In this document: positions 1 through 64,000 of the stretch, one piece after another
Layout: each line of letters begins with the position of its first letter
Numbering within the stretch: the stretch's first letter is position 1
DNA from: Squalus acanthias
Taxonomy: Eukaryota
Assembly (NCBI GenBank): GCA_030390025.1
Contig: JASTWF010000330.1
Coordinates: 186,001-250,000 of the forward strand
Direction: 5' to 3'
DNA length: 64,000 nucleotides
Notes under the pieces: generated by a model
The model's input: the letters and a program-made list of their open reading frames with translations, nothing else
Told to the model about the DNA's origin: nothing
The model's database searches: none
Translations under genes and position numbers: made by a program

Positions 1-2280
1 CGTAACGTCTCTGAAGCCGAGAATCACTTTGTCCCTTTACAGTGAGTCTACTATCCCATTTGAGAGTTCAATATTTAAACCCTTTTCCAGTGGTATTTCC
101 TTTAAGGTTTTCTGCTGATGTAAGCTAATTATCTCCAGTCATTTTTCTGCTGACCCCTGCAATTTTAATCACCTCAGCTGGTAGCATTACACGATTATGT
201 CTCTTCTCTAGGTGTTCTAAGTTTACCCTAAAAAACGGTGTGTTTTTTTATTTGATGTCATTTTTACGAAGGCAGATGTTTGTGCTTCTTTACGAAGTGT
301 AAATTAGAACATCTTGTAATAGGGTGGGTGAGCCATTGTCTTGTTCCCAAAGCCTTTAACCTTCTGTTTCAATAAAGTTATTGATTCAGTGTCAACAACC
401 GTCTTATCTCGATAGCCAGAATGTTTTCACAGCTTTTTCATAGTTAGGTTTCTAGATTTCCAAACCCAGTTTGTCATGTTATAATAAGGCCAGAATTCTT
501 TCATAGAATGTTGTATTTTTCTGAATGGGTTATATGGCTTATTCCTTCACACTCCAATCAGACACTAACTTCAACTACACCCAGTCACTGCATCTTACAC
601 CACTCACTCACTGCATCTCAGTGCGACAGTGACTGCATCCCACTCACTTCAATCGTTATATCCCACTCCCCTCATTCTCCTCATTCCACTCCCCTCATTC
701 TCCTCATCCCACTCCCCTCAGTCTCCTCATCCCACTCCCCTCAGTCTCCTCATCTCACTCCCCTCGGTCTCCTCATCTCACTCCCCTCAGTCTCCTCATC
801 CCACTCCCCTCAGTCTCCTCATCTCACTCCCCTCGGTCTCCTCATCTCACTCCCCTCAGTCTCCTCATTCCACTCCCCTCAGTCTCCTCATTCCACTCCC
901 CTCAGTCTCCTCATCCCACTCCCCTCAGTCTCCTCATCCCACTCCCCTCAGTCTCCTCATCCCACTCCCCTCAGTCCCCTCATCGCACTCCCCTCAGTCT
1001 CCTCACACCACTCCCCTCAGTCCCCTCATCCCACTCCCCTCAGTCTCCTCATCCCACTCCGCTCAGTCTCCTCATCCCACTCCCCTCGGTCTCCTCATCC
1101 CACTGCCCTGATTCTCCTCATCCCACTCCCCTTGGTCTCCTCATCCCACTCCCCTCGGTCTCCTCATCCCACTTCCCTCAGTCTCCTCTTCCCACTCCCC
1201 TCAGTCTCCTCATCCCACTCCCCTCAGTCTCCTCGTCCCACTCCCCTCAGTCTCCTCATCCTTCCCCCCTCAGTCTCCTCATCCCTCCCCCCTCAGTCTC
1301 CTCTTCCCACTCCCTCAGTCTCCTCATCCCACTCCCCTCAGTCTCCTCATCCCACTCCCCTCAGTCTCCTCATCCCACTCCCCTCAGTCTCCTCATCCCA
1401 CTCCCCTCAGTCTCCTCATCCCACTCCCCAGTCTCCTCATCCCACTCCCGAGTCTCCTCATCCCACTTCCCTGTGTGTGTCCTATCCCACTGCCCGCCCT
1501 ATTTTTACTCCACATCCCTCAGTTGCCTCATCTGACTCGCTCACTGTCTGGAACGGACATCCCTCACTCAAGACATCCTACTCCCCTCAGTCTCCTCATC
1601 CCACTTCCGGCAGTCTCCTCATCCCACTCCCTTCAGCCTCCTCCTCCCACTCCCCTCAGTCTCCTCATCCCACTTCCGGCAGTCTCCTCATCCCACTCCC
1701 TTCAGTCTCCTCCTCCCACTCCCCTCAGTTTCATCATCCCACTCGCCTCAGTCTCCTCATCCCGCTACCGCCAGTCTCCTCATCCTACTCCCTTCGGTCT
1801 CCTCACCCCACTCCCCTCAGCGTCCTTTACCCACACCCCTTAGTCTCCTCATCCCACTCCCGCCAGTCTCCTCTCTCCCACTCCCCTCAGTCTCCTCATT
1901 CAACTCCCGCCAGTCTCCTCTCTCCCACTCCCCTCAGTCTCCGCATCCCACTCCCCTCAGCGTCCCCCACCTATTCCCCTCAGTCTCCTCATCCCACTCC
2001 CCAAAGTCTCCTCATCCCACTCCCCTCAGTCTCCTCATCCCTCTCCACTCAGTCTCCTCATCCCACTCCCCGCAGTCTCCTCATCCCACGACCCTGAGTG
2101 TCCTCATTCCACTCTCCTTTAATGTCCTCATCCAACTTCCCTCAATCTCCTCATCCCAGTCTATTCCTTCACGAAGACCCCTTCTCTCTGTAAGAGACCG
2201 GATGAATCTCCTTGTCTTGGCTTTTCAGGAGTCACATTGGGTGAACAGTCTGCAAAGCACGGACCGCACAATGCAGATAC

Positions 2281-2376
2281 CTGGGCCTGCAGACCCTGCT
2301 GGGATTGTGGATGAAGGATCAGCAGATTCTTGAGTTGATTGTTCCTCGGGTTCCTGAGTTTTAGATGTCTCTGCAT
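2281..2376 (-). CDS. Putative exon, type B1, 96 nt: DAETSKTQEPEEQSTQESADPSSTIPAGSAGP
   Basis: Acceptor ctctctttcttcattaaag, donor CAG|GTATCT, phase 1-1, open. Confidence 0.68.
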
Positions 2377-3531
2377 CTTTAATGAAGAAAGAGAGTCATA
2401 GGTGAGTGCAGATTGGGGATTACCAAACAGGTCATCAGGCTGGTATTAGAGGTCGGAGGATGTCAGACACCAGTCTTTATATAAACCATAATCATCCAAT
2501 TGCACTCCTTTCAGTAACTGAATCCCACAATCCATAGTCAAAGCATCCCATTACCCTCAGTCACTGCGTCCCATTCACCTCAGTCACTGCATACCGATGC
2601 CCTCATTCACTGCATCACATACCAGTCAAACACTCCAACCCACTCCAATCAGTCAATAATTTCAACTACACTCAGACACTGCATACCAATCCCCTCAGTC
2701 ACTGCATCCCACTCCCTTCAGTCTCTACATCACACCCACTTCAATCACTGCATCCCAATCACCTCAAACATTTCCCCGAAACACTACGAAGACACCCCTC
2801 AGCAAATTCATTCCAATCCCCTCAGTCACTGCAAACCACTCCCTTCAATCATTAAACCCAATCTGCTGAGTTTCCTCATCCCACTTCCCTCAGTCCCCTC
2901 ATCCCACTCCCCTCGGTCTCCTCATCCAACTGCCATCTGTCTCCTCATCCAACTGCCCTCAGTCTCCTCACCCCACTTCCCTCAGTATCCGCATTCTACT
3001 CCCCTCAGTCATCTGATCCCACTCCCCAAAGTCTCCGCATCCCACTCCCCTCAGTCTCCGCATCCCACACCCCTCCGTCTCTTCATGACACACCCTCAGT
3101 CGCCTCATCCCACTCTCCTCAGTCTCCTCATCCCACTCCGTTCAGTCTCTCATCCCACTCCCCTCTGTCTCCTTTCCCACTCCCCTCAGTCTCCTCATCC
3201 CACGCCCCTCAGTCTCCTCATTCAACTCCACTCATTATCCTCATCCCACTCCCCTCTGTCTCCTCATCCCACTCCCCTCAGTCTCCTCATCCCACTGCCC
3301 TCTGTCTCCTCAACCCACTCCCCTCTGTCTCCTCATCCCACTCCCCACAGTCTCCTCATCCCACTCCCCTCGTTGTCCTCATCCCACTCCCCTCACTCTC
3401 CTCATCCCAGTCCATTCCTTCACTAAGACCCCTTCTCTCTGTAAGAGACTGGATGAATCTCCTTGTCTTGGCTTTTCAGGAGACACATTGGGTGAACAGT
3501 CTGCAAATCATGGAGCCCACAAGGCAGATAC

Positions 3532-3627
3532 CTGGGCCTGCAGACCCTGCTGGGATTGTGGATGAAGGATCAGCAGATTCTTGAGTTGATTGTTCCTCGG
3601 GTTCCTGAGTTTTGGATGTCTCTGCAT
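3532..3627 (-). CDS. Putative exon, type B2, 96 nt: DAETSKTQEPEEQSTQESADPSSTIPAGSAGP
   Basis: Acceptor ...cattaaag, donor CAG|GTATCT, phase 1-1, open. Confidence 0.68.
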
Positions 3628-6600
3628 CTTTAATGAAGAAAGAGAGTCATAGGTGAGTGCAGATTGGGGATTACCCAAACAGGTCATCAGGCTGGTATGA
3701 GAGTACGAAGGATGTCAGACACCACTCTACATATAAACCATAATCATCCAATTGCACTCCTTTCAGTAACTGAATCCCACGATCCATAGTCAAAGCATTC
3801 CATTCCCCTCAGTCATTGCGTCCCATTCCCCTCAGTCACTGCATACCGCTGCCCTCATTCACTGCAGGACATTCCTGTCAAACACTCCAACCCACTCCAA
3901 TGAGTCACTAATTTCAACTACACTCAGACACTGCATACCACTCCCCTCAGTCACTGCATCCCACTCCCTTCAATCATTAAACCCAATCTGCTGATTCTCC
4001 TCATCCCACTCCCCTCAGTCTCCTCATCCAACTTCCCTCAGTCCCCTCATCCCACTCCCCTCAGTCTCCTCATCCAAATGCCCTCAGTCTCCTCATCCAA
4101 CTCCCCTCAGTCTCCTCATTCCACTCCCCTCAGTCTCCTCACCCCACTCTCCTCAGTCTCCGCATCCCACTCCCCTCAGTCATCTGATCCCACTCCCCAA
4201 ATTCTCCACATCCCAGTCCCCTCATCTCCACATCCCACTCCCCTCATCTCCTCATCCCACTCCCCTCAGTCTCCACATCCCACCCCCTCCGTCTCTTCAT
4301 AACACACCCTCAGACGCCTCATCCCATTCTCCTCAGTCTCCTCATCCCACTCCACTCATTCTCCTCATCCCACTCCCCTCAGTCTCCTCATTCAACTACA
4401 CTCATTATCCTCATCCCACTCCCCTCTGTCTTCTCATCCCACTCCCCTCTGTCTCCTCATCCCACTCCCCTCAGTCTCCTCATCCCATTCCCCATAGTCT
4501 CCTCATTCCACTACCCACAGTCTCCTCATCCCACTCCCAACAATCTCCTCAACCCACTCACCACAGTCTCATCATCCCACTCCCCAAAGTCTCCTCATCC
4601 CACTCCCCTCAGTCACCTCAAAACACTCCCCTCAGTCTCCTCATCCCACTCCCCTCAGTCTCCTCATCCCACTCCCCTCAGTCTCCTCATCCTACTCCCC
4701 ACAGTCTCCTCTTAACACTCCCCTCGGTGTCCTCTTCCCACTCCCCTCACTCTCCTCATCACACACCCCACAGTCTCTTCATGCCACTCCTCTCAGTCTC
4801 CTCTTTCCACTCCTCTCAGTCTCCTCATACCACTCCCCAGTCTCCTCATCGCACTCTCCAGTCTCCTCAAACCACTCCCCACAGTGTCCTCATCCCACTC
4901 CCCACAATCTCTTCATCGCACTCCCAACAGTCTCCGCATCCCACTCCCCTAAGTCTCATCATCCGACTCCCCAAAGTCTCCTCATCCCACTCCACAGTCT
5001 CCTCATCCCACTCCCCTCAATCTCCTCACCCAACTCCCCTCAGTCTCCTCATCCCACTCCCCTCAGTCTCCACATCCCACACCTCACAGTCTCCTCATCC
5101 CCCTCCCCTCAGTCTCCTCATCCCACTCCCCTCAGTCTCCTCATTGCACTCCCCTCAGTCTACTCATCCCACTCCCTGCGGTGTCTTCGTCCCACTACCC
5201 TCAGTCTCCTCATCCCACTCCCCACAGTCTCCTCAACACACTCCCAACAGTCTCCTCATCCCACTCCCCTCAGTCTCCTCATCCCACTCCCCACAGTCTA
5301 CTCTTCCCACTCCCCTCGGTGTCCTCATCCCACTCCCCTCACTCTCCTCATCCCACACCCCTCAGTCTCTTCATGCCACTCCTCTCAGTCTCCTCTTCCC
5401 ACTCCTCTCAGTCTCCTCATCCCACTCCCCTCAGTCTCCACATCCCACACCTCACAGTCTCCTCATCCCCCTCCCCTCAGTCTCCTCATCCCACTACCCA
5501 CAGTCACCTCATCACACTCCCCTCAGTCTCCTCATCCCACTCCCCTCAGTCTCCTCATTGCACTCCCCACAGTCTACTCATCCCACTCCCTGCGGTGTCT
5601 TCGTCCCACTACCCTCAGTCTCCTCATCCCACTCCCCACATGCTCCTCATCCCACTCCCCACAGTCTCCTCAACACACTCCCAACAGTCTCCTCATCCCA
5701 CTCCCCTCAGTCTCCTCATCCCACACCCCTCAGTCTCTTCATGCCACTCCTCTCAGTCTCCTCTTCCCACTCCTCTCAGTCTCCTCATCCCACTCCCCAG
5801 TCTCCTCATCGCACTACCCAGTCTCCTCAAACCACTCCCCACAGTCTCCTAATCCCACTCCCCACAATCTCATCATCCCACTCCAAACAGTCTCCGCATC
5901 CGACTCCCCTCAGTCTCCTCAACCCACTCCCCTCAGTCTGCTCATCCCACACCCCTCAGTCTCCACATCCCACACCTCACAGTCTCCTCATCCCATTCCC
6001 CTCAGTCTCCTCATCCCACTACCCACAGTCTCCTCATCACACTACCCACAGTCTCCTCATCACAATCCCCTCATTCTCCTCATCCCACTACCCACAGTCT
6101 CCTCATCCCATTCCCCTCAGTCTCCTCATCCCACTACCCACAGTCTCCTCATCACAATCCCCTCAGTCTCCTCATCCCACTCCCCTCAGTCTCCTCATCC
6201 CACTCCCCTCAGTCTCCTCATCCCACTCCCCTCAGTCTCCTCATCCCACTCCCCTCAGTCTACTCATCCCACTCCCCACAGTCTCATCATCCCACTCGCC
6301 TCGGTGTCCTCATCCCTCTCCTCTCAGTCTCCTCATCCCACTCCCCACAGTCTCCTCAACACACTACCAACAGTCTCCTCATCCCACTCCCCTCAGTCTC
6401 CTCATCCCACTCCACTCATTCTCCTCATCCCACTCCCCAGTCTCCTCATCCCGCTCCCCAGTCTCCTCATCCCACTCCACAAAGTCCTCTCACCCCACTC
6501 CCCTCAGCTCCTCATCCCACTCCCCTCAGTCTCCCCATCCCACACCTCACAGTCTCGTCATCCCACTCCCTTCAGTCTCCTCATCCCACTCACCTCAGTC

Positions 6601-7729
6601 TCCTCATCCCACTCTCCTCAGTCTCCTCATCCCACTCCCAACAGTCTCCTCTACCCACTCCCCACAGTCCCCTCATCCCACTCCCCACAGTCTCCTCATC
6701 CCACTCACCACAGTCTCCTCATCCCACTCCCTTCAGTCTCCTCATCCCACTCCCTTCAGTCTCCTCATCCCACTCCCCTCAGTCTCCTCATCCCACTCTC
6801 CTCAGTCTCCTCATCTCACTCCCAACAGTCTCCTCATCCCACTCCCCACAGTACCTCATCCCACTCACCACAGTCTCCTCATTCCACTCCCTTCAGTCTC
6901 CTCATCCCACTCCCCTCAGTCTCCTCATCCCACTCTCCTCAGTCTCCTCATCCCACTCCCAACAGTCTCCTCATCCCACTCCCCACAGTCTCCTCATCCC
7001 ACTCACCACAGTCTCCTCATCCCACTCCCAACTGTCTCCTCATCCGACTACCCATAGTCTCCTCATCACACTCCCCTCAATCTCCTCATCCCACTCCCCA
7101 CGGTGTCTTCATCCCACTCCTCTCAGTCTCCTCATCCCACCCCCCAGTCTCCTCAACCCACTCCCAACAGTCTCCTCATCCCACTCCCCTCAGTCTCCTC
7201 ATCCCACTCCACTCATTCTCCTCATCCCACTCCACAAAGTCCCCTCACCCCACTCCCCTCAGTCTCCTCATCCCACTCCCCTCAATCTCCCCATCCCACA
7301 CCTTACAGTCTCCTCATCCCACTCCCTTCAGTCTCCTCATCCCACTCCCCTCAGTCTCCTCATCCCACTCTCCTCAGTCTTCTCATTCCACTCCCAACAG
7401 TCTCCTCATCCCACTCCCCACACTCCCCTCATCCCACTCCCCACAGTCTCCTCATCCCACTCACCACAGTCTCCTCATCCCACTCCCAACTGTCTCCTCA
7501 TCCCACTCACCACAGTCTCCTCATCCCATTCCCTTCAGTCTCCCCATCCCACACCCCTCAGTCTCCTCATCCCACTCTCCTCAGTCTCCTCATCCGACTC
7601 CCAACATTCTCCTCATCCCACTCACCAGTCTCCTCATCCCACTCCCCACAGTCTCCTCATCCCACTCACCACAGTCTCCTCATCCCACTCCCCTCAGTCT
7701 CCCCATCCCACACCTCACAGTCTCCTCAT

Positions 7730-8930
7730 CCCACTCCCTTCAGTCTCCTCATCCCACTCCCCTCAGTCTCCTCATCCCACTCTCCTCAGTCTCTCATTCC
7801 ACTCCCACAGTCTCCTCATCCCACTCCCCACACTCCCCTCATCCCACTCCCCACAGTCTCCTCATCCCACTCACCACAGTCTCCTCATCCCACTCCCAAC
7901 TGTCTCCTCATCCCACTCACCACAGTCTCATCATCCCACTCTCCACAGTCTCCTCATCCCATTCCCTTCAGTCTCCTCATCCCACACCCCTCAGTCTCCT
8001 CATCCCACTCTCCTCAGTCTCCTCATCCCACTCCCAACATTCTCCTCATCCCACTCACCACAGTCTCCTCATCCCACTCCCCACAGTCTCCTCATCCCAC
8101 TCACCACAGTCTCCTCATCCCACTCCCAACTGTCTCCTCATCACACTCACCACAGTCTCATCCACCCACTCCCACTTGCCACAATCTCCTCATCCCACTC
8201 CCTTGTCTCCTCATCCCACTGCCCGCTGTCTCCTCATCCCACTCCACTAGTCTCCTCATCCCACACCCCTCAGTCTCCTCATCCCACTCCCTTCAGTATC
8301 GTCATCCCATTCCCCACAGTCTCCTCATCCCACTCCCTTCAGTCTCCTCATCCCACTCCCCTCAGTCTCCTCATCCCACTCTCCTCAGTCTTCTCATTCC
8401 ACTCCCAACAGTCTCCTCATCCCACTCCCCACACTCCCCTCATCCCACTCCCCACAGTCTCCTCATCCCACTCACCACAGTCTCCTCATCCCACTCCCAA
8501 CTGTCTCCTCATCCCACTCACCACAGTCTCATCATCCCACTCTCCACAGTCTCCTCATCCCATTCCCTTCAGTCTCCTCATCCCACACCCCTCAGTCTCC
8601 TCATCCCACTCTCCTCAGTCTCCTCATCCCACTCCCAACATTCTCCTCATCCCACTCACCACAGTCTCCTCATCCCACTCCCCACAGTCTCCTCATCCCA
8701 CTCACCACAGTCTCCTCATCCCACTCCCAACTGTCTCCTCATCACACTCACCACAGTCTCATCCACCCACTCCCACTTGCCACAATCTCCTCATCCCACT
8801 CCCTTGTCTCCTCATCCCACTGCCCGCTGTCTCCTCATCCCACTCCACTAGTCTCCTCATCCCACACCCCTCAGTCTCCTCATCCCACTCCCCTCAGTAT
8901 CGTCATCCCATTCCCCACAGTCTCCTCATC
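7730..8930. repeat. 601-bp higher-order tandem duplication within the minisatellite
   Basis: Marker tccacccactcccacttgccacaatc at 8161 and 8762; two ORFs with identical C-termini end at 8250 and 8851; boundaries approximate. Confidence 0.8.
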
Positions 8931-11900
8931 ACACTCCCCTCAGTCTCCTCATCTCACTCACCTCGGTCTCCTCATCTCACTCCCCTCAGTCTCCTCATTC
9001 CACTCCCCTCAGTCTCCTCATACCACTCCCCTCAGTCTCCTCATCCCACTCCCCTCAGTCTACTCATCCCACTCCCCTCAGTTCCCTCATCACACTCCCC
9101 TCAGTCTCCTCACCCCACTCCCCTCAGTCCCCTCATCACAATCCCCTCGGTCTCCTCATCCCACTCCCCTCAGTCCCCTCATCCCACTCCCCTCGGTCTC
9201 CTCATCCCACTCCCCTCAGTCTCCTCATCCCACTCCCCTCAGTCTCCTCAACCCACTCCCCTCAGTCTCTTCATGCCACTCCTCTCAGTCTCCTCTTCCC
9301 ACTCCTCTCAGTCTCCTCATCCCACTCCCCAGTCTCCTCATCGCACTCCCCAGTCTCCTCAAACCACTCCCCGCAGTCTCCTCATCCCACTCCCCACAAT
9401 CTCATCATCCCACTCCAAACAGTCTCCGCATCCGACTCCCGTCAGTCTCCTCAACCCACTCCCCTCAGTCTGCTCATCCCACACCCCTCAGTCTCCACAT
9501 CCCACACCTCACAGTCTCCTCATCCCATTCCCCTCAGTCTCCTCCCACTCCCTGCGGTGTCCTCATCCCACTACCCTCAGTCTCCTCATCCCACTCCCCA
9601 CAGTCTCCTCATCCCACTCCCCTCGGTGTCCTCATCCCACTCCGCTCAGTCTCCTCATCCCACTTCCCTCAGTCTCCTCATCCCACTCCCCACAGTCTAC
9701 TCTTCCCACTCCCCTCGGTGTCCTCATCCCACTCCCCTCACTCTCCTCATCCCACACCCCTCAGTCTCTTCATGCCACTCTTCTCAGTCTCCTCTTCCCA
9801 CTCCTCTCAGTCTCCTCATCCCACTCCCCAGTCTACTCATCGCACTCCCCAGTCTCCTCAAACCACTCACCACAGTCTCCTCATCCCACTCCCCACAATC
9901 TCATCATCCCACTCCAAACAGTCTCCGCATCCCACTCCCCTCAGTCTCCTCAACCCACTCCCCTTATTCTGCTCATCCCACTCCCCTCAGTCTCCACATC
10001 CCACACCTCACAGTCTCCTCATCCCACTCCCCTCAGTCTCCTCATCGCACTACCCACAGTCTCCTCATCACACTCCCTTCAGTCTCTTCATCCCACTCCA
10101 CTCAGTCTCCTCATCCCACGCCCCTCAGTCGACTCATCCCACTCCCCGCGGTGTCCTGATCCCACTCCCCTCAGTCTCCTCATCCCACTCCCCTCAGTCT
10201 TCTCATCCCACTCCCCTCAGTCTCCTCATCCCACTCCCCTCAGTCTCCTCTTCCCACTCCCCTCAGTCTCCTCATCCCACTCCCCACAGTCTCCTCATCC
10301 CACTCCCCTCGGTGTACTGATCCCTCTCCTCTCAGTCTCCTCATCCCATTTCCCCCAGTCTCCTCAACCCACTCCCAACAGTCTCCTTATCCCACTCCCC
10401 TCAGTCTCCTCATCCCACTCCCTCAGTCTCCTCATCCACTCCCTCAGTCTCCTCATCCCACTCCCCTCAGTCTCCTCATCCCAGCTCCCTCAGTCTCCTC
10501 ATCCCACTCCCCTCAGTCTCCTCATCCCATTCCCCTCAGTCTCCTCATCCCAATCCCCTCAGTCTCCTCATCCCACTCCCCTCAGTCTCCTCATCCCACT
10601 CCCCTCAGTCTCCTCATCCCACAGCCCTCAGTCTCCTCATCCCACTCCCCTCAGTCGCTCATCCCACTCCCCTCAGTCTCCTCATCCCACTCCCCTCAGT
10701 CTCCTCATCCCACTCCCCTCAGTCTCTCATCCTCACTCCCCTCAGTCTCCTCATCCCACTCCCTCAGTCTCCTCATCCCCACTCCCCTCAGTTTCCTCAT
10801 CCCACTCCCCTCAGTCTCCTCATCTCACTCCCCTCAGTCTCCTCATCTCCACTCCCCTCAGTCTCCTCATCCCACTCCCCTCATTCTCCTCATCCCACTC
10901 CCCTCAGTCTCCTCATCCCTCTCCTCTCAGTCTCCTCATCCCACTCCCCACAGTCTCCTCAGCCCACTCCCAACAGTCTCCTCATCCCACTCCCCTCAGT
11001 CCCCTCATCCCACTCCACTCATTCCCCTCATCCCACTCCCATGTCTCCTCATCCCGCTACCCAGTCTCCTCATCCCACTCCACAAAGTCCCCTCACCCCA
11101 CTCCCCTCAGCTCCTCATCCCACTCCCCTCAGTCTCCTCATCCCACTCCCCACAGTCTCCTCAACCCACTCCCAACAGTCTCCTCATCCCACTTCCCAGT
11201 CTCCTCATCCCACTCCCAACTGTCTCCTCATCCCACTCACCACAGTCTCATCATCCCACTCTCCTCAGTCTCCTCATCCCACTCCCAACAGTCTCCTCAT
11301 CCCACTCCCCACAGTCTCCTCATCCCACTCCCCACAGTCTCCTCATCCCACTCCCCACAGTCTCCTCATCCCACTCACCACAGTCTCCTCATCCCACTCC
11401 CTCAGTACTCCTCATCCACTCCCCTCAGTCTCCTCATCCACTCCCCTCAGTCCTCCCATCCCACTCCCTCAGTCTCACATCCCACTCCCCTCAGTCGTCC
11501 TCATCCCACTCCCCTCAGTCTACTCATGCCAATCCCCTCAGTCTACTCATCCCACTCCCCAGTCTCCTCATCCCACACCCCTCAGTGTCCTGATCCCACA
11601 CCCATCAGTCTTCTCATCCCACTCCCCTCAGTCTCCTCATCGCCTCTCCCCTCAGTTCCTCATCCCACTCCCTCAGTCTCCTCATCCACTCCCCACAGTC
11701 TCCTCAACCACACCCCTCAGTCTCGATCGCCACTCCCCTCAGTCTCCTCATCCAATCCCCTCAGTCTCCTCATCCCCTCCCCTCAGTCCTCCTCATCCCA
11801 CTCCCCTAAGTCTCCTCATCCCACTCCCCTCAGTCTCCTCATCCCACTCCCCTCAGTCTCCTCATCCCACTCCCTCAGTCTCCACATCCCAATCCCCTCA

Positions 11901-14900
11901 GTTCTCCTCATCCCACTCCCCTCAGGCTCCTCATCCCTCTCCTCTCAGTCTCCTCATCCCACTCCCCACAGTCTCCTCAACCCACTCCCAACAGTCTCCT
12001 CATCCCACTCCCCTCAGTCTCCTCATCCCACTCCACTCATTCCCCTCATCCCACTTCCATGTCTCCTCATCCTGCTCCTCAGTCTCCTCATCCCACTCCC
12101 CACAGTCTCCTCTTCCCTCTCCCCTCAGTCTCCTCATCCCACTACCCACAGTCTCCTCATCACAATCCCCTCAGTCTCCTCATCCCACTCCCCTCAGTCT
12201 CCTCATCCCACTCCCCTCAGTCTACTCATCCCACTCCCCGCGGTGTCCTCATCCCACTCCCCTCAGTCTCCTCATCCCACTCCCCACAGTCTCAACATCC
12301 CACTCGCCTCTGTGTCCTCATCCCTCTCCTCTCATCTCCTCAGTCCCAATATCCCAACAGTCTCCTCACCCTCCCCTCCTCACACTCCCCTCAGTCTCCT
12401 CATCCCACTTCCCTCAGTCTCCTCATCCCACTCCCCTCAGTCTCCTCTTCCCACTCCCCTCAGTCTCCTCATCCCACTCCCCTCAGTCTCCTCATCCCAC
12501 TCCCTCATCTCCTCATCCCACTCCCCTCAGTCTCCTCATCCCACTCCCCTCAGTCTCCTCATCCCACTCCCCTCAGTCTCCTCATCCCACTCCCCTCAGT
12601 CTCCTCATCCACTCCCCTCAGTCTCCTCATCCCACTCCCCTCAGTCTCTCATCCCACTCTCCTCAGTCTCCTCATCCCACTCCCCTCAGTCTCCTCATCC
12701 ACTCTCCTCAGTCTCTTCATCCCACTCCCCTCAGTCTCCTCATCCCACTCCCCTCAGTCTCCTCATCCCACTCCCTCAGTCTCCTCATTCCACTCCCCTC
12801 AGTCTCCTCATTCCACTCCCCTCAGTCTCCTCATCCCACTCCCTCGGTCTCCTCATCCCACTACCCTCAGTCTCCTCATCCACTCCCCTCAGTCTCCTCA
12901 TCCCACTCCCCTCAGTCTCCTCATCCCACTCCCCTCAGTCTCCTCATCCCACTCCCCTCAGTCTCCTCATCCCACTCCCTCAGTCTCCTCATCCCACTCC
13001 CCTCAGTCTCCTCATCCCACTCCCCTCAGTCTCCTCATCCCACTCCCTCAGTCTCCTCATCCCACTCCCTCAGTCTCCTCATCCCACTCCCCTCAGTCTC
13101 CTCATCCACTCCCCTCAGTCTCCTCATCCCACTCCCCTCAGTCTCCTCATCCCACTCCCCTCAGTCTCCTCATCCACTCCCCTCAGTCTCCTCATCCCAC
13201 TCCCCTCAGTCTCCTCATCCCACTCCCCTCAGTCTCCTCATCCCACTCCCTCAGTCTCCTCATCCCACTCCCCTCAGTCTCCTCATCCCACTCCCCTCAG
13301 TCTCCTCATCCCACTCCCCTCAGTCTCCTCATCCCACTCCCCTCAGTCTCCTCATCCCACTCCCCTCAGTCTCCTCATCCCACTCCCCATAGTCTCCTCA
13401 TCACACTCCCCTCAATCTCCTCATCCCACTCCCCACGGTGTCCTCATCCCACTCCTCTCAGTCTCCTCTTCCCACTCCCCAGTCTCCTCAACCCACTCCC
13501 AACAGTCTCCTCATCCCACTCCACTCATTCTCCTCATCCCACTCCACAAAGTCCCCTCACCCCACTCCCCTCAGTCTCCTCATCCCACTCCACAAAATCC
13601 CCTTATCCCACTCCCCTCAGTCTTCTCATCCCACTCCCCTCAGTCTCCCCATCCCACACCTCACAGTCTCCTCATCCCACTCCCTTCAGTCTCCTCATCC
13701 CACTCCCCTCAGTCTCCTCATCCCACTCTCCTCAGTCTTCTCATTCCACTCCCAACAGTCTCCTCATCCCACTCCCCACACTCCCCTCATCCCACTCCCC
13801 ACAGTCTCCTCATCCCACTCACCACAGTCTCCTCATCCCACTCCCAACTGTCTCCTCATCCCCCACACACACAGTCTCATCATCCCACTCCCTCAGTCTC
13901 CTCATCCCACTCCCTCAGTCTCTCATCCCACTCCCCTCAGTCTCCTCATCCCACTCCCCTCAGTCTCCTCATCCCACTCCCCTCAGTCTCCTCATCCACT
14001 CCCCTCAGTCTCCTCATCCCACTCCCCTCAGTCTCCTCATCCACTCACCCTCAGTCTCCTCATCCCACTCCCCTCAGTCTCCTCATCCCACTCCCCTCAG
14101 TCTCCTCATCCCACTCCCCTCAGTCTCCTCATCCACTCCCCTCAGTCTCCTCATCCCACTCCCCTCAGTCTCCTCATCCCACTCCCCTCAGTCTCCTCAT
14201 CCCACTCCCTCAGTCTCCTCATCCCACTCCCCTCAGTCTCCTCATCCACTCCCCTCAGTCTCCTCATCCCACTCCCTCAGTCTCCTCATCCACTCCCCTC
14301 AGTCTCCTCATCCCACTCCCCTCAGTCTCCTCATCCCACTCCCCTCAGTCTCCTCATCCCACTCCCCTCAGTCTCCTCATCCCACTCCCCTCAGTCACCT
14401 CATCCCTCTCCTCTCAGTCTCCTCATCCCACTCCCACAGTCTCCTCAACCCACTCCCACAGTCTTCCTCATCCCACTCCCCTCAGTCTCCTCATCCCACT
14501 CCACTCATTCCCCTTATCCCACTCCCATGTCTCCTCATCCCGCTCCCCAGTCTCCTCATCCCACTCCACAAAGTCCCCTCACCCCACTCCCCTCAGCTCC
14601 TCATCCCACTCCCCTCAGTCTCCTCATCCCACTCCCCACAGTCTCCTCAACCCACTCCCAACAGTCTCCTCATCCCACTTCCCACAGTCTCCTCATCCCA
14701 CTCCCAACTGTCTCCTCATCCCACTCACCACAGTCTCATCATCCCACTCTCCTCAGTCTCCTCATCCCACTCCCAACAGTCTCCTCATCCCACTCCCCAC
14801 AGTCTCCTCATCCCACTCACCAGTCTCCTCATCCTACTACCCATAGTCTCCACATCCCACTCCCCTCAGTCTCCTCATCCCACTCCCCTCAGTCTTCTCA

Positions 14901-17900
14901 TCCCACTCCCCTCAGTCTCCTCATCCCACTCCCCTCAGTCTCCTCATCCCTCCCCCCTCAGTCTCCTCATCCCTCCCCCCTCAGTCTCCTCATCCCTCCC
15001 CCCTCAGTCTCCTCATCCCTCCCCCCTCAGTCTCCTCATCCCACTCCCCTCAGTCTCCTCATCCCTCTCCTCTCAGTCTCCTCATCCCACTCCCCACAGT
15101 CTCCTCAACCCACTCCCAACAGTCTCCTCATCCCACTCCCCTCAGTCTCCTCATCCCACTCCACTCATTCCCCTCATCCCACTCCCATGTCTCCTCATCC
15201 CACTCCATGAAGTCCCCTCATCCCACTCCCCTCAGTCTCCTCATCCCACTCCACTCAGTCCCTCACCCCACTCCCCGCAGCTCCTCAACCCACTCCCCTC
15301 AGTCTCCTCATCCCACTCCCCTCAGTCTCCTCATCCCACTCCACGCATTCTCCTCATCCCACTCCCCAGGCTCCTCATCCCACTCCCCAGTCTCCTCATC
15401 CCACTCCCCTCAGTCTCCTCATCCCACACCCTCAGTCTCCTCATCCCACTCCCCTCAGTCTCCTCATCCCATTCCCTCAGTCTCCTCATCCCACTCCCTC
15501 AGTCTCCTCATCCCACTCCCCTCAGTCTCCTCATCCCACTCCCTCAGTCTCCTCATCCCACTCCCCTCAGTCTCCTCATCCCACTCCCCTCAGTCTCCTC
15601 ATCCCACTCCCCTCAGTCTCCTCATCCCACTCCCCTCAGTCTCCTCATCCCACTCCCTCAGTCTCCTCATCCCACTCCCCTCAGTCTCCTCATCCCACTC
15701 CCTCAGTCTCCTCATCCCACTCCCTCAGTCTCCTCATCCCACTCCCCTCAGTCTCCTCATCCCACTCCCCTCAGTCTCCTCATCCCACTCCCCTCAGTCT
15801 CCTCATCCCACTCCCCTCAGTCTCCTCATCCCACTCCCCTCAGTCTCCTCATCCCACTCCCCTCAGTCTCCTCATCCCACTCCCCTCAGTCTCCTCATCC
15901 CTCTCCCCTCAGTCTCCTCATCCCTCCCCCTCAGTCTCCTCATCCCACTCCCCTCAGTCTCCTCATCCCACTCCCCTCAGTCTCCTCATCCACTCCCCTC
16001 GGTGTCCTCATCTCTCTCCCCTCAGTCTCCTCATCCCACTCTCCTCAGTCTCCTCATCCCACTCCCACAGTCTCCTCATCCCACTCCCCACAGTCCCCTC
16101 ATCCCACTCCCCTCAGTCTCCTCATCCCACTCCCCACAGTCTCCTCATCCCACTCCCAACTGTCTCCTCATCCCACTCACCACAGTCTCATCATCCCACT
16201 CTCCTCAGTCTCCTCATCCCACTCCCAACAGTCTCCTCATCCCACTCACCACAGTCTCCTCATCCCACTCCCAACTGTCTCCTCATCCTACTACCCATAG
16301 TCTCCTCATCCCACTCCCCTCAGTCTCCTCATCACACTCCCCTCAGTCTTCTCATCCCACTCCCCTCAGTCTCCTCATCCCACTCCCCTCAGTCTCCTCA
16401 TTCCACTCCCCTCAGTCTCCTCATCCCTCCTCCCTCAGTCTCCTCATCCCTCCCCCCTCAGTCTCCTCTTCCCACTCCCCTCAGTCTCCTCATCCCACTC
16501 CCCACAGTCTCCTCAACCCACTCCCAACAGTCTCCTCATCCCACTCCCCTCAGTCTCCTCATCCCACTCCCCAATCTCCTCATCCCGCTCCCCAGTCTCC
16601 TCATCCCACTCCACAAAGTCCCCTCACCCCACTCCCCTCAGCTCCTCATCCCACTCCCCTCAGTCTCCCCATCCCACACCTCACAGGCTCCTCATCCCAC
16701 TTCCACAGTCTCCTCATCCCACTTCCCTCAGTCTCCTCTTCCCACTCCCCTCAGTCTCCTCAAATCTACTCACGTCAGTCTCCGATCCATCTCCCCTCAG
16801 TCTCCTCATCACACTCTCCTCAGTCTCCTCATCCCACTCCCCTCAGTCTCCTCATCCCACTCCCCACAGTCTCCTCATCCCACTCCCCTCAGTCTTCTCA
16901 TCCCACTCCCTCAGTCTCCTCATCCCACTCCCCTCAGTCTCCTCATTCCACTCCCCTCAGTCTCCTCATTCCACTCCCCTCAGTCACCTCATCCCTCCCC
17001 CCTCAGTCTCCTCATCCCTCCCCTCTCAGTCTCCTCTTCCCACTCCCCTCAGTCTCCTCATCCCACTCCCCACAGTCTCGTCATCCCACTCCCCTCGGTG
17101 TCCTCATCCCTCTCCTCTCAGTCTCCTCATCCCACTCCCCACAGTCTCCTCAACCCACTCCCAACAGTCTCCTCATTCCACTCCCCTCAGTCTCCTCATC
17201 CCACTCCACTCATTCTCCTCATCCCACTCCCCAGTCTCCTCATCCCACTCCCCAGTCTCCTCATCCCACTCCCCAGTCTCCTCATCCCACTCCACAAAGT
17301 CCCCTCACCCCACTCAACACAGTCTCCTCATCCCACTCCCAACTGTCTCCTCATCCCACTCACCACAGTCTCATCATCCCACTCTCCTCAGTCTCCTCAT
17401 CCACTCCCCACAGTCTCCTCATCCCTCACCCTCAGTCTCCTCATCCCACTCCCCTCAGTCTCCTCATCCCACTCCCTTCAGTCTCCTCATCCACTCCCCT
17501 CAGTCTCCTCATCCCACTCCCCTCAGTCTCCTCATCCCACTCCCCTCAGTCTCCTCATCCCACTCCCCTCAGTCTCCTTCATCCCCTCCCCTCAGTCTCC
17601 TCATCCCACTCCCCTCAGTCTCCTCATCCACTACCCTCATCTCCGCATCCCACACCATCAGTCTCCTCATCCACTCCCTCAGTCTCCTCTTCCACTCCCC
17701 TCAGTCTCCTCATCCCACTCCCCTCAGTCTCCTCATCCCACTCCCCTCATTCTCCTCATCCACTCCCTCAGTCTCTCATCCCACTCCCCTCAGTCTCCAC
17801 ATCCCACTCCCCTCAGTCTCCTCATCCCACTCCCCTCAGTCTCCTCATCCCACTCCCCTCAGTCTCCTCATCCCAACTCCCCTCAGTCTCCTCATCCCAA

Positions 17901-18381
17901 TCCCCCTCAGTCTCCTCATCCCACTCCCCTCAGTCTCCTCATCCCACTCCCCTCAGTCTCCTCATCCCACTCCCTCAGTCTCCTCATCCCACTCCCCTCA
18001 GTCTCATCATCCCACTCCCTCAGTCCCTCACCCACTCCCACCATCTCCTCATCCCACTCCCCTCAGTGTCCTCATCCCTCCCTCTCAGACTCCTCACCCC
18101 ACTCCCCTCAGTCTCCTCATCCCACTCCTCAGTCTCCTCATCCCACTCCTCACAGTCGCCTCATCCCACTCCCAACAGTCTCCCTCATCCCACTCCTCAC
18201 AGTCTCCTCATCCACTCCCCTCAGTCTCCTCATCCACTCTCCTCACTCTCTCATCCCCATCCCCTCCCTCATCTCTCATCCCACTCCCCAGTCTCCCTCA
18301 TCCCACTCCCCTCAGTCTCTCTCCTCACCTCCCTCAGTCTCCTCATCCCACTACCCTCAGTCTCCTCATCCCACCTCCTCA

Positions 18382-18735
18382 NNNNNNNNNNNNNNNNNNN
18401 NNNNNNNNNNNNNNNNNNNNNNNNNNNNNNNNNNNNNNNNNNNNNNNNNNNNNNNNNNNNNNNNNNNNNNNNNNNNNNNNNNNNNNNNNNNNNNNNNNNN
18501 NNNNNNNNNNNNNNNNNNNNNNNNNNNNNNNNNNNNNNNNNNNNNNNNNNNNNNNNNNNNNNNNNNNNNNNNNNNNNNNNNNNNNNNNNNNNNNNNNNNN
18601 NNNNNNNNNNNNNNNNNNNNNNNNNNNNNNNNNNNNNNNNNNNNNNNNNNNNNNNNNNNNNNNNNNNNNNNNNNNNNNNNNNNNNNNNNNNNNNNNNNNN
18701 NNNNNNNNNNNNNNNNNNNNNNNNNNNNNNNNNNN
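18382..18735. other. Assembly gap (354 N)
   Basis: Run of n characters. Confidence 0.99.
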
Positions 18736-21700
18736 GTCCACATCCCACTCCACTCAGTCTCCTCATCCCACTCCCCTCTCTCCCCTCATCCCACTCCACT
18801 CAGTCTCCTCATTCCACTCCCCTCATTCTCATCTCACTCCCCACCTTCTCCGCATACCACTCCACACAATCTCCTCATCCCACTCCCCTCTGTCCCCTCA
18901 TGCCACTCCCCTCTGTCTCCACATCCCACTCCCCAAAGTCTCTTCATCCCACTCCCCTCTGTCTCCTCATCCCACTGCCCACAGTCTCCTCATCCCACTC
19001 CACAATGTCTCCTCATCCCACTCCCCACAATCTCCTCATTCAACTCGACACAGTCTGCTCATCCCAGTCCCCTCAGTCCCCTCATCCCGCTCCCCACAGT
19101 CTCCTCATCCCACCCCCTTCCATTCCTCATCCCACTCCCCACAGTCTCCTCATCCCACTCCACAAAGTCTCCTCATTCCACTCCCCTCAGTCTCCTCATT
19201 CCACTCCCCGCAGTCTCCTCATCCCACTCCCCGCAGTCTCCTCATCCCACTCCCCTCAGTCTCCTCATCCCACTCCCCTCACTCTCCTCATCCCACACCC
19301 CTCAGTCTCCTCATCCCACTCCTCTCAATCTCCACATCCCACTCCCCTCAGTCTCCTCGTCCCACTCTCCTCAGTCTCCTCATCCCACTCTCCTCAGTCT
19401 CCTCATCCCACTCCCACCCTCATTCTCCTCATCCACATCCCACAGTCTCCACATCCCACTCCCCTCAGTTCCTCATCCACTCCCTCAGTCTCCTCCATCC
19501 CAACACGACTCAGTCTCCACATCCCACTCCCCTCATTTTCCTCATCCCACTCCCCTCAGTCTCACTCATCCCACTCCAGTGTCCATCTCCCACTCCCCGA
19601 TCTCCTACCCACTCCCATAGTCTCATCATCCCACGCCACAGTCACTCCTCCACTCCTCTCCCCTCAGTCCCTCATCACACTCCCCTCAGTCTCCTCATCC
19701 ACATCCCTCAGGTCCCTCATCCACTCCCCTCAGTCTCCCATCCCACTCCCCTCAGTCTCCTCATTCCACTCCCCTCATCTCCTCATCCCACTCCCCACCT
19801 TCTCCGCATACCACTCCCCACAATCTCCACATCCCACTCCCCTCAGACTCCTCATCCCACTCCCCTCAGTCTCCACATCCCACTCCCCTCAGTCTCCTCA
19901 TCACACTCCCCACAGTCTCCTCATCCCACTCCACAAAGTCTCTTCATCCCACTCCCCTCTGTCCCCTCATCCCACTCCACTCAGTCTCCTCATTTCAATA
20001 TCCTCATTCTCCTCATCCCACTCCCCACCTTCTCTGCATACCAATCCCCACAATCTCCTCATCCCACTCCCCTCTGTCTCCTCATCCCAGTCCCGTCAGT
20101 CTCCTCATCCCACTCCCCACAGTCTCCTCATCCCACTCCACAAAGTCTCCTCATCCCACTCCCCACAATCTCCTCATTCAACTCCACTCAGTCTCCTCAT
20201 CCCAGTCCCCTCAGTCCTCTCATCCCGCTCCCCATAGTCTCCTCATCCCACTCCCTTCCATTCCTCATCCTACTCCCCTCAGTCTCCTCATCCCACTCCA
20301 CAAAGTCTATCATTCCACTCCCCTCAGTCTCCTCATCCCACTCCTCTCAGTCTGCTCATCCCACTCCACTCATTCTCCTCATCCCACTCCTCTCAGTCTC
20401 CTCATCCCACTCCTCCTCAGTCTCCTCATCCCACTCCCCTCAGTCTCCTCATCCCACTCCCCTCAGTCTCCACATCCCACAGCCCTCAGTCTCCTCATTC
20501 CACTCCCCTCAGTCTCCACATCCCACTCCCCTCAGTCTCCTCATCCCACTCCCTCAGTCTCCTCATCCCACTCCCCTCAGTCTCCTCATTCCACTCCCTC
20601 AGTCTCCTCATCCCACTCCTCTCAGTCTCCTCATCCCACGCCCACAGTCTCCTCATCCCACTCCCTCAGTCTCCTCATCCCACTCCCCGCAGTCTCCTCA
20701 TCCCACTCCCTCAGTCTCCTCATCCCACTCCCCTCAGTCTCCTCATCCCACTCCCCTCAGTCTCCTCATCTCCACTCCCCGCAGTCTCCTCATCCACTCC
20801 CCTCAGTCTCCTCATCCCACTCCCCTCAGTCTCCTCATCCCACTCCCCTCAGTCTCCTCGTCCCACTCTCCTCAGTCTCCTCATCCCACTCCCCTCACTC
20901 TCCTCATCCGTCTCCACTCAGTCTCCGCATCCCACTCCCCTCTGTCCCCTCATCCCACTCCCCTCAGTCTCCTCATTTCAATCTCCTCATTCTCCTCATC
21001 CCACTCCCCACCTTCTCCGCATACCAATCCCCACAATCTCCTCATCCCACTCCCCTCTGTCCCCTCATCCCACTCCCCTCTGTCTCCACATCCCACTCCC
21101 CTCAGTCTCTCCATCCCACTCCCCTCTGTCTCCTCATCCCAGTCCCCTCAGTCTCCACATCCCACTCCCCACAGTCTCCTCATCCCACTCCACAAAGTCT
21201 CCTCATCGCACTCCCCACAATCTCCTCATTCAACTCCACTCAGTCTCCTCATCCCAGTCCCCTCAGTCCCCTCATCCCGCTCCCCATAGTCTCCTCATCC
21301 CACTCCCTTCCATTCCTCATCCCACTCCCCTCAGTCTCCTCATCCCACTCCACAAAGTCTATCATTCCACTCCCCTCAGTCTCCTCATCCCACTCCTCTC
21401 AGTCTGCTCATCCCACTCCACAAATTCTCCTCATCCCACTCCTCTCAGTCTCCACATCCCACTCCTCTCAGTCAGCACATCCCACTCCCCTCAGTCTCCT
21501 CATCCCACTCCCCTCAGTCTCCTCATCCCACACGCCTCAGTCTCCTCATCCCACTCCACAAATTCTCCTCATTCCACTCCCCTCAGTCTCCACATCCCAC
21601 TCCCCTCAGTCTCCTCATCCCACACACCTCAGTCTCCTCATCCCACACACCTCAGTCTCCTCATCCCACTCCCCTCAGTCTCCTCATTCCACTCCCCTCA

Positions 21701-22842
21701 GTCTCCTCATCCCACTCCTCTCAGTCTCCTCATCCCACTCCACAAATTCTCCTCATCCCACTCCTCTCAGTCTCCACATCCCACTCCTCTCAGTCTCCAC
21801 ATCCCACTGCTCTCAGTCTCCACATCCCACTCCCCTCAGTCTCCTCATCCCACTCCACAAATTCTCCTCATCCCACTCCTCTCAGTCTCCACATCCCACT
21901 CCCCTCAGTCTCCACATCCCACTCCTCTCAGTCTCCTCATGCCACTCCCCGCAGTCTCCTCATCCCACTCCCCGCAGTCTCCTCATCCCACTCCCCTTAG
22001 TCTCCTCATCCCACTCGCCTCACTCTCCTCATCCCACACCCCTCAGTCTCCTCATCCCACTCCTCTCAATCTCCACATCCCACTCCCCTCAGTCTCCTCG
22101 TCCCACTCTCCTCAGTCTCCTGATCCCACTACCCTCAGACCCCTCATCCCACTCCCCTCACTCTCCTCATCCATCTCCACTCAGTCTCCTCATCACACTC
22201 CCCTAAGTCTCCTCTTCCCACTCCCCTCACTCTATTCATCCGTCTCCACTCAGTCTCCTCATCCCACTCCCCTCATTATTCCTCATCCCTCTCCCCTCAG
22301 TCTCATACCGATGCCCTTATTAACTGCAGGACATTCCTGTCAAACACTCCAACCCACTCCAATGAGTCACTAAATTCAACGACACTCAGTCACTGCATCC
22401 CAATCTCCTCAAACATTTCCCTGAAACACGACAAACACACCCCTCAGCAACTTCATTCCAATCCCATCAGGCCCTGCAGCCCAATCACCAGGTTCACAGC
22501 ATCCCACTTCCATCAGTCTCCTCATCCCACTCCCCTCAGTCCCCTCATCCCACACACCTCAGTCTCCTCATCCCTCTCCCCTCAGTCCCCTCATCCCACT
22601 TCCCTCACCCCCTCATCCCACTCCCCTCAGTCGCCTCATCCCACTCCCCTCAGTCTCCTCATCCAACTCCCCTCAGTCTCCTCATCAAACTCCCCTCAGT
22701 CTCCTCATCAAACTCCCCTCAGTCTTCTCATCTCGCTCCCCTCAGTCACTATACCCACTCACTCAGTAAGAGACTAGTTGAGCTTTTCAGGAGTCACAGT
22801 GGGTGAAAAGACTGTACACAACGGACAGAACAAGACAGATAC

Positions 22843-22938
22843 CTGAGTCTGCAGACTCCAGTGGGATAGTGGATGAACGGTCAGTGGATTCTCGAGTCAA
22901 CTGTTCCTTGGGTTCCTGTGTTTTGGATGCGTCCGAAT
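22843..22938 (-). CDS. Putative exon, type A, 96 nt: DSDASKTQEPKEQLTRESTDRSSTIPLESADS
   Basis: Acceptor ctctcttcctttattacag, donor CAG|GTATCT; phase-0 frame has TGA, phase-1 open. Confidence 0.7.
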
Positions 22939-23788
22939 CTGTAATAAAGGAAGAGAGACATGGGAGAACAGAGTGGAGAAAACCAGAGCAGGTCATCAGG
23001 CTGGTACGGGAGCCAATCACAATCCCACTCACTCACAGCGTCCGATTCCCCTCAGGCACCACGTCCCACTCCCCTCAGGAACTGCGTCCCACTCCCGTCA
23101 GGAACTGCGTCCCGCTCCCCTCAGGCACCACGTCCCACTCACGTCAGAAACCGCGTCTCACTCCCCTCAGGAACTGCGTCCCACTCCCGTCAGCAACTGC
23201 GTCCCGCTCCCCTCAGGCACCACGTCCCACTCCCCTCAGGAACCACGTCTCACTCCCCTCAGGAACTGCGTCCCACTCCCCTCAGGAACTGCGTCCCACT
23301 TCCCTCAGGCACCACGTCCCACTCCCCTCAGGAACCGCGTCTCACTCCCCTCAGGAACTGCGTCCCACTCCCGTCAGGAACTGCGTCTCACTCCCCTCAG
23401 GAACTGCATCCACTCCCCTCAGGAACGGCGTCCCTCTCCCCTCAGGAACTGCTTCCCACTACCCTCAGGAACCGCGTCCCACTACCCACAGTCGCCTGTT
23501 CCCACTCCCCTCAGTCTCCTCATCCCATTCAGCTCAGTCTCGTCATCACACTGCCCTCAGTCAACTCATCCCTCTCCCTTCATTCTCCTCATCCCACGAC
23601 CCTGAGTGTCCTCATTCCACTCTCCTTTAATGTCCTCATCCAACTCCCCTCAATCTCCACATCCCAGTCTATTCCTTCACTATGACCCCTTCTGTCTGTA
23701 AGATACTGGATGAATCTCCTTGTCTTGGCTTTTCAGGAGTCACATTGGGTGAACAGTCTGCAAAGCATGGACCCCACAAGGCAGATAC

Positions 23789-23884
23789 CTGGGCCTGCTG
23801 ACCCTGCTGGGACTGTGGATGAAGGATCAGCAGATTCTTCAGTTGATTGTTCCTCGGGTTCCTGAGTTTTGGACGACTCTGCAT
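23789..23884 (-). CDS. Putative exon, type B1, 96 nt: DAESSKTQEPEEQSTEESADPSSTVPAGSAGP
   Basis: Acceptor ctctcttccttcattaaag, donor CAG|GTATCT, phase 1-1. Confidence 0.68.
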
Positions 23885-24955
23885 CTTTAATGAAGGAAGA
23901 GAGTCATAGGTGAGTGCAGATTGGGGATTACCCAAACAGGTCATCAGGCTGGTATTAGAGGTCGGAGGATGTCAGACACCAATCTTTATATAAACCATAA
24001 TCATCCAATTGCACTCCTTTCAGTAACTGAATCCCACGATCCATAGTCAAAGCATCCCATTCCCCTCAGTTTTTGCAACCCATTCCCCTCAGTCACTGCA
24101 TACCGATGCCCTTATTCACTGCAGGACATTCCTGTCAAACACTCCAACCCACTCCAATCAGTCACTAACTTCAACTACGCTCAGTCACTGCATCCCACAC
24201 CACACCACTTAGTCACTGCATCCCACTGCCTTCAATCGTTATATCCCACTCCCCTCAGCCATTACGTCCCACACCACTCAGGCACTGCATACCACTCACC
24301 TAAGTCTATACATCATGCCCTCTTCAATCACTGCATCCCAAACTCCTCAAACATTTCCCTGAAACACTATAAACACACCCCTCAGCAACTTCATTCCAAT
24401 CCCATCAGGCCCTGCAGCCCATTCACCAGGTTCACAGCATCCCTCTTCCCTCAGTCTCCTCATCCCACTCCCCTCAGTCTCTTCATCCCACTCCCATCAG
24501 TCTCCTCATCCCACACACCTCAGTCTCCTCATCCCACTCCCCTCAGTCCCCTCATCCCACTCCCCTCAGTCTCCTCAAACCACTCCCCTTAGTCTCCTCA
24601 TCCCAATCCCCTCAGTCTCCTCATCCCACTACCCACAGTCTCCTCATTCCACTCCCCAGTCTCCACATCCCACTCCGAACAATCTCTTCAACCCACTCCC
24701 CACAGTATCCTCATCCCACGCCCCTTATTCTCCTCATCCCACTATCCACAGTCTCCTCATTCCACTCCCTTCAGTCTCCTCATCCCACTCCCCTCGGTGT
24801 CCTCATCCCACTCCCCTCACTCTCCTCATCCCAGTCTATTCCTTCACTAAGACCCCTTCTCTCTGTAAGAGACTGGATGAATCTCCTTGTCTTGGCTTTT
24901 CAGGAGACACATTGGGTGAACAGTCTGCAAATCACAGACCCCACAATGCAGATAC

Positions 24956-25051
24956 CTGGGCCTGCAGACCCTGCTGGGGCTGTGGATGAAGGATCAACAG
25001 ATTCTTGAGTTGATTGTTCCTCGGGTTCCTGAGTTTTGGATGTCTCTGCAT
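24956..25051 (-). CDS. Putative exon, type B2, 96 nt: DAETSKTQEPEEQSTQESVDPSSTAPAGSAGP
   Basis: Acceptor ...cattaaag, donor CAG|GTATCT, phase 1-1. Confidence 0.68.
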
Positions 25052-25632
25052 CTTTAATGAAGGAAGAGAGTCATAGGTGAGTGCAGATTGGGGATTACCC
25101 AAACAGGTAATCAGGCTGGTATTAGAGTACGGAGGATGTCAGACACCAGTCTTTATATAAACCATAATCATCCAATTGCACTCCTTTCAGTAACTGAATC
25201 CCACAATCCATAGTCAAAGCATCCCATTACCCTCAGTCAATGCGTCCCATTCCCCTCAGTCACTGCAGACCGCTGCCCTCATTCACTGCATCACATACCA
25301 GTCAAACACTCCAACCAACTCCAATCAGTCACTAATTTCAACTACAGTCAGACACTGCATACCAATCCCTTCAGTCTCTACATCACACCCACTTCAATCA
25401 CTGCATCCCATTCACCTCAAACATTTCCCTGAAACACTACTAAGACACCCCTCAGCAACTTCATTCCAATCCCCTCAGTCACTGCAAACCACTCCCTTCA
25501 ATCATTAAACCCAATTTGCTGATTCTTCTCATCCCACTCCACTCAGTCTCCTCATCCAAATTCCCTCAGTCCCCTCATCCCACTCCCATCAGTCTCCTCA
25601 TCCAACTTCCCTCAGTCTCCTCATTCCACACA

Positions 25633-27282
25633 CATAAGAAACATAAGAAACATAAGAAATAGGAGCAGGAGTAGGCCAATCGGCCCCTCGAGCCTGCTCC
25701 GCCATTCAATAAGATCATGGCTGATCTGATCCTAACCGCCAATCTACTATCTATCACAGAACCATCTCCTGCATCTAACAGAATTGCACACACGAAATAG
25801 GAGCAGAATCAGGCTACACAGTCCCTGGGCCCGCTCCACTACCCACAGGGCCATGACCGATCCGAACCTAGACTCATGTCCAAATTCCTGCCCGCTCCCC
25901 GTAACCCTTAATGCCCTTTACTTCTAGGAAACTGTCTATTTCTGTTTTAAATTTAATTAATGTTGTAGCTTCTACAGCTTTTTGTGGCAGCATATTCCAT
26001 GGACCTACCACCCTCTGAGTGAAGTAGTTCCTCCTCATCTCAGTTTTGAAAGAGCAGCCCCTTATTCTAAGACTATGTCCCCTAGTTCTCGTCTCACCCG
26101 TCATCGGGAACATCCTCCCCGCATCCACCCGATCCAACCCCTTCACAATCTTATATGTTTCAATAAGATCGCCTCTCATTCTTCTGAACTCCAATGAGTA
26201 GAGTCCCAATCTACCCAACCTCTCCTCATATGACCACCCCCTCATCCCCGGGATTAACCGAGTGAACCTTTTTTGCACTGCCTCGAGAGCAAGGATGTCT
26301 TTCCTTAAGTAAGGACACCAAAACTGTATGCAGTATTCCAGGTGCGGTCTCACCAATACCTTGTACAACTGAAGCAATACCTCCCTATTTTTATATTCTA
26401 TCCCCCTAGCAATGAAAGCCAACATTCCATTTGCCTTCTTAATCACTTGCTGCACCTGCATACTAACCTTTTGAGTTTCGTGCACCAGGACCCCCAGATC
26501 CCTTTGCACTTCAGTACTCTCCAGTTTCTTGCCATTAAGATAATAAATTGCTCTAGGATTTTTCCTGCCAAAGTGCATCACCTCACACTTTCCAGTGTTG
26601 TATTCCATCTGCCAAATCTCTGCCCACTTACTTAGCCTGTCTATGTCCCCTTGCAGGTTTTTTATGTCCTCCTCACTCACTACTTTCCCTCCCATCTTTG
26701 TATCATCTGCAAATTTTGATATGTTACACTTGGTCCCTTCCTCCAAATCGTTAATATAGATTGTGAAGAGTTGGGGACCCAGCACTGACCCCTGTGGAAC
26801 ACCACTAGTTACTGATTGCCAGTCTGAGAATGAACCATTTATCCCAACTCTTTGCTTTCTGTTAGATAGCCAATCCTCTATCCATGCCAGAATATTACCC
26901 CCAATCCCGTGATTTTTTACCTTAAGCAATAATCTTTTGTGTGGCACCTTGTCAAATGCCTTTTGGAAGTCTAAATACACTACGTCCACTGGTTCCCCTT
27001 TATCCACTCTATATGTTACTTCCTCAAAGAACTCCAGCAAATTTGTCAAACATGACTTCCCCTTCATAAAACCATGCTGACTTTGTCCTATTAAATTATG
27101 ATTATCCAAATGTCCTGTTACTGTTTCCTTAATAATGGACTCCAAAATTTTACCTACCACAGATGTTAGGCTAACCGGTCTATAGTTACCAGCCTTCTGT
27201 CTACTGCCCTTTTTAAATAAGGGTGTTACATTAGCAGTTTTCCAGTCTGCCGGGACCTTAGCGGAATCCAGGGACTGTTGGG
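25633..27282 (-). mobile_element. 5'-truncated CR1-clade LINE (HER1-like) with 3' tail and (TTTCTTATG)3 terminal repeat
   Basis: ORF2 motifs DWKTANVTPLFKKG, GNYRPVSLTSVVGK, QHGFMKGKSCLTNL, VVYLDFQKAFDKVPH, SGVPQGSVLGPQLFTIYINDL, KFADDTK and CR1 C-terminal RRMRGDLIETYKI; short tandem-repeat 3' end typical of CR1. Confidence 0.95.
25874..27280 (-). CDS. CR1 ORF2 fragment (reverse transcriptase plus C-terminal domain, no endonuclease domain)
   Basis: The listed 428-aa ORF extends 40 codons upstream (QQSLDSAKVPADWKTANVTPLFKKGSRQKAGNYRPVSLTS) to the truncation point with no stop or frameshift. Confidence 0.9.
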   Translation of the reverse strand, partial: QQSLDSAKVPADWKTANVTPLFKKGSRQKAGNYRPVSLTSVVGKILESIIKETVTGHLDNHNLIGQSQHGFMKGKSCLTNLLEFFEEVTYRVDKGEPVDVVYLDFQKAFDKVPHKRLLLKVKNHGIGGNILAWIEDWLSNRKQRVGINGSFSDWQSVTSGVPQGSVLGPQLFTIYINDLEEGTKCNISKFADDTKMGGKVVSEEDIKNLQGDIDRLSKWAEIWQMEYNTGKCEVMHFGRKNPRAIYYLNGKKLESTEVQRDLGVLVHETQKVSMQVQQVIKKANGMLAFIARGIEYKNREVLLQLYKVLVRPHLEYCIQFWCPYLRKDILALEAVQKRFTRLIPGMRGWSYEERLGRLGLYSLEFRRMRGDLIETYKIVKGLDRVDAGRMFPMTGETRTRGHSLRIRGCSFKTEMRRNYFTQRVVGPWNMLPQKAVEATTLIKFKTEIDSFLEVKGIKGYGERAGIWT

Positions 27283-30200
27283 AGTCTCCTCATCCCACTC
27301 CCCTCAGTCTCCTCATCCCACTCCTCTCAGTCTCCTCATCCCACTCCACAAATTCTCCTCATCCCACTCCTCTCAGTCTCCAAATCCCACTCCCCTCAGT
27401 CTCCTCATTCCACTCCCCTCAGTCTCCTCATCCCACTCCCCAAAGTCTCCTCATCCCACTCCACAGTCTCCTCATCCCACTCCCCTCATCCCACTACGTA
27501 CAGTCTCCTCATCACACTCCCCTCAGTCTCCTAATCCCACTCCTCACAGTCTACTCATCCCACTCCCCGCGGTGTCCTCATCCCACTCCTCTCAGTCTCC
27601 TCATCCCACTCCCCTCAGTCTCCTCATCCCACTCCCCTCGGTGTCCTCAACCCACTCCCTACAGTCTCCTCATCCCACTCCCCTCAGTCTCCTCATCCCA
27701 CTCCAGTCATTCTCCTCATCCCTCTCCCAAGTCTCCTCATCCCGCTCCCCAGTCTCCTCATCCCACTCCACAAAGTCCCCACACCCCACTCCCCTCAGTC
27801 TCCTCATCCCACTCCCCTCAGTCTCGCCATCCCACACCTCAGTCTCCTCATCCCACTCCCTTCAGTCTCCTCATCCCACTCCCCTCAGTCTCCTCATCCC
27901 ACTCTCCTCAGTCTCCTCATCCCACTCCCAACAGTCTCCTCATCCCACTCCCCACAATCTCCTCATCCCACTCCCCGCAGTCTCATCATCCCACTCCCCA
28001 AAGTCTCCTCATCCCACTCCACAGTCTCCTCATCCCACTCCCCTCTGTCTCCTCATCCCACTACCTACAGTCTCCTCATCACACTCCCCACGGTGTCCTC
28101 ATCCCACTCCTCTCAGTCTCCTCATCCCACTCCCCACAGTCTCCTCAACCAACTCCCAACAGTCTCTCCATCCCACTCCCCTCAGTCTCCTCATCCCACT
28201 CCACTCATTCTCCTCATCCCACTCCCAACTCTCCTCATCCCGCTCCCCAGACTCCTCATCCCACTCCACAAAGTCCCCTCACCCCACTCCCCTCAGTCTC
28301 CTCATCCCACTCCCGAGTCTCCCCATCGCAGACCTCACAGTCTCCTCATCCCACTCCCTTCAGTCTCCTCATCCCACTCCACTAATTCTCCTCATCCCAC
28401 TCCCAAGTCTCCTCATCCCGCTCCCCAGTCTCCTCATCCCACTCCCCAAAGTCCCCTCACCCCACTCCCCTCAGTCTCCTCATCCAACTCACCTGAGTCT
28501 CACCATCGCACACCTCACAGTCTCCTCATCCCACTCCCCTCAGTCTCCTCATCCAACTCTCCTCAGTCTCCACATCCCACTCCCAACAGTATCCTCATCC
28601 CACTCCCCACAGTCTCCTCATTCCACTCCCCACAGTCTCCTCATCCCACTCACCACAGTCTCCTCAACCCACTCCCAACTGTCTCCTCATCCCACTCACC
28701 ACAGTCTCATCATCCCACTCCCAGCAGTCTCCTCTTCCCACTCCCCACAATCTCCTCATCCCACTCCCTTGTCTCCTCATCCCACTCCCCTCTGTCTCCT
28801 CATTCAACTCCACTCATTATCCTCATCCCACTCCCCTAGTCTCCTCATCCCACACCCCTCAGTCTCCTCATCCCACTCCCCTCAGTATCGTCATCCCATT
28901 CCCCACAGTCTCCTCATTCCACTCCCCTCAGTCTCCTAATCCCACTCCCAACAATCTCCTCAGCCCACTCCCCTCATTCTCCTCATCCCACTCCCTAGTC
29001 TCATCACACTCCCCTCAGTCTCCTCATTCCACTCCCCAGTCTCCTCATCCCACTCCGAACAATCTCCTCAACCCACTCCCCACAGTATCCTCATCCCACG
29101 CCCCTTATTCTCCTCATCCCACTATCCACAGTCTCCTCATTCCACTCCCCACAGTCTCCTCATCCCACTCCCCTCAGTCTCCTTAAACCACTCCCCTCAG
29201 TCTCCTCATTCAACTCCCCTCAGTCTCCTCATCCAACTCCCCTCGGTGTCCTCATCCCACACCCCGCAGTCTCTTCATGCCACTCCTCTCAGTTTCCTCT
29301 TCCCACTCCTCTCAGTCTCCTCATCACACTCCCCAGTCTCCTCATCGCACACCCCTGTCTCCTCAAACCACTCCCCACAATCTCCTCATCCCACTCCCAA
29401 CAGTCTCCGCATCCCAGTCCCCTCAGTCTCATCATCCCACTCCCCAAAGTCTCCTCATCCCACTCCACAGTCTCCTCATCCCACTCCCCTCAGTCTACAT
29501 AAACCACTCCCCTCAGTCTCCTCATCTCACTCCCCTCAGTCTCCTCATCTCACTACCCACCGTCTCCTCATCCCACTCCCTCAGTCTCCTCATCCCACTA
29601 CCCACAGTCTCCTCATCACACTCCCCTCAGTCTCCTCATCCCACTCCCCTCAGTCTCCTCATCCCACTCCCCTCGGTGTCCTCAACCCACTCCCAACAGT
29701 CTCCTCATCCCACTCCCCTCAGTCTCCTCATCCCACTCCACTCATTCTCCTCATCCCACTCCCAAGTCTCCTCATCCCGCTCCCCAGTCTCCTCATCCCA
29801 CTCCACAAAGTCCCCACACCCCACTCCCCTCAGTCTCCTCATCCCACTCCCCTCAGTCTCCTCATCCCACTCCCCTCAGTCTCCTCATCCCACTCCCCTC
29901 AGTCTCCTCATCCCACTCCCCTCAGTCTCCTCATCCCACTCCACAAATTCTCCTCATCCCACTCCTCTCAGTCTCCAAATCCCACTCCCCTCAGTCTCCT
30001 CATTCCACTCCCCTCAGTCTCCTCATCCCACTCCACAAAGTCTCCTCATTCCACTCCCCTCAGTCTCCACATCCCACTCCCCTCAGTCTCCTCAGCCCAC
30101 TCCCCTCAGTCTGCTCATTCCACTCCCCTCAGTCTTCACATCACACTCCCCTCAGTCTCCTCACCCCACACACCTCAGTCTCCTCATCCCACTCCCCTCA

Positions 30201-31334
30201 GTCTCCTCATTCCACTCCCCTCAGTCTCCTCATCCCACTCCACAAAGTCTCCTCATTCCACTCCTCTCAGTCTCCTCATCCCACTCCACAAAGTCTCCTC
30301 ATCCCACTCCTCTCAGTCTCCACATCCCACTCCTCTCAGTCTCCACATCCCACTCCCCTCAGTCTCCTCATTCCACTCCCCGCAGTCTCCTCATCCGTCT
30401 CCACTCAGTCTCCGCAACTCACACCCCTCAGTCTCCTCATCCCACTCCCCTCACTCTCCTCATCCGTCTCCACTCAGTCTCCTCATCCCACACCCCTCAG
30501 TCTCCTCATCCAACTCCCCTCACTCTCCTCATCCGTCTCCACTCAGTCTCCGCATCCCACACCCCTCGGTCTCCTCATCCCACACCACTCAGTCTCCTCC
30601 TCCCACACCCCTCAGTCTTGTCATTCCACTCCCCTCAGTTTCTTCATCCCACTCCCCTCAGTCTCCTCATCTCACTCCCCTCATCTCACTCCCCTCAGTC
30701 TCCTCATCTCACTGCCCTCAGTCCCCTCATCCCACTCCCCTCAGTCTCCTCTTCCCACTCCCCTCACTCTATCCATCCGTCTCCACTCCGTCTCCTCATC
30801 CCACTCCCCTCATTATTCCTCATCCCTCTCCCCTCAGTCTCATACCGATGCCCTTATTAACTGCAGGACATTCCTGTCAAACACTCCAACCCACTCCAAT
30901 GAGTCACTAAATTCAACGACACTCAGTCACTGCATCCCAATCTCCTCAAACATTTCCCTGAAACACGACAAACACACCCCTCAGCAACTTCATTCCAATC
31001 CCATCAGGCCCTGCAGCCCATTCACCAGGTTCACAGCATCCCACTTCCATCAGTCTCCTCATCCCACTCCCCTCAGTCCCCTCATCCCACACACCTCAGT
31101 CTCCTCATCCCACTCCCCTCAGTCTCCGCATCCCACTCCCCTCACCCCCTCATCCCATTCCCCTCAGTCTCCTCTTCCCACTCCTCTCAAGATACCTCAT
31201 CCCACTTCCCTCAGTCTCCTCATCCCACTCCCCTCAGTCACTATACCCACTCACTCAGTAAGAGACTAGATGAGCTTTTCAGGAGTCACATTGGGTGAAC
31301 AGACTGTACACAATGGACGGAACAAGACAGATAC

Positions 31335-31430
31335 CTGAGGCTGCAGACCCCACTGGGATAGTGGATGAACGGGCAGTGGATTCTCCAGTCAACTGTTCCT
31401 TGGGTTCCTGTGTTTTGGATGCGTCCGGAT
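31335..31430 (-). CDS. Putative exon, type A, 96 nt: DPDASKTQEPKEQLTGESTARSSTIPVGSAAS
   Basis: Acceptor ...tttattacag, donor CAG|GTATCT, phase 1-1. Confidence 0.7.
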
Positions 31431-32142
31431 CTGTAATAAAGGAAGAGAGACATGGGAGAACAGAGTGGAGAAAACCAGAGCAGGTCATCAGGTTGGTACT
31501 GGAGCCAATCACAATCGCACTCACTCACAGAGTCCGATTCCCCTCAGGAACCGCGTCTCACTCCCCTCAGGAACGGCGTCTCACTCCCCTCAGGAACTGC
31601 ATCCCACTCCCCTCAGGAACTGCGTCCCACTCCCGTCATGAACTGCGTCCCACTCCCCTCAGGAACTGCATCCACTCCCCTCAGGAACCGCGTCTCACTC
31701 CCATCAGGAACTGCGTCCCACTCCCGTCAGGAACTGCGTCTCACTCCCCTCAGGAACTGCATCCCACTCCCCTCAGGAACGGCGTCCCTCTCCCCTCAGG
31801 AACTGCTTCCCACTTCCCTCAGGAACCGCGTCCCACTACCCACAGTCGCCTGTTCCCACTCCCCTCAGTCTCCTCATCCCATTCGGCTCAGTCTCGTCAT
31901 CACACTGCCCTCAGTCAACTCATCCCTCTCCCTTCATTCTCCTCAACCCACGACCCTGAGTGTCCTTATTCCACTCTCCTTTAATGTCCTCATCCAACTC
32001 CCCTCAATCTCCACATCCCAGTCTATTCCTTCACTATGACCCCTTCTGTCTGTAAGAGACTGGATCAATCTCCTTGTCTTGGCTTTTCAGGAGTCACATT
32101 GGGTGAACCGTCTGCAAAGCATGGACCCCACAAGGCAGATAC

Positions 32143-32238
32143 CTGGGCCTGCTGACCCTGCTGGGATTGTGGATGAAGGATCAGCAGATTCTTCAGTTGA
32201 TTGTTCCTCGGGTTCCTGAGTTTTGGACGACTCTGCAT
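32143..32238 (-). CDS. Putative exon, type B1, 96 nt: DAESSKTQEPEEQSTEESADPSSTIPAGSAGP
   Basis: Acceptor ...cattaaag, donor CAG|GTATCT, phase 1-1. Confidence 0.68.
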
Positions 32239-33228
32239 CTTTAATGAAGGAAGAGAGTCATAGGTGAGTGCAGATTGGGGGGTTACCCAAACAGGTCATC
32301 AGGCTGGAATTAGAGGTCGGAGGATGTCAGACACCAGTCTTTATATAAACCATAATCATCCAATTGCACTCCTTTCAGTAACTGAATCCCACGATCCATA
32401 GTCAAAGCATCCCATTCCCCTCAGTTTTTGCAACCCATTCCCCTCAGTCACTGCATACCGATGCCCTTATTCACTGCAGGACATTCCTGTCAAACACTCC
32501 AACCCACTCCAATCAGTCACTAACTTCAACTACGCTCAGTCACTGCATCCCACACCACACCACTTAGTCACTGCATCCCACTGCCTTCAATCGTTATATC
32601 CCACTCCCCTCAGCCATTACGTCCCACACCACTCAGGCACTGCATACCACTCACCTCAGTCTATACATCATGCCCTCTTCAATCACTGCATCCCAAACTC
32701 CTCAAACATTTCCCTGAAACACTATAAACACACCCCTCAGCAACTTCATTCCAATCCCATTAGGCCCTGCAGCCCATTCACCAGGTTCACAGCATCCCTC
32801 TTCCCTCAGTCTCCTCATCCCACACACCTCAGTCACCTCATCCCACTCCCCTCAGTCTCCTCATCCCACACACCTCAGTCACCTCATCCCACTCCCCTCA
32901 GTCTCCTCATCCCACTCCCCTCAGTCCCCTCATCCCACTCCCCTCAGTCTCCTCATCCCACACACCTCAGTCACCTCATCCCACTCCCCTCAGTCTCCTC
33001 ATCCCACACACCTCAGTCACCTCATCCCACTCCCCTCAGTCTCCTCATCCCACTCCCCTCAGTCCCCTCATCCCACACACCTCAGTCACCTCATCCCACC
33101 CCCCTCAGACTTCTCATCTCGCTCCCCTCAGTCACTATACCCACTCACTCAGTAAGAGCCTGGATGAGCTTTTCAGGAGTCACATTGGGTGAACAGACTG
33201 TACACAATGAACGGAACAAGACAGATAC

Positions 33229-33309
33229 CTGAGTCTGCAGACCCCACTGGGATAGTGGATGAACGGTCAGTGGATTCTTGAGTCGACTGTGTTGTGGATG
33301 TGTCCGGAT
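33229..33309 (-). CDS. Putative exon, type C, 81 nt: DPDTSTTQSTQESTDRSSTIPVGSADS
   Basis: Acceptor ...tttattacag, donor CAG|GTATCT, phase 1-1. Confidence 0.7.
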
Positions 33310-34714
33310 CTGTAATAAAGGAAGAGAGACAGGGGAGAGTGCAGAGTGGAGAATGCCAGAACAGGTCTTCAGGCTGGTACTGGAGCCAATCACAATCCCA
33401 CTCACTCACTGCGTCCACTCCCTTCAGGAACCACGTTCCACTCCCCTCAGGAACTGCTTCCCACTTCCCTCAGGAACTGCATCCCACTCCTCTCAGGAAC
33501 TGCGTCCCACTTCCCTCAGGAACTGCGTCCCACTCCCCTCAGGAACCGCATTCCACTCCCCTCAGGAACCATATCCCACTCTCCTCAGGAACCGCATTCC
33601 ACTCCCCTCAGGAACCATATCCCACTCTCCTCAGGAACCGCGTTCCACTCCCCTCAGGAACTGCGTTCCACTCCCCACAGGAACCGCGTTCCACTCCGCT
33701 CAGAAACCGCGTTCCACTCCCCTCAGGAACTGCATCCCACTCCCCTCAGGAACCGCGTTCCACTCCCCTCAGGAACCGCGTTCCACTCCCCTCAGGAACT
33801 GCGTTACACTCCCCTCAGGAACTGTATCTCACTCTCCTCAGTCTCCTCAACCCACTTCCCTCAGTCTCCTCACCCCACCCTCCTCAGTCTTCTCATCCCA
33901 CTCCGTCAGTCTCCTCAACCCATTCAGATCAATCTCGTCATTCCACTTCCCTCAGTCTCCTCATCCCACTACTATTCAGTCTCCTCATCCCATTCCCCTC
34001 AGTCTTCTCATCCCATGCCCCTCAGTCTCCTCAACCCAGTTCCCTCAGTCTCCTCATCCCACTCCCCTCAATGTACTCATCCCGCTCTCCTAAGTCTCAT
34101 CGTCCCACTCCCCTGATTCTCCTCATCCCATTCCCCTCATTCTACTCATCCCACTCCATAAAGCCTCCTCATCCCACTCCCCTCAGTCTCCTCATCCCAC
34201 TCCTCTCAGTCGACTCATCCCACTCAGTCTCCTCATCCCACGCCCCTCAGTCTCCTCATTCTACTCCCCTCATTCTCCTCATCCCACTCCATAAAGCCTC
34301 CTCATCCCACTCCCCTCAGTCTCCTCATCCCACTCCTCTCAGTCTACTCATCCCACTCCCGCTCAGTCTCCTCATCCCACGCCCCTCAGTCTCCTCATTC
34401 TACTCCCCTCAGTCTCCTCATCCCACTACCCTCAGTCTCCTCATCACATTCGGCTCAGACACGTCATCCCACTCCCCTCAGACTCCTCATCCCACTCCCC
34501 TCAGACTCCTCATCCCACTCCCCACAATCTCCTCATCCCTCTCTCCAGTCTCCTCATCCCACTCCCCTCAGTCCCCTCATCCCACTCCCCTCAGACTCCT
34601 CATCTCGCTCCACTCAGTCACTATACCCACTCACTCAGTAAGAGACTAGATGAGATTTTCAGGAGTCACATTGGGTGAACAGACTGTACACAATGGACGG
34701 AACAAGACAGATAC

Positions 34715-34795
34715 CTGAGGCTGCAGACCCCACTGGGATAGTGGTTGAACGGTCAGTTGATTCTCGAGTCGACTGTGTTGTGTATGTGTCCGAAT
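34715..34795 (-). CDS. Putative exon, type C, 81 nt: DSDTYTTQSTRESTDRSTTIPVGSAAS
   Basis: Acceptor ...tttattacag, donor CAG|GTATCT, phase 1-1. Confidence 0.7.
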
Positions 34796-36001
34796 CTGTA
34801 ATAAAGGAACAGAGACATGGGAGAGTGCAGAGTGGAGAAAACAAGAACAGGTCATCAGGCTGGTACTGGAGCCAATCATAATCCCACTAACTCACTGCGT
34901 CCCACTCCCCTCAGGAACCGTGTTCCACTCCCCTCAGGAACCGCGTTCGACTCCCCTCAGGAACCGCGTTCCACTCCCTTCAGGAACCACGTCCCACTCC
35001 CCTCAGGAACTGCATCCCACTCCTCTCAGGAACTGCGTCCCACTTCCCTCAGGAACTGCGTCCCACTCCCCTCAGGAACTGTGTCCCACTCTCCTCAGTC
35101 TCCTCAACCCACTTCCCTCAGTCTCCTCATCCCACCCTCCGCAGTCTTCTCATCCCACTCCGCCAGTCTCCTCAACCCATTCGGATCAATCTCGTCATTC
35201 CACTTCCCTCAGTCTCCTCATCCCACTACTATTCAGTCCCCTCACCCTACTCTCCACTGACTCCTCGTCCTACTCCCCTCAGTCTCCTCATCCAATTCCG
35301 CTCCGACTCCTCATCCCACTCCCCTCAGTCTCCTTATCCCACTCCTCTCAGTCTACTCATCCCTCTCCACTTAGTCTCCTCATCCGACTCCCCACCGTCC
35401 CCTCATCCCACTCCCCTCAGTCTCCTCATCCCATTCCCCTCAGTCTCCTCATTCCACTCCCCTCAGTCCCCTCATCCTACTCCCCACAGCCTCCTCATCC
35501 CACTCCCCTCAGTCTCCTAAACCCAGTTCCCTCAGTCTCCTCATCCCACTCCCCTCAATGTACTCATTCTGCTCCCCTCAGTCTCCTCATTCCACTCCCC
35601 TCAGTCCCCTCATCCTACTCCCCACAGCCTCCTCATCCCACTCCCCTCAGTCTCCTAAACCCAGTTCCCTCAGTCTCCTCATCCCACTCCCCTCAATGTA
35701 CTCATTCTGCTCCCCTCAGTCTCCTCGTCACACTCCCCTGAGTCTCCTCATCCCATTCCCCTCAGTCTCCTCATCCCACTCCCCTCAGTCTCCTCATCCC
35801 ACTCCCCTCAGTCTACTCATCCCACTACCACTCAGATACGTCATCCCACTCCCCTCAGTCTCCTCATCACACTCCCCTCAGACTCCTCATCCCACTCCCC
35901 TCAGTCACTATACCCACTCACTCAGTAAGAGACTGGATGAGCTTTTCAGGAGTCACATTGGGTGAACAGACTGTACACAATGGACGGAACAAGACAGATA
36001 C

Positions 36002-36082
36002 CTGAGGCTGCAGACCCCACTGGGATAGTGGTTGAACGGTCAGTGGATTCTCGAGTCGACTGTGTTGTGTATGTGTCCGGAT
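36002..36082 (-). CDS. Putative exon, type C, 81 nt: DPDTYTTQSTRESTDRSTTIPVGSAAS
   Basis: Acceptor ...tttattacag, donor CAG|GTATCT, phase 1-1. Confidence 0.7.
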
Positions 36083-37310
36083 CTGTAATAAAGGAAGAGA
36101 GACAGGGGAGAGTGCAGAGTGGAGAAAACCAGAACAGGTCATCAGGCTGGTACTGGAGCCGATCACAATCCCACTCACTCACTGCATCCCACTCCCCTCA
36201 GCAACTGCGTCCCACTCCCCTCAGGAACTGCATCCCACTCCTCTCAGGAACTGCGTCCCACTCCCCTCAGGAACTGCATCCCACTCCTCTCAGGAACTGC
36301 GGCCCACTCCCCTCAGGAACTGCGTCCCACTCCCCTCAGGAACTGCGTCCCACTCCCCTCAGGAACTGCGTCCCACTCCCCTCAGGAACCGCGTTCCATT
36401 CTCCTCAGGAACCGCGTTCCATTCTCCTCAGGAACTGTGCCCCACTCCCCTCAGGAACTGCTTCCCACTCCCCTCAGGAACTGCGTCCCACTCCCCTCAG
36501 GAACTGCATCCCACTCCCCTCAGGAACTGCATCCCACTCCTCTCAGGAACTGCGTCCCACTTCCCTCTGGAACTGCATCCCACTCCCCTCAGGAACTGCA
36601 TCCCACTCCCCTCAGGAACTGCATCCCACTCTCCTCAGTCTCCTCAACCCGGTCCCCTCAGTCTCCTCATCCCACTCTCCTCAGTCTCCTCATCCCACTC
36701 CCCTCAGTCCCCTCATCCCACTCCCCTCAGACTCCTCATCCCACTCCCCTCAGTCCCCTCATCCCACTTCCCTCAGTCTCCTCATCCCACTCCCCTCAGA
36801 CTCCTCATCCCACTCTCCTCAGTCTCCTCATCCCACTCCCCTCAGTCCCCTCATCCCACTTCCCTCAGTCTCCTCATCCCACTCCCCTCAGACTCCTCAT
36901 CCCACTCCCCTCAGTCCCCTCATCCCACTTCCCTCAGTCTCCTCATTCCACTCCCCTCAGTCTCCTCATCCCACACAACTCAGTCTCCTCATCCAACTCC
37001 CCACCGTCCCCTCATCCCACTCCCCTCAGTATCCTCATCAAACTGCCCTCAGTCCCCTCATCCCACTCCCCTCGGTCTCCTCATCACGCTCCCCTCAGTC
37101 TCCTCAAACCACACACCTCAGTCTCCTCATCAAACTCCCCTCAGTCTCCTCATTCCACACACCTCAGTCTCCTCATCAAACTCCCCTCAGACTCCTCATC
37201 TCGCTCCCCTCAGTCACTATACCCACTCACTCAGTAAGAGACTGGATGAGCTTTTCAGGAGTCACATTGGGTGAACAGACTGTACACAATGGACGGAACA
37301 AGACAGATAC

Positions 37311-37391
37311 CTGAGGCTGCAGACCCCACTGGGATAGTGGATGAACGGTCAGTGGATTCTCGAGTCAACTGTGTTGTGGATGTGTCCGGAT
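37311..37391 (-). CDS. Putative exon, type C, 81 nt: DPDTSTTQLTRESTDRSSTIPVGSAAS
   Basis: Acceptor ...tttatttcag, donor CAG|GTATCT; phase-0 frame has TGA. Confidence 0.7.
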
Positions 37392-38319
37392 CTGAAATAA
37401 AGGAAGAGAGACTTGGGAGAGTGCAGAGTGGAGAAAACCAGAACAGGTCATCAGGCTGGTACTGGAGCCAATCACAATCCCACTCACTCACTGCGTCCGA
37501 CTCTCCTCTGAACTGCGTTCCACTGCCCTCAGGAACTGCGTCCCACTCCTCTCAGGAACCGCGTCCCACTCCCCTCAGGAACTGCGTCCCACTCCCCTCA
37601 GGAACCGCGTCCCACTCCCCTCAGGAACCGCGTCCCACTCTCCTCAGGAACTGCGTCCCTCTCCCCTCAGGAACTGCGTCCCACTCCCCTCAGGAACTGC
37701 GTCCCATTCCTCTCAGGAACTGCGTCCCATTCCTCTCAGGAACTGCGTCTCACTCCCCTCAGGAACTGCGTCCCACTCCCCTCAGGAACCGTGTCCCACT
37801 CCCCTCAGGAACCGCGTCCCACTGCCCTCAGGAACCGCGTCCCACTCCCCTCAGGAACCGCGTCCCACTCCTCTCAGTCTCCTCAACCCACTTCACTCAG
37901 TCTCCTCATCCCACTCCCGACAGTCTCCTCATCGCACTCACATCAGTCTCCTCATTCCACTCCCCTCTGTCTCTTCATCCCACTCCCCTCAGTCTCCGCA
38001 GCCCACTCCCCTCAGTCTCCTCATTCCACTCCCCTCTGTCTCCTCATCCCACTCACATCAGTCTCCTCATTCCACTCCCCTCTGTCTCCTCTTCCCACTC
38101 CCCTCAGTCTCCTCAGCCCACTCACATCAGTCTCCTCATTCCACTCCCCTCTGTCTCCTCATCCCACTTCCGTCAGTCCCCTCATCCCACTCCCCTCAGA
38201 CTCCTCATCTCGCTCCCCTCAGTCACTATATCCACTCACTCAGTAAGAGACTAGTTGAGCTTTTCAGGAGTCACATTGGGTGAACAGACTGTACACAATG
38301 GACGGAACAAGACAGATAC

Positions 38320-38400
38320 CTGAGTCTGCAGACCCCACTGGGATAGTGGATGAACAGTCAGTGGATTCTTGAGTCGACTGTGTTGTGTATGTGTCCGGAT
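38320..38400 (-). CDS. Putative exon, type C, 81 nt: DPDTYTTQSTQESTDCSSTIPVGSADS
   Basis: Acceptor ...tttattacag, donor CAG|GTATCT; CGT>TGT gives Cys. Confidence 0.7.
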
Positions 38401-39765
38401 CTGTAATAAAGGAAGAGAGACAGGGGAAAGTGCAGAGTGGAGAAAACCAGAACAGGTCATCAGGCTGGTACTGGAGCCAATCAGAATCCCACTCACTCAC
38501 TGCATCCCACTCCCCTCAGCAACTGCGTCCCACTCCCCTCAGGAACTGCATCCCACTCCTCTCAGGAACTGCGGCCCACTCCCCTCAGGAACTGCGTCCC
38601 ACTTCCCTCTGGAACTGCGTCCCACTCCCCTCAGGAACTGCGTCCCACTCCCCTCAGGAACTGCGTCCCACTCCCCTCAGGAACCGCGTTCCACTCTCCT
38701 CTGAACTGCATCCCACTCCTCTCAGGAACTGCGGCCCACTCCCCTCAGGAACTGCGTCCCACTTCCCTCTGGAACTGCGTCCCACTCCCCTCAGGAACTG
38801 CGTCCCACTCCCTTCAGGAACCGCGTTCCACTCCCCTCAGGAACCGCGTCCCACTCCCCTCAGGAACTGCGTCCCACTCCTCTCAGGAACTGCGTCCCAC
38901 TTCCCTCTGGAACTGCGTCCCACTCCTCTCAGGAACTGCTTCCCACTCCCCTCAGGAACTGCGTCCCACTCCCCTCAGGAACTGCGTCCCACTCCCCTCA
39001 GGAACCGCGTCCCTCTCCTCTCAGGAACTGCGTCCCACTCCCCTCAGGAACTGCGTCCCACTCCCCTCAGGAACTGCATCCCACTCCCCTCAGGAACTGC
39101 GACCCACTCCCCTCAGGAACTGCATCCCACTCCCCTCAGGAACTGCGACCCACTCCTCTCAGGAACTGCGTCCCACTCCCCTCAGGAACCGTGTCCCACT
39201 CCCCTCAGGAACCGCGTCCCACTGCCCTCAGGAACCGCGTCCCACTCCCCTCAGGAACCGCGTCCCACTCCTCTCAGTCTCCTCAACCCACTTCACTCAG
39301 TCTCCTCATCCCACCCTCCTAAGTCTCCTCATCCCACTCCCGACAGTCTCCTCATCGCACTCACATCAGTCTCCTCATTCCACTCCCCTCTGTCTCCTCA
39401 TCCCACTCCCCTCAGTCTCCGCAGCCCACTCCCCTCAGTCTCCTCATTCCACTCCCCTCTGTCTCCTCATCCCACTCACATCAGTCTCCTCATTCCACTC
39501 ACATCAGTCTCCTCATTCCACTCCCCTCTGTCTCCTCTTCCCACTCCCCTCAGTCTCCTCAGCCCACTCACCTCAGTCTCCTCATTCCACTCCCCTCTGT
39601 CTCCTCATCCCACTTCCCTCAGTCCCCTCATCCCACTCCCCTCAGACTCCTCATCTCGCTCCCCTCAGTCACTATATCCACTCACTCAGTAAGAGACTAG
39701 TTGAGCTTTTCAGGAGTCACATTGGGTGAACAGACTGTACACAATGGACGGAACAAGACAGATAC

Positions 39766-39846
39766 CTGAGTCTGCAGACCCCACTGGGATAGTGGATGAA
39801 CGGTCAGTGGATTCTTGAGTCGACTGTGTTGTGTATGTGTCCGGAT
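39766..39846 (-). CDS. Putative exon, type C, 81 nt: DPDTYTTQSTQESTDRSSTIPVGSADS
   Basis: Acceptor ...tttattacag, donor CAG|GTATCT, phase 1-1. Confidence 0.7.
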
Positions 39847-40787
39847 CTGTAATAAAGGAAGAGAGACAGGGGAGAGTGCAGAGTGGAGAAAACCAGAACA
39901 GGTCATCAGGCTGGTACTGGAGCCAATCAGAATCCCACTCAATCACTGCATCCCACTCCCCTCAGCAACTGCGTCCCACTCCCCTCAGGAACTGCATCCC
40001 ACTCCTCTCAGGAACTGCGGCCCACTCCCCTCAGGAACTGCGTCCCACTTCCCTCTGGAACTGCGTCCCACTCCCCTCAGGAACCGCGTTCCACTCCCCT
40101 CAGGAACTGCGTTCCACTCCCCTCAGGATCCGCGTTCCATTCTCCTCAGGAACTGTGCCCCACTCCCCTCAGGAACTGCTTCCCACTCCCCTCAGGAACT
40201 GCGTCCCACTCCCCTCAGGAACTGCATCCCACTCCTCTCAGGAACTGCATCCCACTCCTCCCAGTCTCCTCAACCCACTTCACTCAGTCTCCTCATCCCA
40301 CCCTCCTAAGTCTCCTCATCCCACTCCCGACAGTCTCCTCATCCCATTCGGATCAGTACCGTCATTCCACTTCCCTCAATCTCCTCATCCCACTACTTTC
40401 AGTCTCCTCATCCCACTCCCCACATTCTCCTCATCCCACTCACATCAGTCTCCTCATTCCACTCCCCTGTCTCCTCATCCCACTCCCCTCATCCCACTCC
40501 CCTCAGTCTCCTCATCCCACACACCTCAGTCACCTCATCCCACTCCCCTCAGTCTCCTCATCCCACACACCTCAGTCACCTCATCCCACTCCCCTCAGTC
40601 TCCTCATCCCACTCCCCTCAGTCCCCTCATCCCACACACCTCAGTCACCTCATCCCACCCCCCTCAGACTTCTCATCTCGCTCCCCTCAGTCACTATACC
40701 CACTCACTCAGTAAGAGCCTGGATGAGCTTTTCAGGAGTCACATTGGGTGAACAGACTGTACACAATGAACGGAACAAGACAGATAC

Positions 40788-40868
40788 CTGAGTCTGCAGA
40801 CCCCACTGGGATAGTGGATGAACGGTCAGTGGATTCTTGAGTCGACTGTGTTGTGGATGTGTCCGGAT
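40788..40868 (-). CDS. Putative exon, type C, 81 nt: DPDTSTTQSTQESTDRSSTIPVGSADS
   Basis: Paralogue of 33229..33309; intact AG and GT. Confidence 0.7.
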
Positions 40869-41478
40869 CTGTAATAAAGGAAGAGAGACAGGGGAGAGTG
40901 CAGAGTGGAGAATGCCAGAACAGGTCTTCAGGCTGGTACTGGAGCCAATCACAATCCCACTCACTCACTGCGTCCACTCCCTTCAGGAACCACGTTCCAC
41001 TCCCCTCAGGAACTGCTTCCCACTTCCCTCAGGAACTGCATCCCACTCCTCTCAGGAACTGCGTCCCACTTCCCTCAGGAACTGCGTCCCACTCCCCTCA
41101 GGAACCGCATTCCACTCCCCTCAGGAACCATATCCCACTCTCCTCAGGAACCGCATTCCACTCCCCTCAGGAACCATATCCCACTCTCCTCAGGAACCGC
41201 GTTCCACTCCCCTCAGGAACTGCGTTCCACTCCCCACAGGAACCGCGTTCCACTCCCCACAGGAACCGCGTTCCACTCCCCTCAGGAACTGCATCCCACT
41301 CCCCTCAGGAACCGCGTTCCACTCCCCTCAGGAACCGCGTTCCACTCCCCTCAGGAACTGCGTTACACTCCCCTCAGGAACTGTATCTCACTCTCCTCAG
41401 TCTCCTCAACCCACTTCCCTCAGTCTCCTCACCCCACCCTCCTCAGTCTTCTCATCCCACTCCGTCAGTCTCCTCAAC

Positions 41479-41902
41479 ACGGTGGCATAGTGGTTAGCAC
41501 TGGTGCCTCACAGCGCCAGAGACCCGGGTTCGAATCTGACCTCGGGTGACTGTCTGTGTGGAGTTTGCACATTCTCCCCGTGTCTGCGTGGGTTTCCTCC
41601 GGGTGCTCCGGTTTCCTCCCACAGTCCAAAAATGTGTGGGTTAGGTTGATTTGGCTATGATAAATTGACCCTTAGTGTTAGGGGGGATTAAATATGTGTG
41701 GTTATGGGGATAGGATGGGATATGTTAGGGGGAATTAAATACGTGGGGTTACGGGGGTAGGGTGGGATATGTGTACTGTGGGGATTAAAGCAGGGACTGG
41801 ATTTGGATGATCAGCCATGATCGTATTGAATGGCGGAGCAGGCTCGACGGGCCGAATGGCCTACTCCTGCTCCTAGATTCTATGTTTCTATGTTTCTATG
41901 TT
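41479..41902 (+). mobile_element. tRNA-derived V-SINE (HE1-like) with CR1-derived 3' tail; target-site duplication TCAAC
   Basis: Pol III A and B boxes; V-domain tgtgtggagtttgcacattctccccgtgtctgcgtgggtttcctccgggtgctccggtttcctcccacagtccaaa; tail ...gaatggcggagcaggctcgacgggccgaatggcctactcctgctcct plus ttctatgt repeats; TCAAC at 41474-41478 and 41903-41907; empty paralogous site near 33915. Confidence 0.93.
41483..41536 (+). promoter_or_regulatory. Internal RNA polymerase III promoter of the SINE (A box and B box)
   Basis: A box TGGCATAGTGG at 41483-41493; B box GGTTCGAATC at 41527-41536. Confidence 0.8.
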
Positions 41903-42731
41903 TCAACCCATTCAGATCAATCTCGTCATTCCACTTCCCTCAGTCTCCTCATCCCACTACTATTCAGTCTCCTCATCCCATTCCCCTCAGTCTTCTCATC
42001 CCATGCCCCTCAGTCTCCTCAACCCAGTTCCCTCAGTCTCCTCATCCCACTCCCCTCAATGTACTCATCCCGCTCTCCTAAGTCTCATCGTCCCACTCCC
42101 CTGATTCTCCTCATCCCATTCCCCTCATTCTACTCATCCCACTCCATAAAGCCTCCTCATCCCACTCCCCTCAGTCTCCTCATCCCACTCCTCTCAGTCG
42201 ACTCATCCCACTCCCACTCAGTCTCCTCATCCCACGCCCCTCAGTCTCCTCATTCTACTCCCCTCATTCTCCTCATCCCACTCCATAAAGCCTCCTCATC
42301 CCACTCCCCTCAGTCTCCTCATCCCACTCCTCTCAGTCTACTCATCCCACTCCCGCTCAGTCTCCTCATCCCACGCCCCTCAGTCTCCTCATTCTACTCC
42401 CCTCAGTCTCCTCATCCCACTACCCTCAGTCTCCTCATCACATTCGGCTCAGACACGTCATCCCACTCCCCTCAGACTCCTCATCCCACTCCCCTCAGAC
42501 TCCTCATCCCACTCCCCTCAGACTCCTCATCCCACTCCCCACAATCTCCTCATCCCTCTCTCCAGTCTCCTCATCCCACTCCCCTCAGTCCCCTCATCCC
42601 ACTCCCCTCAGACTCCTCATCTCGCTCCACTCAGTCACTATACCCACTCACTCAGTAAGAGACTAGATGAGATTTTCAGGAGTCACATTGGGTGAACAGA
42701 CTGTACACAATGGACGGAACAAGACAGATAC

Positions 42732-42812
42732 CTGAGGCTGCAGACCCCACTGGGATAGTGGTTGAACGGTCAGTTGATTCTCGAGTCGACTGTGTTGTGT
42801 ATGTGTCCGAAT
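42732..42812 (-). CDS. Putative exon, type C, 81 nt: DSDTYTTQSTRESTDRSTTIPVGSAAS
   Basis: Paralogue of 34715..34795; intact AG and GT. Confidence 0.7.
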
Positions 42813-44018
42813 CTGTAATAAAGGAACAGAGACATGGGAGAGTGCAGAGTGGAGAAAACAAGAACAGGTCATCAGGCTGGTACTGGAGCCAATCATAATC
42901 CCACTAACTCACTGCGTCCCACTCCCCTCAGGAACCGTGTTCCACTCCCCTCAGGAACCGCGTTCGACTCCCCTCAGGAACCGCGTTCCACTCCCTTCAG
43001 GAACCACGTCCCACTCCCCTCAGGAACTGCATCCCACTCCTCTCAGGAACTGCGTCCCACTTCCCTCAGGAACTGCGTCCCACTCCCCTCAGGAACTGTG
43101 TCCCACTCTCCTCAGTCTCCTCAACCCACTTCCCTCAGTCTCCTCATCCCACCCTCCGCAGTCTTCTCATCCCACTCCGCCAGTCTCCTCAACCCATTCG
43201 GATCAATCTCGTCATTCCACTTCCTTCAGTCTCCTCATCCCACTACTATTCAGTCCCCTCACCCTACTCTCCACTGACTCCTCGTCCTACTCCCCTCAGT
43301 CTCCTCATCCAATTCCGCTCCGACTCCTCATCCCACTCCCCTCAGTCTCCTTATCCCACTCCTCTCAGTCTACTCATCCCTCTCCACTTAGTCTCCTCAT
43401 CCGACTCCCCACCGTCCCCTCATCCCACTCCCCTCAGTCTCCTCATCCCATTCCCCTCAGTCTCCTCATTCCACTCCCCTCAGTCCCCTCATCCTACTCC
43501 CCACAGCCTCCTCATCCCACTCCCCTCAGTCTCCTAAACCCAGTTCCCTCAGTCTCCTCATCCCACTCCCCTCAATGTACTCATTCTGCTCCCCTCAGTC
43601 TCCTCATTCCACTCCCCTCAGTCCCCTCATCCTACTCCCCACAGCCTCCTCATCCCACTCCCCTCAGTCTCCTAAACCCAGTTCCCTCAGTCTCCTCATC
43701 CCACTCCCCTCAATGTACTCATTCTGCTCCCCTCAGTCTCCTCGTCACACTCCCCTGAGTCTCCTCATCCCATTCCCCTCAGTCTCCTCATCCCACTCCC
43801 CTCAGTCTCCTCATCCCACTCCCCTCAGTCTACTCATCCCACTACCACTCAGATACGTCATCCCACTCCCCTCAGTCTCCTCATCACACTCCCCTCAGAC
43901 TCCTCATCCCACTCCCCTCAGTCACTATACCCACTCACTCAGTAAGAGACTGGATGAGCTTTTCAGGAGTCACATTGGGTGAACAGACTGTACACAATGG
44001 ACGGAACAAGACAGATAC

Positions 44019-44099
44019 CTGAGGCTGCAGACCCCACTGGGATAGTGGTTGAACGGTCAGTGGATTCTCGAGTCGACTGTGTTGTGTATGTGTCCGGAT
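44019..44099 (-). CDS. Putative exon, type C, 81 nt: DPDTYTTQSTRESTDRSTTIPVGSAAS
   Basis: Paralogue of 36002..36082; intact AG and GT. Confidence 0.7.
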
Positions 44100-45442
44100 C
44101 TGTAATAAAGGAAGAGAGACAGGGGAGAGTGCAGAGTGGAGAAAACCAGAACAGGTCATCAGGCTGGTACTGGAGCCGATCACAATCCCACTCACTCACT
44201 GCATCCCACTCCCCTCAGCAACTGCGTCCCACTCCCCTCAGGAACTGCATCCCACTCCTCTCAGGAACTGCGTCCCACTCCCCTCAGGAACTGCATCCCA
44301 CTCCTCTCAGGAACTGCGGCCCACTCCCCTCAGGAACTGCGTCCCACTCCCCTCAGGAACTGCGTCCCACTCCCCTCAGGAACTGCGTCCCACTCCCCTC
44401 AGGAACCGCGTCCCACTCCCCTCAGGAACCGCGTTCCATTCTCCTCAGGAACCGCGTTCCATTCTCCTCAGGAACTGTGCCCCACTCCCCTCAGGAACTG
44501 CTTCCCACTCCCCTCAGGAACTGCGTCCCACTCCCCTCAGGAACTGCATCCCACTCCCCTCAGGAACTGCATCCCACTCCTCTCAGGAACTGCGTCCCAC
44601 TTCCCTCTGGAACTGCATCCCACTCCCCTCAGGAACTGCATCCCACTCTCCTCAGTCTCCTCAACCCGGTCCCCTCAGTCTCCTCATCCCACTCTCCTCA
44701 GTCTCCTCATCCCACTCCCCTCAGTCCCCTCATCCCACTTCCCTCAGTCTCCTCATCCCACTCCCCTCAGACTCCTCATCCCACTCCCCTCAGTCCCCTC
44801 ATCCCACTTCCCTCAGTCTCCTCATCCCACTCCCCTCAGACTCCTCATCCCACTCTCCTCAGTCTCCTCATCCCACTCCCCTCAGTCCCCTCATCCCACT
44901 TCCCTCAGTCTCCTCATCCCACTCCCCTCAGACTCCTCATCCCACTCTCCTCAGTCTCCTCATCCCACTCCCCTCAGTCCCCTCATCCCACTTCCCTCAG
45001 TCTCCTCATCCCACTCCCCTCAGACTCCTCATCCCACTCCCCTCAGTCCCCTCATCCCACTTCCCTCAGTCTCCTCATTCCACTCCCCTCAGTCTCCTCA
45101 TCCCACACAACTCAGTCTCCTCATCCAACTCCCCACCGTCCCCTCATCCCACTCCCCTCAGTATCCTCATCAAACTGCCCTCAGTCCCCTCATCCCACTC
45201 CCCTCGGTCTCCTCATCACACTCCCCTCAGTCTCCTCAAACCACACACCTCAGTCTCCTCATCAAACTCCCCTCAGTCTCCTCATTCCACACACCTCAGT
45301 CTCCTCATCAAACTCCCCTCAGACTCCTCATCTCGCTCCCCTCAGTCACTATACCCACTCACTCAGTAAGAGACTGGATGAGCTTTTCAGGAGTCACATT
45401 GGGTGAACAGACTGTACACAATGGACGGAACAAGACAGATAC

Positions 45443-45523
45443 CTGAGGCTGCAGACCCCACTGGGATAGTGGATGAACGGTCAGTGGATTCTCGAGTCAA
45501 CTGTGTTGTGGATGTGTCCGGAT
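45443..45523 (-). CDS. Putative exon, type C, 81 nt: DPDTSTTQLTRESTDRSSTIPVGSAAS
   Basis: Paralogue of 37311..37391; intact AG and GT. Confidence 0.7.
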
Positions 45524-46451
45524 CTGAAATAAAGGAAGAGAGACTTGGGAGAGTGCAGAGTGGAGAAAACCAGAACAGGTCATCAGGCTGGTACTGGAGC
45601 CAATCACAATCCCACTCACTCACTGCGTCCGACTCTCCTCTGAACTGCGTTCCACTGCCCTCAGGAACTGCGTCCCACTCCTCTCAGGAACCGCGTCCCA
45701 CTCCCCTCAGGAACTGCGTCCCACTCCCCTCAGGAACCGCGTCCCACTCCCCTCAGGAACCGCGTCCCACTCTCCTCAGGAACTGCGTCCCTCTCCCCTC
45801 AGGAACTGCGTCCCACTCCCCTCAGGAACTGCGTCCCATTCCTCTCAGGAACTGCGTCCCATTCCTCTCAGGAACTGCGTCTCACTCCCCTCAGGAACTG
45901 CGTCCCACTCCCCTCAGGAACCGTGTCCCACTCCCCTCAGGAACCGCGTCCCACTGCCCTCAGGAACCGCGTCCCACTCCCCTCAGGAACCGCGTCCCAC
46001 TCCTCTCAGTCTCCTCAACCCACTTCACTCAGTCTCCTCATCCCACTCCCGACAGTCTCCTCATCGCACTCACATCAGTCTCCTCATTCCACTCCCCTCT
46101 GTCTCTTCATCCCACTCCCCTCAGTCTCCGCAGCCCACTCCCCTCAGTCTCCTCATTCCACTCCCCTCTGTCTCCTCATCCCACTCACATCAGTCTCCTC
46201 ATTCCACTCCCCTCTGTCTCCTCTTCCCACTCCCCTCAGTCTCCTCAGCCCACTCACATCAGTCTCCTCATTCCACTCCCCTCTGTCTCCTCATCCCACT
46301 TCCCTCAGTCCCCTCATCCCACTCCCCTCAGACTCCTCATCTCGCTCCCCTCAGTCACTATATCCACTCACTCAGTAAGAGACTAGTTGAGCTTTTCAGG
46401 AGTCACATTGGGTGAACAGACTGTACACAATGGACGGAACAAGACAGATAC

Positions 46452-46532
46452 CTGAGTCTGCAGACCCCACTGGGATAGTGGATGAACAGTCAGTGGATTC
46501 TTGAGTCGACTGTGTTGTGTATGTGTCCGGAT
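46452..46532 (-). CDS. Putative exon, type C, 81 nt: DPDTYTTQSTQESTDCSSTIPVGSADS
   Basis: Paralogue of 38320..38400; intact AG and GT. Confidence 0.7.
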
Positions 46533-47920
46533 CTGTAATAAAGGAAGAGAGACAGGGGAAAGTGCAGAGTGGAGAAAACCAGAACAGGTCATCAGGCTGG
46601 TACTGGAGCCAATCAGAATCCCACTCACTCACTGCATCCCACTCCCCTCAGCAACTGCGTCCCACTCCCCTCAGGAACTGCATCCCACTCCTCTCAGGAA
46701 CTGCGGCCCACTCCCCTCAGGAACTGCGGCCCACTTCCCTCTGGAACTGCGTCCCACTCCCCTCAGGAACTGCGTCCCACTCCCTTCAGGAACCGCGTTC
46801 CACTCCCCTCAGGAACTGCGTCCCACTCCCCTCAGGAACCGCGTTCCACTCTCCTCTGAACTGCATCCCACTCCTCTCAGGAACTGCGGCCCACTCCCCT
46901 CAGGAACTGCGTCCCACTTCCCTCTGGAACTGCGTCCCACTCCCCTCAGGAACTGCGTCCCACTCCCTTCAGGAACCGCGTTCCACTCCCTTCAGGAACT
47001 GCGTCCCACTCCCCTCAGGAACTGCGTCCCACTCCTCTCAGGAACTGCGTCCCACTTCCCTCTGGAACTGCGTCCCACTCCTCTCAGGAACTGCTTCCCA
47101 CTCCCCTCAGGAACTGCGTCCCACTCCCCTCAGGAACTGCGTCCCACTCCCCTCAGGAACCGCGTCCCTCTCCTCTCAGGAACTGCGTCCCACTCCCCTC
47201 AGGAACTGCGTCCCACTCCCCTCAGGAACTGCATCCCACTCCCCTCAGGAACTGCGACCCACTCCCCTCAGGAACTGCATCCCACTCCCCTCAGGAACTG
47301 CGACCCACTCCTCTCAGGAACTGTGTCCCACTCCTCTCAGGAACTGCGTCCCACTCCCCTCAGGAACCGTGTCCCACTCCCCTCAGGAACCGCGTCCCAC
47401 TGCCCTCAGGAACCGCGTCCCACTCCCCTCAGGAACCGCGTCCCACTCCTCTCAGTCTCCTCAACCCACTTCACTCAGTCTCCTCATCCCACCCTCCTAA
47501 GTCTCCTCATCCCACTCCCGACAGTATCCTCATCGCACTCACATCAGTCTCCTCATTCCACTCCCCTCTGTCTCCTCATCCCACTCCCCTCAGTCTCCGC
47601 AGCCCACTCCCCTCAGTCTCCTCATTCCACTCCCCTCTGTCTCCTCATCCCACTCACATCAGTCTCCTCATTCCACTCCCCTCTGTCTCCTCTTCCCACT
47701 CCCCTCAGTCTCCTCAGCCCACTCACCTCAGTCTCCTCATTCCACTCCCCTCTGTCTCCTCATCCCACTTCCCTCAGTCCCCTCATCCCACTCCCCTCAG
47801 ACTCCTCATCTCGCTCCCCTCAGTCACTATATCCACTCACTCAGTAAGAGACTAGTTGAGCTTTTCAGGAGTCACATTGGGTGAACAGACTGTACACAAT
47901 GGACGGAACAAGACAGATAC

Positions 47921-48001
47921 CTGAGTCTGCAGACCCCACTGGGATAGTGGATGAACGGTCAGTGGATTCTTGAGTCGACTGTGTTGTGTATGTGTCCGGA
48001 T
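47921..48001 (-). CDS. Putative exon, type C, 81 nt: DPDTYTTQSTQESTDRSSTIPVGSADS (preceded by a duplicated acceptor)
   Basis: Paralogue of 39766..39846; intact AG and GT, but a 106-bp tandem duplication adds a second acceptor upstream. Confidence 0.55.
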
Positions 48002-48156
48002 CTGTAATAAAGGAAGAGAGACAGGGGAGAGTGCAGAGTGGAGAAAACCATAGTGGATGAACGGTCAGTGGATTCTTGAGTCGACTGTGTTGTGTATGTG
48101 TCCGGATCTGTAATAAAGGAAGAGAGACAGGGGAGAGTGCAGAGTGGAGAAAACCA
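47945..48156. repeat. 106-bp tandem duplication covering the acceptor and 5' part of an exon
   Basis: 47945..48050 (tagtggatgaacgg...gagaaaacca) is repeated at 48051..48156. Confidence 0.92.
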
Positions 48157-49059
48157 GAACAGGTCATCAGGCTGGTACTGGAGCCAATCAGAATCCCACT
48201 CAATCACTGCATCCCACTCCCCTCAGCAACTGCGTCCCACTCCCCTCAGGAACTGCATCCCACTCCTCTCAGGAACTGCGGCCCACTCCCCTCAGGAACT
48301 GCGTCCCACTTCCCTCTGGAACTGCGTCCCACTCCCCTCAGGAACCGCGTTCCACTCCCCTCAGGAACTGCGTTCCACTCCCCTCAGGATCCGCGTTCCA
48401 TTCTCCTCAGGAACTGTGCCCCACTCCCCTCAGGAACTGCTTCCCACTCCCCTCAGGAACTGCGTCCCACTCCCCTCAGGAACTGCATCCCACTCCTCTC
48501 AGGAACTGCGTCCCACTTCCCTCTGGAACTGCATCCCACTCCCCTCAGGAACTGCATCCCACTCTCCTCAGTCTCCTCAACCCGGTCCCCTCAGTCTCCT
48601 CATCCCACTCCCCTCAGTCTCCTCATCCCACTCCCCTCAGTCCCCTCATCCCACTTCCCTCAGTCCCCTCATCCCACTCCCCTCAGACTCCTCATTCCAC
48701 TCCCCTCAGTCTCCTCATCCCACACAACTCAGTCTCCTCATCCAACTCCCCACCGTCCCCTCATCCCACTCCCCTCAGTATCCTCATCAAACTGCCCTCA
48801 GTCCCCTCATCCCACTCCCCTCGGTCTCCTCATCCCACTCCCCTCAGTCTCCTCAAACCACACACCTCAGTCTCCTCATCAAACTCCCCTCAGTCTCCTC
48901 ATTCCACACACCTCAGTCTCCTCATCAAACTCCCCTCAGTCTTCTCATCTCGCTCCCCTCAGTCACTATACCCACTCACTCAGTAAGAGACTGGATGAGC
49001 TTTTCAGGAGTCACATTGTGTGAACAGACTGTACACAATGGACAGAACAAGACAGATAC

Positions 49060-49140
49060 CTGAGGCTGCAGACCCCACTGGGATAGTGGATGAACGGTCA
49101 GTGGATTCTCGAGTCAACTGTGTTGTGGATGTGTCCGGAT
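49060..49140 (-). CDS. Putative exon, type C, 81 nt: DPDTSTTQLTRESTDRSSTIPVGSAAS
   Basis: Acceptor ...tttatttcag, donor CAG|GTATCT; phase-0 frame has TGA. Confidence 0.7.
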
Positions 49141-50862
49141 CTGAAATAAAGGAAGAGAGACTTGGGAGAGTGCAGAGTGGAGAAAACCAGAACAGGTCAT
49201 CAGGCTGGTACTGGAGCCAATCACAATCCCACTCACTCACAGCGTCCCACTCTCCTCTGAACTGCGTTCCACTCCCCTCAGGAACTGCGTCCCACTCCTC
49301 TCAGGAACTGCGTCCCACTCCCCTCAGGAACTGCGTCCCACTCCCCTCAGGAACCGCGTCCCACTCTCCTCAGGAACTGCGTCCCACTCCCCTCAGGAAC
49401 TGCGTCCCACTCCCCTCAGGAACTGCGTCCCACTCCCCTCAGGAACTGCTTCCCACTCCCCTCAGGAACTGCGTCCCACTCCCCTCAGGAACTGCGTCCC
49501 ATTCCTCTCAGGAACTGCGTCCCATTCCTCTCAGGAACTGCATCCCATTCCTCTCAGGAACTGCGTCTCACTCCCCTCAGGAACTGCGTCCCACTCCCCT
49601 CAGGAACTGCGTCCCACTCCCCTCAGGAACTGCGTCCCACTCCCCTCAGGAACTGCGTCCCACTCCTCTAAGGAACTGCGTCCCACTCCCCTCAGGAACT
49701 GCGTTCCACTCCCCTCAGGAACTGCGTTCCACTCCCCTCAGGAACTGCGTCCCACTCCTCTCAGGAACTGCGTCCCACTCCCCTCAGGAACTGCGTTCCA
49801 CTCCCCTCAGGAACTGCGTTCCACTCCCCTCAGGAACCGCGTTCCACTCCCCTCAGGAACTGCGTCCCACTCCCCTCAGGAACCGCGTCCCACTCCCCTC
49901 AGGAACTGCTTCCCACTCCCCTCAGGAACCGTGTCCCACTCTCCTCAGGAACTGCGTCCCACTCCCCTCAGGAACTGCGTCCCACTCCTCTCAGGAACTG
50001 CGTCCCACTCCCCTCAGGAACTGCGTCCCACTCCCCTCAGGAACTGCGTTCCACTCCCCTCAGGAACTGCGTTCCACTCCCCTCAGGAACTGCGTCCCAC
50101 TCCCCTCAGGAACCGCGTCCCACTCCCCTCAGGAACTGCTTCCCACTCCCCTCAGGAACCGTGTCCCACTCTCCTCAGGAACTGCGTCCCACTCCCCTCA
50201 GGAACTGCATCCCACTCCTCCCAGTCTCCTCAACCCACTTCACTCAGTCTCCTCATCCCACCCTCCTAAGTCTCCTCATCCCACTCCCGACAGTCTCCTC
50301 ATCCCATTCGGATCAGTACCGTCATTCCACTTCCCTCAATCTCCTCATCCCACTACTTTCAGTCTCCTCATCCCACTCCCCACATTCTCCTCATCCCACT
50401 CACATCAGTCTCCTCATTCCACTCCCCTGTCTCCTCATCCCACTCCCCTCAGCCCACTCCCCTCAGTCTCCTCATTCCACTCCCCTCTGTCTCCTCATCC
50501 CACTCACATCAGTCTCCTCATTCCACTCCCCTCAGTCTCCTCATTCCACTCCCCTCTGTCTCCTCATCCCACTCACATCAGTCTCCTCATTCCACTCCCC
50601 TCTGTCTCCTCTTCCCACTCCCCTCTGTCTCCTCTTCCCACTCCCCTCAGTCTCCTCAGCCCACTCCCCTCAGTCTCCTCTTCCCACTCCTCTCAATCTA
50701 CTCATCCCACTCCCCTCAGTCTCCACATCCCACTCCCCTCAGACTCCTCATCTCGCTCCCCTCAGTCACTGTATCCACTCACTCAGTAAGAGCCTGGATG
50801 AGCTTTTCAGGAGTCACATTGGGTGAACAGACTGTACACAATGGACGGAACAAGACAGATAC

Positions 50863-50943
50863 CTGAGTCTGCAGACCCCACTGGGATAGTGGATGAACGG
50901 TCAGTGGATTCTCGAGTCGACTGTGTTGTGTATGTGTCCGGAT
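50863..50943 (-). CDS. Putative exon, type C, 81 nt: DPDTYTTQSTRESTDRSSTIPVGSADS
   Basis: Acceptor ...tttatttcag, donor CAG|GTATCT. Confidence 0.7.
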
Positions 50944-51987
50944 CTGAAATAAAGGAAGAGAGACTTGGGAGAGTGCAGAGTGGAGAAAACCAGAACAGGT
51001 CATCAGGCTGGTACTGGAGCCAATCACAATCCCACTCACTCACTGCGTCCCACTCCTCTCAGGAACTGTGTCCAACTCCCCTCATGAACTGTGTCCAACT
51101 CCCCTCAGGAACCGCGTCCCACTCCTCTCAGGAACTGCGTCCCACTCCCCTCAGGAACTGCGTCCCACTCCCCTCAGGAACCGCGTCCCACTCCCCTCAG
51201 GAACCGCGTCCCACTCCCCTCAGGAACTGCGTCCCACTCCCCTCAGGAACTGCGTCCCACTCCCCTCAGGAACTGCATCCCACTCCCCTCAGGAACTGCG
51301 TCCCACTCCCCTCAGGAACTGCGTCTCACTCCTCTCAGGAACTGCGTCTCACTCCTCTCAGGAACTGCGTCCCATTCCCCTCAGGAACCGCGTCCCACTC
51401 TCCTCAGGAACCGCGTCCCACTCTCCTCAGGAACCGCGTCCCACTCCCCTCAGGAACTGCGTCCCACTCCCCTCAGTCTCCTCATCCCACTCCCCACAGT
51501 CTCCTCATTCCACACATCTCAGTCTCCTCATTCCACTCCCCTCAGTCCCCTCATCCTACTCCCCACAGCCTCCTCATCCCACTCCCCTCAGTCTCCTCAA
51601 CCCAGTTCCCTCAGTCTCCTCATCCCACTCCCCTCATTGTACTCATTCTGCTCCCCTCAGTCTCCTCGTCCCACTCCCCTGAGTCTCCTCATCCCATTCC
51701 CCTCAGTCTCCTCATCCCACTCCCCTCAGTCTCCTCATCCCACTCCCCTCAGTCTCCTCATCCCACTCCCCTCAGTTTCCTCATCCCACTCCTCTCAGTC
51801 TCCTCATCCCATTCCCCTCAGTCTCCTCATTCCACTCCCCTCAGTCTCCTCATCACACTCCCCTCAGACTCCTCATCTCGCTCCCCTCAGTCACTATACC
51901 CACTCACTCAGTAAGAGACTGGATGAGCTTTTCAGGAGTCACATTGGGTGAACAGACTGTACACAACGGACAGAACAAGACAGATAC

Positions 51988-52068
51988 CTGAGGCTGCAGA
52001 CCCCACTGGGATAGTATTTGAACGGTCAGTGGATTCTTTAGTCGACTGTGTTGTGTATGTGTCCGGAT
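51988..52068 (-). CDS. Putative exon, type C, 81 nt: DPDTYTTQSTKESTDRSNTIPVGSAAS
   Basis: Acceptor ...tttattgcag, donor CAG|GTATCT. Confidence 0.7.
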
Positions 52069-54145
52069 CTGCAATAAAGGAAGAGAGACATGGGAGAGTG
52101 CAGAGTGGAGAAAACCAGAACAGGTCATCAGGCTGGTACTGGAGCCAATCACAATCCCAGTCACTCACTGCGATCCACTCCCCTCAGGAACCACGTTCCA
52201 CTCCCCTCAGGAACTGCATCCCACTTCCCTCAGGAACTGCATCCCACTCCTCTCAGGAACTGCGTCACACTTCCCTCAGGAACTGCATCCCACTCCTCTC
52301 AGGAACTGCGTCCCACTTCCCTCAGGAACTGCATCCCACTCCTCTCAGGAACTGCGTCACACTTCCCTCAGGAACCGCGTTCCACTCCCCTCAGGAACCA
52401 TATCCCACTCTCCTCAGGAACTGCGTCCCACTCTCCTCAGGAATCGCGTCCCACTCCCCTCAGGAACCGCGTCCCTCTCCCCTCAGGAACCGCGTCCCAC
52501 TCCCCTCAGGAAATGCGTCCAACTCTCCTCAGGGACCGCGTTCCACTCCCCTCAGGAACCGCGTTCCACTCCCCTCAGGAACTGTGTTCCACTCCCCTCA
52601 GGAAATGCGTCCAACTCTCCTCAGGGACCGCGTTCCACTCCCCTCAGGAACCGCGTTCCACTCCCCTCAGGAACCGCGTCCCACTCCCCTCAGGAACTGC
52701 GTTCCACTCTCCTCAGGAACTGTGTTCCACTCCCCTCAGGAACTGCGTCCCACTCCCCTCAGGAACCGCGTCCCACTCCCCTCAGGAACCGCATACCACT
52801 CCCCTCAGGAACCGCGTTCCATTCCCCTCAGGAACCGCGTTCCACTCTCCTCAGGAACCGCGTTCCACTCCCCTCAGGAACCGCGTTCCACTCCCCTCAG
52901 GAACCGCGTTCCACTCCCCTCAGGAACCGCGTTCCACTCCCCTCAGGAACCGCGTTCCACTCCCCTCAGGAACCGCGTTCCACTCCCCTCAGGAACCGCG
53001 TTCCACTCCCCTCAGGAACCGCGTTCCACTCCCCTCAGGAACCGCGTTCCACTCCCCTCAGGAACCGCGTTCCACTTCCCTCAGGAACCGCGTTCCACTC
53101 CCCTCAGGAACCGCGTTCCACTCCCCTCAGGAACCGCGTTCCACTCCCCTCAGGAACAGCGTCCCACTCCCATCAGGAACCGCGTTCCACTCCCCTCAGG
53201 AACTGCGTCTCACTCTCCTCAGTCTCCTCAACCCACTTCCTTCAGTCTCCTCACCCCACCATCCTCAGTCTTCTCATCCCACTCCGTCAGTCTCCTCATC
53301 CCATTCGGATCAATCTCGTCATTCCACTTCCCTCAGTCTCCTCATCCCACTATAATTCAGTCCCCTCACCCTACACTCCACTGTCTCCTCATCCCACTCC
53401 CATCAGTCTCCTCATCCCACTCCCCTCAGTCTCCTCATGCCATGCCCCTCAGTCTCCTCAACCCAGTTCCCTCAGTCTCCTCATCCCACTCCCCTCAATG
53501 TACTCATCCCACTCCCCTACGTCTCCTTGTCCCACTCCCCTGAGTCTCCTCATCCCATTCCCCTCAGTCTCCTCATCCCACTCCATAAAGCCTCCTCATC
53601 CCACTCCCCTCAGTCTCCTCATCCCACTCCCCTCAGTCTCCTCATCCCACTCCCCTCAGTCTCCTCATCCCATTCCCCTCAGTCTCCTCATCCCACTCCA
53701 TAAAGCCTCCTCATCCCACTCCCCTCAGTCTCCTCATCCCACTCCCCTCAGTCTCCTCATCCCACTCCCCTCAGTCTCCTCATCCCACTCCCCTCAGTCT
53801 CCTCATCCCACTCCACACAGACTCCTCATCCCTGTCTCCAGTCTCCTCATCCCACTACCCTCAGTCTCCTCATCACATTCGGCTCAGACTCCTCATCCCA
53901 CTCCCCTCAGACTCCTCATCCCACTCCCCTCAGTCTCCTCATCCCACTCCCCTCAGTCTCCTCATCCCACTACCCTCAGTCTCCTCATCACATTCGGCTC
54001 AGACACGTCATTCCACTCCCCTCAGACTCCTCATCTCGCTCCCCTCAGTCACTATATCCACTCACTCAGTAAGAGCCTGGATGAGCTTTTCAGGAGTCAC
54101 ATTGGGTGAACAGACTGTACACAACGGACAGAACAAGACAGATAC

Positions 54146-54226
54146 CTGAGTCTGCAGAACCCACTGGGATAGTGGATGAACGGTCAGTGGATTCTTGAGT
54201 CGACTGTGTTGTGGATGTGTCCGGAA
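54146..54226 (-). CDS. Putative exon, type C, 81 nt: VPDTSTTQSTQESTDRSSTIPVGSADS
   Basis: Variant acceptor ...tttattaaag|TT, donor CAG|GTATCT. Confidence 0.62.
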
Positions 54227-55806
54227 CTTTAATAAAGGAAGAGAGACTTGGGAGAGTGCAGAGTGGAGTAAACCAGAACAGGTCATCAGGCTGGTACTGG
54301 AGCCAATCACAATCCCACTCACTCACTGCGTCCCACTCCCCTCAGGAACCGCGTCCCACTCTCCTCAGGAACTGTGTCCCACTCCCCTCAGGAACTGCGT
54401 CCCACTCCCCTCAGGAACTGCGTCCCACTTCCCTCAGGAACTGCGTCCCACTCCCCTCAGGAACCGCTACCACTCCCCTCAGGAACTGTGTCCCACTCCC
54501 CTCAGGAACCGCGTCCCACTCCCCTCAGGAACTGCATCCCACTCCTCTCAGGAACCGCTACCACTCCCCTCAGGAACTGTGTCCCACTCCCCTCAGGAAC
54601 TGCGGCCCACTCCCCTCAGGAACTGTGTCCCACTCCCCTCAGGAACTGCGTCCCACTCCCCTCAGGAACCGCTACCACTCCCCTCAGGAACCGCGTCCCA
54701 CTCCCCTCAGGAACCGCGTCCCACTCCCCTCAGGAACTGCATCCCACTCCCCTCAGGAACTGCATCCCACTCCCCTCTGGAACTGCATCCCACTCCTCTC
54801 AGGAACTGCGTCCCACTCCCCTCTGGAACTGCGTCCCACTTCCCTCTGGAACTCCATCCCACTCCTCTCAGGAACTGCGTCCCACTTCCCTCTGGAACTG
54901 CGTCCCACTTCCCTCTGGAACTGCGTCCCACTTCCCTCTGGAACTGCGTCCCACTCCCCTCAGGAACCGCTACCACTCTCCTCAGGAACTGTGTCCCACT
55001 CCCCTCAGGAACTGCGTCCCACTCCCCTCAGGAACCGCTACCACTCCTCTCAGGAACTGCGTCCCACTCCCCTCAGGAACTGCGTCCCACTCCCCTCAGG
55101 AACTGCGTCCCACTCCCCTCAGGAACTGCGTCCCACTCCCCTCAGGAACTGCATCCCACTCCTCCCAGTCTCCTCAACCCACTTCACTCAGTCTCCTCAT
55201 CCCACCCTCCTAAGTCTCCTCATCCCACTCCCGACAGTCTCCTCATCCCATTCGGATCAGTACCGTCATTCCACTTCCCTCAATCTCCTCATCCCACTAC
55301 TTTCAGTCTCCTCATCCCACTCCCCACATTCTCCTCATCCCACTCACATCAGTCTCCTCATTCCACTCCCCTGTCTCCTCATCCCACTCCCCTCAGCCCA
55401 CTCCCCTCAGTCTCCTCATTCCACTCCCCTCTGTCTCCTCATCCCACTCACATCAGTCTCCTCATTCCACTCCCCTCAGTCTCCTCATTCCACTCCCCTC
55501 TGTCTCCTCATCCCACTCACATCAGTCTCCTCATTCCACTCCCCTCTGTCTCCTCTTCCCACTCCCCTCTGTCTCCTCTTCCCACTCCCCTCAGTCTCCT
55601 CAGCCCACTCCCCTCAGTCTCCTCTTCCCACTCCTCTCAATCTACTCATCCCACTCCCCTCAGTCTCCACATCCCACTCCCCTCAGACTCCTCATCTCGC
55701 TCCCCTCAGTCACTGTATCCACTCACTCAGTAAGAGCCTGGATGAGCTTTTCAGGAGTCACATTGGGTGAACAGACTGTACACAATGGACGGAACAAGAC
55801 AGATAC

Positions 55807-55887
55807 CTGAGTCTGCAGACCCCACTGGGATAGTGGATGAACGGTCAGTGGATTCTCGAGTCGACTGTGTTGTGTATGTGTCCGGAT
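55807..55887 (-). CDS. Putative exon, type C, 81 nt: DPDTYTTQSTRESTDRSSTIPVGSADS
   Basis: Paralogue of 50863..50943; intact AG and GT. Confidence 0.7.
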
Positions 55888-56931
55888 CTGAAATAAAGGA
55901 AGAGAGACTTGGGAGAGTGCAGAGTGGAGAAAACCAGAACAGGTCATCAGGCTGGTACTGGAGCCAATCACAATCCCACTCACTCACTGCGTCCCACTCC
56001 TCTCAGGAACTGTGTCCAACTCCCCTCAGGAACTGTGTCCAACTCCCCTCAGGAACCGCGTCCCACTCCTCTCAGGAACTGCGTCCCACTCCCCTCAGGA
56101 ACTGCGTCCCACTCCCCTCAGGAACCGCGTCCCACTCCCCTCAGGAACCGCGTCCCACTCCCCTCAGGAACTGCGTCCCACTCCCCTCAGGAACTGCGTC
56201 CCACTCCCCTCAGGAACTGCATCCCACTCCCCTCAGGAACTGCGTCCCACTCCCCTCAGGAACTGCGTCTCACTCCTCTCAGGAACTGCGTCTCACTCCT
56301 CTCAGGAACTGCGTCCCATTCCCCTCAGGAACCGCGTCCCACTCTCCTCAGGAACCGCGTCCCACTCTCCTCAGGAACCGCGTCCCACTCCCCTCAGGAA
56401 CTGCGTCCCACTCCCCTCAGTCTCCTCATCCCACTCCCCACAGTCTCCTCATTCCACACATCTCAGTCTCCTCATTCCACTCCCCTCAGTCCCCTCATCC
56501 TACTCCCCACAGCCTCCTCATCCCACTCCCCTCAGTCTCCTCAACCCAGTTCCCTCAGTCTCCTCATCCCACTCCCCTCATTGTACTCATTCTGCTCCCC
56601 TCAGTCTCCTCGTCCCACTCCCCTGAGTCTCCTCATCCCATTCCCCTCAGTCTCCTCATCCCACTCCCCTCAGTCTCCTCATCCCACTCCCCTCAGTCTC
56701 CTCATCCCACTCCCCTCAGTTTCCTCATCCCACTCCTCTCAGTCTCCTCATCCCATTCCCCTCAGTCTCCTCATCAAACTCCCCTCTGTCTTCTCATCTC
56801 GCTCTCCTCAGTCTCCTCATCACACTCCCCTCAGTCACTATACCCTCTCACTCAGTAAGAGCCTGGATGAGCTTTTCAGGAGTCACATTGGGTAAACAGA
56901 CTGTACACAACGGACAGAACAAGACAGATAC

Positions 56932-57012
56932 CTGAGGATGGAGAACCCACTGGGATAGTGATTGAACGGTCAGTGGATTCTTGAGTCGACTGTGTTGTGG
57001 ATGTGTCCGGAT
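56932..57012 (-). CDS. Putative exon, type C, 81 nt: DPDTSTTQSTQESTDRSITIPVGSPSS
   Basis: Acceptor ...tttattacag, donor CAG|GTATCT. Confidence 0.7.
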
Positions 57013-58494
57013 CTGTAATAAAGGAAGAGAGACTTGGGAGAGTGCAGAGTGGAGAAAACCAGAACAAGTCATCAGGCTGGTACTGGAGCCAATCACAATC
57101 CCACTAACTCACTGCGATCCACTCCCCTCAGGAACCATATCCCACTCTCCTCAGGAACCGCGTTCCACTCCCCTCAGGAACCGCATTCCACTCCCCTCAG
57201 GAACTGCGTTCCAGTCCCCTCAGGAACTGCGTCCCACTCCCGTCAGGAACTGCATACCACTCCCCTCAGGAACCGCGTTCCATTCCCCTCAGGAACCGCG
57301 TTCCACTCCCCTCAGGAACCGCGTTCAACTCTCCTCAGGAACCGCGTTCCACTCCCCTCAGGAACTGCGTTCCATTCCCCACGGGAACCGCGTTCCACTC
57401 CCCTCAGGAACTGCGTTCCATTCCCCTCAGGAACCGCGTTCCACTCCCCTCAGGAACCTCGTTCCACTCCCCTCAGGAACTGCGTTCCATTCCCCTCAGG
57501 AACCGCGTCCCACTCCCCTCAGGAACTGCGTTCCATTCCCCACGGGAACCGCGTTCCACTCCCCTCAGGAACCGCGTTCCACTCCCCTCAGGAATTGCAT
57601 TCCACTCCCCTCAGGAACTGCGTCCCACTCCCCTCAGGAACTGCGTCCCACTCCCCTCAGGAACTGTGTCTCACTCTCCTCAGTCTCCTCAACCCACTTC
57701 CTTCAGTCTCCTCACCCCACCCTCCTCAGTCTTCTCATCCCACTCCGTCAGTCTCCTCATCCCATTCGGATCAATCTCGTCATTCCACTTCCCTCAGTCT
57801 CCTCATCCCACTACTATTCAGTCCCCTCACCCTACTCCCCACTGTCTCCTCATCCCACTCCCATCAGTCTCCTCAGCCCACTCCCCTCAGTCTCCTCATC
57901 CCACTCCCATCAGTCTCCTCAGCCCACTCCCCTCAGTCTCCTCAGCCCACTCCCCTCAGTCTCCTCATCCCATGCCCCTCAGTCTCCTCAACCCAGTTCC
58001 CTCAGTCTCCTCATCCCACTACTATTCAGTCCCCTCACCCTACTCTCCACTGTCTCCTCATCCTACTCCCCTCATTCTCCTCATCGAATTCCGCTCCGAC
58101 TCCTCATCCAACTCCCCTCAGTCTCCTCATCCCACTCCTCTCAGTCTACTCATCCCTCTCCCCTTAGTCTCCTCAATCGACTCCCCACCGTCCCCTCATC
58201 CCACTCCCCTCAGTCTCCTCAACCCAGTTCCCTCAGTCTCCTCATCCCACTCCCCTCAATGTACTTATTCTGCTCCCCTCAGTCTCCTCGTCCCACTCCC
58301 CTGAGTCTCCTCATCCTATTCCCCTCAGTCTCCTCATTCCACTCCCCTCAGTCTCCTCATCCCACTCCCCTCAGTCTCCTCATCCCACTCCTCTCAGTCA
58401 CTATACCCACTCACTCAGTAAGAGACTGGTTGAGCTTTTCAGGAGTCACATTGGGTGAACAGACTGTACACAGTGGACGAAACAAGACAGATAC

Positions 58495-58575
58495 CTGAGT
58501 CTGCAGACCCCACTGGGATAGTATTTGAACGGTCAATGGATTCTTGAGTCGACTGTGTTGTGTATGTGTCCGGAT
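58495..58575 (-). CDS. Putative exon, type C, 81 nt: DPDTYTTQSTQESIDRSNTIPVGSADS
   Basis: Acceptor ...tttattacag, donor CAG|GTATCT. Confidence 0.7.
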
Positions 58576-59297
58576 CTGTAATAAAGGAAGAGAGACTTGG
58601 GAGAGTGCAGAGTGGAGAAAGCCAGAACAGGTCATCAGGCTGGTACTGGAGCCAATCACAATCCCACTCACTCACTGCGTCCCACTCCCCTCAGGAACCG
58701 CGTCCCACTCCTCTCAGGAACTGCGTCCCACTCCCCTCAGGAACTGCGTCCCACTCCTCTCAGGAACTGTGTCCCTCTCCCCTCAGGAACTGCATCCCAC
58801 TCCCCTCAGGAACTGCATCCCACTCCCCTCAGGAACTGCATCCCACTCCTCTCAGGAACTGCATCCCACTCTCCTCAGGAACTGCGTCCCACTCCCCTCA
58901 AGAACTGCGTTCCACTCCAATCAGGAACTGCGTCCCACTCCCCTCAGGAACTGCATCACACTCCCCTCAGACTCCTCATTCCACTCCCCTCAGTCTCCTC
59001 ATCCCACACAACTCAGTCCCCTCATCCCACTCCCCTCAGTATCCTCATCAAATTCCCCTCAGTCTCCTCATCCCACACAACTCAGTCTCCTCATTACACT
59101 CCCCTCAGTTTCCACATTCCACACACCTCAGTCTCCTCATCAAACTCCCCTCTGTCTTCTCATCTCGCTCTCCTCAGTCTCCTCATCACACTCCCCTCAG
59201 TCACTATACCCTCTCACTCAGTAAGAGCCTGGATGAGCTTTTCAGGAGTCACATTGGGTAAACAGACTGTACACAACGGACAGAACAAGACAGATAC

Positions 59298-59378
59298 CTG
59301 AGGATGGAGAACCCACTGGGATAGTGATTGAACGGTCAGTGGATTCTTGAGTCGACTGTGTTGTGGATGTGTCCGGAT
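59298..59378 (-). CDS. Putative exon, type C, 81 nt: DPDTSTTQSTQESTDRSITIPVGSPSS
   Basis: Same peptide as 56932..57012; intact AG and GT. Confidence 0.7.
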
Positions 59379-60100
59379 CTGTAATAAAGGAAGAGAGACT
59401 TGGGAGAGTGCAGAGTGGAGAAAGCCAGAACAGGTCATCAGGCTGGTACTGGAGCCAATCACAATCCCACTCACTCACTGCGTCCCACTCCCCTCAGGAA
59501 CCGCGTCCCACTCCTCTCAGGAACTGCGTCCCACTCCCCTCAGGAACTGCATCCCACTCCTCTCAGGAACTGTGTCCCTCTCCCCTCAGGAACTGCATCC
59601 CACTCCCCTCAGGAACTGCATCCCACTCCCCTCAGGAACTGCATCCCACTCCTCTCAGGAACTGCATCCCACTCTCCTCAGGAACTGCGTCCCACTCCCC
59701 TCAAGAACTGCGTTCCACTCCAATCAGGAACTGCGTCCCACTCCCCTCAGGAACTGCATCACACTCCCCTCAGACTCCTCATTCCACTCCCCTCAGTCTC
59801 CTCATCCCACACAACTCAGTCCCCTCATCCCACTCCCCTCAGTATCCTCATCAAATTCCCCTCAGTCTCCTCATCCCACACAACTCAGTCTCCTCATTAC
59901 ACTCCCCTCAGTTTCCACATTCCACACACCTCAGTCTCCTCATCAAACTCCCCTCTGTCTTCTCATCTCGCTCTCCTCAGTCTCCTCATCACACTCCCCT
60001 CAGTCACTATACCCTCTCACTCAGTAAGAGCCTGGATGAGCTTTTCAGGAGTCACATTGGGTAAACAGACTGTACACAACGGACAGAACAAGACAGATAC

Positions 60101-60181
60101 CTGAGGATGGAGAACCCACTGGGATAGTGATTGAACGGTCAGTGGATTCTTGAGTCGACTGTGTTGTGGATGTGTCCGGAT
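60101..60181 (-). CDS. Putative exon, type C, 81 nt: DPDTSTTQSTQESTDRSITIPVGSPSS
   Basis: Same peptide as 56932..57012; intact AG and GT. Confidence 0.7.
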
Positions 60182-61732
60182 CTGTAATAAAGGAAGAGAG
60201 ACTTGGGAGAGTGCAGAGTGGAGAAAACCAGAACAAGTCATCAGGCTGGTACTGGAGCCAATCACAATCCCACTAACTCACTGCGATCCACTCCCCTCAG
60301 GAACCATATCCCACTCTCCTCAGGAACCGCGTTCCACTCCCCTCAGGAACCGCATTCCACTCCCCTCAGGAACTGCGTTCCAGTCCCCTCAGGAACTGCG
60401 TCCCACTCCCGTCAGGAACTGCATACCACTCCCCTCAGGAACCGCGTTCCATTCCCCTCAGGAACCGCGTTCCACTCCCCTCAGGAACCGCGTTCAACTC
60501 TCCTCAGGAACCGCGTTCCACTCCCCTCAGGAACTGCGTTCCATTCCCCACGGGAACCGCGTTCCACTCCCCTCAGGAACTGCGTTCCATTCCCCTCAGG
60601 AACCGCGTTCCACTCCCCTCAGGAACCGCGTTCCACTCCCCTCAGGAACTGCGTTCCATTCCCCTCAGGGACCGCGTCCCACTCCCCTCAGGAACTGCGT
60701 TCCATTCCCCACGGGAACCGCGTTCCACTCCCCTCAGGAACCGCGTTCCACTCCCCTCAGGAATTGCATTCCACTCCCCTCAGGAACTGCGTCCCACTCC
60801 CCTCAGGAACTGCGTCCCACTCCCCTCAGGAACTGTGTCTCACTCTCCTCAGTCTCCTCAACCCACTTCCTTCAGTCTCCTCACCCCACCCTCCGCAGTC
60901 TTCTCATCCCACTCCGTCAGTCTCCTCATCCCATTCGGATCAATCTCGTCATTCCACTTCCCTCAGTCTCCTCATCCCACTACTATTCAGTCCCCTCACC
61001 CTACTCCCCACTGTCTCCTCATCCCACTCCCATCAGTCTCCTCAGCCCACTCCCCTCAGTCTCCTCATCCCACTCCCATCAGTCTCCTCAGCCCACTCCC
61101 CTCAGTCTCCTCAGCCCACTCCCCTCAGTCTCCTCATCCCATGCCCCTCAGTCTCCTCATCCCACTCCCATCAGTCTCCTCATCCCACTCCCCTCAGTCT
61201 CCTCATCCCACTCCCATCAGTCTCCTCAGCCCACTCCCCTCAGTCTCCTCAGCCCACTACTATTCAGTCCCCTCACCCTACTCTCCACTGTCTCCTCATC
61301 CTACTCCCCTCATTCTCCTCATCGAATTCCGCTCCGACTCCTCATCCAACTCCCCTCAGTCTCCTCATCCCACTCCTCTCAGTCTACTCATCCCTCTCCC
61401 CTTAGTCTCCTCAATCGACTCCCCACCGTCCCCTCATCCCACTCCCCTCAGTCTCCTCAACCCAGTTCCCTCAGTCTCCTCATCCCACTCCCCTCAATGT
61501 ACTCATTCTGCTCCCCTCAGTCTCCTCGTCCCACTCCCCTGAGTCTCCTCATCCTATTCCCCTCAGTCTCCTCATTCCACTCCCCTCAGTCTCCTCATCC
61601 CACTCCCCTCAGTCTCCTCATCCCACTCCTCTCAGTCACTATACCCACTCACTCAGTAAGAGACTGGTTGAGCTTTTCAGGCGTCACATTGGGTGAACAG
61701 ACTGTACACAATGGACGGAACAAGACAGATAC

Positions 61733-61813
61733 CTGAGTCTGCAGACCCCACTGGGATAGTATTTGAACGGTCAATGGATTCTTGAGTCGACTGTGTTGTG
61801 TATGTGTCCGGAT
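61733..61813 (-). CDS. Putative exon, type C, 81 nt: DPDTYTTQSTQESIDRSNTIPVGSADS
   Basis: Paralogue of 58495..58575; intact AG and GT. Confidence 0.7.
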
Positions 61814-63248
61814 CTGTAATAAAGGAAGAGAGACTTGGGAGAGTGCAGAGTGGAGAAAGCCAGAACAGGTCATCAGGCTGGTACTGGAGCCAATCACAAT
61901 CCCACTCACTCACTGCGTCCCACTCCCCTCAGGAACCGCGTCCCACTCCTCTCAGGAACTGCGTCCCACTCCCCTCAGGAACTGCATCCCACTCCTCTCA
62001 GGAACTGTGTCCCTCTCCCCTCAGGAACTGCATCCCACTCCCCTCAGCAACTGCATCCCACTCCCCTCAGGAACTGCATCCCACTCCTCTCAGGAACTGC
62101 ATCCCACTCTCCTCAGGAACTGCGTCCCACTCCCCTCAAGAACTGCGTTCTACTCCAATCAGGAACTGCATCCCACTCTCCTCAGGAACTGCGTCCCACT
62201 CCCCTCAGAAACTGCGTCCCACTCCCCTCAGGAACCGCGTCCCACTCCCCTCAGGACCTGCGTCCCACTCCCCTCAGGACCTGCGTCCCACTCCCCTCAG
62301 GAACTGCATCCCACTCCCCTCAGGAACCGCGTCCCACTCCTCTTAGGAACTGCGTCTCACTCTCCTCAGGAACTGCGTCCCACTCCTCTCAGTCTCCTCA
62401 ACCCACTCCCGACAGTCTCCTCATCCTATTCGGATCAGTACCGTCATTCCACTTCCCTCAATCTCCTCATCCCACTACTTTCAGTCCCCTCATCCCACTC
62501 CCCTTATTCTCCTCATCCCACTCCCCGCAGTCTCCTCATCCCACTTCCCTCAGTCCCCTCATCCTACTACCCTCAGTCTCCTCATCCCACTCCACTCAGT
62601 CTCCTCATCCCACTCCCCTCAGTCCCCTCATCCCACTCCCCTCAGTCTCCTCATCCCACACCCCTCAGTCCCCTCATCCCACTTCGCCCAGTCCCGTCAT
62701 CCCACTCCCCTCAGTCTCCTCATCCCACTTCCCTCAGTCTCCTCATCCCACTCCCCTCAGTCTCCTCATCCCACACAACTCAGTCTCCTCATCCCACTCC
62801 CCTCAGTCTCCTCAACACACTTCCCTCAGTCCCCTCATCGCACTCCCCTCAGTCTCCTCATCCCACACACCTCAGTCTCCTCATCCCACTCCCCTCAGTC
62901 ACCTCATCCCACTTCCCTCAGTCTCCTCATCTCACTCCCCTCAGTCTCCTCATCCCACACAACTCAGTCTCCTCATCCCACTCCCCTCAGTCTCCTCATC
63001 CCACTTCCCTCAGTCCCCTCATCCCACTCCGCTCAGTCTCCTCATCCCACTCCCCTCAGTCCCCTCATCCCACTTCCCTCAGTCCCCTCATCCCACTCCC
63101 CTCAGACTCCTCATCTCGCTCCCCTCAGACTCCTCATCTCGCTCCCCTCAGTCACTATACCCACTCACTCAGTAAGAGACTGGATGAGCTTTTCAGGAGT
63201 TACATTGGGTGAACAGAATGTACACAATGGACGGAACAAGACAGATAT

Positions 63249-63329
63249 CTGAGGCTGCAGAACCCACTGGGATAGTGGTTGAACGGTCAGTGGATTCTCG
63301 AGTCGACTGTGTTGTGGATGTGTCTGGAT
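63249..63329 (-). pseudogene. Type C exon copy with mutated donor (CAG|ATATCT), probable pseudo-exon: DPDTSTTQSTRESTDRSTTIPVGSAAS
   Basis: Plus strand reads cagatatctgag instead of cagatacctgag (position 63248 is t), so GT>AT; acceptor ...ttttatttcag is intact. Confidence 0.65.
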
Positions 63330-64000
63330 CTGAAATAAAAGAAGAGAGATTTGGGAGAGTGCAGAGTGGAGAACACCAGAACAGGTCATCAGGCTGGTAC
63401 TGGAGCCAATCGCAATCCCACTCACTCACTGCATCCCACTCCCCTCAGGAACCGCGTCCCACTCCCCTCAGGAACTGCGTCCCACTCCCCTCAGGAACTG
63501 CGTCCCACTCCCCTCAGGAACTGCGTCCCACTCCCCTCAGGAACTGCGTCCCACTCCCCTCAGGAACTGCGTCCCACTCCCCTCAGGAACTGCGTCCCAC
63601 TCCCCTCAGGAACTGTGTCCCTCTCCCCTCAGGAACTGCATCCCACTAACCTCTAGAACTGCGTCCCACTCCCCTCAGGAACTGCGTCCCACTCCCCTCA
63701 GGAACTGCGTCCCTCTCCTCTCAGGAACTGCATCCCACTCCTCTCAATCTCCTCAACCCACTTCACTCAGTCTCATCATCCCACCCTCCTAAGTCTCCTC
63801 ATCCCACTCCCGACAGTCTCCTCATCCCATTCAGATCAGTACCGTCATTCCACTTCCCTCAGTCTTCTCAGCCCACTCCCCTCAGTCTCCTCATCCCACT
63901 CCCCTCATTCTCCTCATCCCACTACCCTCAGTCTTCTCAGCCCACTCCCCTCTGTCTCCTTATCCCACTCACCTCAGTCTCCTCATTCCACTCCCCTCTG

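Follow-up and report, generated by a model that had tools for sequence, protein, structure and literature searches.

Among the closest described systems, GP2 and uromodulin (UMOD) carry a decoy module (7P6R, 6TQK, 6ZS5; passages of PMC8930769), and the zebrafish genes omc1-15 encode the omcins, an expanded group of multi-D10C proteins, one of which, omc5, is inducible by E. coli and protective. The omcin family is called teleost-specific, and the words 'shark' and 'cartilaginous' do not occur in the main text (PMC11415648). As for repeated stalks, chicken Muc13 is built with one repeat per exon, and tuning of its length by splicing was proposed in 2006 (excerpts of PMC1552070), while Xenopus FIM-C.1 is reported to be polymorphic through alternative splicing (excerpts of PMC7177656).

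We analyzed the window, a stretch of 64,000 nucleotides of Squalus acanthias DNA, together with the host gene that runs through it. The host protein, predicted to be secreted, would consist of a leader, a D10C head, an acidic Ser/Thr-rich stalk of ~1,000 aa and a small C-terminal domain. D10C homology, an N65-equivalent sequon and a leader are shared with the GP2/uromodulin decoy proteins as described in passages of PMC8930769. Unlike GP2/UMOD, however, the host has a long mucin stalk and an extra Cys pair and is devoid of the C3-C6 pair, the beta-hairpin, the EGF and ZP modules and the GPI signal, so no ZP filament is expected. Moreover, the shark family comprises dozens of genes with variable loops, whereas GP2/UMOD is represented by one conserved gene. 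With the omcins, the family has in common a variable number of tandem D10C modules and a clustered gene expansion, but omcins have EGF and ZP modules and are predicted to be GPI-anchored, and a mucin stalk is not described in the excerpted passages (PMC11415648). Neither Muc13, a transmembrane mucin of the PTS-SEA-TM layout whose 20-aa units number at least 12 (excerpts of PMC1552070), nor FIM-C.1, which has TFF modules (excerpts of PMC7177656), is described there as having a D10C head or as belonging to a large, variable family, and the host differs from the SEA mucins MUC1 and Muc13 in having no transmembrane helix or cytoplasmic tail. The best reading of the host protein is a ZP-less counterpart of omcin/GP2.

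Automatic RefSeq models of the family exist, often partial; a search of Creative Commons PMC and bioRxiv, a scope that leaves most subscription papers outside, found no published account of a D10C-stalk family. Like the host, the shark, skate and ray models join D10C modules to an acidic stalk and finish with a small C-terminal domain that lacks a TM segment. Amblyraja radiata XP_032880858 combines three D10C modules and 31/32-aa stalk repeats with the same C-terminal domain as the host, and this layout recurs in Leucoraja erinacea XP_055492298 and XP_055492300 (titled 'oncoprotein-induced transcript 3 protein-like'), Mobula LOC134339928 and Hemitrygon XP_072893584. The 31/32-aa repeats of the skates begin with Asp, and the shark homolog model Mustelus XP_078055451 is among the closest known relatives. 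The stalks of these homologs, which are uncharacterised predictions, have 0 to ~9 units versus 37 in the host; S. acanthias DNA alone showed the 81-nt unit and minisatellite-filled introns, the homologs being compared as protein models.

The stalk-exon array and its host gene

The first-pass annotation had reported 30 islands, 29 of them with a CAG/GTATCT donor, and an open phase-1 frame of 818 aa, and our recount agreed on all of these. All 30 whole units lie on the minus strand; 23 are 81 nt and 7 are 96 nt long, and every one has its pyrimidine tract and AG. The one deviating donor reads CAG/ATATCT. Joining the 29 intact units gives the 818-aa frame (22x27 + 7x32), and phase 1 is the sole frame open across all copies in the window. 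The stalk is a long Ser/Thr/Pro-rich repeated domain (S 21.8%, T 19.6%, D 11.2%, P 8.6%, E 6.8%; S+T 41%, S+T+P 50%, D+E 18%), and no N-glycan sequon is present in these 818 aa. An AG-free zone upstream of the acceptor, claimed earlier as a general feature, is not one: 55-71 nt are free of AG in 19/29 intact units, but the other 10 have an AG just 18 nt upstream. A chance pattern was rejected, with 29 units observed against a mean of 0.04 and a maximum of 2 in 200 block shuffles.

The family-wide stalk-exon length is 96 nt (138 of the 141 distinct 95/96-nt units). The 81-nt exon is an in-frame form 15 nt shorter, found only in the host gene among the regions examined, and its copies have a mean identity of 94%. 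The two copies of a six-exon block have identical exons, but their introns are 95.7-97.5% alike and differ in length, for which reason the block is likely, judging by sequence, a recent real duplication; a simple assembly duplication was rejected on the same intron differences. If the acceptor of a 31st, partial unit were used with the next donor, a 187-nt out-of-frame exon would result. The window has one N gap (18382-18735), flanked on both sides by the same 96-nt exon type. Elsewhere on the host scaffold there are several 500-N joins with flipped arrays, and the last coding exon is duplicated at 99%.

A 23-bp minisatellite makes up ~77% of the window, in which the stalk introns have a median length of 1,206 nt. 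The minisatellite core is likewise concentrated in six paralogs, at 9-17 per kb within the stalk span versus 0.5-1.0 outside. Unequal crossing-over in such introns would change stalk length, and any symmetric stalk exon could be gained, lost or skipped with the frame kept.

Features of the window and of the host gene (window coordinates unless marked as scaffold)
Feature	Coordinates	Strand	Remarks
Host gene	1..64000 and past both ends	-	spans whole window; window = scaffold 186001-250000
Leader exon	scaffold 281256-281223	-	phase-1 donor; upstream of window
D10C module 1	scaffold 270942-268117	-	exons 145+77+164 nt; frameshifted
D10C module 2	scaffold 266088-262387	-	exons 145+77+165 nt; open; GP2-N65-type sequon
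Six stalk exons	scaffold 261726-251242	-	upstream of window
Stalk-exon array	2281..63329	-	30 phase-1/phase-1 units, 29 intact
81-nt unit	63249..63329	-	AT donor instead of GT; likely skipped
22 intact 81-nt (27-aa) stalk exons	33229..61813	-	span of high coordinates 33309 to 61813
81-nt exons, high coordinates, first half	33309, 34795, 36082, 37391, 38400, 39846, 40868, 42812, 44099, 45523, 46532	-	
81-nt exons, high coordinates, second half	48001, 49140, 50943, 52068, 54226, 55887, 57012, 58575, 59378, 60181, 61813	-	
Six-exon block, tandem x2	33229..48001	-	copies 48001-40868 and 39846-33309
106-nt tandem duplication	47944..48156	-	31st, partial unit: acceptor 48107, no donor of its own
Seven 96-nt (32-aa) stalk exons	2281-2376, 3532-3627, 22843-22938, 23789-23884, 24956-25051, 31335-31430, 32143-32238	-	
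23-bp minisatellite	660..63998		fills stalk introns
One stalk exon	scaffold 185192-185097	-	downstream of window
Linker exon, 90 nt	scaffold 180656-180567	-	donor GTATCA
116-nt exon of C-terminal domain	scaffold 178524-178409	-	55 genome matches
Last coding exon	scaffold 157273-157175	-	with stop; no TM segment

The host gene totals 37 whole stalk exons (30 in the window, 6 upstream and 1 downstream), a count that could be off. The intact parts, spread over 124 kb, comprise 36/37 whole units as well as the leader, the linker, module 2 and the two C-terminal exons, and the gene model minus module 1 is open for 1,258 aa, wholly covered by leader, D10C, stalk, linker and 70-aa domain. One exon of module 1 is 1 nt short, and including both modules leads to a stop at codon 115. 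Each D10C module opens with an exon whose acceptor is in phase 1, which allows the leader to be joined to module 2, and the host copy would do so, past the broken module; the frameshift could also be an assembly error. The VWD/C8/TIL and cystine-knot domains of gel-forming mucins were not found, Pfam on seven single exons giving D8C alone.

The proposal of a symmetric phase-1, one-repeat-per-exon stalk in a minus-strand gene is thus borne out by the phase-1 leader upstream and the folded domains on both sides. A leader exon lies at higher coordinates, where the first-pass annotation suggested looking for a signal-peptide exon; of the transmembrane or folded-domain exons suggested for lower coordinates, the folded kind is present and a transmembrane exon is missing. 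We consider it very likely that the islands are stalk exons of this host gene.

D10C heads, gene family and expression

Exon C2 matched the Pfam family D8C_UMOD (PF23283; 33.7 bits for a cut-off of 27, E 4.2e-8) and exon A2 matched the GP2 structure 7p6r (E 4.9e-5), while UMOD and GP2 were the sole PDB matches of the Mustelus homolog (E 1e-26 to 1e-30). The heads depart from the full set of ten cysteines in five GP2-type disulfides: C3 and C6 are absent and the extra Cys pair is an insertion, C4, C5, C7, C8 and C10 occur in 29/29 family modules, and C9 in 19/29. Host module 2 has neither C2 nor C9, which are disulfide partners in GP2 and are both also absent from the ray homologs P0001 and P0002; from the sequences, this paired loss looks compensated. 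The GP2 N65-equivalent sequon is found in 20/30 modules, host module 2 included, and is missing from 10/30. A FimH-type mechanism is not directly transferable, because the D10C heads have no beta-hairpin like the one that shelters the high-mannose glycan in GP2, lack the C3-C6 pair and carry no sequon at the position of UMOD N275. The head loops are hypervariable on a conserved framework (held-out variable patches, pN 0.44 vs pS 0.33; framework, pN 0.068 vs pS 0.110), and since pS is also raised in the patches, gene conversion may contribute to this variability.

A genome-wide search with the 116-nt C-terminal exon returned 55 matches; for 46 of them a D8C exon lies 8.7-84 kb upstream on the same strand, and the longest such span is that of the host. 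Some family exon matches contain stops. In six sampled paralogs on three other contigs there are 5-35 stalk exons, which together with the 37 of the host agrees with the earlier suggestion that stalk length could vary by copy number. The exon order D10C(145/77/165)n - stalk(96)m - 90 - 116 - last exon is common to the host and the six paralogs, among the matches listed.

We examined 189 stalk units, 178 of them intact, after leaving out 4 of 193 profile matches for a poor acceptor match. Stops interrupt the phase-1 frame in 1/183 units, and the other two frames in 178/183 and 29/183. Single-base variants in 128 distinct 96-nt exons were 55/77 synonymous, 132/189 missense and 1/13 nonsense (p 8e-6), and splice sites are broken in 4/141 distinct units versus ~46% expected at that divergence, the copies not being independent. 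By these sequence comparisons, the family stalk exons are under selection against stops and for splice sites, with amino acids free to vary. The 81-nt exons alone (14 missense, 3 synonymous, 0/8 nonsense) are too young to show selection.

Contigs from three same-species runs of one study, whose RNA origin was assigned by guess, are joined across the 93-nt head intron in 3/3, from head to first stalk exon in 1/3 and from stalk to stalk in 2/3. They are only ~80-90% alike to the host copy and therefore derive from paralogs, and such contigs cannot resolve isoforms. No head-to-tail junction was found in the 845 kb of genomic DNA examined. Leucoraja XP_055492298 and XP_055492300, an automatic model pair, differ by one 32-aa stalk unit. 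The splicing proposed in the first-pass annotation is thus supported as far as stalk-to-stalk joints in paralogs and this single-unit skip go. One supplement of a catshark semen proteome (PMC11083954) has no uromodulin, GP2, OIT3 or mucin entry. Expression of the host copy itself is, in our judgment, fairly probable.

As a whole, the locus is probably best explained by a secreted D10C head on an exon-per-repeat acidic stalk that serves as a microbe-binding mucus decoy. O-glycosylation of the stalk would follow from its composition, the protein would be secreted into mucus, and microbes would be bound by the variable head or by the GP2-N65-like glycan. We lean slightly towards a mucosal antimicrobial role for the family.

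It is unlikely that the host copy is instead a decaying or silent duplicate that makes no protein, its array grown passively by minisatellite-driven unequal crossing-over. The module 1 frameshift, the dead donor, the partial unit, the youth of the 81-nt exons, the stops in family matches and the two cysteines missing from module 2 would fit such decay, but the intact exons over 124 kb argue against it, the cysteine loss removes a GP2 disulfide pair as in the two ray homologs, and the frameshift can be bypassed by splicing or attributed to the assembly. More doubtful still is a family of secreted structural or reproductive glycoproteins, in which the heads vary owing to recognition of gametes or self, or through gene conversion, and not because of microbes. 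In favour are the apparently neutral amino-acid changes of the stalk, the suitability of acidic, hydrated stalks for gels and the fast evolution that reproductive proteins also show. Yet the nearest characterised D10C proteins, GP2, UMOD and omcin, are antibacterial, and a conserved framework with hypervariable patches would, for a family of this size, be typical of host-microbe conflict.

The C-terminal domain and anchoring

By hydropathy alone, the model has no TM or GPI-like segment (maximum KD-19 after residue 30, 0.26); its final 25 aa have a mean hydropathy of -0.83, and the terminal exon is basic and hydrophilic. The model stops ~70 aa past the linker with no ZP module, and PF00100 had no match among the 150 scored of 318 candidates on the host scaffold; a ZP protein was rejected because the model ends without this module. 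Four ray models and one shark model also end right after the small C-terminal domain.

Pfam gave no SEA match for the C-terminal region. A predicted structure of the 57-aa C-terminal domain of the Mustelus homolog (pLDDT 79) was compared against VIA, where four chains read as SEA, two of them so titled, stood in the top 11 rows at a Z of only 3.2-3.5; MUC1 6bsc_A was a weak match (Z 3.5, rmsd 2.7, 48 aligned), and we take the GPR110 and GPR126 chains to be SEA domains. For this domain, Foldseek against the PDB found no structural relative at E 0.001, the ESM Atlas gave no usable match and a PDB-sequence profile search had no match below E 0.29. A 40-aa query from the C-terminal exon produced 1 candidate and 0 matches, and a word-seeded protein search 8 matches, all from skates, rays or a shark. 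The single-sequence fold of P0003 (pLDDT 34) was uninformative.

A membrane-anchored receptor of the CD45 or CD44 type, in which regulated, combinatorial skipping of exons adjusts the stalk, is very improbable. Symmetric exons, the one-unit skip of the skate pair and the GTATCT donor, presumably a mismatch to the U1 consensus at positions +4 and +5, would agree with it, but the linker exon has a similar donor, and a TM receptor was rejected for want of any TM or GPI-like segment, the ray and shark models stopping after the same domain. The analogy with CD45, CD44 and CD46 membrane stalks drawn in the first-pass annotation fits poorly for the same reason, namely that the model has no transmembrane exon. 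Finally, an assembly artefact or a chance pattern in satellite DNA, to which the N gap, the flipped arrays and the duplicated last exon might point, has a negligible probability given the unit count far above chance, 27 distinct host exon sequences, duplicated blocks with different introns, the same exon type on either side of the gap and a layout shared by the six paralogs and by skate and ray models.

A proposed cartilaginous-fish family of decoy mucins

The one-repeat-per-exon stalk array is not unique, as Muc13 and the paralog with 35 stalk exons illustrate; given an earlier example of the design and its presence throughout the family, the array alone is less surprising than first thought. 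Speculatively, sharks and rays may possess a germline-encoded secreted recognition repertoire of >50 genes, with hypervariable D10C heads under diversifying selection, stalk length set by gain, deletion and skipping of single-repeat exons, intronic minisatellites as the recombination engine, and a half-SEA-like C-terminal domain that docks non-covalently on a partner, resembling a separately encoded version of the MUC1 half that is shed.

On the secreted decoy reading, cartilaginous fishes have a large, uncharacterised and probably innate-immune gene family, hidden in satellite-rich small scaffolds, that joins a known antibacterial decoy domain to a mucin stalk in place of a ZP filament. Its exon-per-repeat stalks of 5-37 units are a natural test system for the 2006 idea that mucin length may be tuned by splicing within one animal.

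Stalk-exon array and its host gene

Thirty whole units (23 of 81 nt and seven of 96 nt) lie on the minus strand between window positions 2281 and 63329, all with a pyrimidine tract and AG, 29 of them also with the donor CAG|GTATCT. Phase 1 is the sole frame open in all copies, and the 29 intact units joined give 818 aa with 41% Ser+Thr, 18% Asp+Glu, 5% Lys+Arg and no N-sequon. The count, lengths, donor, phase and peptide length claimed by the first-pass annotation were all recovered; its AG-free zone before the acceptor held in 19 of 29 units (55-71 nt) but was merely 18 nt in the other 10. A 31st unit, partial and donor-less, was made by a 106-nt duplication, and a six-exon block is tandemly duplicated within the window, its exons identical and its introns different.

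A 23-bp minisatellite fills most of the intron space in the stalk (median intron 1,206 nt) and makes up ~77% of the window. One 19-kb intron (3934-22747) consists almost wholly of this minisatellite; a 354-N gap interrupts it at 18382-18735, where additional exons could hide. Another holds a non-LTR retrotransposon-like fragment, presumably CR1/LINE, with a (ACATAAGAA)n tail (25626-27283). At 41478-41919 the minisatellite carries what we take to be a SINE-like insertion and then a LINE-type tail, in one copy only of the duplicated block, and a ~1.2-kb unique AT-rich insert in a stalk intron runs from window positions 1-537 on to C2562:185441.

We examined the whole 537-kb scaffold (C2562), on which the window occupies 186001-250000, for host exons. 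Two 500-N scaffold joins bracket all coding exons, and the only gap between them is the 354-N one in the stalk intron. A leader exon was found at higher coordinates, where the first-pass annotation had suggested seeking one; at lower coordinates there are the linker, the 116-nt exon and a stop-bearing last exon but no transmembrane exon, the host model having no hydrophobic segment beyond the leader.

Exons of the host gene outside the window array
Feature	Position on C2562	Strand	Relation to window array
Leader exon, 11 codons, hydrophobic, phase-1 donor	281256-281223	-	upstream
D10C module 1, three exons	270942-268117	-	upstream
D10C module 2, three exons	266088-262387	-	upstream
Six further stalk exons		-	upstream
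One further stalk exon	185192	-	downstream
Linker exon, 90 nt	180656	-	downstream
116-nt exon, phase 1/0	178524	-	downstream
Last exon, contains stop	157273	-	downstream

In module 2, exon three scores above the cut-off for Pfam D8C_UMOD, and exon one aligns with chains of human GP2 and uromodulin. The third exon of module 1 is 164 nt, not 165, and with both modules included the frame stops at codon 115; leader, module 2, 36 intact stalk exons and tail form an open frame of 1,258 aa.

For the C-terminal domain no Pfam family scored above its curated cut-off. A structure predicted for the domain in the Mustelus homolog (33% identity to the host exon; pLDDT 79) gave weak structural matches, SEA-read chains being four of the top 11 (Z 3.2-3.5). 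The SEA identity of two of these is our assumption, and the predicted resemblance, beneath a reliable level, is only a lead. Weak repeated last-exon matches (C7:147990788-148351689, C1736 and C3652) contain stops and lack the preceding exon; they are possibly a related family or noise. On the host scaffold the last exon occurs twice across a 500-N join (C2562:110198-110366 and 157145-157313, 99% alike), accompanied by a 13-kb block of 26-bp repeats (94% alike), which is a haplotype or assembly duplicate. The intron ahead of the last exon measures 21 kb in the host, where it holds 26-bp satellite (C2562:157380-174938), 49 kb in the closest paralog (C3579:158127-207340) and ~0.4-5 kb in most other members.

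Translation and splicing of the units

Overall, 178 of 189 stalk units are intact. Across 183 units, stops interrupt phase 1 in 1 and the two remaining frames in 178 and 29. In the set of 128 distinct 96-nt exons, the single-base variants seen cover 71% of possible synonymous changes, 70% of missense and one of 13 nonsense (p 8e-6, overstated like all stalk-unit P values because the copies are related). The variants are distributed as in a region that is translated but unconstrained in amino-acid sequence. Of 141 distinct units, 4 have a broken AG or GT, compared with ~46% expected at 14% divergence; the 81-nt exons on their own are too young for a selection test.

Contigs from three same-species-labelled runs of one study, presumed RNA, cover the exons at ~80-90% identity and the introns barely, one repeat excepted. 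In three of three runs they join the exons across the 93-nt head intron, in one they link the head to the first stalk exon, and in two they link one stalk exon to another; no head-to-tail junction was found in 845 kb of examined DNA. These joins show splicing of paralogs, not of the host copy. The host could be a silent copy, which the frame stop with both modules would fit; given its 1,258-aa open frame, we consider this unlikely.

Stalk length across a gene family

In the genome, 16 contigs carry 55 matches to the C-terminal exon; the D8C exon has at least 150 scored matches (158 candidates). A same-strand D8C exon lies 8.7-84 kb upstream of 46 of the 55, the host distance (84 kb) being the longest. 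Six paralogs, a non-random sample picked from the 46 paired loci to cover the distance range, carry 5, 5, 9, 13, 19 and 35 units of stalk, with exons ordered as in the host, which has 37 whole units, so that the proposed variation of stalk length by copy number is borne out between genes. The 81-nt unit, present only in the host among nine regions examined, is a derivative of the 96-nt unit, 15 nt shorter and in frame, and its copies are 94% alike. Since the exons are symmetric, every gain, loss or skip is frame-safe and the array is therefore free to expand. The minisatellite core, at 9-17/kb inside the stalk of the six paralogs versus 0.5-1.0/kb outside, may drive unequal crossing-over.

Four further stalk arrays (14, 12, 14 and 18 units) lie at C2562:385000-506000, with orientation flips at 500-N joins; three of them (92% alike) look like one gene with mis-oriented contigs. 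In a sister gene, tandem D10C modules number five at C2562:55315-69416 and six at C3832:105868-123923, a copy-number difference between haplotypes or assemblies. Only a shark, skates and rays yielded homologs that share the stalk or the C-terminal domain, and every one of these is an automatic model; on this basis the source of the window should be a cartilaginous fish. In Mustelus XP_078055451, three D10C modules occur with the C-terminal domain but without a stalk, which may be dispensable or skipped in annotation.

Hypervariable heads and proposed role

Across the second and third exons of 31 distinct open head modules, variation clusters in four patches, and five cysteines are invariant. 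With patches defined on one half of the sequences, the remaining 15 gave uncorrected pN/pS of 0.44/0.33 for patch sites and 0.068/0.110 for framework sites; at codon positions one and two of the patches the difference is 0.50, versus 0.12 in intron (29 modules; a partly circular comparison). In GP2, N65 is the FimH-binding glycan site (PMC8930769), and a matching sequon is carried by host module 2 and overall by 20 of 30 modules. Unlike GP2, the heads of this family have no C3-C6 pair and no N-terminal beta-hairpin, and both C2 and C9 are missing from host module 2.

Without ZP, EGF or anchor, the host is not a member of the GP2/omcin ZP-module family, and no ZP match was found on C2562 among 150 scored of 318 candidates. 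ZP-domain exon matches form large tandem arrays, up to dozens per scaffold, on C1109, C1945, C1879, C2997, C3223, C3278 and C3813, which appear to be a second expanded extracellular family. The host has a mucin domain, yet is of neither the transmembrane nor the gel-forming type. One repeat per exon was already described for chicken Muc13, along with the idea of a length tuned by splicing (PMC1552070), and FIM-C.1 polymorphism via alternative splicing is likewise described (PMC7177656); in literature largely outside subscription journals we found no paper on an elasmobranch D10C-stalk family.

A structural or reproductive glycoprotein, compatible with a long acidic stalk and harder to reconcile with patchy head variation, is somewhat less probable than a silent copy. 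A membrane receptor with regulated exon skipping of the CD45/CD44 kind is very improbable given the lack of a membrane-spanning segment; the sole sign of stalk-exon skipping is a pair of Leucoraja RefSeq isoforms from a single locus, an automatic model, differing by one 32-aa unit. The array is a real feature and can hardly be an artefact, as the generic acceptor-81/96-donor pattern was observed 29 times in the window versus 0.04 in 200 shuffles.

Our preferred reading is a decoy whose mode of action is likely similar to that of GP2 and omcins. Beside the demonstrated architecture, phases, family size, between-gene stalk-length variation, paralog splicing and hypervariable heads, the protein would be secreted, its stalk would be O-glycosylated and, extended and acidic, would act as a spacer between head and C-terminal domain. 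By analogy with GP2, uromodulin and zebrafish omcins (PMC11415648), it may bind microbes in mucus.
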